From Tubulanus polymorphus (Eukaryota > Animalia > Nemertea), in contig NC_134029.1 of NCBI RefSeq assembly GCF_964204645.1, positions 11,124,850 to 11,188,849 of the forward strand: 64,000 bases of DNA. Reading direction: 5' to 3'. Shown here piece after piece: positions 1 through 64,000 of the stretch (positions within the stretch are counted from its first letter, which is position 1; each line of letters begins with the position of its first letter). The notes beneath the pieces were generated by a model. The model made no database searches. It was given only the letters and a program-made list of their open reading frames with translations, and had not been told where the DNA came from. The position numbers and the translations under genes are program-made.

Positions 1-109
1 TTACATAATATAAACCATCATTATTTTCATGTGTATCGATGTATGGAATATGTTTATATACTTTACCTCCTTCTATTTATTATATAAATTTTTATTAAAG
101 TTAAAATTC

Positions 110-1376
110 TAATACATAACACTTTTAATTGAGAATTTACAATATTTAATTGCGCGTCAGATATAATATAAATATGCATTTTGATGCATTTTGATGATAA
201 ATATGCATTTTAGGCTTCCTTTTTTCTTTGTCATGAATAATTGTATTCCATCTTTAGTGTTTTGTAATTTTTTTCCAGAACCATGTAATGAATTATCCTC
301 TGTTGTTCTAAAATCTAACCATAATGCATATTTATTACCGGTATAATAATCAATTTGATTAATATAACAATTTTCAGATGATTTTACTTTTTCATTCATA
401 AAATATTTTCTAATTTCTGGCCATTGATCAATCATTCTCATTCCTTGACAAAATATTTTATTTGCTATTCCTTCGATAGTTATTTCTACTTTTGTTATTT
501 CAGGATTATAATAATTATCAACATTTATTGCACCATTAGTATATGTTGCAATGGTAAAAAATATTAATATACCTTTAATAGATCTTCTTGGGAAGTTAAT
601 ATTCTCATTAATTATTTCATCATTTGCATTAATAGTTACAGTTTTAAATTTATCAATATAATCATATAATAATGAAAATCCTTGATTGTATTGAGTTTGA
701 ATTGTACTAGCAATATTTTCATTAGTTACTGTGTCATATTCTAAACATATATTCGATAATTTATAACCCATATCTTTAACAACGCTAGATAATACAATTT
801 CATTTACAGGAGCAAATGTTATTTCTAATATAACATCTTCTTGAATTGCATATTTATATAAAGGTGCATTATTATTTATCAATTCAAAGTCTAATGGAAT
901 TTTATATTTGCTTCCATATATACTTTTTATCAATTTATCTATAGAATTAGTTAATATTGCATTATGTGCTTCTGATCTTAATTTATTTTGGTTTTCTGAT
1001 TGGATTCCTTGAAATATCATATTATTTCTATTTTCTTTAGTTAACCATAAATCTTTATAATGCATAAATAAATTAAAATCATCTAATGAGAAAACTGTTT
1101 CTGGACCGATCTTTATTGTTAATTTTTTAATCAAATATCTTCCAACATTATCAACAACATAATTATTATTATTACCGATTACTTTTATATCGGCTGATAA
1201 ATAAATACTATTTGGAACATAAAAATATTTTGTGTTAATCGAGGAATTCTAACATATAAAGTTTCATCAGGATTAATATTATAAGGGTTATGAGTAATTA
1301 TATGATGTGATCTTTCTGCTTTAATAGCATTAGATATTCTATGATTCTTAGAAGGATTGATATAACTCCCACTCAT
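110..1376 (-). pseudogene. Major capsid protein (double jelly-roll), frameshifted
   Basis: ORFs 1185-1376 and 157-1134 join across a 1-nt deletion near 1225 relative to copy C; small duplication near the 3' end. ITHNP..I...ETLYVRIP and ALWLDFRT..DNSLHGSG motifs; beta-rich, ~415 aa. Confidence 0.75.
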
Positions 1377-1399
1377 TTATTTAACAAAAAAATTAATTA

Positions 1400-2830
1400 T
1401 TTATTTTTATCATGTTTACTAACCCAAAAATAATAGCACTTACAACTGTAATTAAAAATAAAATAATATGTTCAGCAGCAAAGTTAATAATGTTTCCTGC
1501 AGATTTCAATATAAAACCAACAATTGATGCAATAATTCCTGGTAATGCTGCAGCAGATTTTTTAAGAAAGTTCCCATAAATATTTTGCTAATTTTTTTAA
1601 ACCATCCTTAACCTTATCTTGTATAGAATTATTATCATTCGGGGGTTTATCCGGTTTATTGGGAGTAGGAGTAGATTTCAATGAATTTGATATTGCTAAA
1701 CCAATTGTTGTAAATAACATAGTTACAGCTGTTAGAATTGAAAGAATTGTTATTCCTTCTAATTTAAATAATAACTTTATTCTATCTTTTAATGATATTT
1801 CAGAATTTGGTTTTATCAACAAATTTTAAAAAATAACTTTTAATCTATTAATATTATAACCATATGATTTTAATAATAATTTAATTTCTTCTTTCTGTAC
1901 TTCTAAATTATCTTTTAAATTATTAATTTCTTTTTCTAAACGTAATTCTTTTTGTCTATATTCTATTTCATCAATTACTTGATGATCTAAATCAGACTTT
2001 AGTTGTTCTATTTCTTTATTTGCATTAGTTAATTCTTTTTCCAAATACATAATTTTTTGATCTCTTATACTTTTATTATGTGCAATTTTATCAGCTTCAT
2101 TTCTTATACTAATAATTTCTCTAATTGCTTCATCAGAAAATATATTTAAATCTTCTAATTGTTGATCTGTTGCATCAATTAATCCATTCGGTAAAAGTTT
2201 TTCAATTGGAACTTTATTTGATTTAAGTTTACTAGTTTTGGAAGTTATATTCTGTTCAGAAGTTGTTTCTGTTTCTGATTTCTTTTTGATTATTTCAAAT
2301 AATTCATTAATTCTTTGTTTAAATACGTCTATATCATTACCAGTTAATTCTTGTTTTATAACATCAGTTATTACATTACTATTACTAATTCTTTTAATTC
2401 TATCTGGATCTAAATTACTCAAAGTTGATTTTGTTAATATTTTGTTTTGTTTTTTATAAGAGATATCAATATAATAATCATCTTTCAAATGATAATACCA
2501 TTTACCATTATCTAAAAATTTTAATTGATCTGCTAAAGGTCCAACGTCTTCATCATTTATGTTAAGTTTAGAATTTTCAATTATACGTTCTAATTTAGGT
2601 ATTTTGTTTAAATTATCTAAATCTTGTTTTACTAAATCTGGGTCTAAATTTACAGGATTTAATTGTGATTCTGCATTTTTAATATAATCAGGCATATCTA
2701 AATTATTATTATATTCTGGCTCATTACCGTCATTAAAACTTGTTTCATCAAAATCAGGTTGTTGTTCATTAGTTGTGCCAGGTTCATCAAAATTATCCAT
2801 TCCAATATCTTCTCCACCTTCTACATCCAT
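1400..2830 (-). pseudogene. Acidic/coiled-coil protein with C-terminal hydrophobic helices, frameshifted
   Basis: ORFs 1826-2830 and 1562-1822 plus downstream frame; the C-terminal part matches 60058-60500. 3' end approximate. Confidence 0.75.
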
Positions 2831-3157
2831 TTACATAATAAAAAAATTAAAATTCAAAATATAATATTCCCCCGATTACAATTCCTATACAAGTTATAGC
2901 TAATTTAGTATTTTCATGGGATTTATTATCATCATTTAGTTTAATTATATCATGTTGAATATTATCAGTTTTTATATCTTCTGATGTATTGTAATCTTTT
3001 ATTTTAGAATCATTATTTTATTCAATATTCTTAGTTTTAGTTTCTGTTGAATGAATGTTTTTTATTTTTTTCACCTTCCATTAATTTTGGAGCAGTAATA
3101 ATCTTTTTATTTATATCATTTAATCCAAATGAATTATTTATTGTTGCAGTTTTAATT

Positions 3158-5443
3158 CAGAAGGGCCACACCCTAGACTTAGTGATCACTCGTGAAACCG
3201 ATAAATGTGTATCAAATTTTATCGTTGATACGTCATTGCCGTCAGATCATAGTCTTATTGTATTTAATTCGTTTTTATCTAAACCGTTTCCGTTGACGGT
3301 CGAACGTGTGTCGAGGAACCTCCGAGCGGTGGATAAGAACGTGTTACTGGAAACAGTTCGCAACATATCTTTTGAGAATTTCGAGACCGGGACTGTTAAT
3401 TCTTTGGCGAATGACTATGATGCTAAGATGAAGTCAGTTTTGGACTATCTAGCGCCAGAAAAGACTAAAACTTTCACCGATAAGCCTCGCGCTCCATGGT
3501 ATGGACCCAATCTCCAGGCTGCTAGGCGTGTTTTACGTAGCCACGAACGGAAGTGGATCTCATCCAAATTAGAGGTCGATAAACAGATTTATCATGCCAA
3601 TCGGATTGAGTACCATAGTTTGTTGCAAGAAGCCTCAAGATCCTATCATCGCGGTCGGATAGCAGACTGTACCGATCAGAGAAAGTTATTCACCCTTGTC
3701 GATGAATGGACAAGTGATAAGAAGTCTGTAATTTCCGCGCTGCCAGAGCACAGCAATCCCAAAGAACTGGCTAATCGATTTTCTGATTTTTTTGTTGTGA
3801 AAATTGGCAAATTATGTAATTCTTTTATTGATGTACCACTCCCTCGGTTTCCTTTTATAGATCTTGGTCATTCCTTCAATAGTTTTAGTACGGTTACTGA
3901 AAAGTCTCTCAACGACATTATCACTTCAATGACCAATAAGTCATGTTCAATTGATCCGATTCCCACTACTTTTCTAAAACAATGTTTACCTGAAGTTTTA
4001 CCAAAGTTAGTCGATATTTTTAACTTGTCCCTCACTGAGGGCACAGTTCCTGACTCTTTCAAAATAGCAACAGTCAGGCCAATGTTGAAAAAGCCAGGTC
4101 TTAATTCAAATGTTTTATGTAACTATCGACCTGTCTCTAATCTACCTTTTATCAGTAAAGCTATAGAGCGGCATGTATTGAATGATTTGAGTCAGTATTT
4201 ATCCGATAATAACCTCTTCTCAACATTTCAGTCTGCCTATAGGAAGTTCCATAGCACCGAAACGGCAGTTTTAAAAGTACACAATGATATTTTGTTAGCT
4301 CTTGATAATCACGATGAAGTAGTGCTCGTCTTATTAGATCTAACTGCGGCTTTTGACACCATAGATCACGGGATTCTATTGAATAGATTACAGAATCGGT
4401 ATGGAGTGAAAGATGTTCCTTTAGAATGGTTTAGGTCATATTTAGAAAATAGGTATCAGCGTGTCGTGATTGACAGATCGTCATCTCAAAATGTTAAACT
4501 CATGTGTGGTGTACCTCAGGGGAGTGTACTAGGCCCTTCACTTTTCAGTTTATATCTTGCACCAATCGAAGAAATTATTATTAAACATTAACTCGACTTA
4601 ATGTTATATGCCGATGATACCCAGATTTATTTCGTCTGCAAGAGTTGTGCAGCTTCTAAATCAAGAGTTGAGAAGTGTGTTGACGAAATAAAGGAATGGT
4701 TGAAGTGCAATAGACTTGTTTTTAATGATAGTAAGACAGAGGCTATACATTTTACGTCAAAATTTCGTAAGGGAGACAAGCTATCAAGTATTAGAATAGG
4801 AGATGACAGTATAGCTACTTGTCAGTCAGTCAGAGATCTTGGCTTTTATTTCGATCATAATTTTACCATGTCTTGTCATATATCTTACGTCTGTAGATCG
4901 ATTTCTTACTCCCTGCATCGCATTGGTAAAATACGCAAGTTTTTAGATCGCACTAGCACCGAAAGATTCATTCACGCTTTTATAACTTCCAAATTAGATT
5001 ACTGTAATAGTCTTCTCTACGGTCTTCCGAATTGTTATATTTCTCGCCTACAAATGCTTCAAAATTCTGCCGCACGCCTAGTCACTCTAACTAAGAAGCA
5101 CGAGCATATCACTCCTATACTGTATGAACTACATTGGCTCCCTGTTCAATCGCGCATTGAATACAAAATTCTCCTGTTAACTTTTAAAATTTTGCATGAC
5201 CAAGCACCAGCCTATCTTTCGTCTGTTTTAACCACTCTTACACCTTCCAGACACACGCGCTCGACCGTGGCAACTAAATTATTTGAACCGAGATACCGCC
5301 AAGAATTTTATGGCTCTCGAGCTTTTGCGGTGGTAGCCCCCCGCCTTTGGAATGCTTTGCCACAGTCGATGCGCGACTTATCTTCCCTTAATAGTTTTAC
5401 CTCGCAATTGAAAACGCACCTATTTAATCAGCACTACAAATGA
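3158..5443 (+). pseudogene. LINE ORF2 (partial endonuclease + reverse transcriptase) with one nonsense codon
   Basis: NYRPVSNL, LLDLTAAFDTIDH, GVPQGSVLGP, YADD, LHWLPV; in-frame TAA at 4589-4591 between same-frame ORFs. Confidence 0.92.
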
Positions 5444-5594
5444 TTTTACTTGAATCAACCGTTTGAAATTAAATATCTATTTTATTGGGTAATATTTTAT
5501 ATATCTGTCAATTGTCTTATGTTTTTGTCAATTTGTAAAGTCTGTTGAGATATTTTATTTAACGGACTGTAAATAAATATTATTATTATTATTA
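3158..5594 (+). mobile_element. 5'-truncated L2/CR1-group non-LTR retrotransposon
   Basis: End of APE domain (GHTLDLV..SDH), RT motifs, AATAAA+(ATT)n tail. Flanked by TTAATT at 3152-3157 and 5595-5600; empty site visible in copy C near 62094. Confidence 0.92.
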
Positions 5595-6690
5595 TTAATT
5601 AGATTATTATAACCAATTATATTTCCCATCTTTAATACTAAATCATTAGAAATAATTAATAGATTAGGGCCTATACAATAATTTAAACTAATATGTGATT
5701 TATCTAAATAATTTTGATATCTTACAATGTTTTCTGGAATCGATCTATTTTTATCATTATGAATGGAATCTTCAAATAATACTTTGAATTGTTTCTGTGT
5801 ATCAAATGATGTATTTAAATTTCCAATTATTGGGGATCTTGTTTCAACCTGTGATCCTAGAAAACATATCAAATAAGTTCTAATAGATTGATTTATTCTT
5901 TGTATACCTGATTTAGTAAAACCTTCACTATTTTCTAAAATAAAATAAACCCAACCATTATTGTTTTCTTGTTTTAAATTATCATAAAATTTCGGTAATT
6001 TATTGAAATTTATGTTTCTAAATCCTTTGTTTCTATTTTACCATAACCTAATTTATTATTATAGATATTATAAAAGCTATTAGATCGTATGGGAAGTGTA
6101 CAATATGCTGCAACATTTTCAGGGCAAGGAAGTGATCTTATTGTACCAATTTTTGTTCTAAAATCAGAATTATTTATATCTATATTAAATTCATTGCAAA
6201 TTTTATAAAACTTTGATAAATTAATATGATTATCTAATTCTTTAAAATACCTAGATCCTGGTAAAGCACACTCTAATTCATTTAATATTATTCTGATTTG
6301 AAAGTATGTATGAAATCTAAATAAACTTTGAATTAATTTATATTTAGAATTATTCAATGATCATTCCAACTAATTCCACAACCTGTTGTTGCACAATAAA
6401 CAGCAAAATTTAATTGGTTCTGACAATACTTCATATTAGATTTTAATAACCATTGTTTTTCATCTTTCAATTTCTTAAAATTAATGAAATATACATGAAA
6501 TATATTTTCCATCTTAGCATTAAAATTATTAGTTTCAGCAACATAAATTTCTAAATTGGTTAATGAATCTAAAACTTCATTTCTATACGTAATATCTTTA
6601 TTAAAATCTATTGCTGGAATATTATATTTAATTGATTTATTATATTGGAAAGCTTTTGGAAAACTATCTACCATTTAAATAATTAAAATA

Positions 6691-7116
6691 TTAATAATTA
6701 ACTAATTCTTTTAATAATTTATCTTGTTCTTCAACTGTTATATGACCATTTAAACTTATTGTATAATCTAGTGTATTCTTTAATTTATTAATTTCTTTTA
6801 TATTAGTTTTAATTTTTTCTTTATTACTTTTTATATTTAATTTTGAACTTATACCAGTTAAAACACTTGAACTTAATCCTAATACACCAATTGATATAGC
6901 TAAAGATGTTAATGGACTGAATATTGCTAAAAATGTTATTACAGAACTAATTGTAACCGAACCACTAATAATAAGATAATATATAATTTTACTTTTTAAA
7001 TATTTTTTCTTTTTTATCTTTAAATCACTTTCATATTCTAATATTTGTTTTTCTAAATATATTTTCAATTTAGTTTTATTTATATCATGAGGAATAATAT
7101 CAATATTATCATCCAT
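6691..7116 (-). CDS. Viral membrane protein (hydrophobic hairpin flanked by Lys-rich coils)
   Basis: Intact 141 aa with two hydrophobic segments; homolog at 63192-63626; TAAATG start. Confidence 0.8.
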   Translation of the reverse strand: MDDNIDIIPHDINKTKLKIYLEKQILEYESDLKIKKKKYLKSKIIYYLIISGSVTISSVITFLAIFSPLTSLAISIGVLGLSSSVLTGISSKLNIKSNKEKIKTNIKEINKLKNTLDYTISLNGHITVEEQDKLLKELVNY

Positions 7117-7136
7117 TTATTTAGCAAAAAAAATTA

Positions 7137-7559
7137 CTAATTAGCAAATCTATATGCTACAAATATAACAATAACAGTTCCACCTAAAATCCATATTATT
7201 TCATATTTCTGTTGTTCTTTACTTCGGGTATAATAATCCGATAATTTATGTTTGTATAGATGTAATTTTTCTTCATTGGCTACTGCGTTATATAAACTCA
7301 TTGCATCATCGACTGATTGAAAATCTCTATGTGAAATCTTCTGATCATATAATTCCTTGTTAATATAATCCATATAGTTTTGCCTCTTTTCTCTATATTC
7401 TTCTGCTGCTTTATTGTATTTTTCTAACGCTAAGTTATGTCTTCTTTGTTCTCCTAATGAACTATTTTTATCAATATGCTTAAATAAATAACCACCACCA
7501 GTAAATGCTAAAGCGTTAACAATTGCCGATCCTATAATAGTTATAATTGCAGAAGCCAT
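7137..7559 (-). CDS. Viral membrane protein (N-terminal hydrophobic peptide, coil, C-terminal TM)
   Basis: MASAIITIIGSAIVNALAFTGGGYLF...IIWILGGTVIVIFVAY; homolog at 63647-64000. Confidence 0.8.
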   Translation of the reverse strand: MASAIITIIGSAIVNALAFTGGGYLFKHIDKNSSLGEQRRHNLALEKYNKAAEEYREKRQNYMDYINKELYDQKISHRDFQSVDDAMSLYNAVANEEKLHLYKHKLSDYYTRSKEQQKYEIIWILGGTVIVIFVAYRFAN

Positions 7560-7583
7560 TTATTTAGCAAAATAATTACGCAT

Positions 7584-7805
7584 TTATATGGGAGGAATAT
7601 ATTTTTGTTTTTCCAAATAATCAATAGTTAAGTTAGATAAAGTAACTGCTAATGTTAATTTTAAAATATCATTTATATCAAATTTATCAACATTAACACT
7701 TCCCATTTTGAATACTTTTTTTAATACCATTGAATAACCAACAGTTCCAACTGATAGTAATGCTCCATTATATAATCCATTTATTATCCACTTATTATCA
7801 CTCAT
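7584..7805 (-). CDS. Small hydrophobic viral protein
   Basis: 73 aa, tightly packed in the gene array, TAAATG start. Confidence 0.65.
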   Translation of the reverse strand: MSDNKWIINGLYNGALLSVGTVGYSMVLKKVFKMGSVNVDKFDINDILKLTLAVTLSNLTIDYLEKQKYIPPI

Positions 7806-8161
7806 TTATTTATCAAAAAACATTTATCAAAATATTTAGTTATCTTATTTATAATTATTTCAACATTTATTTCATTACTAGTTTCATGATTATCATATAT
7901 TTTGGTTAATATGTTTTTAATATCAGCTATGAAAAAATCTTCATCTAATTTATAATATCTTAAAGATCCTCCAATTAAATTAGTAATCTTTTCTACATTT
8001 AAAGTTTCTTTATCTATTGTTTTTTCATACTCAAATGTTGTTTCATTAGAAAATGCAATATTTTTAATATGTGTAATTACATCATTAATGTTCAATTTCA
8101 TTTCTTTCTCATGTTTAAAATCAAACCCAAAACATATACTCGGTCCAACAGTTATATTCAT
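7802..8161 (-). CDS. Hypothetical viral protein
   Basis: 119 aa, TAAATG start, 4-nt overlap with the next gene. Confidence 0.65.
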   Translation of the reverse strand: MNITVGPSICFGFDFKHEKEMKLNINDVITHIKNIAFSNETTFEYEKTIDKETLNVEKITNLIGGSLRYYKLDEDFFIADIKNILTKIYDNHETSNEINVEIIINKITKYFDKCFLINK

Positions 8162-8177
8162 TTATATAATGAAAAAA

Positions 8178-8930
8178 TTACTCTCTACATCTTATAACTA
8201 ATTCATATATCACAGGAAAGTTATTTAAATCAATTAAATATCCATTATGATTTCTTATTTCTAATTTGAAATTATTGAAATGTGGAATGCAAGGTTTAAA
8301 ATCACATTCTGTTAAATTATAATTTATTTGAGTTCCAAATTGTTTAACATTTTTTAATGGTAAAATATTTAGTATACTAGAATTGCAAGTTTTATCTTTA
8401 GTTGCTTCAAATGTTTTTGTAGGGTCAATTAAATTGCAATAAATATAGAAATGTGTGTAAGGTATTATATTTGGTGTAGTATCAACATTTGAATAAAGTT
8501 TATCTGGTGTAATTCCTAACAGTTTAGCTACAGGTTTTTTAACTGAAAATTGATATTTTTCATTATGAGCTAACCTTATCTTCATTTTATTAGAATTATC
8601 ACTTTTCAAAAATCTAATGTTAAATCCAGCATCACTTCCTAATTTGATCCGAGCTTTTTTATTAATTTCTTGCGTTAACGATTCTAAATTATATAACCCT
8701 GGTTTTAAAAATAGATAATTCCATTTATTCTTACTCCTGATTGAAAAAAATATATGTTCAAGACTTTTATCCGATACATTGTAAAAAGAATTACATGAAC
8801 TTATATTAACTAATTTTAAATCAACACAATTCTTAAATTCTTTATCTAATTGAACTAGTAAATTATGTGATTTATAATTTGTAAGTTTTCTAAAATCAAC
8901 AAATATTCTGTATTCTTTTAATTCTACCAT
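8178..8930 (-). CDS. Minor capsid (penton-like single jelly-roll) protein
   Basis: N..YNVS, PGLYNL, AKLLG, YIYCNLI, EIRNHNG.LIDLNNFP pattern typical of polinton minor capsids. Confidence 0.7.
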   Translation of the reverse strand: MVELKEYRIFVDFRKLTNYKSHNLLVQLDKEFKNCVDLKLVNISSCNSFYNVSDKSLEHIFFSIRSKNKWNYLFLKPGLYNLESLTQEINKKARIKLGSDAGFNIRFLKSDNSNKMKIRLAHNEKYQFSVKKPVAKLLGITPDKLYSNVDTTPNIIPYTHFYIYCNLIDPTKTFEATKDKTCNSSILNILPLKNVKQFGTQINYNLTECDFKPCIPHFNNFKLEIRNHNGYLIDLNNFPVIYELVIRCRE

Positions 8931-8947
8931 TTATTTTACATATTTTC

Positions 8948-9301
8948 TTATTCGAAATCTATTTCATGGTGCCCTTTTTCATTCTTACCTTTGTATACGA
9001 AATAGAAATCTCCAGAACATAATTCTTCTAGATCTTCACTTGATAATCTATGAAATCTATCTGGTAAATATGTTCTGAATTTATATGTATTTCCTTTAAA
9101 TCCTTCATATTCTAAGTGTATAACTAATTTATCTCCATATTTGTTAGTAACTGTATCAATATTTGTAATTAGATATTTCTTATGGATTATTAATTCTTTT
9201 AACTTCTTAAATTTATAATCTACTGATTTGACATTTGAAGTATCTTTTATTCTATCTAAAAATAATTTGTTGTTCTCACTGTGCGCTTGTTTACTCTCCA
9301 T
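8948..9301 (-). CDS. Small beta-rich protein, possible ssDNA-binding (OB-like)
   Basis: KL.EL...Y.I......NKYG......YLP.RF pattern, next to polB; function inferred only. Confidence 0.5.
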   Translation of the reverse strand: MESKQAHSENNKLFLDRIKDTSNVKSVDYKFKKLKELIIHKKYLITNIDTVTNKYGDKLVIHLEYEGFKGNTYKFRTYLPDRFHRLSSEDLEELCSGDFYFVYKGKNEKGHHEIDFE

Positions 9302-9330
9302 TTATAATACATATTTTTATTAAAATTTGA

Positions 9331-12300
9331 TTAACACGTTAGAATTCTTTTCATTATCTCGTTCTCTTTTGTTTCTTCTCTTTTAAATTTTAAGTATTCA
9401 TCTAAATTACAACCATAAGCAACTGTATGAATTCCATCATCTAAAATATATCTTTTATCATCAAATGGGTTTAGACTTATCTTTTCAATTTCTTCAATAA
9501 ACATTTCATGATCTTCAGATCTTAAACATCTCATCTTATGTTTTCTAACTTCTTCATTGAATATACAATTGATGTAATCTTTGAAATGAATATTCTTTTC
9601 TACTACACTTTTGGTTATTCCTTTTAACTTTTTAGCTTCATGTTCTTTAGTTTTATATGAATACATTTTAGATCTAATACCAATGAATTCAATCATTTCT
9701 TCACCACCTAATTCATCTTTGAATTTACCAGGAACTTTTTTATTATCATTGCTGAACAATTCATGATTTTTAGGATAATTACTGAAATCAAAATGATGGT
9801 TTAATGTTTTTAAATCATCTGTTATGTTATGTTATTGTTTTATCTTTAATATGTAACTGTCAGTATCAAAATATAATATTTCTACATGTTTTTCTCCAAA
9901 AAGTGGTTGTAATACATTATAATAGAATTCATACATTAATAACTTTGATAATTCTAAAACTGAAGCACCAACATAGATTGGTTTATCAAATTTCATTGAT
10001 GTTCTTCTCATTTTAACTGCAGCTAAATTTTCATCAAATATTCTGTTACCTAAAAACTTAGGATATGATTGTAAATGCCTTATCCTTTTACCATTACTAA
10101 CTAACTCAATATCATTTCTATTTCTAATATTTTCACAAGTCTTACCATAGAATGCATTATTCATTAGTTTGAAGAAATCTTTTTCGAAATCAGTTTTATC
10201 TTTAGTTCTCTGTTTGGTGTTAAAATCTATATATTTTTCTAACCACTTAGATTGACTAAATGAAATATAACTATGTACTTTTTTTAGGATCATTCCTTGT
10301 TTTAGATAAAACTTTAACATTCTATAATGTACTACATAATTATATTTATCTTCTTGAGTTAACATTAACTTTTCTGTATGAATATGATTTTCGGGTTTAA
10401 TTCTTTTTTGATAATTTGATAATTCTTCATGAGTTACAGTTTTATGTTCTGGACAGTATGCTAGATTTCTAGATTTAAATTTAATATGTTCAGGATATTC
10501 TAAATCTACAACAAAGAAGTAACCAGTAACTGAATCATCTGCAATATCTAGGATTCTTTTCTTCCAATCAAAATTATCATTACTTTCATGTTGTGAAACT
10601 TCACTTATTTCAAATACTCCATAAGGTTGTGGTTCCATCATTGCCCAACCATACAAATTATTTGCATCTATATATAATAACTTATATCCAGGGTTATCAT
10701 TTACATTGAAATATCTATCCCATAATACACCTGAAGCACCTCCTCTTATAGATTTTTCAAATAATAATAATTGATCTATATTTGTTAACAAATCCATTTT
10801 TATATCTGTAAATTTTAATCCACAATCCCATGTTAAACCTGGGCTAGAATAACAATGACAAGGATCAATATTGAAATATTTTAGGTTTACATCTCTAAAC
10901 CTTTCGAATATATCGGTTAATAATAATACATCTGATTTTAGATATGAATCTACTAATTGTCCATGATTATCTATTTTGAAATGATTCCAAATATTCAATG
11001 TTCTATTATAGACTTCATCTTTAACATATTCATTTTTTAATTCATCATAGAATTGTTCTTAATAATTCAGATATTTTGAAATCATTATGATTTTTATAGA
11101 AAGAATATGGAATTGCGCCTTTATATCTCATTAATTGAAAATCATCATTATTTGGGTAGTGTTGCTTTAATATTTTTAATTCATCATCAACTAATGATTT
11201 TGATAAGTTATCTAATGAACTATTTAAAAATCTATATGAATCTATAAATCTTAGGCAACCAAATTGGAATGATATATAATTCTCAGATGTTCTAGCTAAC
11301 ATTTTAAATTTATAAGTTGGTATTTTATCTTTCGATCTATTTGAATTTAATCTTTCTATTTCATTATTAATTTCTTCTATTTTATGACATAGCTGTTTGA
11401 TAAATAAATGAGCATCATATCCTGATAGATTATGAAATACAACTGGTACAAAGTTAATTTTCTTAGCTTGTAAGTTACAATTCTCATGTGCAGCGCCTCT
11501 AAAGTTTCCATTCAAATGATCATGGTCTCTTACTTTTTTATCTTTATAATTAAATATCTTTTCACAATAATAACATTTACCTGTAAACACAAATTCTTCT
11601 TTATCTTCTTCTGTCATAATTATTTCTTTATTTGTATTCAATAATTTACTAATCTTATTTCATATTCAATTAATAAGTCACAAAAATGATTAATAACATT
11701 TTCATTTCTATAATGATAATATTCACTTTTAATTAGTTCTGGATAATCAGATTTTATATATAACCCGAAACCAGCAGCTGATTGATGAATCTTTTTAATT
11801 GTATTTGTTTTTGGTGGTTCTTCTGAAAAATCATTTTCATTAGAATTTAATTTCTTTCTTTTATAATATATTTCTTTTCTATCTTGATCAGTTAGTTCTT
11901 TATTTAATGATTCAAAATCTCCATATATTACAAATGGTACTTTATTTTTGTAATCATATTTTTTGAATTCTAATATTTTATCCTTTTCATTTGGTAAAAC
12001 TAATTTACAATAATAATGATTTTCACATAATTGCTTATGATTTAATAATGCACTTTCAGTTCTGAATTTATGTAAACATTTTCTACATAGATATATTTTA
12101 TTATCAAAATCATTTTCTGATTTAAAAAATAAATCAATTCTTTTAATCCACATATAATGATTCTCATAATATAATATATCTATAACATCGTTTGAATCAT
12201 AATCTTTTGATAGGTATAAAGGTTCTAATGTATAATGTTTTATATTGTTACCTTTTGTATTTGGCAATTTGATTAAATCAAATATATTTATTCTTTAATT

Positions 12301-13370
12301 ATTATCTCTTTCTATTTTTGGGATGTTTTTAATTCTAACAGGATAATTATCTATCTTATAATTATTTTCAAATGGTTTATAATGAGTTAATCTAAAACTA
12401 TGTGTAATATCTTCTGTTGGATGTAAGCAACTTATAATTGTCCATAGAAAACATTTATCATCAAAATTTTGTACATTTATTACAGCATTAGTTTTAAATG
12501 GTAGTTTAATATAACTCGATGCTTCAATATCTGGTTCTTTATAATATGATACATCATTTTCATCTATTGGTTTCGATTTAGTTAACTTATTATATTTTGT
12601 GTCATACACATGTAAAATCATAAATATTATTTCATCAAATATTAAACCTGATCCTTCAAAATATTTCTCTTCTATTTTAGTTTGTACTTCATTATAACAT
12701 TTATCTAATTTATCATCTATATGTTGTTTTGAAATAATACGTTGTGAATGAGAATTTATATTATATATTGGTTTATCTTCAGATTTTATGAATTTAACTT
12801 TAGAAGATATGCTTATTTTAGGATATTCAACATCAGTTATTATTTTTATTATTTCTTTCATATTTTCTAAATGTTTTTTATTTTCTTCTGATGTTTTTCC
12901 TTTATGAAATTTAAACTCAATAGCTGCTGGGCCAATATCACTTTTAAATGCTTCGGTTATCTCTATATCTTTTTTATTATCTAATGAATTAATATATTTT
13001 CTTACATCTTCCATGTATGGTCTTTTATTGTTTAATTTATTTCTTATTCTTTTAATTGTCTTATGTTTCTTATCGTTATCATTATCAAAATAATCCTCAC
13101 CTAAAATATCATCATTCATATTTCTAATATGGCTTTTAGATTTTAAATTTTCATTATAATATATTTTATCACGGAATGATTGATTACATGTATCACATTC
13201 ATATGTTTCTTTTTCATTCTTTATTCATCTAATTTAGTTTCTAATATATCATCTTTATATTCTAATTTCAATTTATTCTCTAAATGTGTTTTAGTTTTAT
13301 TGTGTCTTGATTTTTGGGATTTATCTATATTGATATTACATGTTGGGCAGTAGTACTTATTTGCTTCCAT
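9331..13370 (-). pseudogene. polB: Protein-primed DNA polymerase B with N-terminal zinc fingers, OTU-like domain and EndoVII/HNH insertion; multiply frameshifted
   Basis: YGDFES (ExoI), RDHDH..G.FRGAAH..CN (EndoVII), FHNLSGYD, YIDANNLYGWAM, KLMNNAFYGK, YFDTDS, KKLKG. N-terminal CPTC..H..H and CDTC fingers from ATG 13370. Confidence 0.92.
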
Positions 13371-13795
13371 TTTAATACTAAATTGTTTTTTAAAATTGAT
13401 TTTAGAAGTTCAATGATTTATATATGTATTATTTCAATCACACTTTACTAACACTTTTAATGTTTAAAAATCTAACTCATACAAATATAAATATTGAAAT
13501 AATGTTTAAAATATATCTATATATCTATTCTATAAGAGCTCACACTTTTATATTGAATAATCTGTCAATTTAAATGTTATTCATGTATATGAATATTTTA
13601 AGAGTAATAGGGGTTTAGTTGTTTTATATCAAAGGTTGAGAGGTTGATAAATTCTCCAAATGTGAAATAATAATACTTTCTACTTGAATTAGGAGTGTAC
13701 GCGACTAATTCAAGTAGAAATTATTGTTATTTTCACATTTGGAAAATTTCTCGACCTCTCGACCTTTGGTATGAAACAACTAAACCCCTATTACT
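13260..13795 (-). repeat. Right terminal repeat of element A including a 193-bp hairpin (13603-13795)
   Basis: Reverse complement matches 51645-52243 in the hairpin arm ends, the following CTTAAAATATTCAT segment and the MEANKYYCPTC start. Confidence 0.8.
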
Positions 13796-15329
13796 GTAGT
13801 CGAATCTGAGAGGAGTTACATTTTATGAACAAAATTTGTCTGGAAAGTGGAAAAGTATATACAGCTGCAAAGCAGCGACAACGGGTTTCTGCCTAACTGG
13901 TGCATATGTCGCACTGGGAAGCGTACAAAGATTTCATAGAAATAATTCTAATCAGCCCTTAACATCTGGGTCAACGATATGCAGGATATCTGGATCCATA
14001 AAGGCTACCGCGTAAACAGTACTGATGTACCAAGTCTAGTCAAAATTACTTCCAATGTCCCCTGGTGCCAGTTGCATGAACTTGAAAAAGTCTCACGTCG
14101 AGGCGAGTTGTGGCCAGAAAAAGAACTGGGAAAAATAAATGACGTAAGGCAAACTCATTTATTGTTCACTCCTTTTCCTATCCTTATTGTGAAATTGAAG
14201 TATTGTAATAAACAATTAATTCATTTTTGATGATCAATTAATTGTGTTGTTTTCTTTCTTAATTTGATTTGATTTGATAGGTCATCTTGCTAAGGAGTCA
14301 GTTTGTCAAAGCATCAGCAATACAGTCTAATTTGTTTACATCTCAGTTGCAGCGGGCCAGGACAAAGACTGCGGAAGTAAAGGCTGGTGCCGGGTGTCAT
14401 CACTTTGTTGATGAGTGCAAGACTCTAAAGTAAATTTATTGCAGGCTACACTGATAAATATGAGATAAAATTATGAAATGAAATGATTTTAGAAGGACTA
14501 TAATCGCAGAACCATAATAAAAATATGAAAAGTACCAGGACACGAACTGACAATCAAAATTGGGCCGTCAAGTGCTACCACCATGTGATACCTGGCAACC
14601 AGTCTTTACATCGTCAGCTGTTGCAAAATGGTTTTTGATAACTGTAGGACATTTTATAGCGGTTTCTAGCCTTTGCGGTGAGGTTTGATCGTATCCAACG
14701 TAACGTTAGGATATCATATTAAAAGGATTAATCATGACGATACATTGTAAGTAAAAAATAGCGCTCATTAAAAACTTGAAGCGTGAGATTTCTATTGCAA
14801 ATGAACTAAAACATGGCGGATTTAGGTTCCAATTTCCGGTTCTGACTAGCGCCACCAAACGAGTAATTATGTATTAACAGTGCAAAACAACCTCTAATTC
14901 AAGATATAATTTATCTATCTAAGATATAATTTGAGTCAAGACTGAGTACTTGGAAGTAATTTGACATAGGCCTAATAATTGAATTTCTAATGATACATGT
15001 ATTTAGAATCTTATATGATAATATATACCTAATTGTCGTACCGACTGCTCCGTCGTTACTGGACGTATCGCCCTGATAATCTTCCTGGTGGTAGATTTCG
15101 ACGTGTTTTATCGCTTGGGCGTGGGTTCCGATGAAAATGTATTCTGGAATTTATGTGGTGGGCCATATACCAAATTTTTCGTAGTCTACTGTTCACAGAG
15201 GGCGTATGGGTCTGCTGGCATTAGGCCACTTGATACAGCACGAGTTACTGCTGCCTTTATGACCCGGCTGCCGGGTCACGGAACAGTTTTTCAAACGTTA
15301 CAGATGATAGTAAATAAAAAAGCAATTAA

Positions 15330-16575
15330 CCCACTTAGTGTAACCTACGAGGCACTGCTGCCGGTTCAAAGCAACAAACTCACTACTCAAGTCAGCAGAG
15401 TGATTGTATTAGGCTGAGGCGTTAGCGTACGTGCAACTGAACATTTTTTGTTGTGCATCTGTTACCCGCTGTACCCACGGGTTCGGATCTTCAGTACGGT
15501 GTACAATTCATACATTATGAAATGATCATATCGGTACTTTACATATTTCTTTACTATCTATAGTTCTTTTACGGGTTTCCATGGGAAGATGAAATTCTCA
15601 GTAAGTGATTAAGGGATCGAATATCCTCGGCTACAGGTCAAGTCGGTCCGAGATCCCATGGTCTCAACGGGCATGGATGATCACAAAATACTCCTACTCA
15701 ATTCACAAAAAGTCGGAAGTAGTATGTTTAAAAATCACCCGTGGTTCCCACGGGCTTTTCATACATTATGAAATGATCATATCGGTACTTAACATATTTG
15801 TTTGCTATCTATAGTTCTGTTTCGGGTGGGTTCAAATCTTCAGATCTGCGTACAATTCATACATTATGAAATGATCATATGGGTACTTTACATAGGCCTA
15901 TTTGTTTCTATCTATAGTTTTATCACCTTAGGCCCCCATGGGAAGGAGAAATTTTCGGTATGTGATTAGGGGCCCCAGTTTCCTCGTTCACAGGTCAAGT
16001 CGGTCCCGAGATCCCATATGGTCTCTATGGGCACGGGTGATCACACCACATAATAGGCCACTTTAAAATGCTCTTACTCAATTCGTATGCAATGAACTAA
16101 TTAGTAGGGAGTTCTACGTTTAAAAATCACCCGTGGTTTCCACGGGCTTTCCGCTAGCAGCCGGTTCAAAGCAATAAACTCACTTACTGAAATCAGCAGA
16201 GTGAGGCTGGAGCGTGTGTGACTGAACATTTTTTACCGGTTACCGGCTGCACCCGCGGGTTCAAATCTTCAGTACTGCGTAGAATTCATACATTATGAAA
16301 TGATCATATCGGTACTTTACATATTTGTTTCTATTGTCTATTACCTTGGGAATCCATGGGAAGCAGAAACTTTCAATATGTGATTAAGGGCTCTAGTATC
16401 CTCCGACCCGGGTCAAGTCGGTCCCAAGATCCCATGGTATTATCTATGGGCGCGGGTGATCATACCACATAATAGGCCACTTAAATATGCCCCTACGCAA
16501 TTCACGTGCAACGAACTAATAAGTCGGAAGTTCTACGAATAAAAATCACCCGTGGTTCCCACGGGCTTTCCACTA
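15330..16575. repeat. Degenerate tandem repeat, ~3 units of ~360-430 bp
   Basis: Recurring TTCATACATTATGAAATGATCATAT, GGTCAAGTCGGTCC and AAAAATCACCCGTGGT blocks. Confidence 0.8.
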
Positions 16576-18504
16576 GTGAACAAGTATTTTCTGTTTCTAT
16601 CATTTTTGCAGTATCACAAATTAAGCCTGTGTTCTTTGGCGGATTCAATATAGTGTCTCTCCATATGATTGTGCGACAAAACAATGTTCAGCTGATGTTC
16701 TACGATAGTAAGAATGCAGTTGCAGCTCTAAAAACCCGTTATCGCTGCTTTGTAGCTATATTTGGTTTTGTAATTCATGCATGTTTTTTTTCTTTTTTTT
16801 TGTTTAGGGGAGATGTAAGATTCATACTTATATTTTGTATGGACTCGTGTCACCAGCTCGGTAGGAATAAAGCATATATTGGACTGGGCTCCATTGTGTT
16901 TGTTCATTCAACCGGCCGTCGGTTTATTTGACTATTACAAGTAAAGTAATATATATGGAGAAATGATAATATGTATTAACATACCACGACTATAAACATA
17001 ACTATCATTTAGTTCATGCTATGTACAAGTACTGTAATATGTATGCTGCGAAGGCAGCTGTAAAATGAATCAAATATAATTTCAATTAAGTTTCCTTATC
17101 TTTGAAATAAGTTCTTTAAGTTATCATTGTCTATTTCTTTTTGGTGGATTGGATCAAAAAAGAAATCGAGGTAAAACCGCGGGAGTTTCGTTTTAGAAAA
17201 AAATCGTATTAATGACTGTACCATGAACTGGAGTAGGTGCGGCGCTTGTGTTCAATGCCGAGTAGGCCTACTAGTTACAACAAGAAAACTAATTTTGATA
17301 AATTATTTGACGCCTTCGAAAAAAATGTAGAATTTTTGGGATAAGCTAATGTGGAATTGCACATTTGAAATTGAAGTTTTAAGAAATTTGGAGAATTATA
17401 AGATTTGGCGATTGGGTAAATGATCCAGGTCTTCGACTGCAGTGGTGGTTTAATTTTATTATTAAATTGTCAATAATTGATAACTTGCGACCGACTTCAT
17501 TCACTTTTGCCTCTCAGCTGGTCTGCAACTTCATTGCCTCCATGGTTGAGGAAAGAGCTCTTCTGATGTCTGCTTCATCACGACTTTGGAGCATATCGTG
17601 TGGCCTAGCCAGCTGGTCCGTCCCTGGTTTGGCTGTCCCTCAATAAGCTCTTGAGTCTGGGTTGAAGTAGACATTGTCATTTAAAATAACTTGTTTATGT
17701 TACTCTGTATGAATTACGCGTGTGTCTTGTATGTTATATTTTGAAATTTGTAACTTCATTGAATTTAGCAATAAAGAATTGAATTGTCACCTAATACACA
17801 TGCTATCAGTGGACGCGGAGCCGATGGCATACGAATATTCGAGCAGATTAATAGACCGATTTTTCAGCGTCGTATAATGGAATATATCCATACATAGGTG
17901 ATATTGACCAAAGAGGAAATGTATTTGGACAAAAAAGTTTATTATGGGGGAGAAACCAAGGTTACCATTGACACAGGAATTTGAATGGGAATTCATTAAA
18001 GCCGAGTCAACTATGTGAAGTCGGGTGATACTGTTGGGCGGAAAAATTAAACGAGAATTATTAAAATCAAATTGATGACCATTAGAATCCCAAACATGGG
18101 TAGCTACAACTCAGAATTTATGTATATGTTTCGTGTGCGCTTTTCTAACCAGAGCTCGCTCGCTTGTGTTATGCGCCAAAGAGCGCTCAGAAATTTATGT
18201 TGTATTTAGTAATGCCTGCTCGCTTCGGTGTTTTAGTTTACATTTGGCTTTCTTTCTGCACGCTAGGAGCGCTCAACGATTTGTGTTACTTCTGTTTAAG
18301 TTTGTTTCTTTGCCTGTCAATGCCAAGTTAATTGTGTCGGGAAGACTTGTAATTGTTTTTCATTTGTTTTGTGTGTGTCGGAAAGACATGGTACAGTGTA
18401 ACAATGTTTTTTTTAAATTTATTTTTGTTTTCGGGTTGTGTGGACGTATTATGTTTTTCTTTTTTTTGGTGTGAAAAGAGTTAATTTAAATGTTTTGTAC
18501 TTTC

Positions 18505-18812
18505 AACACATTATTATTCGAAAATGGAATTATTAAATTCATGGAATCAATTATAAAGCTGAAAAAAGAAAACGGTTATGCATCGGTCAAAGGAATGATA
18601 GATAATTTGTTACCTAGCAGTGCGGGTTTGCATAGAACGTGTGATTCAGCTGTTAGCACTGACCGAGGCTACAATATTGTAACCTAGGTCGGTTCACTGC
18701 ACAACTTTTTTTGTAAACACTAACCGAGGCTACAATATTGTAGCCTAGGTCGGTTCACTGCATGACCTTTGCTTGCGATTACTGGCCCGACCCCAGTCGG
18801 TTGTTTTTACAG
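18505..18812 (+). repeat. Dispersed repeat with two palindromic units; inverted relative of 30203-30580
   Basis: AACACATTATTATTCGAAAATGGAATTATTAAATTC and ACCGAGGCTACAATATTGTA(A/G)CCTAGGTCGGT occur reverse-complemented at 30203-30580. Confidence 0.8.
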
Positions 18813-21800
18813 TATTTGAAGTACTGGTCAATTGGATGTTACCATAAATAAACAGTATTTTGAAGATGTGGTGACAGAGAGAATCTGTTTTTATTTCGTC
18901 TTGAGAAGGTCCTACTGTTCGCTATTCTGTGTCAAAATATGAATTGAAATATAAAGGATGGAGTTAGTTTCCTTTCCCGATACTGTATTTATGCTTTTAA
19001 TCATGAAGGATAATTATGTTATAGCAATTATAATGATAACCTACGACAGTTTCAAATTCACGTATTAGAAAACGACAATTATCTTTAGATTCCAAATTTC
19101 ATTTGGAAAGCGGCGTTTATGCGCACAATTCCTAAAATGTCAGAATTCCGAAAACTAGGGATTCACACGGTTAGAATGTTAACTAAATAAGTTTCGTCCG
19201 AGCAAATGATTACTATAAGAAACTAACGGCGAAACTTCACGGGTTGGTGCGGTCTGTGCGCTGCATGAACGGGTTTTTGGTATCAAATGTAAAATACCGG
19301 CCGTGTACATGTTCGGATTTGTACCGATACATTGAGTTTAGTTCAATTTTTTGATCATTATAGTTTAGGAGTTCTGTGTGACCTCACTGAGCGCGCTGAT
19401 CAAAAATAGTCTGCACACTGTAAGCATCACATGTTGCTTGGTTTTAAAGGACAGTGTGCTAATTGACTATACATGAAAATGGGCTTGACCAAAATTCTCT
19501 TCCTGACAGAGGAATGTATAATCGCACTGATATAGCTGTCTTGCTAGGTTGAAAGGTGTTTGAACTTCGCCGAATTCAGTTAAAATTCAATGAAATACCA
19601 TAATTAATAAAATCTTATTGACGGAAATTTACCGCTATATTTAAGTTATTTTTCAGTGCGTTTTAAAATTACATTGAATTCATCGTTTGAGGTCAATGAT
19701 GGCGCAAAACAATTTAAATTGAGTCCAGTTGGGAGAATATTCCCTTACTTTAGGGTGATTTAGTATTTTATGAATCAAGAAATTATTTACAATGGACTTA
19801 TTTTCCGCTAGCAGCAAAACAACACACTGTTGTCTGAACTGTCAATCATTACGTCGTGTCTAGTTTAACAAGTAGATATAGACTAAAAAGGATGCGTGGT
19901 CCCCACGCGAGAACCAAACAAGACGGTTGTTAGTGGACGTACTCAAGTTGGATGGTCAGGAGTCAACAACGGTTTAAATAATTTATAAAAACAGATGTAA
20001 GCAGTTGTAAACTTGTGAACAGAGGAAATATCAACATATATACACAATTGTGTCTAACTTTCTCCTGTCTGGTTTTATGTTAAATACATATTTTGTTTGA
20101 ATAAATATTCAAATATCGATCCGGAAGAGCAATGCGGCCAACAACATTTTATTTTGAGTTTGAAAAAATGACCTGTTGACTCGGTAAGACGGCTGTTCGA
20201 TTTACCGGGTGCGCACTACTATGTTTTAAATGGCTATGAAAACGGAGTCGAACCAAGAACAGCAATTAAGCTTGATGTCTCGTTTCCCTCATAGATGACA
20301 TATATCAGAATCAGTTTTCTCAAAATCTGTTTCTTATCGAAGTCCTTGATTCGTGCTTGAATATGTACATAAGATTTTACAAATGAACACGAAGATATAA
20401 CAAGAATTGAGGTATTGGTTATTCGGTGACAAGTCGAATCGTTTGGAACTTAGAAAAATCCTCAGACTTAGAAAAGTCTGACTTAAGTTGAATTTCCGAA
20501 AAGTACGACTACTAATTGTTTCTGTTATCGGAAATTAAATCAACATCTACATCTAATGTATCAATTGATACGAAACGGTTTTAGGACCGTAGATTGATTG
20601 AAAGTTACGGAGAGGGAGGGGTAGCTCTATCGCATTAAAACATTATTGCTCAGTTATACATATGGCATTCATCCATTTAGCTCAAACAACAAACACACTT
20701 CTGCGCAGAAAAATACCAAGGCTATATATGCTTAATCGTATTTTATTGATACAGACAATAAAATCGCTGTCCGCGTTTTGTCCCCTTGCTTAAGTCACGT
20801 CGTTTGTTATCTAATACAAATTAAAAGGTCAGCAGAATTTAAGGGCTTTCACCGTTGAGTAGTAGCCTATCTGTCATGAGGCCTGATCATGCACATGTGT
20901 TATATTAGAAATACAATATAGCTTTTCAATTTTTTAGGCGAAACGTTGCTTTAAATATATTCGCCGCGTCTTGATTTTCTTGAGGGATTTCTCTTGATTG
21001 TTAAAACAATATCAAATCAAAAATATCTCAAAAAGCATGAAACCTAGAAATATGTAGCCAATTTGGAATTGGATGAAATGTTCCAATTCAAAATAAGCCA
21101 TTCGACCCTGTTATCAAACATATCAGTGTTCTTTAAAACACTTGTTAAATATCGGAGGATTTTTAAGCCGAGCTTCAAACATTTCGATTCCTGAACTAAA
21201 ATGATTATGTGGCATGTAATTATCCAAGACTATGAATATGTTTTAGGTGACCGTTTAAGGTGTTCCTTTTATGCGGGAAGGATTTGTTTCAATCGCACTT
21301 TTAAGATATCAACAGCTCACTATGAAAAGTAACGGTATCGATTGATCGCTGACAGATTTAGCAGTTAAAATCGCCACACGTGTTAAATGTTTGCATTGAT
21401 ACAGGCGATTAGAGGGACACATGGCATCCACTGCATATAAAACAGTAGATAGATTTCTGGAGATTTAAAGTTTGGATGCTCTGATGAACTCTATCAGCTG
21501 TTGGTTGGTTAAAGCATAGCAGTGCTAAATTTCTATGGTTAAAGTACATTGCAGGTGACCCAAATGATTCGCCTGCTGCCTGGATACTATAAACCTGGTA
21601 CCTACGAGCATGGACTCTTTAAGATGGATGTCTGGACGTTATAGTACAGTGTTCATGACTATAGAACCGGGTGACCCGAATTCCCCACCTGCCTGAAAAT
21701 CTCATAGGGGAGGTTACGCGTATATCTTTGCTGCACACCGATCTCCTTGAAAGGTCAAAATGCTATTTTTGTGAAGAACTACACGAGCCTCTCCATCTGA

Positions 21801-21989
21801 TTTAACACAGGGTACATAAATATTTAACTAATACTTTTAAACAAGATTTCTTCAGAATAAAAACTACGTCCAAATATCTTGCTAAAGTACTCCCCGGCTC
21901 TGGGTACTTATTCTCATTCTGATTCTCACATTCGGCACAATATGGATCTTTTAGACTAACTCAAAAATCTCAAACCTAATGGCCAAAAA

Positions 21990-23200
21990 TTTATATGTTT
22001 CGACGCTATATCCTTGTTCACAAATATACCATTGGAACCAACTCTCAATTTATTAAGAAGAAAACTCCCGGACTCCAATCTTGATCTCCCGGTTCCTGTA
22101 GATTGCTTACTTGAACTTTTGGAGCTCTGTACAACCAATCTATACTTCCAATTCCAAGACAAAATCTATGAACAAATTTTCGGTTTCGCTATGGGCAACC
22201 CATTTTGGCTAATCTTTTCCTTGAACATTTTGAATGCGAAATTCTTCCGAAATTACGCTGGCTCTAAACCTAACTTTTGGATTGGATGTGTTGATGACAT
22301 TCTGTGCTTTAGTTTCTGATGATTTTGATCTTAACTCTTTTATTGACTTCATCAACTCTCAATATCCATCTTTGAAATTCACATTTGAATGGGAACAAAA
22401 TGACCAAATCCCGTTTTTAGATGTTCTAATTCACAATAAATACTCTCATTTGTTTTTTCAAGGCCTCTTTCTCCGTGCACTGCAGATTTGCGATGAAACC
22501 TTCCTTTCGGCTGAATTTGACCACATATCCAACTCGCTTAAAAAATTGGCTTACCCAGATCACATTTTGAAAATTGCTATTTCTAAGGCTAAACGTACTT
22601 TCTTTAATTCTAAACCTCCAGAAAATAGAAAAACACATTTCAGAATTCATTGTAGTTCCGTATGTACCTGTTTTGCAAAAGTTTCGTCACTCTCTCCCTT
22701 TATTGGATAGACAAATCATTTAGCAAGACTTTCAATCTAAACCTTTGGACTGCGGAGTTTACAAAATTCCTCGTTTTGGCTGTGATAAAATGTACTCTGG
22801 AGAAACTGGTCGAAATTTAAAAACTCGAATTTCGGAACACAAAAAGGATATAATAAATAAAAAACCGGCTAGTGGTGTAGTCAATCATGTTTGGAACACT
22901 GGTCATCGTTTTAATTTTGATAAAGCCAAAATAATTTATACTTCCAGCAAATACACTAAACGCCACACAGTTGAGTCTTCCCTAATTACTCGTCACTCAG
23001 ATATTAGTACCAATTTAAATAATGGCTTTTCTCCTCACAATTCCCTTCTTTCTAAGTATATTACTTCATGCCTTGCCAAACACTAATTAGTTACTCACTC
23101 ACCAATTTACTCAATTAACCTGTTCTCCTCTTTATATATACCCTTGTTTTAGTCAATATCTCACACCTGACGATGATCTCTAGTGTGAGATCGAAACGCC
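21990..23200 (+). mobile_element. Penelope-like retroelement remnant (RT + GIY-YIG), degraded
   Basis: SLFTNIP, YEQIFGFAMG.P, CVDD, IPFLDVLI, and GVYKIP..C..Y.GETGR.L..RI.EH across frameshifted ORFs. Confidence 0.85.
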
Positions 23201-23206
23201 ATGTTC
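23167..23206 (+). ncRNA. Hammerhead-ribozyme-like core at the Penelope 3' end (probably degenerate)
   Basis: CTGACGA, stem GATCTC/GAGATC, GAAAC; no helix I partner seen. Confidence 0.5.
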
Positions 23207-23221
23207 TTACATTTTAGATTA

Positions 23222-25602
23222 CAGTCAAATCTCGTTATACCGCCTTCCGTAATACCGCCAGCCCCGGCTCTCGCCGTATTTTTGCCAATGCACAGATCAG
23301 ATGTATTTAATCTAATGTATTTTTGTCCCGTCATACCACCCTCCGCTAACCGCCAACCGCCAACACTAATCTGCGTACAAATATATTGTTAAGCATTACT
23401 TTTTGTCGCGTTATACCGCCAGCGAAAAAATTTAGCGATCAATTCTATATGTAGGCTTATAATACACTGCAGATATAGCGCAACGATCTATTGTCTCCCT
23501 AACGACCAATACTGCGCGGTAACTTTAGATTGTGTATCTAATTGCTTGTCTCAGCATGGCTGAAAAACGACCCCGGCTGTCTTTATCTGTGAAAGAAAAG
23601 CGTGAAATCTGTGAATTTTCAAAGAAGTGGCCGACAAAATCGCAGCAAGCTGTTGCAGATCACTTTGCTACATTATGGAAAAAGCCGATCAAACGACGAA
23701 CTAATGGCGATATTCTAGCACAGGCTGAAAAATGGTTAAATTCTGAATTAAACACTGAGGCAGCACTGTCTTCTAAGAGATTACGGTCAGCTAAACATGA
23801 AAATATGGAGAAAGCCCTTTATTTGTGGTTTAGCTCTACAAGAGCCAAGAACATTCCTGTCACCAAAGACATTATCAGAGCACAGGCGATTTATTTTGGT
23901 GGGGAGTTAGAAATTGGCGAGTTTAGTTACTCCAGTGGATGGCTGAACAGATTTAAGCATCGTTACGGAATATCCAGTCACAAAATCAGTGGAGAAAGTG
24001 CTGGAGTTGATCAGGAAGTTGTGAAATCCGGAATAGAAAAGGCCGAAGAGGTTATCAAGAACTTTACTCCGAGGGACGTGTTCAATATGGACGAGACTGG
24101 TTTATATTATGCCCTCTTGCCTGATCGATCCTTAACTACCTCAGAATTTGTAAAGGGCACAAAAAAAGTTAAAAACAGAATCTCACTTGCTGTTTGTGCT
24201 AATTCAGACGGCACTGAGAAATGCCGCCTCCTTGTGATTGGTAAAAGTAAACGTCCACGCTGTTTCAAGGGTTTCAACTCCCAGCTATATTGTGATTATG
24301 AAGCGAACAAGAAGGCGTGGATGACGAGCATAATCTTCTTCGAGTGGTTGGAAAATTTCAACCAGAAAATGCATTCTCAATATCGCCACGTGCTACTAAT
24401 CTTAGATAACGCACCGTCACATATTGTACCGGAGAACGAGAACGGCGAGTTGTCACTTGGAAATGTAACAGTGCACTTTCTCCCGGCAAACACAACTAGC
24501 CACATTCAACCTATGGATGCGGGTGTCATTCAGAACATGAAGACGCACTACCGGAGGCTGCAAATACAACATCTTGTTAATGCCATTGACAATAATCGAC
24601 CTCCAAAACTTGAGCTCAGTGACGCAATTAGATATGCTAAGTCGGCATCGGATAGAGTTTCAAGAGAAACGATTGCTAACTGTTTCAAGCATAGCCAAAT
24701 TCTGCCAGAAATCTGGCCATCTGTCGCGAGGCCACAGACGAGCGCTCCTCGGAGAAATTTGTTTGAAAGTTTAATGACAGAAGCCGCTGAAACATCGGAA
24801 GAATCTTCGTCAACCAATACAACTTCTACCCGACCTAGAATTGGTGACAATCTGTTTGAACGTTTAGCGGCTGCACTCAGCATTGCTCCCGAAATGCTTA
24901 TGACGGAGGAAGAATACGTCAATGTCGATAAAGAACTACCGTCTACCGCGATATTAGAGGATGATGAGATTTTAGATTTAGTGAGAAGTGACATGAATGA
25001 TGACAATGGCGATGATGAAGAAGAGGATATCCCTGAACCGGAGAAACCACCGACATCGTCAGAAGCTCGTTATGCAATCCGTTCGTTACTTCGTTACTTG
25101 GAATCGAACAAGTACGCAACCGAAGAAGACATCCGTGCTATCAATCAAATTGGATCTCGTCTGCATCCGTGCTATCAATCAAATTGGATCTCGTCTGGAC
25201 ACTCTGACAGGCTTATCTATGAAGCAGTCGCAGATAACTGACTTTTTCACAGCGAGTAAATAAACAATACAAGGACCTTACGCAAACATTGCACTCGGTA
25301 ATTAAAAATCGGTGATGGATTTTAATAAACAAACACGTGCACGCTGCATTCTTTCAGTGCCGTTTGCCTCCAGCGGATTAATTAGTAATATTGCCTACTG
25401 TTCGTAATATTTTGTGATTGAAGAGTCAATAAAAACAAGTAATTTGTTGGTCTTTATTGTTATTCTTTATTTATTTTGACATATTGCTCAAAATGTGATG
25501 GAAAAATGGGAAGTTTTAGTGAACTCTCGCTATACCGCCTAACCCGTCATAACGCCAAAATTTCCGTGATCCCGATGTTGGCGGTATAACGGGATTTGAC
25601 TG
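23222..25602 (+). mobile_element. Full-length pogo/Tigger DNA transposon
   Basis: TIRs CAGTCAAATCTCGTTATACCGCC / GGCGGTATAACGGGATTTGACTG; TA TSD at 23220-21 and 25603-04; subterminal TATACCGCC repeats. Confidence 0.95.
23556..25263 (+). CDS. pogo/Tigger transposase (psq + CENP-B HTH, DDD), C-terminus frameshifted
   Basis: SSGWLNRFK.R, FNMDETG, LILDNAPSH, IQPMDAG. A 34-bp duplication at 25130-25197 puts the original end QSQITDFF out of frame; the current ORF stops at 25241. Confidence 0.9.
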
Positions 25603-25965
25603 TATTTCAATAAATAATTCTCGATTTTAGATTTCTTTTAATTTTTAAATAGTGGGTTTTATCTTACATCTGATAATATCATCATTTTTATGCATGTTGC
25701 TTGCTAAACGTCATGAATTATGTCATCTTATATGTAGGTACGCAGCTTAGTAAAAGTCACAGAATATTCAAGATGAATATTTGGAAAGACAACACGGAAA
25801 ATTTGAAATTTTTGAAACGATTTAAGCTTTTCAAAATCAGAATATTGAAGTATTTTATTAAATGTTGCTGTTAGCAAGGGGGACATTTACCTAGAGGAGA
25901 TTTTTACCGGGGGGGATATTTACTGGGGTATTTTTCCGAAAATAAACCATTTTAAGGACAAAAAT

Positions 25966-27150
25966 AATCAAAAATCATGTTGATCTATACTTGAAAAAGC
26001 TGCATTTAATCTTCCAATTGAATTTTCATTAAATTATTGCCATGAAATAAAGGCAATTTCGATTAATCTTAAAACTTCAAAACTTATCACATTATACAAA
26101 CAGATTTAGCTCGATGGTTATCGGTTAGAGTTTTATCGCTCATATATTTCACATCCTCAAAGAGCATATTCAGAATATTTTAACTGCCCTGAAAACTATA
26201 TAGCGTTTGCATACAGTTTTGCACTACTGTTTATACGTTGTTTATATTGTCACGTATCACTGCAAATCTGAAGCATATGTCGCTATTTATAACAGGGGAT
26301 CTGGCAAGCGAATCCAAACTGAAAAGAAGACGCTTTTGGAGAGTGGCATGATCGCGGGGGGGGGGGGGGGGCAGACTTGAAATAAATGCCATTGAGTAAT
26401 TCAGTAAAATGTTCCAGAATCTAGCTTTTGGAGAAAGGGCCACAGGTGCATAAGGCACAAAAGGGGTGTGGTCTTTGAAGAATGAGATGCGTTTAGGTGC
26501 TTTCTGAGCACTTTCTTAGTTGAAATTAGGAATGGTATATGCTCACAATTTCAGGCATGTTTTATGTAAAAAGGATAATAACGATTACAATAGATTCAAT
26601 GAGGCTAAGATTATCTGATGTATAAAATGAAGGTTAAAATCTATCTAAGCCCACGAACTGTTGAAGAATTTCAGAATGTAACGCTATGCAGAAATACGAC
26701 AATAACGGTTTTACACTGGTATCCTTTAACAGCAGGCGATGAAAAAAATTATGTTCAAGCGTCAGAAAAATGGATGAGGGCCTGGCCCCATGTCTCTGTA
26801 TTGTTCTCCGAATCCAAGAACAAGTCTATCGCACATTTGAGCCTGAGTAGCCACTTAAGATTTGCGGTGATACGTGAGTACATGAACACATTGAGAAACT
26901 AGTGGAAAATTCTATACCCACGCTATAGTTTGGGATATAGTTGTATTTTGAGTGTCTCAGTTAAGCTCTGAAAATAGTCTAACCAATAAAAATCGAGATT
27001 GGAGTAAATAAGTTTACAAATTGTCATTGGTTATGGAGTTTTACGATGAATCGAAATTTCCTTCTTTTTGTGGCGATATTAGTTTAATGCAGAATTCGAT
27101 TTTAACAAATGCAGCTATTTTCAAGCATGTCTGCATTCATATTTTGATTT
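25966..27150. repeat. Old imperfect inverted repeat (MITE-like), arms ~25966-26290 and ~26845-27150
   Basis: CACGTATCACTGCAAATCT / AGATTTGCGGTGATACGTG and CTTGAAAAAGCTGCATTT / AAATGCAGCTATTTTCAAG; related motif again at 29160. Confidence 0.55.
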
Positions 27151-27555
27151 AATTTCTGGAATTAGAAGCGTAATCATAAATTCAGGCTAACCTCTCATTA
27201 TTGAAATGGTGGTTTATTTTCAACGGGGGTCTGGATGTCTTTGCATCATAAATTTCGATGTGCATTTTGGAGTGTTCGAACCTCCCATGATTTTGTATTA
27301 ATTTCGCTGAAATGTTGATTTAAAAAAATAAAAGATGCTGTATCTATAATAGATTTATGTGGATCTATCAATGCATTCTAAAGAAATCTTCCGAACTGAG
27401 GCCGAATTTAATAGAAATAAGAAATTTCGTAATTTCGTATAGTATTCAAGATTTCATTTGGATTACGGTAACGGCCTTTGGTGATCTTCACCGTGAGGTC
27501 ATGAATGAAGAAATACCATAATAGAACTCTTAATATGATAACATGTGTTGAGATG

Positions 27556-27672
27556 AAACCGCAACGTTTTGACTGTTGACTAACTGCCATCTTTAGGTTG
27601 AATGTAGACATTCCAGTGATTTGAGCTTTAAGTCAGATGGCAGTCACTGAAAATCCGAACGTTGTTGCGGTT
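27556..27672. repeat. Small hairpin/MITE-like inverted repeat
   Basis: AAACCGCAACGTT..ACTGCCATCT / AGATGGCAGT..AACGTTGTTGCGGTTT. Confidence 0.5.
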
Positions 27673-30202
27673 TAATTTTGATAATTAAATGTCATCGTAT
27701 AAACTTTTATTGCAGAATTTCTTCATTTATCGGATTAGTGTTCTATTCGACTACTTTGGGTCATGTAGTCGTTTACATAGAAAATTATTACTTGTCGCCA
27801 CGGAAGGTATATGCAACCGTGTCAGTCGCTACGGGAGAGATTCTCTGTATATCGGCATCTTAAATCGGCACCTTTGTTGGTCCTAGCCTGCATTCACTTC
27901 CAATCAAACGAATTGGTAACGTTATTCTTACCATGAATGCCTTTTTGTCGTAGAATATGGTGCCACTGATATAAAATTAGTTTTTATTCTACCATAATTT
28001 GAGAAAATCAGTTATATTGGAAAAAAACTGATAAAGTACCTTAAAATTCAGCGATTCATTTTACTTCATTGGCATCTTCAAATAGAGTTTTGAGGTGCTA
28101 AGTTTATTCCTATTAAGAGGTCATTATTTTTGGCGGTCAGTGCAGTTTGTTTATTCGTTCACCAATCACTGTCTAGTTAGCCAGTGTAATTCACCTGTTG
28201 ACTGATAGCTGCTGCTGGGCTTTTGATAACCTATACAAACAATTTACTCAACAAAGTAGGAAAGCATGTGAAACTGAAATTTCAGCCTTGCATTCTTTTA
28301 CTTAGACCAGAAGAGGTTTTTTTATCAAATTGGAATAACTGATTTCAAAACTACGTGAACATCTCAACTGAATTTATTTCAGTATTTATTCAATCAATAA
28401 TGATAATTGTTAGGCTTATTCTCACTAGCATACCCTCAGTGAGTAATGGGTATTAGATTATAATATAATGCACTATTATTTTGATCTTATATTAGAAGTT
28501 GTAATATCATTTCAACCAAACTGTATAACTATGAAATTACATTTCGGTTAAGGTATCAATTCTAACAAAGCATTAAAGGGTTCAATATTCATAAACGAAC
28601 AAGCAGAGAACAGCGTGACAAAGTGAACATCACATGGATTACTTAAAAATTGATTGTATCGAAATAAACAATAATTGCAGGTTAATTCTAAGTATTTTAG
28701 ATACATTTTTGGGAAAATTTTTTGTAGTCTTTCATCCAAGTAAAGAGATCTAAAGACAAAATCCATTTCATGAACATATGATTTTATTTGTATTTTCGTC
28801 TCTCATATATCCTTGAAGACAAATGAAGCCAAATTCAAAAAAAGACAAATTCATTTCTATAGAATCAAAGATTTATGACAGTATGAATGCACCAGCATGT
28901 TTTATAATCGCAAATATAAAACAAAAATCATAAAATTCTAAATCAGATCTGGCACAATACTTGTTTTGACGGATTGAATCCATAATGATGTTATATAAAT
29001 CAATAGTTTTCCTATTGGTTATTCCCATTTTGTTGAGCGTGATATAATTTAGGGGGTTCTTAGCAACTCAGAAACTAGGATTTCTATTGACAGAACTGTA
29101 TTCAACGCATACAGAGTTCTGTATACAAAGCATATGGGGTTTAACAGTACCTTTGACCCTGTCACGTATCACTGCAAATCTTTAACAGATGTGGCTATTT
29201 TGAACAGGAAATTACTGTGCCATCTCAAAATGGTAAATTTTTCACTAGTTGACTTCTAGAAACGATGTGTTTTGAGAGTAGCTATTGTGGTAGGAGTTAC
29301 TATCACTAAGTCGCTGTTTACAATCGGTTGGTTACAGTCACATCTACTGCCAGTGTGCACTATCAAAATGCTAGCACAGTAGCACATCAGATGTTTTACA
29401 ACAGTCACTTTTCAGCAGTAGACTCTTTCAAACAGCTACTGTGGAAAACCAACTGAATTGAAAGGTAGACTATTTTGGCGTCATTTATTTGTTATTTGTG
29501 ATTACATCCAGCAGTCAAATGATTTCATTTCAATCGTTGCCTCAACTTACAATCGTCACGATTTTTTGTATATTTTTCTGTCATATCTAAAATTCGGGTC
29601 CCCAGGGCGAATCACTATTAAAGCCGTGAGACTACATCGAAGTACCGATGACGTAAGCCGAAAGCCGTTACCGCTCTCCGCAAAATACATTCGTTACCGT
29701 AATCCAACTGAATTTTTATGGAATATATGTAATGAAATTTATCAATGAATCGGTCAAATGAAACATTTTCTTTACAATATGTAAAATGTGCATGGATTCA
29801 GCGTAAATTCAAATCAGCGAAATTAATATAATAATCAACGATTCAGTGATTCAGCGAAGTTCGGAACACCCCCAAAACAATGCACATCTGACTCCAATTC
29901 TATATAAATTGTCATCCGATTCTAGAAACGTTTTCGTATCAATCATGGCAATTGCGCAATATAAGTATAAGGCTCGCACTTTAACTTCTTTTAAACCCTT
30001 AATTTGGAATGTGTACGATGTAGATTCCTAACTGTTTAAGTCATTCCTCAATGATAGGAGACTGAAACACTTTTGGATTCCTCGTTAGTCAAAACTACAA
30101 ATCAACCGACTGATATCGGACCAGCAATAACTTCAAAAACTGATCAAGTTAACTGACTGATCTTAATCTTGGATTAGTGAATACTGCAAATATAACGCAG
30201 TA

Positions 30203-30426
30203 AACCGACCGAGGTTACAATATTGTAGCCTCGGTCAGTGCATGCAGACAAATCCGCGCAAGTCAACCGACCTAGGTTACAATATTGTAGCCTCGGTCAG
30301 TGTATGCAGATAAATCCGCGCAAGTCAACCGACCTAGGTTACAATAGTGTAGCCTCGGTCAGTGTATGCAGATAAATCCGCGCAAGTCAACCGACCTAGG
30401 TTACAATATTGTAGCCTCGGTCAGTG
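30203..30426. repeat. 62-bp tandem repeat x3.6 with palindromic core
   Basis: Units start at 30204, 30266, 30328, 30390; core AGGTTACAATATTGTAGCCT. Confidence 0.9.
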
Positions 30427-30631
30427 TTCCACTGATGAATCATACATTTGCCTCAACCTAGTCTGCCAGGTTACTTATTGCTTTGTCTTTATCCTGACCC
30501 AATCGTAACCGTATTTCTTTTTTCAGCTTTACAACTGATTCCACGAATTTAATAATTCCATTTTCGAATAATAATGTGTTTTTCGTTGTTTTTATTGTGT
30601 TCGTCATTTCTGGTATTATTCCCAATAATCA

Positions 30632-32760
<2,129 letters not shown>

Positions 32761-33208
32761 GTCAAAAGCCACCCGTCAACTCGTGAATTTCACGATATAC
32801 TTTTCACGTTTCGGTTCGAGTAGTTCCGTGATTCAGTTTGCATTTATTTTACGATTCCGTGTTTTATCTTTAGATTCTGGGTTTTATGGTTCCATTCCAC
32901 GAAATGAAAACAACGTCAATGCATACATAATAAATAAATGATCCATATAGAATCCTAACACCGGCAGTCTACGAAAACAATTCAGTATGATGAAAAAGAA
33001 AACGCTACTCTGCAGTTCAAGTGGCATAATTCTTGGCCAAGCCCCCAATTTCTGTTATGGCTCCGACCGCAATAAATAGTATTGAAGACTGACCGGCAAA
33101 GTACAGACGTTTGTATGCTTTGTTTAACAGACAGCGAACTGAATTTGAGATTTGACATTTCATATAACTGAGTTACACTAAATCAAATAGTGAGGCTGAA
33201 GGCACATA

Positions 33209-33335
33209 AGTAGTTATATAGGGTCACTTTGGGACCGAGTGAGGAGTGAGGAGCAGTGAGGAGCAATGACGTCATCGCTGACGTCATGGATGACGTCATT
33301 GATTACATCATGTTGGCGGGGAAAACGTGTTTGGG
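33209..33335 (+). repeat. Left TIR of element B (three TGACGTCA sites)
   Basis: Reverse complement of 48890-49017 with few differences. Confidence 0.95.
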
Positions 33336-33489
33336 AATAACGATGATGTTAAAACAATGGGTTTATAATAGCCGAGCCATCGTATCCGATAGAACAATGA
33401 CTTTGTAATTATTTCGTATACACTAAAAAGGGCTATTGATCCGATTAACTGATTTAACACGATTCCGTATGGTTTTTAATTAATTACAA

Positions 33490-34296
<807 letters not shown>

Positions 34297-34918
34297 CGTC
34301 GTAGTCGGTAGTGGGTTAATATTAGGGTTGCACGGTCCACAGCGAGTAATAGAATGAGATAAAAAATCAAATCCTCTAAAAGCGAATTACTAACCCGTAT
34401 AATCTTATCAAACATCTTAAAATTGCCTCAATTAAGTAAATAACCCCCCATCGGTATTACTAAATTACGCCCTATTTTATTTTTCCATCCCAATTAACCC
34501 ATATAATTATAACACCTATTCAAACTATAGCGTCTCGGATGTGTCAAAATAAACCATTAGCCGTCCATTATAACCATATACATTAGGTAAAACAGTATTC
34601 TATTATAAAATAATAGTACGTAGTTATAATCATTTCGTTTATATAGCGATAAAACAGTTATTTCATCGTCTAGAAGGTTAAGAGCTATTCGCAGACGGAA
34701 ATAAGTAACCAAACCTTGTGATATGTCATCGAGTTCTCGTTGACGACAATTATCACTATCTCGGCCATAGTTTCAATCGTAACTAATTCTCCATAGTCAA
34801 TGTCAAATAATGGTAATTTACACTAAATTAGTGTCAACCAATGTCTATTACTATTAATCATATTTTCTGCTTATGAGTATATAGACCCTTGTAAACTAGT
34901 CACTTCATTCGTAAAAAA

Positions 34919-35262
34919 ATGGCTACCCAATCGATAACCATCACGGCGATCGACCAGTTTGACTGCATGGTGTGTTTAGAGACAAAATCGACAACAGTTA
35001 CATGCCCGAATCATCGGTTCGGTTATGTAACAATATATGTGTTAGCTGTTATTCAACACTGGTAAAGATGGCCGGTATACGTAGAAGGCTGACGTGCCCG
35101 TATTGTAGGAGGTTTTGGTTCGCGGGCGGTGCCTTTTTACAAGTCAGGCCGTTCGTAGGACGCGGAATGATGTTCCAACACAGCGATGTAACGGAACTAC
35201 CAAGGCCAGGAGTAGGCGCTCGGCCCACACTAGATGCCCGTGCTGAAGATAGACCCGGAATA

Positions 35263-35327
<65 letters not shown>

Positions 35328-35334
35328 AGAATAG
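34919..35334 (+). pseudogene. RING-finger protein with C-terminal RG repeats (one frameshift)
   Basis: ATG 34919 gives CMVCLE...CPNH; the adjacent frame gives C..ICVSC...CPYCR and (GR)n encoded by (GGTCGT)n. Confidence 0.6.
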
Positions 35335-35498
35335 TAACTTGGTGAACGAAACTAAGAACAAACCAATTAAAACGGCCTTTATCAAGGCCAACCTAAATTT
35401 CTCAGAAAGAGTCAGTGTATGAACCGCCAAGCTCCTCGCTTATATGCTTATATCATCAGTTCTTATAAGGACTTCATAAGTTCTTATAAGGACTCTAC

Positions 35499-35645
35499 AG
35501 AGAGAGAGAGAGAGAGGGAGGGAGGGAGGGAGGGAGGGAGGGAGGGAGGGAGGGAGGGAGGGAGGGAGGGAGGGAGGGAGGGAGGGAGGGAGGGAGGGAG
35601 GGAGGGAGGGAGGGAGGGAGGGAGGGAGGGAGGGAGGGAGGGAGG

Positions 35646-35670
<25 letters not shown>
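35499..35670. repeat. (GA)n/(GGGA)n purine microsatellite
   Basis: Read directly. Confidence 0.97.
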
Positions 35671-35677
<7 letters not shown>

Positions 35678-35705
35678 TTTTTTTATTTATATATTTCACT
35701 ATTTT

Positions 35706-36173
35706 TTATTTTACTAATTTGAAATATTTTACGATGAAATTTTTTACAATATAGTCGTTATCATTAGTTTTATTTGACAATAATTTTTTAATTTCGTCTA
35801 TTTCAAAACCGTGACATAGGTAAATTTGTACAAATATCGCGTAATAACCACATACATCGGATAATACGTTTTGATACATTTTAGTATTATATTTCCAATC
35901 TATACAATTTTCGTCCAGAAAATTTTCTAATATTACATCGTAAGTTCTGGGAAATTGTCCAAAGGAATCGAAAAAGTAACCGATACCAAACTTATTGATA
36001 TAAATGCTTAACCAATGTTCACCCGGTTGATCGTGATAATCGGTATTTACTATAAAACCAGCTGGATAACTATGTATATCGGGTAGTCGGTCGCACGGAA
36101 AAACGCCTAAAAAACACGATCGTAGACACTCGTCTTTTTTCATAAATTCTAAAATCTGATTCGTGTACAACAT
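35706..36173 (-). CDS. Adenain-like cysteine maturation protease
   Basis: VNTD....PGEHW, FFDSFG and YQ.....CG catalytic His/Asp/Cys motifs. Confidence 0.93.
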   Translation of the reverse strand: MLYTNQILEFMKKDECLRSCFLGVFPCDRLPDIHSYPAGFIVNTDYHDQPGEHWLSIYINKFGIGYFFDSFGQFPRTYDVILENFLDENCIDWKYNTKMYQNVLSDVCGYYAIFVQIYLCHGFEIDEIKKLLSNKTNDNDYIVKNFIVKYFKLVK

Positions 36174-36178
36174 AGTTA

Positions 36179-37489
36179 CTAATAATCAATTTCGATATGA
36201 CGTTCTTTAGTTACTTGTAATAATTCGTCGAAAACGGCGTAAACGATTAAATTGACGTTGTGGGGTAAAGCTTCGTCAAATCTCATTTCAATTTTTAACG
36301 AACCCCTTTTAATAAGTGACAAGTGCGGTTGATCACCGTATTCGGGCGATATATTAAAACAACAAATAAAGTTGCCGTTTTTAAAATGTTCTCGTTTAAT
36401 TCCTATACCCTCATTTTTATACAATAGACCCCTAGCTAAATATAAACTATGATACACTTCACATCCATCACCGCGGGAGTCTATAATTAACGGCGAATTT
36501 TGTACGTGATTGTTATCGACACTAACACCTACATAACTCAATGAAAAGTCTCGGAAATCAAAGGGATTTTTTCGTATATTCCCGCTCAACGCATCGTCGT
36601 CTACGAGCGCTAAAACGATAGCCTTTGGAATTTCACCCACAAAAACGGAATCCTTTACGATCGTTCTATGGCCTCTAGGAATATTCAATGAAGTTAATTC
36701 GGTTCTTGAAAAGTAGTATTTAGCCGTGTTTTTTTCTAATGCCTTTGCGTGCGCAACCAAAACCGAGCTATCTAATTCTAGTTTTCGCAAATAAAGTTGA
36801 GCGCTTTCTATTCTTATACGAAAATCAGCGTTTTCCGCGGGAGAAAGTAAAACGAAACTTTCCTTCGATCTATTCAGTTTAATTTGCATATCTGTATTGT
36901 TGATGAAAATTTTATTCATTCTCATTACATCGCAGTATAATCGAGAATAAGCGCAGATTAGTTTACTGTTTTTTGTGTAATTATTTCTTCTAACCAGCCC
37001 GGTATTAGCACCGGCTATCGTCGGGTCGATATGATTTTTCTTGCCAGCCTCATCTTCAGTGTATAATTCGCATTGTAGCCAACTGCTATTTTTAGTTTCG
37101 GAATTATAGTTCAGCATATTTTCCAACTCACATTTAAACGGGTACAATCCGCCGTCGTGCGTAACGACGCGATCATTGAGCGTAATTTGAACGTCGCTAA
37201 ATAAACTGTAGACGCCATTAATCATCGACACGTATTTATCGGGCGCCACATTAGTGCCATCACCGTTGACTATTTTAAATTGTAGTTTCAAATAAGTGAC
37301 GTTTAAATCTAAATATTGTTCTGTTTTCGGTATCCTGAAGACGATAGGTCCCGAATCATTGATCGATGTAGAGGGTTCGTAACTAACGTAACGGCATTCT
37401 TTGTAGTTTATCTGGGTACCGGGGATAGTAAACAAATCCAATTCGGATTTGACACACAGGGGCGAGTCTTTGTGTACTAATAACGACAT
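36179..37489 (-). CDS. Major capsid protein (hexon-like double jelly-roll)
   Basis: KSELDLF..P.TQ, GPI.F.I, SLFS.V, NPF.F, G.L.IE.RF..AL; intact 436 aa. Confidence 0.92.
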   Translation of the reverse strand: MSLLVHKDSPLCVKSELDLFTIPGTQINYKECRYVSYEPSTSINDSGPIVFRIPKTEQYLDLNVTYLKLQFKIVNGDGTNVAPDKYVSMINGVYSLFSDVQITLNDRVVTHDGGLYPFKCELENMLNYNSETKNSSWLQCELYTEDEAGKKNHIDPTIAGANTGLVRRNNYTKNSKLICAYSRLYCDVMRMNKIFINNTDMQIKLNRSKESFVLLSPAENADFRIRIESAQLYLRKLELDSSVLVAHAKALEKNTAKYYFSRTELTSLNIPRGHRTIVKDSVFVGEIPKAIVLALVDDDALSGNIRKNPFDFRDFSLSYVGVSVDNNHVQNSPLIIDSRGDGCEVYHSLYLARGLLYKNEGIGIKREHFKNGNFICCFNISPEYGDQPHLSLIKRGSLKIEMRFDEALPHNVNLIVYAVFDELLQVTKERHIEIDY

Positions 37490-37494
37490 CTTGT

Positions 37495-37902
37495 CTAATA
37501 CGCTTCGCCGCTAACACTTCTCTTTATACGTTTGCCTGTGGAAATAATCCGCTGTTTTCGTTTTCTCTTTTGACCTTTTAATGGTTTTGTACCGGTTCGC
37601 ACTTTACCCCGGATAATACGACCCATTGTTTCTAATCCGCGATCTTTAATGGCTGTGGCAAAATTCTTACCACCTACGACATCGCTCGCAACGTGCAAAC
37701 CCGTTCTTAGTAAATGAGGCACCGCTCGTTTAGCCATATTTTTCAATAGGGGTATCGCCGGTCGAGCGAGACCGCCTAAAACAGAAGCAAATCCAGCACC
37801 GCCTTGTATAGGCGATGATGTGTACACGTCGACTCCGGCACCGCTTTGATTTGCGTAATATCTACAACAGACATCGTGATCTATTTCGCAAATAGCCCTC
37901 AT
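37495..37902 (-). CDS. Basic virion core/membrane-active precursor protein
   Basis: YY..QSGAG, IQGG|AG adenain-type site, amphipathic GFASVLGGLAR helix, Arg/Lys tail. Confidence 0.75.
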   Translation of the reverse strand: MRAICEIDHDVCCRYYANQSGAGVDVYTSSPIQGGAGFASVLGGLARPAIPLLKNMAKRAVPHLLRTGLHVASDVVGGKNFATAIKDRGLETMGRIIRGKVRTGTKPLKGQKRKRKQRIISTGKRIKRSVSGEAY

Positions 37903-38726
37903 ATTAATATATTTTTCTTTTTAAAATGTAAAACAAGATTAACTTTTCCTTTTTTAAAAACAGATATTTTACCCGATTCTCTTCTTATAAAGACTTCTAT
38001 AGTCTGAAAATTACTCCTTTGCACTGGAAAATATTGTAATTTGTTAAACTCTTTTCCAATAACCTTTCCAAAATTTATCGTGTTTAAATGTACCATACGC
38101 AAAAGATTTGCGCTCTGATCGCCGACTAGTTGGGGTTCTATAACATCGCTATATATCATCAAATTATGATAGTCGACGTTTATATCAACACATCTAGACG
38201 CTGTGACTTCGATGTATTTGTAAATAGTTTTGGTACCATTACTATCTACAAATGGTCCATTTTTCTTCGAACCCTGACGAAGGTCGTTAGGTATATCGTT
38301 TACCGGTATACCAGATTTGAAGCCTAAAATCCACGCTATATCGTTCGTAAAAGTTAACGAACACTCGTCGTAAAACTTCACATTAACTTTATGACTTAAT
38401 TCGTCGAAACCTATAATTACTTTATCGTAAAACCACTTGTTGATTTCCGTTTGTATAACGGTGATTAATTGCGCAATAGTGTGATATCGACCCTTCGGTA
38501 TACGTAAGTATTGTTTTCCATGCTCCGGTGACGCCAATTCAAATCGTCCATCTTCGACGTTATCGAAATCTAGCATAAAGTTTATTTGGTGCAAGGCGCA
38601 AACCCATTTACCCTCGAGCGAAATCGATTCTCTCAATCGAACTTTGAAACTATGTTGAATGTTATCGGGGTAAAGATCAACGCTTGCGTCGCTTTTGAGA
38701 TACACGTAAAAATCACTACCAATCAT
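37899..38726 (-). CDS. Minor capsid protein (penton)
   Basis: FYVYL.SD.S...YP.N...F...L...I.L.G.W..AL, IYSD..EPQ.VGD....LLR, LVLHF. Confidence 0.9.
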   Translation of the reverse strand: MIGSDFYVYLKSDASVDLYPDNIQHSFKVRLRESISLEGKWVCALHQINFMLDFDNVEDGRFELASPEHGKQYLRIPKGRYHTIAQLITVIQTEINKWFYDKVIIGFDELSHKVNVKFYDECSLTFTNDIAWILGFKSGIPVNDIPNDLRQGSKKNGPFVDSNGTKTIYKYIEVTASRCVDINVDYHNLMIYSDVIEPQLVGDQSANLLRMVHLNTINFGKVIGKEFNKLQYFPVQRSNFQTIEVFIRRESGKISVFKKGKVNLVLHFKKKNILI

Positions 38727-39805
38727 TTCAGTTTTTTAATATCTTTTGCGTTTACCCAGGAATTAAATTTATCAGCGTAATTATACCACTTCACCAAATA
38801 TTGTTTTCTCGAACCCTTTCCACGGGATTTAATGATCGATTCGACTTTATAAACATCATCCCTTTTATTGACTTTTATCATTTCGTATTCGTAAAAAACG
38901 CCATCTATTTCAACATCTTGTAAATCTTTAATCTTGTATACACACGGTTGGCGATTAATTCTTTTAGTTACAACAAACAACTCTGTACTCCAACCGGGTA
39001 AATAACCTTTTTGGAACTGTCCTTTTAGTTCGCTTATTCTAACAGTATCACCCACTCGAAATTTGAATTTCGCTCTATTTACTATGCGGTGGGGTCCGTA
39101 TAGGTTTTTGAAAACTATGTATTCGTTTAACTGGTTAACGTCTATTGGAGCCATTTTTATACTGCGGTGATATGTATTGTTATATGATCGAACTATATCG
39201 TCCAGTACATCGATGTATCTATACGAATGTCTATGCGAGAATATTTTATACATTTTTGATTTTAATGTACGTATCCATCGTTCGACAATAGCGCATTTTA
39301 CTTCGTTTTTACTTCTGAAAAAACTTATACCCTCGTTTCTGAGAAAATTCTGTGTTTTTGAACCGAGGAACTCGGTCCCGGCGTCAGATTGTATAACGCT
39401 AGGTTTTCTATGTTTAATTATCTTTTTCAATCCTTCCACAACTGTCGAGTTGAATTTATTCAACAAAGGAACGGCGAAACCGTATCTCGATAAAACATCT
39501 ATAGCCGTCAATAGAAACTTGATACCGTCGTTGTGTTTGGAAATATTTGAAACGTCGCACAAATCTATTTGAAACTGTTCGTTCATTCGATAGGATATTG
39601 TTTTATTTCTGGGAAACCTTTTCCTCACTTTGGCGTGTAATGTGTAAACTTCTTGTTCGGATAGCCAATCCTTTATCTCATTAAGCGAAATGTTTTTATT
39701 TTCTTGCCGACATATTCTGTGTAGAGCGTTTGCGCTCGAAAAACTGGCTGGTTTTTCGATACCATAATACTGATTGGCTAGGAATTTTTTCAGCTCCGCC
39801 TTCAT
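38723..39805 (-). CDS. Retroviral-like (rve) integrase with C-terminal chromodomain
   Basis: FQIDLCD, IDVLSRY, QSDAGTEF, AIVERWIRTLK, YLVKW..Y...NSWV. Confidence 0.95.
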   Translation of the reverse strand: MKAELKKFLANQYYGIEKPASFSSANALHRICRQENKNISLNEIKDWLSEQEVYTLHAKVRKRFPRNKTISYRMNEQFQIDLCDVSNISKHNDGIKFLLTAIDVLSRYGFAVPLLNKFNSTVVEGLKKIIKHRKPSVIQSDAGTEFLGSKTQNFLRNEGISFFRSKNEVKCAIVERWIRTLKSKMYKIFSHRHSYRYIDVLDDIVRSYNNTYHRSIKMAPIDVNQLNEYIVFKNLYGPHRIVNRAKFKFRVGDTVRISELKGQFQKGYLPGWSTELFVVTKRINRQPCVYKIKDLQDVEIDGVFYEYEMIKVNKRDDVYKVESIIKSRGKGSRKQYLVKWYNYADKFNSWVNAKDIKKLK

Positions 39806-39974
39806 TGATAACGGTATTTCCGTTACAACACGTGCTCACGCAGTTAATTCGATTGAATTTACAAATAAAACTTGGATCGTCTCGGTCCAAACAACAACAA
39901 CAAAACAATTTTCGCCAATTCATCTTTATTTTTACAATAAAATATTTGTGATAACACGCCTTTTATTAATTTAT

Positions 39975-40502
39975 TCATTTAGAACATAAGATGATGTAGA
40001 ATAAAATTTCTTCGTACGCTTTTTGTAGTTCTTTTGTTTGTTTTGCGCCGGCTAGTATTATGGTTCCGCCATTATGAACAATACATTTAACTCCATTTTC
40101 GCACATATACACTAAACCGGGGAATATTTCTGTGTTATATTCCGCTGTACAACAATAGTTCGAAAATTTCATCAAGTCAATATGCCGACCAGTTCTAACG
40201 ACACCGGTTATTGTTTGTATTTTGTAGTTGTTTAACTTCACGTTGTATCCCATCTTTTGCAGTAAACGCGCAAATTGTCTCGTACTCCGTCGACTATTAG
40301 ATTTACTTTTACACCCAGTAATTACCATCTTTCCATTGCCGAATAATAGACAATTACCTTCTATTTTACGATTCTTCCATATTAACCCGCTAAACTTGGA
40401 AGGGTTGTAAATTACATCGTGCGAGATTCTAGCGACATCGGTAAGATTTAATGAACTATTCAAACACGCCGTAGAGACGATGTTCACCACGTTAACGACC
40501 AT
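39975..40502 (-). CDS. TBP: TATA-binding protein homolog (core only)
   Basis: VNIVST, YNPSKFSGLIW, LLFGNGKMVITG.KS, FARLLQKMGY, YKIQ, YNTEIFPGLVY, IILAGAK: both TBP repeats present. Confidence 0.9.
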   Translation of the reverse strand: MVVNVVNIVSTACLNSSLNLTDVARISHDVIYNPSKFSGLIWKNRKIEGNCLLFGNGKMVITGCKSKSNSRRSTRQFARLLQKMGYNVKLNNYKIQTITGVVRTGRHIDLMKFSNYCCTAEYNTEIFPGLVYMCENGVKCIVHNGGTIILAGAKQTKELQKAYEEILFYIILCSK

Positions 40503-40599
40503 CGTATCAAATGGAAATCAAAACGTGCCCGAACACGTTCAGTTGCGCAATAATACTACGAACAATTGAACAATACATTTTAATTGCATTTTGAAGCCA

Positions 40600-41286
40600 T
40601 TAAAAGCTAAGCCAATTGGTGAAATCGACATTCCTAGCTCGCTTACTACGCAGTCCGGAACCGCGCTGATCTACTTTTGCCTTCTTTTTTACTGGAGACA
40701 ACGACGCATCTAAATCTACGGTAAGTTCGCCTTTGAGCCGTCTCTTTAACATTTTATTATTTATTAGGCTAGTAGGAATATTAAGTTCGTTTATCGCTGA
40801 CATATAATCTTCTAATCCAATATAGCTTTGGTTTAATGTAGTTAATACTAACGAAACGTAAACGAGGTCAGAAATATTGCTTCCAGGAATTAAATTATTC
40901 TTGTAGATTATTTCTCCTTTTTCGTTCCATCTCAAAACGTTTGGATTTGCTGTGAAAAATGTCAATAACGATTTACACTTATTCCGGAATTTAACCGGTA
41001 TACGTTCGACAATTTTTTCAGTCGAATAAGTATTATTAACGACGTTGATATCTTCAATTTTTCGAGGTAGTGATTGTTTATCGTGCTCCGTTTTTTGTAT
41101 AGCTTGCTGCAGCAACAGGTTATATTTTAGATATTTCAAATCATCGGATAGGTTGTTATCGTTTAACGGATTTCCGGTAACTGGTTTTTTAGTTATAGAT
41201 TCATTTCCCTGTAGACTAGCTACGAATGCTTGTACTTGCGGTAACATTGCTTCCGGTAGAATAACCAATTTCTCTACGTTCTTCAT
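40600..41286 (-). CDS. Conserved Polinton protein (PZ-like)
   Basis: WN.KGE......IPGSNI.DL motif; C-terminal basic stretch, QRGSG and terminal W. Confidence 0.75.
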   Translation of the reverse strand: MKNVEKLVILPEAMLPQVQAFVASLQGNESITKKPVTGNPLNDNNLSDDLKYLKYNLLLQQAIQKTEHDKQSLPRKIEDINVVNNTYSTEKIVERIPVKFRNKCKSLLTFFTANPNVLRWNEKGEIIYKNNLIPGSNISDLVYVSLVLTTLNQSYIGLEDYMSAINELNIPTSLINNKMLKRRLKGELTVDLDASLSPVKKKAKVDQRGSGLRSKRARNVDFTNWLSF

Positions 41287-41759
41287 GACGAAACTTTATC
41301 TATTACTTTGTTCGCGGCTTTACTTAAAACATTAGTCACGATAGATTCTAGAATCGGTTTCAACAAGAGAGGTGTCAATATGAATGGCAGAAATCCTCCC
41401 TTTTGAGAAATAACTCTCCTTTTATGTTTAACAGCTATAGATTTATTCGCTAACATACGAATGTATCGTTTATGTTGTTTTAACACCCGTTTCTCTTTGT
41501 CGCTATGTTCTATATTTCCCAGTAAACTGTTTTTAGATATTTCACAAATACAGTTAATTAGTTCTACTGGTGCCGATTCGATCAACGCTTCTCGTTGCTT
41601 TTTCTTACAACTTGCCAACACGTGAAAATGATGAACGTACTTTTTTAACCGATCAACGGATTTATTGTTACGAGGAACCATCTTCCTTTTATAAATAGTA
41701 GACCTTAGCTTTCTTTTAATGGATTTTCTTAGTTTTGTAAACGATGTGGTATACATCAC
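41283..41759 (-). CDS. Basic virion protein (PW / adenovirus pX-like precursor)
   Basis: CICEI..N.L.GNI and QKGGFLP.IL.PLL; the true start may be internal (MVPR). Confidence 0.75.
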   Translation of the reverse strand: MMYTTSFTKLRKSIKRKLRSTIYKRKMVPRNNKSVDRLKKYVHHFHVLASCKKKQREALIESAPVELINCICEISKNSLLGNIEHSDKEKRVLKQHKRYIRMLANKSIAVKHKRRVISQKGGFLPFILTPLLLKPILESIVTNVLSKAANKVIDKVSS

Positions 41760-42366
41760 TGGGAAATATTTTAGTCCTTAGTCGCCATTTATCATCTGTT
41801 TTCGGTTTAAAGTCTAATAACAAATAACCGTGTGGTTCTTCTGTAGCATCTTTGAAAGCCTGTTCTATTTCATTTTTTAGTCCCACTTGTTGAGCTAACA
41901 CCCGAATTTGGTTTCTATCTCGAGCGTTTTTGAATACGGCGATATAATGACTATTTAAACTAATCGTCCTAAAACCTTTCCCTTTAGGAAATAAGTTTTG
42001 AACAATAGTGATAATAGAAATATTTCTATGATGAGCGCCCTTAGTATACAACGCCGCCAAGGTGTCATTACCGCCAACTTCGTTCATCAGATCGTCGACT
42101 ATTATTAAAGTGCGACTACTACCGTTTATTTTTTCGTATAGTTCATCAGAAAATCCTTCGACAAATTGAACATCAAATTTTTCCAATTCTTGAAACATTT
42201 CGGGCTGCGCCTCTCCATAACACCAATAAATTTTTTCCGGTTGTTTTTCTATAAGTTTTTCGGTAATTAGTTTCTTTACAAACCAACTTTTACCGGATGA
42301 TGTAGGTCCGCAGACTAGCATAGTAAATGGATGCACGAGATATCTAGGCCCATCGTATTCTGCCAT
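41716..42366 (-). CDS. A32/FtsK-like genome packaging ATPase
   Basis: Walker A GPTSSGKS, Walker B IIVDD, HHRNIS, RTISLN, PHGYLLLD. Confidence 0.95.
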   Translation of the reverse strand: MAEYDGPRYLVHPFTMLVCGPTSSGKSWFVKKLITEKLIEKQPEKIYWCYGEAQPEMFQELEKFDVQFVEGFSDELYEKINGSSRTLIIVDDLMNEVGGNDTLAALYTKGAHHRNISIITIVQNLFPKGKGFRTISLNSHYIAVFKNARDRNQIRVLAQQVGLKNEIEQAFKDATEEPHGYLLLDFKPKTDDKWRLRTKIFPSDVYHIVYKTKKIH

Positions 42367-42441
42367 CTTAGTGGTTTTAGGGTTTTAGGGTTTTTGATTA
42401 TCCGTAGTAGCCGACTTTTAATAATTTTGAATTTCAAAAAT

Positions 42442-42975
42442 TGATAAAGTTTAGAATTTTACAAAACCAGGTTTGACAATTTTTCAAGTTTTAGAAAATG
42501 TGGTTTGTACATTTTTAATAGGAAAATACTAAGAGGTTTGATAAAATATTCAATTATAAAATTTGTGGTTTGGATATTTTTTAAAGTAACAAAGTTTGTT
42601 TAAAACGAAATCCGTAAAAACTATATCGTAATGATAAAGTTTAGAATTTTACAAAACCCGGTTTGACAATTTTTCAAGTTTTAGAAAATGTGGTTTGTAC
42701 ATTTTTAATAGGAAAATACTAAGAGGTTTGATAAAATATTCAATTATAAAATTTGTGGTTTGGATATTTTTTAAAGTAACAAAGTTTGTTTAAAACGAAA
42801 TCCGTAAAAACTATATCGTAATGATAAAGTTTAGAATTTTACAAAACCCGGTTTGACAATTTTTCAAGTTTTAGAAAATGTGGTTTGTACATTTTTAATA
42901 GGAAAATACTAAGAGGTTTGATAAAATATTCAATTATAAAATTTGTGGTTTGGATATTTTTTTAAAGTAACAAAG
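42442..42975. repeat. 190-bp tandem repeat x2.8 in the divergent ATPase/polB intergenic region
   Basis: Near-identical units start at 42442, 42632 and 42822. Confidence 0.93.
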
Positions 42976-42994
42976 ATGTTCTCTTTTATAGATC

Positions 42995-43620
42995 ATGTAT
43001 TCGTGCAGCATTTGTAACGCTACCTTCGCCTCGAAATTCAATCTCAAACGTCATGAGATGATGCATGAGGGTAAGAAGGGTTTCAAATGTCTGGAGTGCG
43101 GTAAAGCACACGCCAGAAAAGATAATTTAGTGCGGCATATGAAAAATTGTAATAATCGGCAGGTAGCGCAGGATAGAGTGCCACCGATAGCTCAGACTTC
43201 TGACCAACCAGACGATAAGCAACCTATATCAAATGTTCGGTCATCTCCTCAACCATCTACGTCAACCGCTTTCACGGTAAGAATCCTCAGACATATATAT
43301 ATATTATCATGATCATAATATATACGTTATACGTTTTGTATTTATATGTATTTAATTTGTATTTCAGTGTAATAATTGCGGTAAAAGATCGGCTCGAAAA
43401 GATAATCTTAAGCGGCACATGAGATCGTGTAAACCACGACGACCGGTTGCGAAGGAATTCTCATGTTCTAATTGCGCAAGATCTTTTACCGAAATAAACG
43501 ATTTGAAAATACATAGGGAACATTGTAGTTCTACGGCTCAGAAACGACCCAGGGACGATGACGACAATGACCAGCAATCGACACAAAAACGTCTGTGTCA
43601 TAATAATAATAGTCCCGAAA
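42995..43620 (+). CDS. Spliced zinc-finger exons (four C2H2/C2HC fingers), probable polB N-terminus
   Basis: GT-AG intron 43277-43367 (phase 0) creates FT|CNNCGKRSARKDNLKRHMRSC. Confidence 0.75.
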
Positions 43621-43681
43621 AAAAAAAAAAAAAAAAAAATTATTTACATGGTTTTTCAACAATTTTATATTTATTTTACAG

Positions 43682-46600
43682 ACCGGAACGCAGCATAGCC
43701 GTAAATTCAACATGAATACTGAACGGTTCAAGGCTATTGTGATTACCAACAATGACAAGGACGATGATAGTAATAAGGAAGAGGACGATACCGTAACAGC
43801 GCGCGATACCGAAACAATACTCCGCAAGTATTTAAGTAACATCCTAGCGGCAATGAGTGAGATGTTAGACGCCCGGCCAACCGATATGTTGAGGATTTCG
43901 ATAGAACATGAAAATCTTCAAAGAAATATCGAATACTTCTACGTACCTCTAGAAGAAATCACTATCGATTATTTACTCGAGCGTATTGTTAGTGTTCTTC
44001 AGTCTAACGAAGATCTATCTTTGGACGGGCTGATCTTTCATTGTACACTCATTAGGATGCCTCTCGGTGGTGCTAGACAAAAGCGGATAACGACTGACTT
44101 TGAACAGTTCCGAAAAACAAAGAAATCGGTCATCAGTATAAATAATGATGACGATTTATGCCTAGCGAGGGCGCTAGTCGTGGCGAAGGCGCGAGCCGAT
44201 AATGACCCTCGTTATAACATAATTCGTAAATGCGAAAAATCATCGCAACGAGAAGCCGCTCTCGCATTGCACCAGGCGACAGGAGTCCCCACCGGCAAGT
44301 GTGGAATCCCCGAGCTGGACAAAATGGTGAAGGCTAAACTTGACGATTATTATGTTTTAGTGGTGACTGGAGACAATAACGCATACCACGTATTGTACGA
44401 AAACGATAAAAAAATATTAACCCAGGATTCGAATGCGAAGAAAATAATCCTTTTATACACGAATGGCCACTTCGACGTCGTATCGTCAATGGCTGCATTT
44501 ACATGTCGTGTATATTTCTGTTTCTCGTGTAAAAAAGGATATAATACAGCCGAAGCGCATCGTTGTAATGACAAATGTTCCTTATGTCGTGGCAATTGCG
44601 CTCGAGAACAGAGGGGCAATTATTTTTGCAATCGTTGCAATATGTACTATAAATCGGAAGCGTGTTTTGCCAATCATTTAAGACCTTTGGCAACGGGTCA
44701 AAGCCTTTGTAATTCGCGGGCACGGTGTATGCGTTGTGGCTCTATTATTCCCCGATCGAAACTGGATCCTAAATTACACGATTGCGGTAAAAAGTATTGT
44801 TCCTCGTGTAAAGAAAAGCTACCTATAGGCCATCTTTGTTATATTGGGGTGACAAAAGGTCAGGAGCACGTGGTCCCCGAAGGCGATAAAAACACGCATC
44901 AATTAATCAATCCTTATTTAGACGCGAAAAGCGAAGAATTCAAAATTAGAAAATTTATAGCGTTTGATTTCGAAACGACTACTGTGGATTCGAACCACGT
45001 TGTAGTATTAGGTATAGCACACAGAACGTGTCAAATGTGTAAATGGTCAAGGCGTACTCCAGACTCGTCATGCGACCATTGCGGTAAACACGAACACGTG
45101 TTCAAGTCGGATATCGATTTCTGCAAATGGCTGTTTACTGAGGAGAATAAGGGTTCCACTGTTTTTGCGCACAATTTTCAATCGTTTGACGGCTATTTTA
45201 TTTTAAGATATTTGGTTTCGCAAGGCATACTACCGGACATAGTACCAAACGGTGGTAAAATTATGACGATGTCTATCCAACATTTGGATATTAAATTTTT
45301 GGATACTTTGAATTTCCTACCTATGAAACTTGGTAAATTACCGGAAACATTAGGTATTCCGGAATTGAAAAAGGGTTATTTTCCGTACACTTTTTGTACT
45401 GGAAAAAATATGAATTATGTAGGACCGATTCCGGATTTACATTATTATAATCCTGATGGCATGAGTTCCAGCGAGAGGAACGAATTTGTAAAGTGGCATA
45501 CAGAGCGCCGGTCTGAAAATTTCGTTTTTGATATGCAACACGAGTTGATAGGGTATTGTCGGTCCGATGTTGACATATTAATGCAATCGGTCATTAATTT
45601 CCAACATCAATTCTTTGCACTTACTTCAGTCGATCCTTTTAGAAATTCAATTACCATTGCGTCGGCATGCAATCTAGCGTTAAGAACAAATTTCCTAAAA
45701 TCGGAAACAATTGGCTGTTATAGACCCAATGCCAAGTTTTCAAAAATGAGCATCCGTTGGTTAAGATGGCTATCTGAAAATAATAATATTCGAATTCAAC
45801 ATGCGTTGAATGGCGGTGAAGTAACTATTGACCGCTATAAAGTGGATGGTTACCACGCCGAATCAAACACCGTGTATGAATTTCATGGCTGTCTGTACCA
45901 CGGATGCCCTAAATGTTTTAAAAATTCAGATATGCAGTCGCCGGTGCGGTCCGATAAAAAATTTGGTGAACTTTATCAGGCTACGTTAGAAAAGAGTGCA
46001 AAGATTAGGGCCCTTGGATATAATTTGGTGGAATTTTGGGAACACGAATATTGTAACTTGGTGAAAGAAAACCGTGTTTTTGCCGATTTTGTAAAAGAAG
46101 TAGATATTTCTGACCCGTTATTACCGCGTGACGCATTTTTCGGCGGTCGAACTAATGCAATAAAAATCTATCATAAGGCCGAAGATGATGAAAAAATTAA
46201 ATATATTGACATATGTTCGCTATACCCGTACGTTAATAGTCGTTGTAGCTATCCAATAGGTCACCCAACAGTTATAACTGAAAATTTCGGTGATATCAAA
46301 GATTATTACGGGTTGATTAAATGCCGAATTTTACCACCTCGGGGCTTATATTTACCCATCCTTCCATACAGAGCCAATGGCAAATTATCCTTTCCTTTGT
46401 GTCGCTCGTGCGCTGAAGATAGTAATCAACGCGAAAGGTGTCGCCACACGGAAGACGAACGTGCTATTACCGGAACGTGGGTCAGTTTAGAGATCCAAAA
46501 AGCCGTTGAATTGGGATACCGTATTATCGGTATATTCGAAATTTGGAATTGGGAACGTAGCGAAACCGGATTATTTGCAGACTATATAGGAAAATTTCTA

Positions 46601-47458
46601 AAAGTAAAAACCGAAGCTAGCGGGTGGCCATCTCCCGATATGACTCGCGCCAAAAAAGACCAATTTCTATCCGATTATTTCGAGCGCGAGGGTATCCGTC
46701 TCGAAGAAAATAACATAAAGAAGGCGAAGGGCATGCGAACTGTCGCCAAACTATGTTTAAATAGCATGTGGGGTAAACTCGGTCAAAATGAAAACAAAAC
46801 CACTGCTAAATATATTTCAGACCCCGGTGAAATGTACAGCATGCTTTTAGACGATAGTTTGGACATACAAGATTTACTGTTGTGTAACGAAGAGGTGTTA
46901 AGGGTGCACTACAGAAAACGCGACGAATTTGTCGAATCCTCCGGTAAAACTAGCGTCGCCTTAGCCGCGTTCACAACGGCGCATGCTCGACTAATTCTCT
47001 ATAGTTATATGGAGAAACTAGGGGATCGAACCCTTTACACGGATACCGACTCAATCATTTACACCGTTAAACCTGATCAATGGGATCTGCCAACTGGAAA
47101 CTTTTTAGGGGATATGACCGATGAGTTGGCAGATAAATACGGAGATGGTGCCTATATTTCGGAATTCGTTTCGGCCGGTCCGAAAAAACTATGCATTCCG
47201 TGTTTTCAGTCCGCGTGACAATAAATTCTCATCGGAATGCAAAGTGAAAGGAATTAATTTGAATTTTAGAAATAAACAAATAGTCAACTTTAAATCAATG
47301 GTTGATATTATAGTCGGTGAAAAATACGATCATTTGTACGTTTCCATTCCAAACAAGATAAATCGAGACATCAAAAAATGTTCCATATTTAATAGAGACG
47401 AGCGAAAAATATATCGCGCCGTATACACTAAATTAACACGCTTCCCTACGGTTTTTAG
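43682..47458 (+). CDS. polB: Protein-primed DNA polymerase B (OTU-like, Cys-rich, exonuclease, VSR-like insertion); C-terminal frameshifts
   Basis: CLARA..HFD, FDFET, AHN...FDG, VDGY...YEFHGC.YHGC, DICSLYP, KLCLNSMWGK, YTDTDS. An extra A at 47183-88 breaks GPKNY; the end TLPYGF* is at 47458. Confidence 0.95.
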
Positions 47459-48054
47459 ATACACGTTTTATTATTCTCCTCTAGTCACCACTATTTTTTC
47501 GAATTTAAATAATGAATTTTTTTGTACATTTACTATTTATATAGAATATTTATCCTTTACTAATATAATAAAGTTTATCAAATATTATGTTAAATTGAAC
47601 ATCGTTATTCCTTTATTGATATGTTAATTATCATAGTCGCTTTGGATTACACTAAAGGATGGAATTTGATCGTGTAGATAAGGCCAACAATGAGAGGATT
47701 GATTGATAGGCAATTGATGGAATCATGCTACAGACAGTCGACATATCGAAATGACTGAACTTTAAGGGAATGAATGACCGACGAAACAATGACAAAGACA
47801 ATTGACTTCTATTGACACACGTTTATTTTCATTTAATCGTGGATAATAAAGTTAGAAAAACAATACATATTATTAGACCGTTAATTAAACGTATTTATTT
47901 ATTCTTACTGGGAGCGTATGCGGAATATTCTGGAGCATTACGAACTCCGCTAGTGTCCTTTGCGCAGTATGCGCATCTATATTCTTGATTTTGATGACTT
48001 CGTTCGTACCAACACGGTTTCATATCGGATAGTTCGGGTACATCGTCGCTAAAA

Positions 48055-48483
48055 TTAATGTCTTTTAATTTCTTCCACTGAGAGAGATAATTTTACACCT
48101 TTTCTAGAAGGTACGGTTTCGCCTTTCGCATCGCATAGTATATAGAACCGTATATCGATGTATACACGACTATTATGACTAGAACGATAGATTTTAATAA
48201 AGTTCGAACGACCGATAGTCATAACTCCCACATATCCCGCTTGTTGTTTGACTCGCTCAATTTCGTGTTCGATATCGGATTTACAGTAGTCGATATGTAC
48301 CCACTCTTGCAAATCTAACGCGATACCGTTTTTAGTCGGGTATAACTGGTGCTTCCGGTCGCAGCACTCGTATGTCCTGAGATCGATACGTTTTGAACCC
48401 TGCCATGTTTTCACGCACGCGTAAACGAGTTGTCCTAAATAATGAGGATCGGGTTGACCATCTGACGATGTGACGGTTTTCAT
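48055..48483 (-). CDS. Tandem PC4/Sub1-like ssDNA-binding/coactivator protein, probably with upstream exon
   Basis: V..W.G...IDLR.Y......PTKNGI.L...EW and VYIDIR.Y......PSRKGV.L. Candidate intron 48525-48612 adds a basic segment in frame. Confidence 0.8.
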   Translation of the reverse strand: MKTVTSSDGQPDPHYLGQLVYACVKTWQGSKRIDLRTYECCDRKHQLYPTKNGIALDLQEWVHIDYCKSDIEHEIERVKQQAGYVGVMTIGRSNFIKIYRSSHNSRVYIDIRFYILCDAKGETVPSRKGVKLSLSVEEIKRH

Positions 48484-48889
48484 TGACTGAGGCGTATCGA
48501 CGGCGTTATCATTAACGATTGAGTCTATAGAAAATAAAGTTACGAAATTAAGTATTTAGAACATACATACATCATTTTACGAAATATTGTCTCGAAACAG
48601 AAATAGACTTACCGAAATTAAGTTTGAGATGAACCGGTTTCCTTTTCCTATATGCGGGTGAAAGCTTCGCTTTTTTAGGAGAACTACATATTTCTAAACT
48701 ACATGTGCTTCGGCCGCTTGGTGAATCGATGATATCCGCGATTGTCGATGTGAAGAGATCCGATGTTAACCGCCCGAAGTCTCCGAGTTAAATGACGTCT
48801 AAACATGATTTATATCGCGTTTTTATTGTCCACAAATATCAGGCCCGAACACGTTTTATGGCTTCGCTTTATTGTTATCGATATTCTCG

Positions 48890-49017
48890 CCCAAACACGT
48901 TTCCCCCCACCAACATGATGTAATCAATGACGTCATCCATGACGTCAGCGATGACGTCATTGCTCCTCACTGCTCCTCACTGCTCACTCGGTCCCAAAGT
49001 GACCCTATATAACTACT
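48890..49017 (-). repeat. Right TIR of element B
   Basis: Ends GACCCTATATAACTACT, followed by TSD CACATA. Confidence 0.95.
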
Positions 49018-49559
49018 CACATATCAGTACAGAGATTGATAACTAAAAATCATGACACCCACTCCACTTGAAATAGTACCAACTGACGTGCACCAGGGAA
49101 GTGTGATGAGATGGAATACGGACGCTATTGTGCAGCTCTTTTCGAATGTGCGTTGTAATTGCCCTAAAGCCGATAACGGTTCGTCGGCGAGCGCTTTGTT
49201 ACGTAACGCGCCGATATGCGATAACCAGCGAGATCGGGAATCTCCGTAATAATTCAGTTGTTTCCGAATATCGGTTTTTCATCCCATAATAAACTTATAT
49301 AAAAATTCCTCTGTAAACTGGTTAAACTCAACACCTGATTTCCCCTCATCAATTTTAGTCGATCAACTTGTATTCACAATTGTCTTAAATTTAAGTGCCC
49401 CCTAGTTTGTCTCTTAACTGCTTCTCTTTAATCTGTTTTAGCGTGTAACTGTTTCTACGTTAATTTTCCTTTAGTTAGTATCATCTCTGATTACTTGAAT
49501 TAGTCTCTTTGTCTCTGGATTGTATATATCTCTCATAGTTTCTGTAGTATTCATTATTT

Positions 49560-49595
49560 CTGAAGATGACTATTAGGACATAGACGAAACGTTGA
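49560..49595 (+). ncRNA. Degenerate hammerhead-like motif (Penelope pseudo-LTR remnant?)
   Basis: CTGAAGA, weak stem, GAAACGTT, then AATAAA. Confidence 0.35.
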
Positions 49596-50299
49596 ATAAA
49601 CTACTAACATTTTTGGACTTTTTCGTTATCATTGTGGGATTCTCTCTACATCGCTTCAGACGGATATAGTGTTTTATCAATCGTGATATCGGTTCTTTCC
49701 GCTGTATTAAAATGGCAACGGTTGTCAACGAAATTATAAATGATGACGATTTTGACGATCTATTCTTTGATAGTGACGAATTGGTTCAGATCGATACGGA
49801 AATATTACGGGAATCCTCTGGATCAGGATCAACTAATTCGGCCGATTCTAGTGAGTGTTATTCCTTTTGAATCAATGAAATATCGGAATAGTTTCCACCT
49901 AATTGCAGGCACTTTATTCTTTCCTTTTCTTTTTCATATAGGTACTTCTCAGGCTCAGCTGACCAGAGACTGCGATCTGAACACGAGAAAACACACATAC
50001 AGGTATTTTTTACATTTATTTTTATAATCAATACAATCCTTTTAGGTTATAAAATAATAAACGAATACAGAAAATAATATATAAACATAATATAAAAAAT
50101 CCAGATAAGTACATGTTAAAATAATAATCATTATTATTATTTTCGCAGGAACACTATATATTTGGAAAAGGCTATGACTTAAGTGATTAACCATCGAGTA
50201 TTTAAATTCAGTTCAAATGGAATGGCAGCAGTACATTATGGAAAATCGATCGATAAAATTTTGACTACAAATACGTCGCCGTCCAGACTTGGAATTAAC

Positions 50300-50622
50300 C
50301 AGTGGTTTACAAAAATTCAAGATACATTATGTTCCGCCATTCACATAAGCACTGCGAAAGATTTGGATAAAATGTGGGCAAAGTTTCATGTTGTGATAGT
50401 CACAGGGACAGTTTTTTTAACGTTTTTGTTCTTACGCCATTTTTGTAATTTGACACGACACATATTACAGATATATATCGGGTACTGTTCAGTATCATCA
50501 TCAAAATCAATGTTGAACAACTCCTTCACATGGCTTTTGAAATTATTTTTATCGATAGGACGACGATCCGGAGGTTTCGCATTTTTTCCACACAATCGAC
50601 AAAGATCCATGACTAAAAACAA
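50300..50622 (-). pseudogene. RAG1 N-terminal/Chapaev-like zinc-binding domain fragment
   Basis: LCRLCG...ELFNIDF..D...YP..IC..C, with F.P...CLC downstream in another frame. Confidence 0.55.
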
Positions 50623-51644
50623 GAAAAGGTTATTTAAATGAGATTGCTGATGCTATTTAGGCAACTTGGTTTATATGGGGGGCAATAATTTGTAGGCCTA
50701 TTGTAAGCGTTATTAAGTAACATTATTATGTAGTAAATACACATTTTAAAGATCATACTTCGTGTATATGTTTGTGTCGTAACATAGCAACATGACGTCA
50801 GAAATGAAAGCTGCGCGAGTCTGGGCCGAAATATTTGACATCTTCAAGGCCCAAATAACGCTAAACCCGGAATCGGAACGAACTGGCAAAAACATATGTT
50901 TAACACATAAAAACAGACTTTAATCACAATATAAATACTTAATGTTCCGATACCGGGTTTCGGAGATATAGAAGAATAAAAATACATACCTTTTTGGACA
51001 AATTTTACGAGAAATTGTTGAATTTCAACCGATTTTCTAAAGAAAAATATGTGTATACACAGCCATTTCCACGTTGTTCAATGAACTGCAGTGCGCATGC
51101 GTAGTATCGATCGCAGAACATTTATCGGGCTAAAACTATTGCGGGTTGTTCTGCGACCGAATCAAAGTTGATGTTGACTGGTGTTCAGCTGGTAACACAC
51201 ACTCGATAAGCGTAGCTTACTGCTGTTGCGGTAACCTTTGATGTACGGGCTGAATTGAATAGCCTACATCCGGCAATTAAAAGCGTCCGTATTCTATCTC
51301 ATCACACTTCCCTGCGTGCACTGAGCACTAAATCCGAAAGCAAGAGTAGCGAACAAACCCCCTAATATATTAAGTGCCCTTCAAAAAGTCAGCGTAATTT
51401 GGGTCAAGATTTTTCGAAATTTAGATTCAATTTCACATACACTTCATATTTAAGATCTGCCCTTTTCAATAAGAAAGTGCCACTTCTAACGTTGAAAGGT
51501 GCCCTTTTAATATTAGAAAGGGGCGGATCCAGGGGTTATTTTAAACTAACTTCCAAATATAAAAGGTCACTATTTATCAATAAAAGAGCATGGATATTCA
51601 TTCATTCCACATGAGGAGATGTATCCTATGACATTAAGTCCATG

Positions 51645-52049
51645 AGTAATAGGGGTAATGGGCTTTCAGATCAAAGGTCGAAAGGTCGAGCTCATAAAAA
51701 AACATATATTAAAAGTAATTAAAAAACTATAATATATTTTCATAACCGTGTGTATTTTATATTAAAACTAAATATTTATTCTAAGATATCAATAATATAA
51801 AAAGCATATTGTATTAAATCAATTGGTCGCTCCACTTCGCTACCGCTCCGCTCCGCGACCAATTGATTTAATTACAATACACAAATTCATATAATCAAAT
51901 ATATTCAAATGATAATAATTATTCTATTGTTCAACTGAAATACACACGGTTATGAAAATATATTATAGTTTTTTAATTACTTTTAATATATGTTATTAAT
52001 GAACTCGACCATTCAACCTTTAACCCGAAAGCCCATTACCCCTATTACT
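51645..52049. repeat. 405-bp terminal imperfect hairpin of element C
   Basis: AGTAATAGGGGTAATGGGCTTTC...GAAAGCCCATTACCCCTATTACT; apex AAATCAATTGGTCGC/GCGACCAATTGATTT. Confidence 0.9.
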
Positions 52050-52129
52050 CTTAAAATATTCATATATATGAATAACATTTAAATCATTGAACTTCTAAAA
52101 TCAATTTTAATAAAAAATATAGTATTAAA

Positions 52130-52390
52130 ATGGAAGCAAATAAGTACTACTGCCCAACATGTAATATCGATATAGATAAATCCCAAAAAGCAAGACACAA
52201 TAAAACTAGAACACATTTAGAAAATAAATTGAAACTAGAATATTCAGAACAGTTAACAAAAGGAAAGAAATTTATTGAATTATGGAACACTGATCCAAAT
52301 AATGAACAATACGTTGAGGATACGATGTTTATACTAGAAAATGATTCTATTTTAGCCTATATACATTCAATGTACAGAGCTATAGAATAA
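52130..52390 (+). CDS. Small zinc-finger ORF starting in the terminal repeat
   Basis: YYCPTC...RHNKTRTH nearly identical to the polB N-terminus of A; 3' half resembles the C-terminus of 53554-54234. Confidence 0.55.
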   Translation: MEANKYYCPTCNIDIDKSQKARHNKTRTHLENKLKLEYSEQLTKGKKFIELWNTDPNNEQYVEDTMFILENDSILAYIHSMYRAIE

Positions 52391-53084
52391 ATCTATAAAT
52401 TCACAGCTGTTACAGTTGTTACTATAACGACGAGACATTATGACTCATAATATTACAAACTGTGCTGGAACTCTGAATAGAGATGACACGTCATAATCAG
52501 AAACGTGTAGAATATTCTAGAACCGGAACTAGATGACGTGGCATAATCAACGACGTGTTCATTCTAGAAATCACCCCGGAAATGGATATACGCTGTAATA
52601 TTGTGCTCAGGATATTCTATCTTTCGAAACGAAATTAGGAGTTTATAGTTTACAATTATAAATCTAAATGTAAGTACTGTTTGTTGTAGTTATTAAGGCT
52701 ATTAAATATGAAACCTTTAGATATATTTAAGTGTATTTAGTATATCTTTTAGATAGCTAGAGTTACCGCTAATATCTTTTAGATTAATAAAACGTCATAC
52801 GCATCAAGAAGTGATAGAGAAACTCAAGATACTCTTTCTGACTGAGGAATCAACAGCAATGGATATCAAACCAATAGAATCACCAAAAGATCGAAGAAAC
52901 TATATAAGAATTTCAAAAACATTAAGACTCCAATGATTAAGTTTAACATTTGTTAATGTAGTTAAATATTTACCAGCAATTGAAAAAATGTTTGTAATTA
53001 TAAATTGTATTTATAGAAATCAAATGATGTATTAGAAGAAATGACTGAACAACTTGTATAATGTATTGTGTAAATCTGATTTGT

Positions 53085-53416
53085 GAATTTTTATGTTCAG
53101 TCGTTTCTATTATGTTTAACGCATGCGCATTAAGCAAAACCGGCCATAAATGGCCGCATGTGACACATGTAACGCATGTGACGAGGGACATGAATGCGTT
53201 TGAATTTTCTATGTTCAGTTGTTTCTATTTTACAGAATTTATAGAATGAATATATAATTAGGATTAACACATGTGCATTGATCAAAACCGGCCATAAATG
53301 GCCGCATGTGACACATGTAACGCATGTGTTGTTTCTATTTTACAGAATTTATAGAATGAATATATAATTATGATTAACGCATGCGCATTAAGCAAAACCG
53401 GCCATAAATGGCCGGC
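53085..53416. repeat. Three imperfect direct repeats containing GGCCATAAATGGCC palindromes
   Basis: CAAAACCGGCCATAAATGGCCG near 53135, 53283 and 53393. Confidence 0.85.
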
Positions 53417-53553
53417 CGCTTGTATTATTTGGATATCAAGGAACTGAAACGACTTATCAAAAGCAGCGAGGAATGAAAAAGGATGACGTTGGTCGAAGAA
53501 ATGGAAGAGGATTATAAAATATTAACCAATTTTAATAAAAATACGTATAATAA

Positions 53554-54234
53554 ATGGAACCAGAACAATCACAAGCTATAAATATAAACAATAAGAAATG
53601 TTCTAAATGTAAAATAAATAAACAACTCTCGGAATATTATAATTATAAAACTCAGAAAGATGGTAAGCAAAGTTATTGTAAAATTTGTAGTAAACTAAGT
53701 GACAAACAAAATTATAGAAATAATACCGAAACACGCAAAGATAAAAATAAGCAATGGAAAGAAAATCATTTAGAACATATTAAAGTGTATAATAGAAATT
53801 ATCATAAAGAAAGATATCAAACAGATTTTAATTTTAAAATGAAACAATGTTTGAGATCTAAAGTATCAAAATTATTCAGTAAAGAAAACCACTCAGTTAC
53901 ACTAGCACATTTATTGGATTGTTCAGATAAATTTCTCAAATCATGGATTATATATCAATTCGATGATAAAATGAATATAGATAATTATGGGGATTATTAC
54001 CATATTGATCACGTGTTACCAATATCTAAATTTAACATGAATGATGAATACAATAAAAAACTTATTTGGAATTGGAAAAATTTAAGACCTTTAGAAAAGA
54101 AAGAAAATCAAATCAAATCTAATAAAATAGATTTACAGTTATATTTGAATCAACTGGAAAAAGTAAAAAAATTTATTGAATTATGGAATTCAACACATAA
54201 TGAACAATACGTTGAGTCTTTAATGAGTGGTTAA
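53554..54234 (+). CDS. Zinc-ribbon + HNH endonuclease
   Basis: KKCSKC......Y.....KDG..SYCK.C and HIDHV.P.S.F......NW.NLRPL...EN..KSNK. Confidence 0.85.
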   Translation: MEPEQSQAININNKKCSKCKINKQLSEYYNYKTQKDGKQSYCKICSKLSDKQNYRNNTETRKDKNKQWKENHLEHIKVYNRNYHKERYQTDFNFKMKQCLRSKVSKLFSKENHSVTLAHLLDCSDKFLKSWIIYQFDDKMNIDNYGDYYHIDHVLPISKFNMNDEYNKKLIWNWKNLRPLEKKENQIKSNKIDLQLYLNQLEKVKKFIELWNSTHNEQYVESLMSG

Positions 54235-54483
54235 AGAATAATAGATTTTAAATAAAAAGTATTTAAAAAACAATAACTTCAACTAGCTAGCGAATTCTAT
54301 TATATTTTTAATATTTTCTTTTCAAAAAGAGAATACTTTATATTTTGAATAGATCCGAATAGAAATTCTTTAAATTCAAATAGCTAGTATCAGTAGTCAA
54401 TACTAGAGTTCTTTAACTTTAACTATCTAGTATCATTTGAAGAATATTTATAATATTTTTTTTGCTTTTTTTCTCTAATATAA

Positions 54484-55086
54484 ATGTCAAAGAAATCTAA
54501 TAAGAATAGTATTGATATTGAAAAGACATTAGATGATTTAGGTATTAGTGATAATAAAGATACAGTTGTTTCTAATTCTACTCAAGTTAATAACAATATT
54601 GATTATGAATACTATTTATATTGTAAACACCATCTTGAATTATTAATTGCCGGTGGAAAAACTAAAGAGTTTATTGGTAAAACAATAACTTTTCAAGAAT
54701 TAGATAATATGAATAAAGAAAAAGTAATAAAATATTTTAAGATTTATGAAGAAGCTCGATTAGCTAGAATAAATGATTCTATTTCAGATGGTATTGTCAA
54801 ATGTTATTCTAAGTTATGTAACCAGTTAATACCAATTGATGATGAAAATAAATTATATAATGATTTGAAAAATGACTATTTAGTTATGACTGAATTACAA
54901 AAATGGGTTGGATATGCTTCATTTCAATTAGGATCGGTTATGACATTAATTTCTACTGGTGTCATAACATTTTCGAACATCAAACCTATGGAATATAAAT
55001 CAGGTAAGAACGAAACAGATGTACTACAACCAAACAGTGAAACAGAAAATGAATCAGAACAAAAATTAACTAAAATAAATGAGTGA
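54484..55086 (+). CDS. Hypothetical viral protein
   Basis: Intact 200 aa with T-run + TAAATG start. Confidence 0.75.
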   Translation: MSKKSNKNSIDIEKTLDDLGISDNKDTVVSNSTQVNNNIDYEYYLYCKHHLELLIAGGKTKEFIGKTITFQELDNMNKEKVIKYFKIYEEARLARINDSISDGIVKCYSKLCNQLIPIDDENKLYNDLKNDYLVMTELQKWVGYASFQLGSVMTLISTGVITFSNIKPMEYKSGKNETDVLQPNSETENESEQKLTKINE

Positions 55087-55489
55087 TGGAGTTAAGAAAA
55101 AGGCTAGATCAGAGAAACAAATTAAATGGGCAAGAGAATTAGGTAAAAGATCATCAGAATTAAAAAAAGCTAAGAAAAAGAAATTAACTGATATAAATGA
55201 ATCACAGAAATTATCTGATGGTGCCGTACAGCACCCACACGGTGGTATTGATTCAAATAATAATCCATCTGATTCTTCTAATAGTGGAAGAAATAATTAC
55301 TTATATATTACAATTGGGTTAATCACAATTATTATATTCTCCGGTGTAATATATAAATCAAAATTCAATTCTGATGATAAAGATGATTCCGATGATCGGA
55401 AACTTAGTTATCCGTGTACAGACAATAAACCTATCATACCAGAAAATAAATCAAATGAAAATAAATCTAAAATATTATTAATGGATTAA
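55079..55489 (+). CDS. Basic N-terminus, single-TM protein
   Basis: YLYITIGLITIIIFSGVIY hydrophobic segment; TAAATG start. Confidence 0.7.
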   Translation: MSDGVKKKARSEKQIKWARELGKRSSELKKAKKKKLTDINESQKLSDGAVQHPHGGIDSNNNPSDSSNSGRNNYLYITIGLITIIIFSGVIYKSKFNSDDKDDSDDRKLSYPCTDNKPIIPENKSNENKSKILLMD

Positions 55490-55492
55490 AAT

Positions 55493-56581
55493 ATGATGAA
55501 AAAAGAACAATATTTAAGAGATTTATATTATAATCCAGAAAGTGAAGTTTCATATTCAAGTGTTTCAGAATTATGGAATAAAATTAAATCTGATAAAGAA
55601 AAAATAAAATATAGTGAATTAAAATCATGGTTACAAAATCAACCCACATATCAAATTCATAAAAAGATGGATAAAAAATATTTAACAAGAAAAGTAATGG
55701 TTTCATATATTGACCAACAATGGCAAGCTGATTTAATTGATATGAAAAACTTAGAAGAATATAACAAAGGATATTTTTGGATACTAAATGTTATAGATAT
55801 ATTCAGTAGATACGCATGGAGTATCCCGATTAAAAATAAAACTGGTATAGAAGTTACAAATTCTTTCAAATTAATATTTAAAGAAGCTATCCCAGATAAA
55901 ATACAATTTGATGAAGGTAAAGAATTTTATAACAAACATTTTAAAAAACTATTAACTGATAACGATGTAGAATATTTTTCAACACATTCAGATAAAAAAG
56001 CATCTGTTATAGAAAGATTTAATACAACATTGAAAACTAGAATGTGGAAATATTTCACCGCTAATGAAACATATAAATATATCGATGTGTTAGATGATTT
56101 AGTTAAAGGTTATAATAATTCTAAACATAGTTCTATAAATATGAAACCTATACAAGCTAGAAAAGAAGAAAATTCAGAAATAGTTTGGAATAATTTATAT
56201 GGTGCGTTTGTTACACATGATTTTGGAGAACCTAAATTTAAAATAGGACAACATGTTAGAATTTCTAAATATCGAAAAACATTTTATAAAGGTTATACCC
56301 CTAATTTTACTGAAGAAATATTTAAAATTAAAAAGATAATATTAACTAAACCATTTGTTTATAAATTGTCTGATTTAAAAGATGAAGAAATATTAGGTTA
56401 TTTTTATGAACAAGAATTATCATTAGTACCAAATCCAGATGAAATAGAATACAAAATAGAAAAAGTATTGAAAACAAAAACTCTTAAAGGAAAAAAGTAT
56501 TCTTTGGTGAAATATAAAGGATATGATGATAAATCTAATGAATGGATTTTATCTAGTAAAATTAAAAGAATAAATGAATAA
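55493..56581 (+). CDS. Retroviral-like integrase with C-terminal chromodomain
   Basis: WQADLID, IDIFSRYAW, QFDEGKEF, IERFNTTLK, LVKYKGY....NEW. Confidence 0.95.
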   Translation: MMKKEQYLRDLYYNPESEVSYSSVSELWNKIKSDKEKIKYSELKSWLQNQPTYQIHKKMDKKYLTRKVMVSYIDQQWQADLIDMKNLEEYNKGYFWILNVIDIFSRYAWSIPIKNKTGIEVTNSFKLIFKEAIPDKIQFDEGKEFYNKHFKKLLTDNDVEYFSTHSDKKASVIERFNTTLKTRMWKYFTANETYKYIDVLDDLVKGYNNSKHSSINMKPIQARKEENSEIVWNNLYGAFVTHDFGEPKFKIGQHVRISKYRKTFYKGYTPNFTEEIFKIKKIILTKPFVYKLSDLKDEEILGYFYEQELSLVPNPDEIEYKIEKVLKTKTLKGKKYSLVKYKGYDDKSNEWILSSKIKRINE

Positions 56582-57188
56582 AGATTTGTTTATATTTGAA
56601 CCACATAATATGTTAGTTACTGGAGTTACAAATTGTGGTAAAACACACTTCATATTATATTTATTAGAAACTATTTATAAAAATCATTTTGATAATATAA
56701 TATTATTCTGCCCAACTTATGAAATGAATGAAACGTATAATAGAGATATAGTTTTTAAAGATAAAAAGTTTATTATATTAAATTCTAAAACAGTGAAAGA
56801 TAATTTAGATAATTGTATAAAAATTGCATTAGATATTTATAAAGGATCTAATACATTATTTATTATCGATGATTGCGCAAATTTACATGATTCTAAAATT
56901 AGAGAAAGTGAGTTATGTTATTTAGCTTTCTCTGGTAGACATTTTGGGATAACAACTTGGGTTTTAAATCAGAAATATAATTCAATTGTGAAAGATTTTA
57001 GAGAGAATATAAGATTTCTAGTTTTATTCTACAACAAAGATAGAAAATCTATGCAACAATCATTGGAAGAAAATCAAATTATACCTACTGAATTACATGA
57101 TGAATATATGAATAAATTAAAGAATAATAAAGGTTCAAAATTATTAATGAGATTACAATTTCCATATGAATATAAATTTATAAAATAA
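56574..57188 (+). CDS. A32-like packaging ATPase
   Basis: GVTNCGKT, FIIDD, GRH, Q.Y......REN. Confidence 0.92.
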   Translation: MNKDLFIFEPHNMLVTGVTNCGKTHFILYLLETIYKNHFDNIILFCPTYEMNETYNRDIVFKDKKFIILNSKTVKDNLDNCIKIALDIYKGSNTLFIIDDCANLHDSKIRESELCYLAFSGRHFGITTWVLNQKYNSIVKDFRENIRFLVLFYNKDRKSMQQSLEENQIIPTELHDEYMNKLKNNKGSKLLMRLQFPYEYKFIK

Positions 57189-57206
57189 AATCCTAATTTG
57201 GAATAT

Positions 57207-57570
57207 TATAGAAACTAATTTATATATCTATGTACTAGACGTACGAGTAAGAAAGTAAGATTCTTACCTTTTTACTTTCTTGGCAAGAATCTTGGATTCT
57301 TACGTACGTCTAGTCCATAAAAATATGAATTATTAAATGAAATATATAATAATGAATAAATCATATATTAAAACTATGTTTATAATTTATATTTATAATT
57401 TATATTTATAATTTATGTTTATAATTTATATTTATAATTTATATTTATAATTTATGTTTATAATTTATGTTTATAATCTATGTTTATAATTTATATTTCT
57501 TGGCAAGGATTCTTGGATTCTTACTTTCTTACTCGTACGTCTAGTGCATAGATATATAAATAGTTTTATA
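57207..57570. repeat. Inverted repeat enclosing a 12-bp AT-rich tandem array at a convergent gene junction
   Basis: TATATATCTATGTACTAGACGTACGAGTAAGAAAGTAAGA and its reverse complement at 57520-57559; (TTTATAATTTATR)n between them. Confidence 0.85.
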
Positions 57571-57594
57571 GATATATAAATAGTTTTATAATAA

Positions 57595-58728
57595 TTATTC
57601 TAATTTTGTTTCTAATACATTTATAAAATCATCTTCGTTTATATCAAATTCTCCATAAGTCTTTGGTATATTTATTGAGTTTAGTCGATCCATCATTAAT
57701 CTATAATCAGTAGGCATATTAATTTTTTCTTTTATTTTTTCAAAGTTTTCATCAAAATCATAATAATAAAAATCACTATCATATCCAAAATTAATTATCA
57801 AATAAGTTGAATCTTTTCTTCTCAAATATAATAATTTATACATTTGTTCAAGATTATCGTTTGCATAATCTAAAAATTTATGTAATAACAAATTATAGAA
57901 TATATCATATTGGTTAATATTATAATCAAAATATTTTATATATTCTAAAGGGTTATTTAACAATGGTAACATACCCACTTTTTTATAAACATTAATTAGA
58001 TGTAATTTTGATTTATAATGAGTAATTTTATCAACAGGTTCAGTTTCTTTATTACAATAATCACATATTAATTCTTTTTCATTTTCTATGTGCCACTTAG
58101 ATTTTTTATGTTTAGAAAAATTACTTTTAGAAATATCTAAATTACAAATGTTACAATGTTTTTTAGAATCATCAATTATTTCATTATCTGTTATATCATT
58201 ATCATTAGTTTCAATTGGGTTAACATTATTTATTACATTATCTGTTATATTATCTATGGTATCATTAGTTTCAATTGGGTTAACATTATCTTTTATATTA
58301 CTAACTGATATATTATTATCATTATTATTCTTTTCTTTTTCTATATGTTTCTTTGATTTCTTATGTGATGCCCAATTTTTATATGATATATATTTCTTAC
58401 ATACATCACAATATTTTTCATTTATCTTTTTGGTTTTGATATCAGGTTCAATCTTATCATAATTCGATGTAGAAGGTATAACATTATCTTCTATTTTAGA
58501 TTCAATATCATCTTCTATTTTATATTCAATATCATTCTTATCTTCTATTTTAGGTTCAATATTATCTTCTATTTTTGTTTCAATATTCTTATCTATTTTA
58601 CTTATTCTATATTTGAATTGATTAAAGTAATCTCCAAAATACTTACTGTATTCATCATAAGGTAATATATAATATATATCTGATATCATTTCACTTGGAG
58701 TTTGTATTTCATATATTCCACCTTCCAT
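57595..58728 (-). CDS. Protein with three matrin/U1-type zinc fingers and acidic repeats
   Basis: CDVC...HKKSKKH, CNIC...HKKSKWH, CDYC...HYKSKLH; KIED repeats. Confidence 0.8.
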   Translation of the reverse strand: MEGGIYEIQTPSEMISDIYYILPYDEYSKYFGDYFNQFKYRISKIDKNIETKIEDNIEPKIEDKNDIEYKIEDDIESKIEDNVIPSTSNYDKIEPDIKTKKINEKYCDVCKKYISYKNWASHKKSKKHIEKEKNNNDNNISVSNIKDNVNPIETNDTIDNITDNVINNVNPIETNDNDITDNEIIDDSKKHCNICNLDISKSNFSKHKKSKWHIENEKELICDYCNKETEPVDKITHYKSKLHLINVYKKVGMLPLLNNPLEYIKYFDYNINQYDIFYNLLLHKFLDYANDNLEQMYKLLYLRRKDSTYLIINFGYDSDFYYYDFDENFEKIKEKINMPTDYRLMMDRLNSINIPKTYGEFDINEDDFINVLETKLE

Positions 58729-58760
58729 TTATTATATATATTTTTATTAAAGTTAAAATT

Positions 58761-60013
58761 TTAATACATAACACTATCTAATTGTGAATTTACAATATTT
58801 AATTGCGCGTCAGATATAATATAAATGTGCATTTTAAAATTTTTGATTCCCTTTTTCTTTGTTATGAATAATTGTATTCCATCTTTAGTGTTTTGTAGTT
58901 TTTTTCCAGAACCATGTAATGAATTATCCTCTGTTGTTCTAAAATCTAACCATAATGCATATTTATTACCGGTATAATAATCAATTTGATTAATATTACA
59001 ATTTTCAGATGATTTTATTTTTTCATTCATAAAATGTTTTTTAATTTCTACCCATTGATCAATCATTCTCATTCCTTGACAAAATATTTTATTCGCTATA
59101 CCTTCGATAGTTATTTCTACTTTTGTTATTTCAGGATTATAATAATTATCAACATTTATTGCACCATTAGTATGTAGTACGTTCCAATAGTAAAAAATAT
59201 TAATATACCTTTAATAGATCTTCTAGGAAAGTTAATATTCTCATTAATTATTTCATCATTTGCATTAATAGTTACAGTTTTAAATTTATCAATATAATCA
59301 TATAATAATGAAAACCCTTGATTGTATTGAGTTTGAATTATACTTGAAATATTTTCATCAGTTACTGTATCATATTCTAAACATATATTCGATAATTTAT
59401 AACTCATATCTTTATTAACGCTAGATAATACAATTTCATTTACAGGAGCAAATGTTATCTCAAATATAATATCTTCTTGAATTGCGTATTTATATAAAGG
59501 TGCATTATTATTTATCAATTCAAAGTCTAATGGAATTTTATATTTGCTTCCATATATACTTTTTATCAATTTATCTACATCATTAGTTAATATTGCGCTA
59601 TTAGCTTCTGATCTTAATTTATTTTGGTTTTCTGATTGAATTCCTTGAAATATCATATTATTTCTATTTTCTTTAGTTAACCATAAATCTTTATAATGCA
59701 TAAATAAATTATAATAATCTAATGAAAAAACTGTTTCTGGACCAATCTTTATTGTTAACTTTTTAATCAAATATCTTCCAACATTATCAACAACATAATT
59801 ATTATTATTACCGATTACTTTTATATCAGCTGATAAATAAATACTATTTGGAACATAAAAAGTATTTTGTGTTAATCGAGGGATTCTAACGTATAAAGTT
59901 TCATCGGGATTAATATTTGAAGGGTTATGAGTAATTATATGATGTGATCTTTCTGCTTTAATAGCATTAGATATTCTATGATTCTTCGAAGGACTTATAT
60001 AACTCCCACTCAT
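58761..60013 (-). pseudogene. Major capsid protein, single frameshift
   Basis: Homolog of 110-1376; ~5 extra nt near 59170-59180 relative to A split the ORF. Confidence 0.78.
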
Positions 60014-60057
60014 TTATTTAACAAAAAAATTAATTATTTATTTTTTGATATCATGGT

Positions 60058-61770
60058 TTACTTGATATTTTTTGATATCATATTTACTAAACCAAAAATA
60101 ATAGCACTTACAACTGTAATTAAAAATAAAATAATATGTTCAGCAGCAAAGTTAATAATGTTTCCTGCAGATTTCAATATAAAACCAACAATTGAAGCAA
60201 TAACTCCTGGTAAAGCTGCAGCAGATTTCTTTGATAGTTCCCATAAATATTTTGCTAATTTCTTTAAACCATCCTTAACTTTATCTTGTATAGAATTATT
60301 ACCTGGAGGTTTATCTGGTTTATTGGGAGTGGGAGTAGGAGTAGATTTTAAAGCATTTGATATTGCTAAACCAATTGTTGTAAATAACATAGTTACAGCT
60401 GTTAGAATTGAAAGAATTGTTATTCCTTCTAATTTAAATAATAACTTTATACTGTCTTTTAATGATATTTCAGAATCTGGTTTAATCAACAAATCTTTAA
60501 AAATAACTTTTGATTTTTTAATATGATTAAGATCATATGATTTTAATAATATATCTCTTTCTTCTTTTTGTAATTTTATGTTATATTCTAAATCATATAT
60601 TTCTTTTACTAAAACTAACTTTCTGCTTTCAAAATCAGCTTCATAAACTACTTGATGATCTCTATTTAATTCTAATTGTTTTAATTCTTCATCTACATTA
60701 ACTAATTCTTTTTCTAATATGGTTATTTTAGAAAATCTCATCTTAATATTAGCAATTTCACCAGCTGATTCATGCATACCTTTAATTTCTCTACGTGCTT
60801 GTTCAGGAAATGCTTCTAATTCATCATCAGTTAAATCAAGTAATCCTTTTTCTAGTAAAGATTGTATTCGATTTATTCTAGTTTCAGTACCGGGCGTATC
60901 TAAAATACTAATCATATCTTCTTCAAATGAATTCATTGTATCAATTATTTTACCATAATTTAATTGATTTGAATCATTATCAATTTGTTGAATATCTCTT
61001 CTCGATGTTTCGGGTGTTGAAGATCTCAATCTATCTAATCGATTTCTATTCTCTTCCATTTCTGGATCAAAATCAGTAGGATTTGGATTTGGATTTTTAA
61101 ATGGTGAATATTTGTTTATATCAATATTAGGAATTGGTTCTTCTTCATTTACTCTATCGAGTGCATTCCATATAATTCTGAGAAATTCTGTGCCACCTTT
61201 TGAACGTTCAATTGTAGATGTTGCTCGCATTTCAGGTTCATAAATATTTTCTTGACCCATTTTAGATAATTGAATTGTTACAATATTCCTATTTAAATCA
61301 AGATTATAATACCATGCATCATTTTTAAATTCTAAATTATTTGTGAAATATGGGTCATCTTTAAAAATTTGTTCTACAACACCTTCTGTATCAATTTCAT
61401 GTATTACAACTGTTGGTAATAATTCGTTAACAATTGTATCTGTTACTCTAGATTTCATTTTATATAATTCCTTAGGTTTATCAGGATATTTTTCTTGTTG
61501 TTTTTCTAATACATTCATTAATTCTTTTCTTTCTGTTCTAGTTGTAATTCTATCACTTTTAGGAGCTTCTAAATATTTATTTAATTTTTCACGTACTTCG
61601 GCATTAATTCCATCATCATAATCATCATCTTCACCTCAATTAGTATTATATGCTGATTCATCATCATTATCAATATTAGTTTCTGCATCATTATAATCAT
61701 CATCAATATATCCTTCATTATTATTTCCCATTTCTCCCATTTCATAATCTTCTCCACCTTCTACATCCAT
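60058..61770 (-). pseudogene. Acidic/coiled-coil membrane protein (frameshift near 61635)
   Basis: TAAATG-MDVEGGED start at 61770, as in A at 2830; 486-aa ORF with C-terminal hydrophobic helices. Confidence 0.75.
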
Positions 61771-61786
61771 TTACTTAATAAAAAAA

Positions 61787-63175
61787 TTAAAATTTAAAAT
61801 ATAATATTCCTCCGATTACAATTCCTATACAAGTTATAGCTAATTTAGTATTTTCATGTGATTTATTATCATCATTTAGTTTAATTATATCATGTTGAAT
61901 TTTATCAGTTCTATTATTTTCTGATGTATTGTAATCTTTTATTTTAGAATCATTAACCAATTTAATATTCTTAGTTTTAGTTTCTGTTGATTGAATGTGT
62001 TTTTTATTTTTTTCACCTTCCATTAATTTTGGAGCAGTAATAATCTTTTTATTTATATCATTTAATCCAAATGAATTATTTATTGTTGCAGTTTTAATTA
62101 GATTATTATAACCAATTATATTTCCCATCTTCAATACTAAATCATTAGAAATAATTAATAGATTAGGGCCTATACAATAATTAAGTCTTACATGAGATTT
62201 ATCTAAATAATTTTGATATCTTATAATGTTTTCTGGAATCGATCTATTTTTATCATTATGAATTGAATCTTCAAATAAAACTTTAAACTGTTTTTGTGTA
62301 TCGAATGATGTATTCAAATTTCCAATTATCGGTGATCTTGTTTCAACTTGCGCACCTAAAATACATATCAAATAAGTTCTAATAGATTGATTTATTCTTT
62401 CTATACCTGATTTAGTAAAACCTTCACTATTTTCTAAAATAAAATAAACCCAACCATTATTGTTTTCTTGTTTTAAATTATCATAAAATTTTGGTAATTT
62501 ATTGAAATTTAATGTTTCTAAATCCTTTGTTTCTATTTTACCATAACCTAATTTATTATTATAGATATTATAAAAACTATTAGATGGTATGGGAAGTGCA
62601 CAATATTCTGCAATCTTTCTAGGGCATGGAAGTGATCTTATTGTTCCAATTTTTGTTCTAAAATCAGAATTATTTATATCTATATTAAATTCATTGCAAA
62701 TCTTATAAAACTTTGATAAATTAATATTATTATCTAATTCTTTGAAATACCTAGATCCTGGTAAAGCGCACTCTAATTCATTTAATATTATTCTGATTTG
62801 AAAGTATGTATGAAATCTAAATAAACTTTGAATTAATTTATATTTAGAATTATTCAAATGATCATTCCAACTAATTCCACATCCTGTTGTTGCACAATAA
62901 ACAGCAAAATTTAATTGATTCTGCCAATACTTCATATTAGATTTTAATAACCATTGTTTTTCATCTTTCAATTTTTTAAAATTAATTAAATATACATGAA
63001 ATATATTTTCCATCTTTGCATTAAAATTATTAGTTTCAGTAACATAAATATATAAATCAATTAATGAATCTAAAACTTCATTTCTATATGTAATATCTTT
63101 ATTAAAATCTATTGCTGGAATATTATATTTAATTGATTTATTATATTGGAAAGTTTTTGGAAAACTATCTGCCAT
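61787..63175 (-). CDS. Conserved 462-aa protein with C-terminal TM anchor
   Basis: Intact; WQNQLNFAVYCATTGCG; ends LAITCIGIVIGGILYFKF. Confidence 0.85.
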   Translation of the reverse strand: MADSFPKTFQYNKSIKYNIPAIDFNKDITYRNEVLDSLIDLYIYVTETNNFNAKMENIFHVYLINFKKLKDEKQWLLKSNMKYWQNQLNFAVYCATTGCGISWNDHLNNSKYKLIQSLFRFHTYFQIRIILNELECALPGSRYFKELDNNINLSKFYKICNEFNIDINNSDFRTKIGTIRSLPCPRKIAEYCALPIPSNSFYNIYNNKLGYGKIETKDLETLNFNKLPKFYDNLKQENNNGWVYFILENSEGFTKSGIERINQSIRTYLICILGAQVETRSPIIGNLNTSFDTQKQFKVLFEDSIHNDKNRSIPENIIRYQNYLDKSHVRLNYCIGPNLLIISNDLVLKMGNIIGYNNLIKTATINNSFGLNDINKKIITAPKLMEGEKNKKHIQSTETKTKNIKLVNDSKIKDYNTSENNRTDKIQHDIIKLNDDNKSHENTKLAITCIGIVIGGILYFKF

Positions 63176-63191
63176 TTATATAATTAAAAAA

Positions 63192-63626
63192 TTAATAATT
63201 TATTAATTCTTTTAATAATTTATCTTGCTCTTCAACTGTTATATGACCATTTAAACTTATTATATAATCTAGTGTGTTCTTTAATTTATTAATTTCTTTT
63301 ATATTAGTTTTAATTTTTTCTTTATTACTTTTTATATTTAATTTTGAACTTATACCAGTTAAAACACTTGAACTTAATCCTAATACACCAATTGATATAG
63401 CTAAAGGTGTTAATGGACTGAATATTGCTAGAAATGTTATTACAGAACTAATTGTAACCGAACCACTAATAATCAAATAATATATAATTTTACTTTTTAA
63501 ATATTTTTTCTTTTTTATCTTTAAGTCACTTTCAAATTCTAATATTTGTTTTTCTAAATATGTTTTTAATTTAGTTTTATTTATATCATGAGGAATAATA
63601 TCAATACTATCAACTTTATCTTCCAT
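63192..63626 (-). CDS. Viral membrane protein (homolog of 6691-7116)
   Basis: Near-identical translation. Confidence 0.82.
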   Translation of the reverse strand: MEDKVDSIDIIPHDINKTKLKTYLEKQILEFESDLKIKKKKYLKSKIIYYLIISGSVTISSVITFLAIFSPLTPLAISIGVLGLSSSVLTGISSKLNIKSNKEKIKTNIKEINKLKNTLDYIISLNGHITVEEQDKLLKELINY

Positions 63627-63646
63627 TTATTTAGCAAAAAAAATTA

Positions 63647-64000
63647 CTAATTAGTAAACTTATAAGCAACAAATATAACAATAACTGTTCCGCCTAAAAT
63701 CCAAATTATTTCATATTTCTGTTGTTCTTTACTTGGGGTATAATAATCTGATAATTTAGGTTTGTATAGATGTAATTTTTCTTTATTTGTTACTGCGTTA
63801 TATAAACTCATTGCATCATCAACTGAATGAAAATCTCTATGTGAAATCTTCTGATCATATAATTCTTTATTGATGTAATCCATATAGTTTTGCCTCTTTT
63901 CTCTATATTCTTCTGCAGCTTTATTGTATTTCTCTAACGCTAAGTTATGTCTTCTTTGTTCTCCTAATGAACTATTTTTATCAATATGTTTAAATAAATA
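63647..64000 (-). CDS. Viral membrane protein, 5' end beyond window (homolog of 7137-7559)
   Basis: Near-identical translation. Confidence 0.82.
   Translation of the reverse strand, partial: YLFKHIDKNSSLGEQRRHNLALEKYNKAAEEYREKRQNYMDYINKELYDQKISHRDFHSVDDAMSLYNAVTNKEKLHLYKPKLSDYYTPSKEQQKYEIIWILGGTVIVIFVAYKFTN

Follow-up and report, generated by a model that had tools for sequence, protein, structure and literature searches.

Helper-dependent polinton-like viruses (PLVs) are already known. Mavirus and the endogenous mavirus-like elements of Cafeteria integrate into host DNA, encode a DNA polymerase B of the protein-primed type (pPolB), an rve integrase, a double jelly-roll capsid and a penton, and carry a motif at their genes that matches the late promoter of a large virus; mavirus and CroV are the precedent for promoters shared in this way (PMC8547959). 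PLVs associated with entomopoxviruses have been proposed to parasitise poxviruses, providing a precedent for that pairing as well (Barth et al. 2024, PMC11296320). Animal PLVs that belong to none of the Maverick groups (Polinton-3_NV/N1A_NV and elements of Octocorallia, Hydrozoa and Bivalvia) are described as joining a Polinton-type replication module to a non-Maverick capsid (10.64898/2026.06.19.733378). The yeast cytoplasmic virus-like elements pGKL1/2 are linear pPolB elements with a TAAAN initiator that causes poly(A) leaders (PMC6211774). A search for promoter analysis in PMC11296320 gave 0 matches, the word "promoter" is absent from two 2026 preprints on animal PLVs, and promoter evidence for a poxvirus-type helper in the integrated lineage described below was not found in print.

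The vaccinia late promoter consists of TAAATG and a conserved T about ten bases upstream (PMC11980589), with direct recognition of the TAAA by the viral polymerase (PMC12917281). As a strict initiator, TAAAT has been published for the poxviruses, and other families use other motifs (PMC5294985).

Structure and classification of the elements

The window analysed here, a stretch of 64 kb, contains two copies of one family, elements A and C, which are 88–94% identical over shared blocks and 77% AT, together with a Maverick, element B, that served as internal control. Most A/C genes begin with the motif T-N8-TAAATG. The features are as follows.

1..13795, continuing past the left edge of the window, minus strand: element A, broken polinton-like virus copy; GC 0.21–0.27 outside the LINE insert
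1374..1388, minus: major capsid gene of A, frameshift-broken; T-N8-TAAATG
2828..2842, minus: coiled-coil/membrane-anchor gene of A; T-N8-TAAATG
6672..6686, minus: broken 462-aa family gene of A with a LINE insert near 3.2–5.6 kb; T-N8-TAAATG
7114..7128, minus: SLATT-like two-helix gene of A; T-N8-TAAATG
7557..7571, minus: 140-aa conserved gene; T-N8-TAAATG
7803..7817, minus: 73-aa conserved gene; T-N8-TAAATG inside upstream coding sequence
8159..8173, minus: 119-aa gene, no assigned function; T-N8-TAAATG
8178..8942, minus: penton (minor capsid) gene (8178–8930) and its T-N8-TAAATG; model pLDDT 79.6, best PDB match the mavirus penton (E 1.4e-9)
9299..9313, minus: 117-aa gene, no assigned function; T-N8-TAAATG
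9331..13370, minus: pPolB gene in several pieces; TAAAATG start, A-rich core upstream; PF03175 match below cut-off (E 6e-4), polymerases of L052 and L016 41% identical
13603..13795, no strand: terminal imperfect palindrome of A, 194 nt, 88%
33209..49017, no strand: element B, classic Maverick with protease, TBP and PC4; TAA at 0/12 starts
51645..64000, continuing past the window, no strand: element C, second family copy seen from the other end; 1610 read ends with mixed flanks at 51645 (run X5)
51644..52050, no strand: terminal imperfect palindrome of C, 407 nt, 78%
52117..52390, plus: terminal-repeat copy of the polymerase start (TAAAATG), 86-aa zinc-finger ORF; 94% inverted repeat of 13252–13423
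53542..54234, plus: HNH-like 226-aa gene (HNH a weak match in a relative only); T-N8-TAAATG
54472..55086, plus: 200-aa conserved gene; T-N8-TAAATG
55067..55489, plus: 136-aa gene; T-N8-TAAATG inside upstream coding sequence
55493..56581, plus: rve integrase with chromodomain (PF00665 E 9e-9, PF00385); start TAAAATATG
56562..57188, plus: A32-like packaging ATPase (PF04665 E 8e-12); T-N8-TAAATG inside integrase coding sequence
57595..58740, minus: 377-aa zinc-finger gene, variable among copies; T-N8-TAAATG
58761..60025, minus: major capsid gene of C, frameshift-broken; T-N8-TAAATG at 60013
60058..61782, minus: coiled-coil/membrane-anchor gene of C, broken near its start; T-N8-TAAATG at 61770
61787..63187, minus: 462-aa family gene of C; T-N8-TAAATG at 63175
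63192..63638, minus: SLATT-like 144-aa gene (NF033632 E 5e-5, below cut-off); T-N8-TAAATG at 63626

Both elements, A and C, represent an integrated PLV in broken form, with a gene set of capsid, penton, A32 ATPase, pPolB and integrase. The major capsid protein is predicted to be a double jelly-roll, as modelled on an intact 78% relative (P0002), and is accompanied by the penton and the A32-like ATPase. The replication side comprises pPolB, the rve integrase as well as terminal inverted repeats, A and C supplying opposite ends of two copies. The adenovirus-type maturation protease of Group 1 Mavericks (Polintoviricetes) had no Pfam match in A/C, where a very divergent one is possible, and the element B protease as query matched neither A/C nor any of 56 loci. 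Nor is the A/C capsid of Maverick type: an iterated profile of it did not recover the element B capsid ORF. As for the virophage (Lavidaviridae) capsid type, the mavirus and Sputnik capsids rank only 41–47, at 10–12% identity by structure. Scans of A/C and of clade ORFs yielded neither an RNA polymerase subunit nor a recognisable transcription factor such as TBP, PC4 or VLTF3. The elements resemble virophages in these traits of lifestyle: no RNA polymerase of their own, and putative promoters that match a large virus's late promoter. A search of Atlas with the 462-aa protein gave no usable match, and a search of Rfam gave none. Run X7, taken as RNA by guess, yielded one 22-nt match and is given no weight on expression.

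The start-codon motif

TAAATG forms the start at 18/21 starts in elements A and C, or 14/16 distinct genes when both copies within the window are considered. This count had been proposed in the earlier note, and all 18 coordinates listed there are indeed ATG starts preceded by TAA; its three exceptions also read as given, namely TAAAATG at 13370 and 52130 and TAAAATATG at the integrase start, 55493. The comparison it had suggested, between starts and other ATGs, gives a clear enrichment: of the remaining ATGs in A and C, counted on either strand, TAA precedes 53/944 (5.6%; Fisher p=5e-19 for the 21 starts, binomial p=3e-16 on distinct genes). Element B lacks the motif at its starts, as had been claimed, and all ATGs within 14000–35000 give 21/804.

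A T-run of at least 4 T ends 6–8 nt before TAAATG in 8/14 distinct genes, so the earlier wording that many genes have such a run is correct, whereas "almost every" goes too far. What stays constant is one T, placed at -12 relative to the A of ATG and found in 14/14 distinct genes against a local T content of 42% (p=5e-6, or 1.3e-4 after correction for 27 positions), and the motif is therefore written T-N8-TAAATG. Three of the motifs (7805, 55079 and 56574) lie within the coding sequence of the upstream gene. Across 20 loci and window copies, TAA is the stop of an upstream ORF in only 2/78 TAA starts (one in L029), both being mechanical counts, which bears out the earlier statement that it usually is not.

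Start-calling is itself biased, since taking the first ATG after a stop favours TAA. As a control, the identical procedure gave TAA at 65/639 starts (10%) in 60 IMG/VR loci and at 0/85 in sister elements. The TAAATG motif is supported as real, and base composition does not explain it.

Conservation across relatives

The motif is a lineage trait, conserved across the capsid clade. In the 15 related metagenome loci of this clade (L001–L015), TAA stands at 50/59 starts vs 38/871 out-of-frame ATGs, and it was also scored at 40–44% GC, with 5/7 starts in L006/L007 (GC 0.44/0.40). T at -12 occurs in 55/59 de-duplicated clade starts vs 47/146 non-start TAAATG sites, a contrast that is inflated because the control sites are mostly coding and A-rich. 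T at -13, the 10th base upstream of TAAAT, is found in 9/14 A/C genes and 45/59 clade starts. Of the other stop triplets, TGA precedes only one of 59 clade starts and TAG none. The capsid start of L014 is TGA|ATG with TAAATG 4 nt upstream, and is labelled TAA in the tree. The motif is present across the clade and in deeper branches. Furthermore, 14/78 TAA starts are divergent. There are divergent gene pairs with starts only 15–30 nt apart and TAAATG on each, too close for leaders of the ordinary kind.

The sister elements, which share these core genes but have TAA at none of their 85 starts, carry an A at -3 in 70%, the usual translation context, and the AT-rich sisters L021 and L026 (GC 0.26–0.28) have AAA|ATG starts. 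In IMG/VR, no relative of the A/C capsid or ATPase was retrieved; the kinase gene of L001 matched one locus at 37% (L117, TAA at 1/15 starts), and a promoter-pattern scan returned the 60 loci, with a clade-like TAA share only in L105 (2/3). A division into two promoter classes (T-run as late, A-run as intermediate) was dropped as unproven, as A-run starts keep the -12 T and the class varies within gene families.

A proposed poxvirus-type helper and alternative explanations

As in the poxvirus late promoter, TAAAT(G) in A/C lies at the start codon. Counting upstream from TAAAT, the fixed T comes 9th in A/C vs 10th in the published poxvirus review. An orthopoxvirus control, with TAA at 10/21 starts, has a T peak at -12 to -14 followed by an A-rich stretch; the peak is at -13 (7/10) vs the fixed -12 in A/C, and the profile correlation is 0.34. 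The reading somewhat favoured here is that A/C is a virophage-like satellite, that a cytoplasmic helper of the poxvirus type transcribes it, and that T-N8-TAAATG is its predicted late promoter. With genes starting at such a predicted promoter, the element probably depends on a co-infecting poxvirus-like helper for a cytoplasmic RNA polymerase. That polymerase would initiate at the first A of TAAAT and, as vaccinia's does, produce a poly(A) leader by slippage, so that the T at -3 would never be in the mRNA. All A/C genes would be switched on together in the post-replicative phase of the helper, and the genome would be copied by pPolB, packaged and re-integrated by the integrase. The earlier note had put forward a poxvirus-like helper, with the element as a possible parasite of, or defence against, such a virus. 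What stands of this is a real, clade-conserved motif that matches the published late promoter in an element without a polymerase; it is weakened by non-poxvirus giant-virus contigs that reach 31–36% TAA|ATG and by the fixed T lying one base closer than in the orthopoxvirus control. No helper virus was found, nor was gene exchange between A/C and a poxvirus seen.

Those contigs bear on an unlikely alternative, in which a different cytoplasmic large DNA virus (pithovirus/iridovirus-like or egovirus-like) acts as helper and has a late initiator that likewise reads TAAATG. With the seed site removed, TAA stands at 9/25 starts in L068 and 9/29 in L091 and L077 together; in the latter two, which are non-poxvirus (L077 being Pithoviridae-related), T occupies -12 in 7/9 and the correlation with the clade is 0.51. 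Basal egoviruses have also been reported from marine sediments (10.1101/2024.03.23.586382). However, all three contigs had been picked through a TAAATGG pattern, parts of the L077 genome taken without such selection have 4/26 TAA vs 13/26 AAA, and the published strict TAAAT initiator is that of poxviruses (PMC5294985).

Nuclear transcription by host polymerase II, with the motif as an initiator read by a host factor or an unrecognised element-encoded factor, is judged more unlikely still. The element is integrated and its integrase has a chromodomain, coral polintovirus genes are reported to be expressed (PMC11131425; family not matched to A/C), and the neighbouring element B encodes its own TBP, so self-encoded factors do occur in Polintons. 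The 117-, 119- and 377-aa proteins are without an assigned role, and the first two could be transcription factors; yet among the loci compared, which are partial, their genes were found only in A and L001, whereas the motif spans the clade and deeper branches. The short spacing of divergent starts and the 4.3 AATAAA per kb on A/C coding strands also argue against the host polymerase. AATAAA in coding sequence is avoided in neither A/C (O/E 0.94) nor B (O/E 0.90), and this test therefore does not separate them; neither do depletion tests for splice donors and TTTTTNT, the latter being depleted on both strands.

A role of TAAATG in translation (as stop-start coupling, as an in-frame stop guarding against N-terminal extension, or as an AT-rich start context) is very improbable, for although TAA is a stop codon in frame with ATG in AT-rich elements and is the upstream stop in L029 and L030, the 2/78 upstream stops stand against 14/78 divergent starts, TAG and TGA hardly take its place, coupling would have no use for a fixed T at -12, and the AT-rich sisters use AAA|ATG.

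Significance

The motif touches the question of whether integrated animal Polintons and PLVs are autonomous or helper-dependent: a strict promoter at the start codon makes this directly testable and points to the kind of helper to seek. If a poxvirus-type helper does transcribe A/C, virophage-like parasitism of poxvirus-type viruses would extend to a multicopy integrated lineage, and hosts would be flagged for hunting poxvirus relatives. Additionally, a start-motif screen can tell, for other Polinton families, self-transcribing ones (like B, which has TBP and PC4) from helper-wired ones (like A/C).

The sister clades have TATA 6–27 nt before the ATG, and one carries a VLTF3-like gene. More tentatively, and with considerable doubt, the capsid family may be an integrated animal virophage lineage whose promoter code is exchanged according to the helper, T-N8-TAAATG clades corresponding to poxvirus-type and TATA sister clades to asfarvirus-type helpers. 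Were this true, the TAAATG clade would predict that aquatic invertebrates harbour widespread, unsampled relatives of poxviruses, as well as an inherited defence armed with SLATT that acts against these viruses.

Comparison with known systems

Poxvirus late and intermediate promoters share with A/C a TAAAT overlapping the start codon and mostly followed by G, a conserved upstream T in a T-rich patch with an A-rich stretch further up, and the TAAAATG variant, as in G8R (PMC11980589, PMC12917281, PMC5294985). Unlike in poxviruses, the motif stands on nearly all genes of an element that has no polymerase of its own, among them genes next to those for the DNA polymerase and the integrase. pGKL1/2 resemble A/C in pPolB and initiator, but encode their own RNA polymerase and capping enzyme and are without capsid or integrase. 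The entomopoxvirus-associated PLVs differ in that they come from insects, have an adenovirus-type protease and lack an rve integrase; of six short motifs from A/C-family proteins, 5/6 are absent from the available part of their supplement and the sixth matches an unrelated small protein there (PMC11296320). Compared with mavirus, A/C has the same kinds of core genes, but its capsid is of another lineage (10% identity by structure), a protease was not found, TAAATG takes the place of TCTA, and the host is likely an animal. As for the animal PLVs of the Polinton-3_NV type, these lie in tandem with Mavericks in anemone genomes, and A, B and C are likewise found together here.

Elements of the window and their layout

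Three Polinton-type elements lie in the window, embedded in repeat-rich eukaryotic DNA of ~36% GC. Judging by these elements, the host is probably an animal.

Elements, with two genes of element B
1-13795: element A, ~22% GC
33209-49017: element B, a Maverick of the classic type that encodes protease, TBP and PC4
39975-40502: TBP of B
48055-48483: PC4 protein of B
51645-64000: element C, ~22% GC

Elements A and C belong to one polinton-like virus (PLV) family, are 88-94% identical across shared blocks and represent its opposite ends; combined, they yield the full gene order. The first half comprises the end, a zinc-finger stub, an HNH-like gene, 200-aa and 136-aa genes, integrase and ATPase, followed on the other strand by a 377-aa gene, capsid, a coiled-coil protein, 462-aa, SLATT-like, 140-aa, 73-aa and 119-aa genes, penton, a 117-aa gene, polymerase and the other end. 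Integrase and ATPase score above Pfam cut-offs, a penton fold is predicted for the 250-aa protein, and a double jelly-roll fold is predicted for P0002, an intact relative (78% identical) of the capsid. Both copies are broken, with frameshifted capsid genes, fragmented polymerase and, in A, a LINE, whose reverse transcriptase spans about 3200-5580.

The family termini are long imperfect palindromes with a variable middle (13603-13795, 194 nt; 51644-52050, 407 nt), which could be hairpin ends or head-to-head duplications of ends. In B, the terminal palindrome measures only 38 nt; the element is bounded by terminal repeats of 128 nt (97%) and by a target duplication of 6 bp, and its polymerase gene is split close to the end. 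The SLATT-like two-helix membrane protein (6691-7116 and 63192-63626; match below cut-off) is a possible abortive-infection effector, and the family also encodes several other small membrane proteins. Additionally, a non-coding, less AT-rich stretch of C (52400-53550) carries TGACGT boxes and three 87-nt repeats, and has no match among 56 related loci. A decayed retroelement (21960-23086) and, in host DNA, a Tc5/pogo transposase ORF (23556-25241) are also present.

Read run X5 belongs to a study other than the one that probably yielded this DNA. In it, the core genes of C mostly reach ~300-900 fold depth versus 29 fold at the right end of B, a comparison between elements rather than with a single-copy gene. 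Moreover, 1610 reads terminate at 51645, and their flanks are mixed (agreement 0.34); some of these ends may stem from the inner palindrome arm. This depth and these read ends indicate that the family is integrated in many copies. The B-C spacer (49068-51644) is itself a high-depth repeat in X5; the locus is therefore a nest of mobile elements.

A start motif shared across a clade

As an earlier note had claimed, TAAATG forms 18 of the 21 starts in A and C, belonging to 14 distinct genes, and is lacking in B. The full counts are 14 of 16 distinct genes in A and C and none of the 12 starts in B. TAA precedes 53 of 944 other ATGs in A/C, and the enrichment at starts, which the note had proposed to test, also holds in relatives. 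Of the 14 genes, 8 have the T-run that it had added to the motif; what all of them share is a single T at -12 from the A of ATG (14/14), present even at 55079 and 56574, which are buried in upstream coding sequence and have no T-run.

A profile built from 24 capsid homologues yielded 56 metagenome loci. In L001-L015, which include three pairs of near-copies, TAA stands at 50/59 mechanically called starts versus 38/871 out-of-frame ATGs, and at 5/7 starts in L006 (GC 0.44) and L007 (GC 0.40). The capsid tree (32 rows, loci with at least 280 aa) places A and C within a 16-row clade (support 99/99), 15 of whose rows have TAA at the capsid start (1376 in A). It also occurs in four deeper rows but is absent from a clade of 11 rows (100/100) and from L017, and the ATPase tree agrees. 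At homology-anchored starts, with groups drawn after the L001-L015 counts had been seen, TAA occurs in 63/74 for the clade including A and C (48/59 de-duplicated), 17/38 for deeper and fragmentary loci and 0/85 for the non-TAA group, whose 19 loci were placed by capsid tree (12), ATPase tree (five) or eye (L031, L048), with L056 excluded. Core genes are common to TAA and non-TAA groups. T stands at -12 in 55/59 de-duplicated clade TAA starts versus 47/146 non-start TAAATG sites, orthologous promoters being non-independent. T-N8-TAAATG is a real, clade-wide feature. As also claimed, TAA is seldom the upstream stop (2 of 78 TAA starts); 14 belong to divergent genes, with mostly 15-30 nt between the starts, and at 8 there is overlap with an upstream ORF.

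Among the relatives, L001 carries a deoxynucleoside kinase gene (10340-10981) with its own T-run TAAATG. In six sisters that lack TAAATG (L017, L022, L024, L027, L043, L054), TATA lies 6-27 nt upstream of ATG at 15/41 starts versus 5.9% of background windows, mostly coding, and L017 has a VLTF3-like gene (5082-5579; E 3.6e-5, just short of cut-off).

Probable transcription by a helper

Translation in animals is poorly served by a pyrimidine at -3, a position at which 70% of the starts in sister elements carry A. Initiation at AAA with slippage would leave the -3 T out of the mRNA. No RNA polymerase or known transcription factor was found in A/C and the clade (47 of 95 clade ORFs scanned, covering families other than capsid and ATPase). 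The -3 T that slippage would remove, the constant spacing, the starts placed back to back and this lack point to transcription of A/C genes by a helper's polymerase. Three element proteins without assigned function count against it, as does a one-base offset from the poxvirus control. The polyadenylation test does not discriminate between A/C and B. Host-driven expression draws support from coral polintoviruses reported as expressed, of a family unmatched to A/C (PMC11131425). Dependence on a helper of some large-virus kind is nevertheless likely.

Comparison with known viral systems

In vaccinia, the late promoter consists of TAAAT, as a rule with G as the next base at the start codon, and of a conserved T as the 10th base upstream (PMC11980589, a 2025 review). 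The viral polymerase reads TAAA in the intermediate complex structure (PMC12917281), and poly(A) leaders arise by slippage on TAAA-type initiators (PMC6211774); other virus families have other motifs (PMC5294985). A 20-kb stretch containing the vaccinia G8R promoter, from a record of poxvirus size, served as the orthopoxvirus control (one of 8 loci profiled, 3 counted). It has TAA at 10/21 starts, with T peaking at -13 (7/10; 6/10 each at -12 and -14), whereas the fixed T of A/C lies at -12. The two motifs thus agree closely, with a shift of one base.

Sixty IMG/VR loci chosen by similar pattern have TAA at 65/639 starts and no T peak, and a few giant-virus loci among them reach 31-36%, the contigs L068, L077 and L091 ranging over 31-45%. 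T stands at -12 in 7/9 pooled TAA starts of L091 and L077; the latter is Pithoviridae-related (PMC8575486), and unselected stretches of its genome favour AAA before ATG. Such motif-rich non-poxvirus loci count against a poxvirus-type helper, and Pimascovirales-like viruses with an undescribed late initiator are possible. The poxvirus-like helper proposed in the earlier note is backed by the real, clade-wide motif and by the lack of an RNA polymerase among the family ORFs scanned, while the offset and the sharing with giant-virus loci weaken it; a poxvirus-type helper is the best single reading, somewhat more likely than not.

PLVs associated with entomopoxviruses, which the earlier note had mentioned, are already published, from occlusion bodies (PMC11296320); the accessible text of that paper and the accessible main text of two 2026 preprints on PLV diversity nowhere mention promoters. 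Among the matches listed, mostly outside subscription journals, no paper was found to describe a TAAATG motif in a Polinton or PLV. A parallel is mavirus, which has its late motif in common with CroV, as proposed here for A/C and their helper (PMC8547959).

Follow-up and report, generated by a model that had tools for sequence, protein, structure and literature searches.

A Maverick/Polinton element in the genome of the nemertean Tubulanus polymorphus carries an intact gene for a two-repeat TATA-binding protein (TBP), which is a conserved gene of these elements and is under purifying selection. The gene occupies positions 39975-40502 on the minus strand of the window, by which is meant the whole 64,000-nucleotide stretch of contig NC_134029.1 that was analyzed, and most packaging and structural genes of the element are preceded by a TATA-like motif, YWWTAWAAG. 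Judging from these sequence features, the TBP would act as a promoter factor for late genes, reading this box together with host TFIIB and RNA polymerase II (Pol II), a role that we consider somewhat probable.

An intact TBP core

The TBP gene is a single uninterrupted frame, from ATG to TGA, that encodes 175 amino acids, comprises the core only and is intronless. Two stretches of the protein match the Pfam TBP family (PF00352; E 1.8e-35, with 121 bits where the cut-off is 22.9), and its best relative of solved structure is yeast TBP (E 3.6e-30, residues 4-166). An AlphaFold2 model, for which an 18-sequence alignment served as input, has a mean pLDDT of 96.4 and superimposes on TBP-DNA structures with a TM score of 0.96 and an rmsd of 1.1-1.3 Å. 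The two repeats and the saddle fold that define the family are thus found by Pfam match and by model, and the profile search and structure prediction suggested in an earlier, sequence-only reading of this DNA confirmed its claim of an intact, intronless two-repeat core. Cellular TBP, at 33-34% identity, stands far nearer to the protein than do the viral structure models in BFVD, the best of which reach a TM score of at most 0.80 and an identity of at most 21%.

The element and its surroundings

The element that carries the gene is an adintovirus-type Maverick/Polinton of 15,809 bp (33209-49017), in agreement with the size of about 16 kb given in the sequence-only reading. As that reading had also stated, the TBP gene lies within terminal inverted repeats (TIRs) and a target-site duplication, and is co-oriented with the ATPase, integrase, putative capsid and protease genes. 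Both termini read AGTAGT, and the inverted arms match over 113 nt at 98%, extending with gaps to about 140 nt. The left TIR (33209-33344, plus strand) contains three CRE-type palindromes, TGACGTCA, and a RAACGTGTTY half-site, and the same three CRE-type sites recur in the right TIR (48877-49017, minus strand). The 6-bp duplication CACATA flanks the element at 33203-33208 and 49018-49023. With other Mavericks/Polintons (adintoviruses) the element shares these ends and the genes for PolB, integrase, ATPase, protease and putative capsid proteins; beyond the usual content it has the TBP, a PC4-like ORF, the shared upstream box and a p53-type site.

On the plus strand lie a C2H2 zinc-finger ORF (42995-43312; Pfam) and the protein-primed PolB (43712-47627; PF03175, E 4.7e-52), which is split across two frames near its end, so that the window copy is slightly decayed. 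The block on the minus strand begins with a packaging ATPase of the IVa2/A32/FtsK-like type (41716-42366), followed by a conserved basic ORF of 157 aa (41283-41756, with a likely real start at 41681), which has 58% identity to its counterparts in four related loci, L001-L004, described below. Next comes a 228-aa ORF (40600-41286), also conserved in relatives, for which an Atlas search yielded no credible family (best score 0.84). Downstream of the TBP gene lie ORFx (39696-39923), Cys-rich, 75 aa long and without a Pfam match, and the retroviral-type integrase with a chromodomain (38723-39805; rve, E 3.4e-8). The ORFx counterparts in L002 (3142-3501) and L004 (2594-2947) are 117-119 aa long, and in all three elements ORFx starts 118-127 nt upstream of the integrase and overlaps its beginning out of frame. 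The block continues with a putative minor capsid (penton) protein (37899-38726), assigned from position and conservation and lacking a Pfam match; a 135-aa basic ORF (37495-37902), conserved in relatives and a putative core protein; a putative major capsid protein of 436 aa (36179-37489), assigned from size, position and conservation, with no Pfam or PDB sequence match and a predicted model of pLDDT 38; and an adenovirus-type cysteine protease (35706-36173). ATPase and protease were recognized by matches to PF02456, PF04665 and PF00770. Mavericks/Polintons have a double jelly-roll major capsid protein; the candidate in the window belongs to a 90% cluster in which the member that has a name comes from Tubulanus polymorphus. 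Near the right TIR, a PC4-like coactivator/ssDNA-binding ORF with two PC4 stretches (48055-48483, minus strand; Pfam) is a second Pol II-related factor of the element.

Several other features of the region were observed. Between the divergent ATPase and zinc-finger starts, at 42442-42975, an AT-rich 190-bp unit is present in 2.8 tandem copies at 99% identity; in L002 and L003 the gap at this place measures only about 215 nt. Three Cys-rich, RING-like ORFs occupy the left end (33493-35334), two of which run into microsatellites. Outside the element, a second Polinton family is represented by two incomplete, AT-rich (22-25% GC) copies at 1-13200 and 53500-64000 of the window; they are 90-95% identical to each other and broken by frameshifts, the left one contains a reverse-transcriptase-like insert at about 3400-5450, and a TBP profile search found no TBP in either. 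An intact-looking, 561-aa DDE transposase of the Tc5/pogo type is encoded at 23556-25241 (plus strand).

Conservation, synteny and selection

A single metagenome scan for relatives of the TBP returned 23 loci. Four of these (L001-L004) are strong and represent two distinct elements, with TBPs 45-47% identical to the window copy. All four have the gene order ATPase-157aa-228aa-TBP-integrase seen in the window, and the shared order extends to the capsid genes in the three contigs that are long enough and to the protease in two. The remaining 19 loci, in seven of which ORFs were examined, have weaker TBP matches and, except for L023, no match to the genes of the element. On L023, a 2.5-kb contig, the region 217-2541 contains a capsid-like gene, 25% identical to the putative major capsid protein, that faces a different and more divergent TBP (Pfam E 6e-14); the ORF after this TBP has a zinc ribbon of the TFIIB type (E 1.3e-5, which is below the cut-off), and this contig may represent a Polinton-like element with its own TBP-TFIIB pair. 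For the TBP, the capsid and the ATPase alike, scans of the viral_contigs and genome_contigs collections returned no relative.

Between L002 and L004, the TBP gene has a dN of 0.071 and a dS of 0.427 over 176 codons (Nei-Gojobori), giving the dN/dS ratio that the sequence-only reading had asked for, 0.17, which falls within the range of seven neighboring genes (0.07-0.31); in comparisons of the relatives with the window copy, synonymous sites are saturated. This value shows that the gene is under purifying selection. With four syntenic loci, this ratio and the clade described below, the possibility that the gene exists only in this copy and is decaying neutrally fails, and the TBP is a conserved gene of these elements and not a one-off capture or passenger. 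In sequencing run X5, which comes from another individual and a different study (about 12% of reads), the TBP gene was covered at a depth of about 23-26, similar to that of its neighbors. In this run 6 of 27 reads lack one base at 40020, close to where the gene ends, so some genomic TBP copies are broken.

A clade of core-only TBPs

Profile searches returned 351 near-complete TBP cores, 70 of which are without Asn at the column of yeast N159. One of these, P0070, was removed because it is otherwise a canonical TBP, leaving 69 sequences, including the query, nearly all of 150-200 aa. These core-only proteins group together in a FastTree phylogeny (support 0.72), and 25 sampled members form one side of a branch supported at 99/93 in an IQ-TREE analysis of 70 rows (LG+C20+F+G4), the opposite side of which comprises metazoan, other eukaryotic and archaeal TBPs. 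Because the clade was first chosen by the N159 change, the tree is an independent check of it. Long branches may attract other short, divergent TBPs to the clade. The window TBP has 30-37% identity per lobe to cellular TBPs and is not nested among those of metazoans. Of the phylogeny proposed in the sequence-only reading, separation from these cellular TBPs was obtained, and TRF2/TBPL1 and giant-virus TBPs lie outside the scope of the trees. Nine short, divergent, unnamed TBPs that retain N159 (P0006, P0217, P0222, P0234, P0241, P0258, P0262, P0266 and P0277) branch between the clade and cellular TBP.

The named members of the clade are a multi-copy 'TBP-2-like' set in Crassostrea virginica (seven RefSeq accessions) and short contigs in bivalve-symbiont assemblies, a pattern that fits mobile elements of marine invertebrates; genomic context was read at four loci, and a Maverick origin would be expected for the other sequences among the 69. 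Clade proteins annotated as host 'TBP 2-like' (eastern oyster) or as bacterial include P0304, P0391-P0396, P0307 and P0312, and some of the bivalve annotations and bacterial-symbiont entries are likely of mobile-element origin.

Partner surfaces and the DNA-reading face

Residues are given in yeast TBP numbering, as mapped on an alignment with yeast TBP, and counts refer to the 69 clade sequences. We take F99, F116, F190 and F207 to be the intercalating Phe residues, N69 and N159 to be the paired Asn residues, and E93 to be a TFIIA contact. The window copy keeps three of the four Phe (F37, F54 and F127), has H143 in place of F207 and T97 in place of N159, and has N123-T124-E125 where yeast has E186-P187-E188, so that it departs from canonical cellular TBP, with its four Phe, paired Asn and both TFIIB-stirrup acids, exactly at the residues that the sequence-only reading had picked out by eye.

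Not all of these changes extend to the family. Thr replaces N159 in 68/69 sequences, a count that is circular because this column was used to select the clade; the His at F207 holds for the window copy and fails as a family trait, since this column contains F in 41, H in 20 and other residues in eight, the 28/69 without Phe including H, T, Y, L and Q. Elsewhere on the C-repeat face, V161 is S or T in 69/69, V203 is replaced by H, N, K or S, and L205 by T, S, I or C. The N-repeat is well kept (N69 in 64/69, V71 in 65/69, F99 in 62/69, L114 in 60/69 and F116 in 67/69), as are F190 of the C-repeat (65/69), the helix-2 basic patch (R137 in 68/69, R141 in 69/69 and K145 as K or R in 64/69) and the stirrup residues E188 (68/69) and E186 (55/69). 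At the E93 equivalent, Glu is not among the four commonest residues, and M104 is Trp in 60/69. The six members of the window copy's sub-clade all have N or H at E186; in this sub-clade the residue at V203 is mostly K, that at F207 H and that at T215 A or S.

The C-repeat of TBP reads the TATA box's 5' half, and changes at V203, L205 and I194 alter specificity at base 2 in yeast (PMC1636458). E186 and E188 are a signature for TFIIB, and TFIIA, TAF1, Brf1 and Mot1 make use of the basic patch of the N-lobe; both were reported to have diverged in viral TBPs (PMC7221094). In the clade, it looks as if the partner surfaces were largely kept and the part of the DNA face that reads the 5' half of TATA was remodeled. 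With the surfaces for host partners largely preserved, the changes do not imply that TFIIB binding is lost. That changes on one half of the DNA face are fixed across the clade points to a new preference.

A candidate late box upstream of packaging and structural genes

The box, mostly CATTAAAAG or CTTTAAAAG, stands before the majority of the packaging and structural genes, both in the window element and in L002 and L004, two loci that are related to each other. At the head of the block, TATTAAAAG (42415-42423; this and all following boxes on the minus strand) lies 57 nt before the ATPase start. Two boxes precede the second Met of the 157-aa ORF: CATTAAAAG (41713-41721) by 40 nt, and TTATAAAAG (41686-41694), a canonical TATA sequence whose counterpart in L002 and L004 is CTTTAAAAG, by 13 nt. 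The box TAATAAAAG (39960-39968) is located 45 nt before ORFx and 163 nt before the integrase and is CATTAWAAG in L002 and L004. Within the integrase gene, CAATAAAAG (38862-38870) stands 144 nt before the putative minor capsid gene and could be a poly(A) signal. The 135-aa ORF is preceded at 90 nt by CTTTATAAG (37984-37992), identical and at the same distance in L002 and L004, the putative major capsid gene at 94 nt by CATTAAAAG (37575-37583), and the protease at 141 nt by TATTAAAAG (36306-36314), which is not kept there in L002 or L004.

Because the motif was picked by eye and post hoc, from a comparison of upstream regions in the window, its statistics in the window are partly circular: in the structural block, each of the eight sense matches to WWTAWAAG is followed by a start within 150 nt (shuffle means 0.9 inside and 3.7 outside), and among 63 motifs of the same shape with at least six matches, two behave in this way, the box and its overlapping one-base shift. 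In the relatives, 7/7 matches to YWWTAWAAG in L002 and 6/7 in L004 are upstream, versus 0.3-0.4 by shuffle. Three boxes that fall in coding sequence are kept at orthologous in-frame codons, with a joint probability, from codon usage and given the amino acids, of 0.002-0.004. The box is absent before the TBP and 228-aa genes in the window element, L002 and L004, and precedes 0/5 non-structural genes. It is found before 1/15 genes of the flanking, more AT-rich Polintons, which as controls represent a distant, partly broken family and not close TBP-less relatives. In the structural block, canonical TATAWAWR shows no enrichment (three in the window versus a shuffle mean of 5.2, and five in L002 versus 3.6).

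In either register of the box, its deviation from TATAAAAG falls in the 5' half, matching the remodeled side of the protein. One register reads TATT or CATT and resembles the herpesvirus late motif TATTWAA, and TATTAAA occurs literally in two window boxes; late promoters with this motif are read by the herpesvirus protein ORF24 (PMC12529657). Two window boxes contain AATAAA and may be poly(A) signals.

Candidate control signals of the TBP gene

A p53/p63-type full site, made up of two decamers without a spacer and with CGTG-type cores, lies at 40521-40540, 19 nt before the TBP start. It has no flank mismatch, against shuffle means of 0.00 sites at zero mismatches and 0.04 at two or fewer. A p53-type site also precedes TBP in L002 (two mismatches, CATG cores) and in L003/L004 (three mismatches); L002 has one further site of this type, and the window element and L003/L004 have none besides. 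A p53-family or similar factor would be its binder, and the 19 nt that separate site and ATG in the window are tight for an upstream activator. Beside the site, at 40543, is a C/EBP-type palindrome, TTGCGCAA, in place of which the relatives have repeated TGATTGG (CCAAT-type) sequences before the p53-type site of TBP (L002:2290-2440; L003:3630-3800). At the TBP stop codon, an AATAAA (39970-39975, minus strand), found in the same place in L002 and L004, is likely the poly(A) signal of TBP. Given its own promoter-like site and this AATAAA, the TBP gene seems to form a separate unit within the block.

Proposed mechanism and alternative explanations

With fold, conservation, synteny, selection, the placement of the box, its absence before TBP and non-structural genes and the p53-type site as observations, we infer binding, timing and partners as follows. 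A host p53-family or similar factor would activate the TBP gene as a unit with a promoter and a poly(A) signal of its own. The viral TBP would then bind the box, its nearly intact N-repeat reading the usual A-rich 3' half and changes at N159, V161, V203, L205, F207 and T215 accepting a non-TATA 5' half (C/T-A/T-T-T). Finally, the E188 equivalent and the helix-2 basic patch would connect TBP to the host initiation machinery, which is invoked because no TFIIB or RNA polymerase gene was found in the element; for TFIIB, no Pfam match was present among the 16 ORFs scanned or in ORFx. The sequence-only reading had supposed that a divergent viral TBP either redirects Pol II to altered core promoters or acts as a decoy. 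A non-TATA box before the structural genes, together with changes of the TBP on the matching half of its DNA face, lends redirection real though indirect support, and the decoy is less favored.

Several observations sit uneasily with the late-factor model: box-to-ATG spacing varies from 13 to 163 nt, the 228-aa gene is boxless, the protease box is unconserved, one window box is the canonical TATAAAAG, two contain AATAAA, and the first TFIIB glutamate, E186, is N or H in the window sub-clade. Host TBP may also read such near-TATA boxes, a point on which an unlikely though serious alternative turns, namely that the protein is a general booster of relaxed specificity, which would increase TBP supply or escape host regulation at all promoters of the element, the boxes being weak TATA variants that host TBP reads as well. 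That the box departs from TATAAAAG at one or two positions, or at none, is consistent with this, as is the yeast mutant TBPm3, which is altered at the same positions and has relaxed rather than switched specificity (PMC1636458). Restriction of the box to structural genes, the lack of enrichment of canonical TATAWAWR among them and changes fixed throughout the clade on one half of the DNA face argue against it. We find it improbable that the protein is a decoy or dominant-negative factor, binding host TFIIB, TFIIA, TAF1 or Mot1 and dampening host transcription while reading no viral promoters. The partner surfaces are indeed better kept than the C-repeat DNA face, with R137, R141, K145 and E188 nearly invariant and F207 often replaced; however, three intercalating Phe and the base contacts of the N-repeat are kept, the C-repeat changes are conserved and not random, and the box is left unexplained. 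A small element that lacks its own RNA polymerase would, moreover, need the same host factors.

Still less probable is a non-transcriptional function, in which the protein would bind AT-rich DNA of the element and bend it at replication or packaging, or target the integrase. The position of TBP inside the packaging/integrase block and the AT-rich array at 42442-42975 would suit such a function, in which the kept TFIIB glutamate and basic patch would have no role, and TBP has a promoter-like site and poly(A) signal of its own and no box. Least probable, and already largely refuted, is a recent retrocopy of host TBP or TRF2 in neutral decay. The intronless frame and the one-base loss in some X5 reads are what such a copy might show, but the low per-lobe identity to cellular TBPs, the position outside the metazoan TBPs, the dN/dS ratio and the shared synteny all contradict it, and N-lobe F116, which is Trp in TBPL1/TRF2 (PMC7221094), is kept.

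Relation to known viral and cellular TBPs

Giant viruses and herpesviruses are known to encode TBPs of their own. Like the mechanism proposed here, KSHV ORF24, a TBP mimic of the beta/gammaherpesvirus type, combines a viral TBP fold, a near-TATA late motif and host Pol II (PMC12529657). However, ORF24 is a large protein of several domains, and as part of a viral complex of six proteins it makes direct contact with Pol II (PMC12529657), whereas the window TBP is a bare saddle without the Pol II-binding N-terminal domain or viral activator complex of ORF24/UL87-type proteins. It is close to cellular TBP in structure and keeps the TFIIB-contact glutamate, and no homology to ORF24 beyond the fold is claimed. 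The TBP homologues of Nucleocytoviricota and mirusviruses share the two-lobe fold; they were reported to lack the host-adapter and N-lobe regulator signatures and are often paired with a viral TFIIB (PMC7221094). In the window clade, in contrast, E188 and the basic patch are kept, and no TFIIB gene was found in the element. Thus, the clade looks like the reverse of the orthogonal TBP-TFIIB systems of giant viruses, with partner surfaces largely kept and half of the DNA face rewired. With cellular TBP, TBPL2/TRF3 and TBPL1/TRF2, the window TBP shares the fold, three of four Phe, N69, E188 and the helix-2 basic patch. It differs from cellular TBP in the absence of an N-terminal extension, in the remodeled C-repeat DNA face and in the Trp at M104 common in its clade. 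In TRF2, the Phe residues that contact TATA are not conserved (PMC4422821), a pattern unlike that of the window clade, and the Trp that marks TRF2/TBPL1 at F116 is here a Phe (F54).

A TBP-like gene has been indicated before in a Polinton-related, midsize linear dsDNA virus: a 'TBP' label appears on the map of a MELD virus with an adintovirus-like PolB, in the Fig. 5 legend and the preprint of Starrett et al. (2021; PMC8502044). In the text of that study available in part, TBP occurs only as an abbreviation in this legend, with no analysis of family, residues, promoters or selection; the text of Supplementary Fig. S2, with the animal adintovirus maps, has no TBP label (PMC8502044). Beyond this label, no study of a Polinton TBP family, the box or the p53 site was found in a literature search that covered subscription papers and Repbase thinly. 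The existing label and the occurrence of the gene in a large family, rather than in one element, make the finding less novel than the sequence-only reading suggested.

Implications

It has long been asked how integrated Mavericks control the timing of their capsid genes and whether virions are still made. The TBP, its candidate box and a candidate inducing site provide a concrete model, testable with one small protein and a 9-bp motif. We regard it as possible, if doubtful, that a widespread animal Maverick lineage evolved, independently of herpesviruses, a two-step cascade in which a host p53-family signal induces a single viral TBP of about 170 aa, which then, reading a TATT-like late box through its remodeled C-repeat, brings unmodified host TFIIB and Pol II to the virion genes. 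The clade is in addition a source of dozens of naturally occurring TBP variants, with host-partner surfaces kept and the DNA face changed, which bear on how TATA specificity is encoded. If the two-step cascade is true, a 16-kb genome would contain a TBP of naturally altered specificity together with a provirus switch that can be induced.
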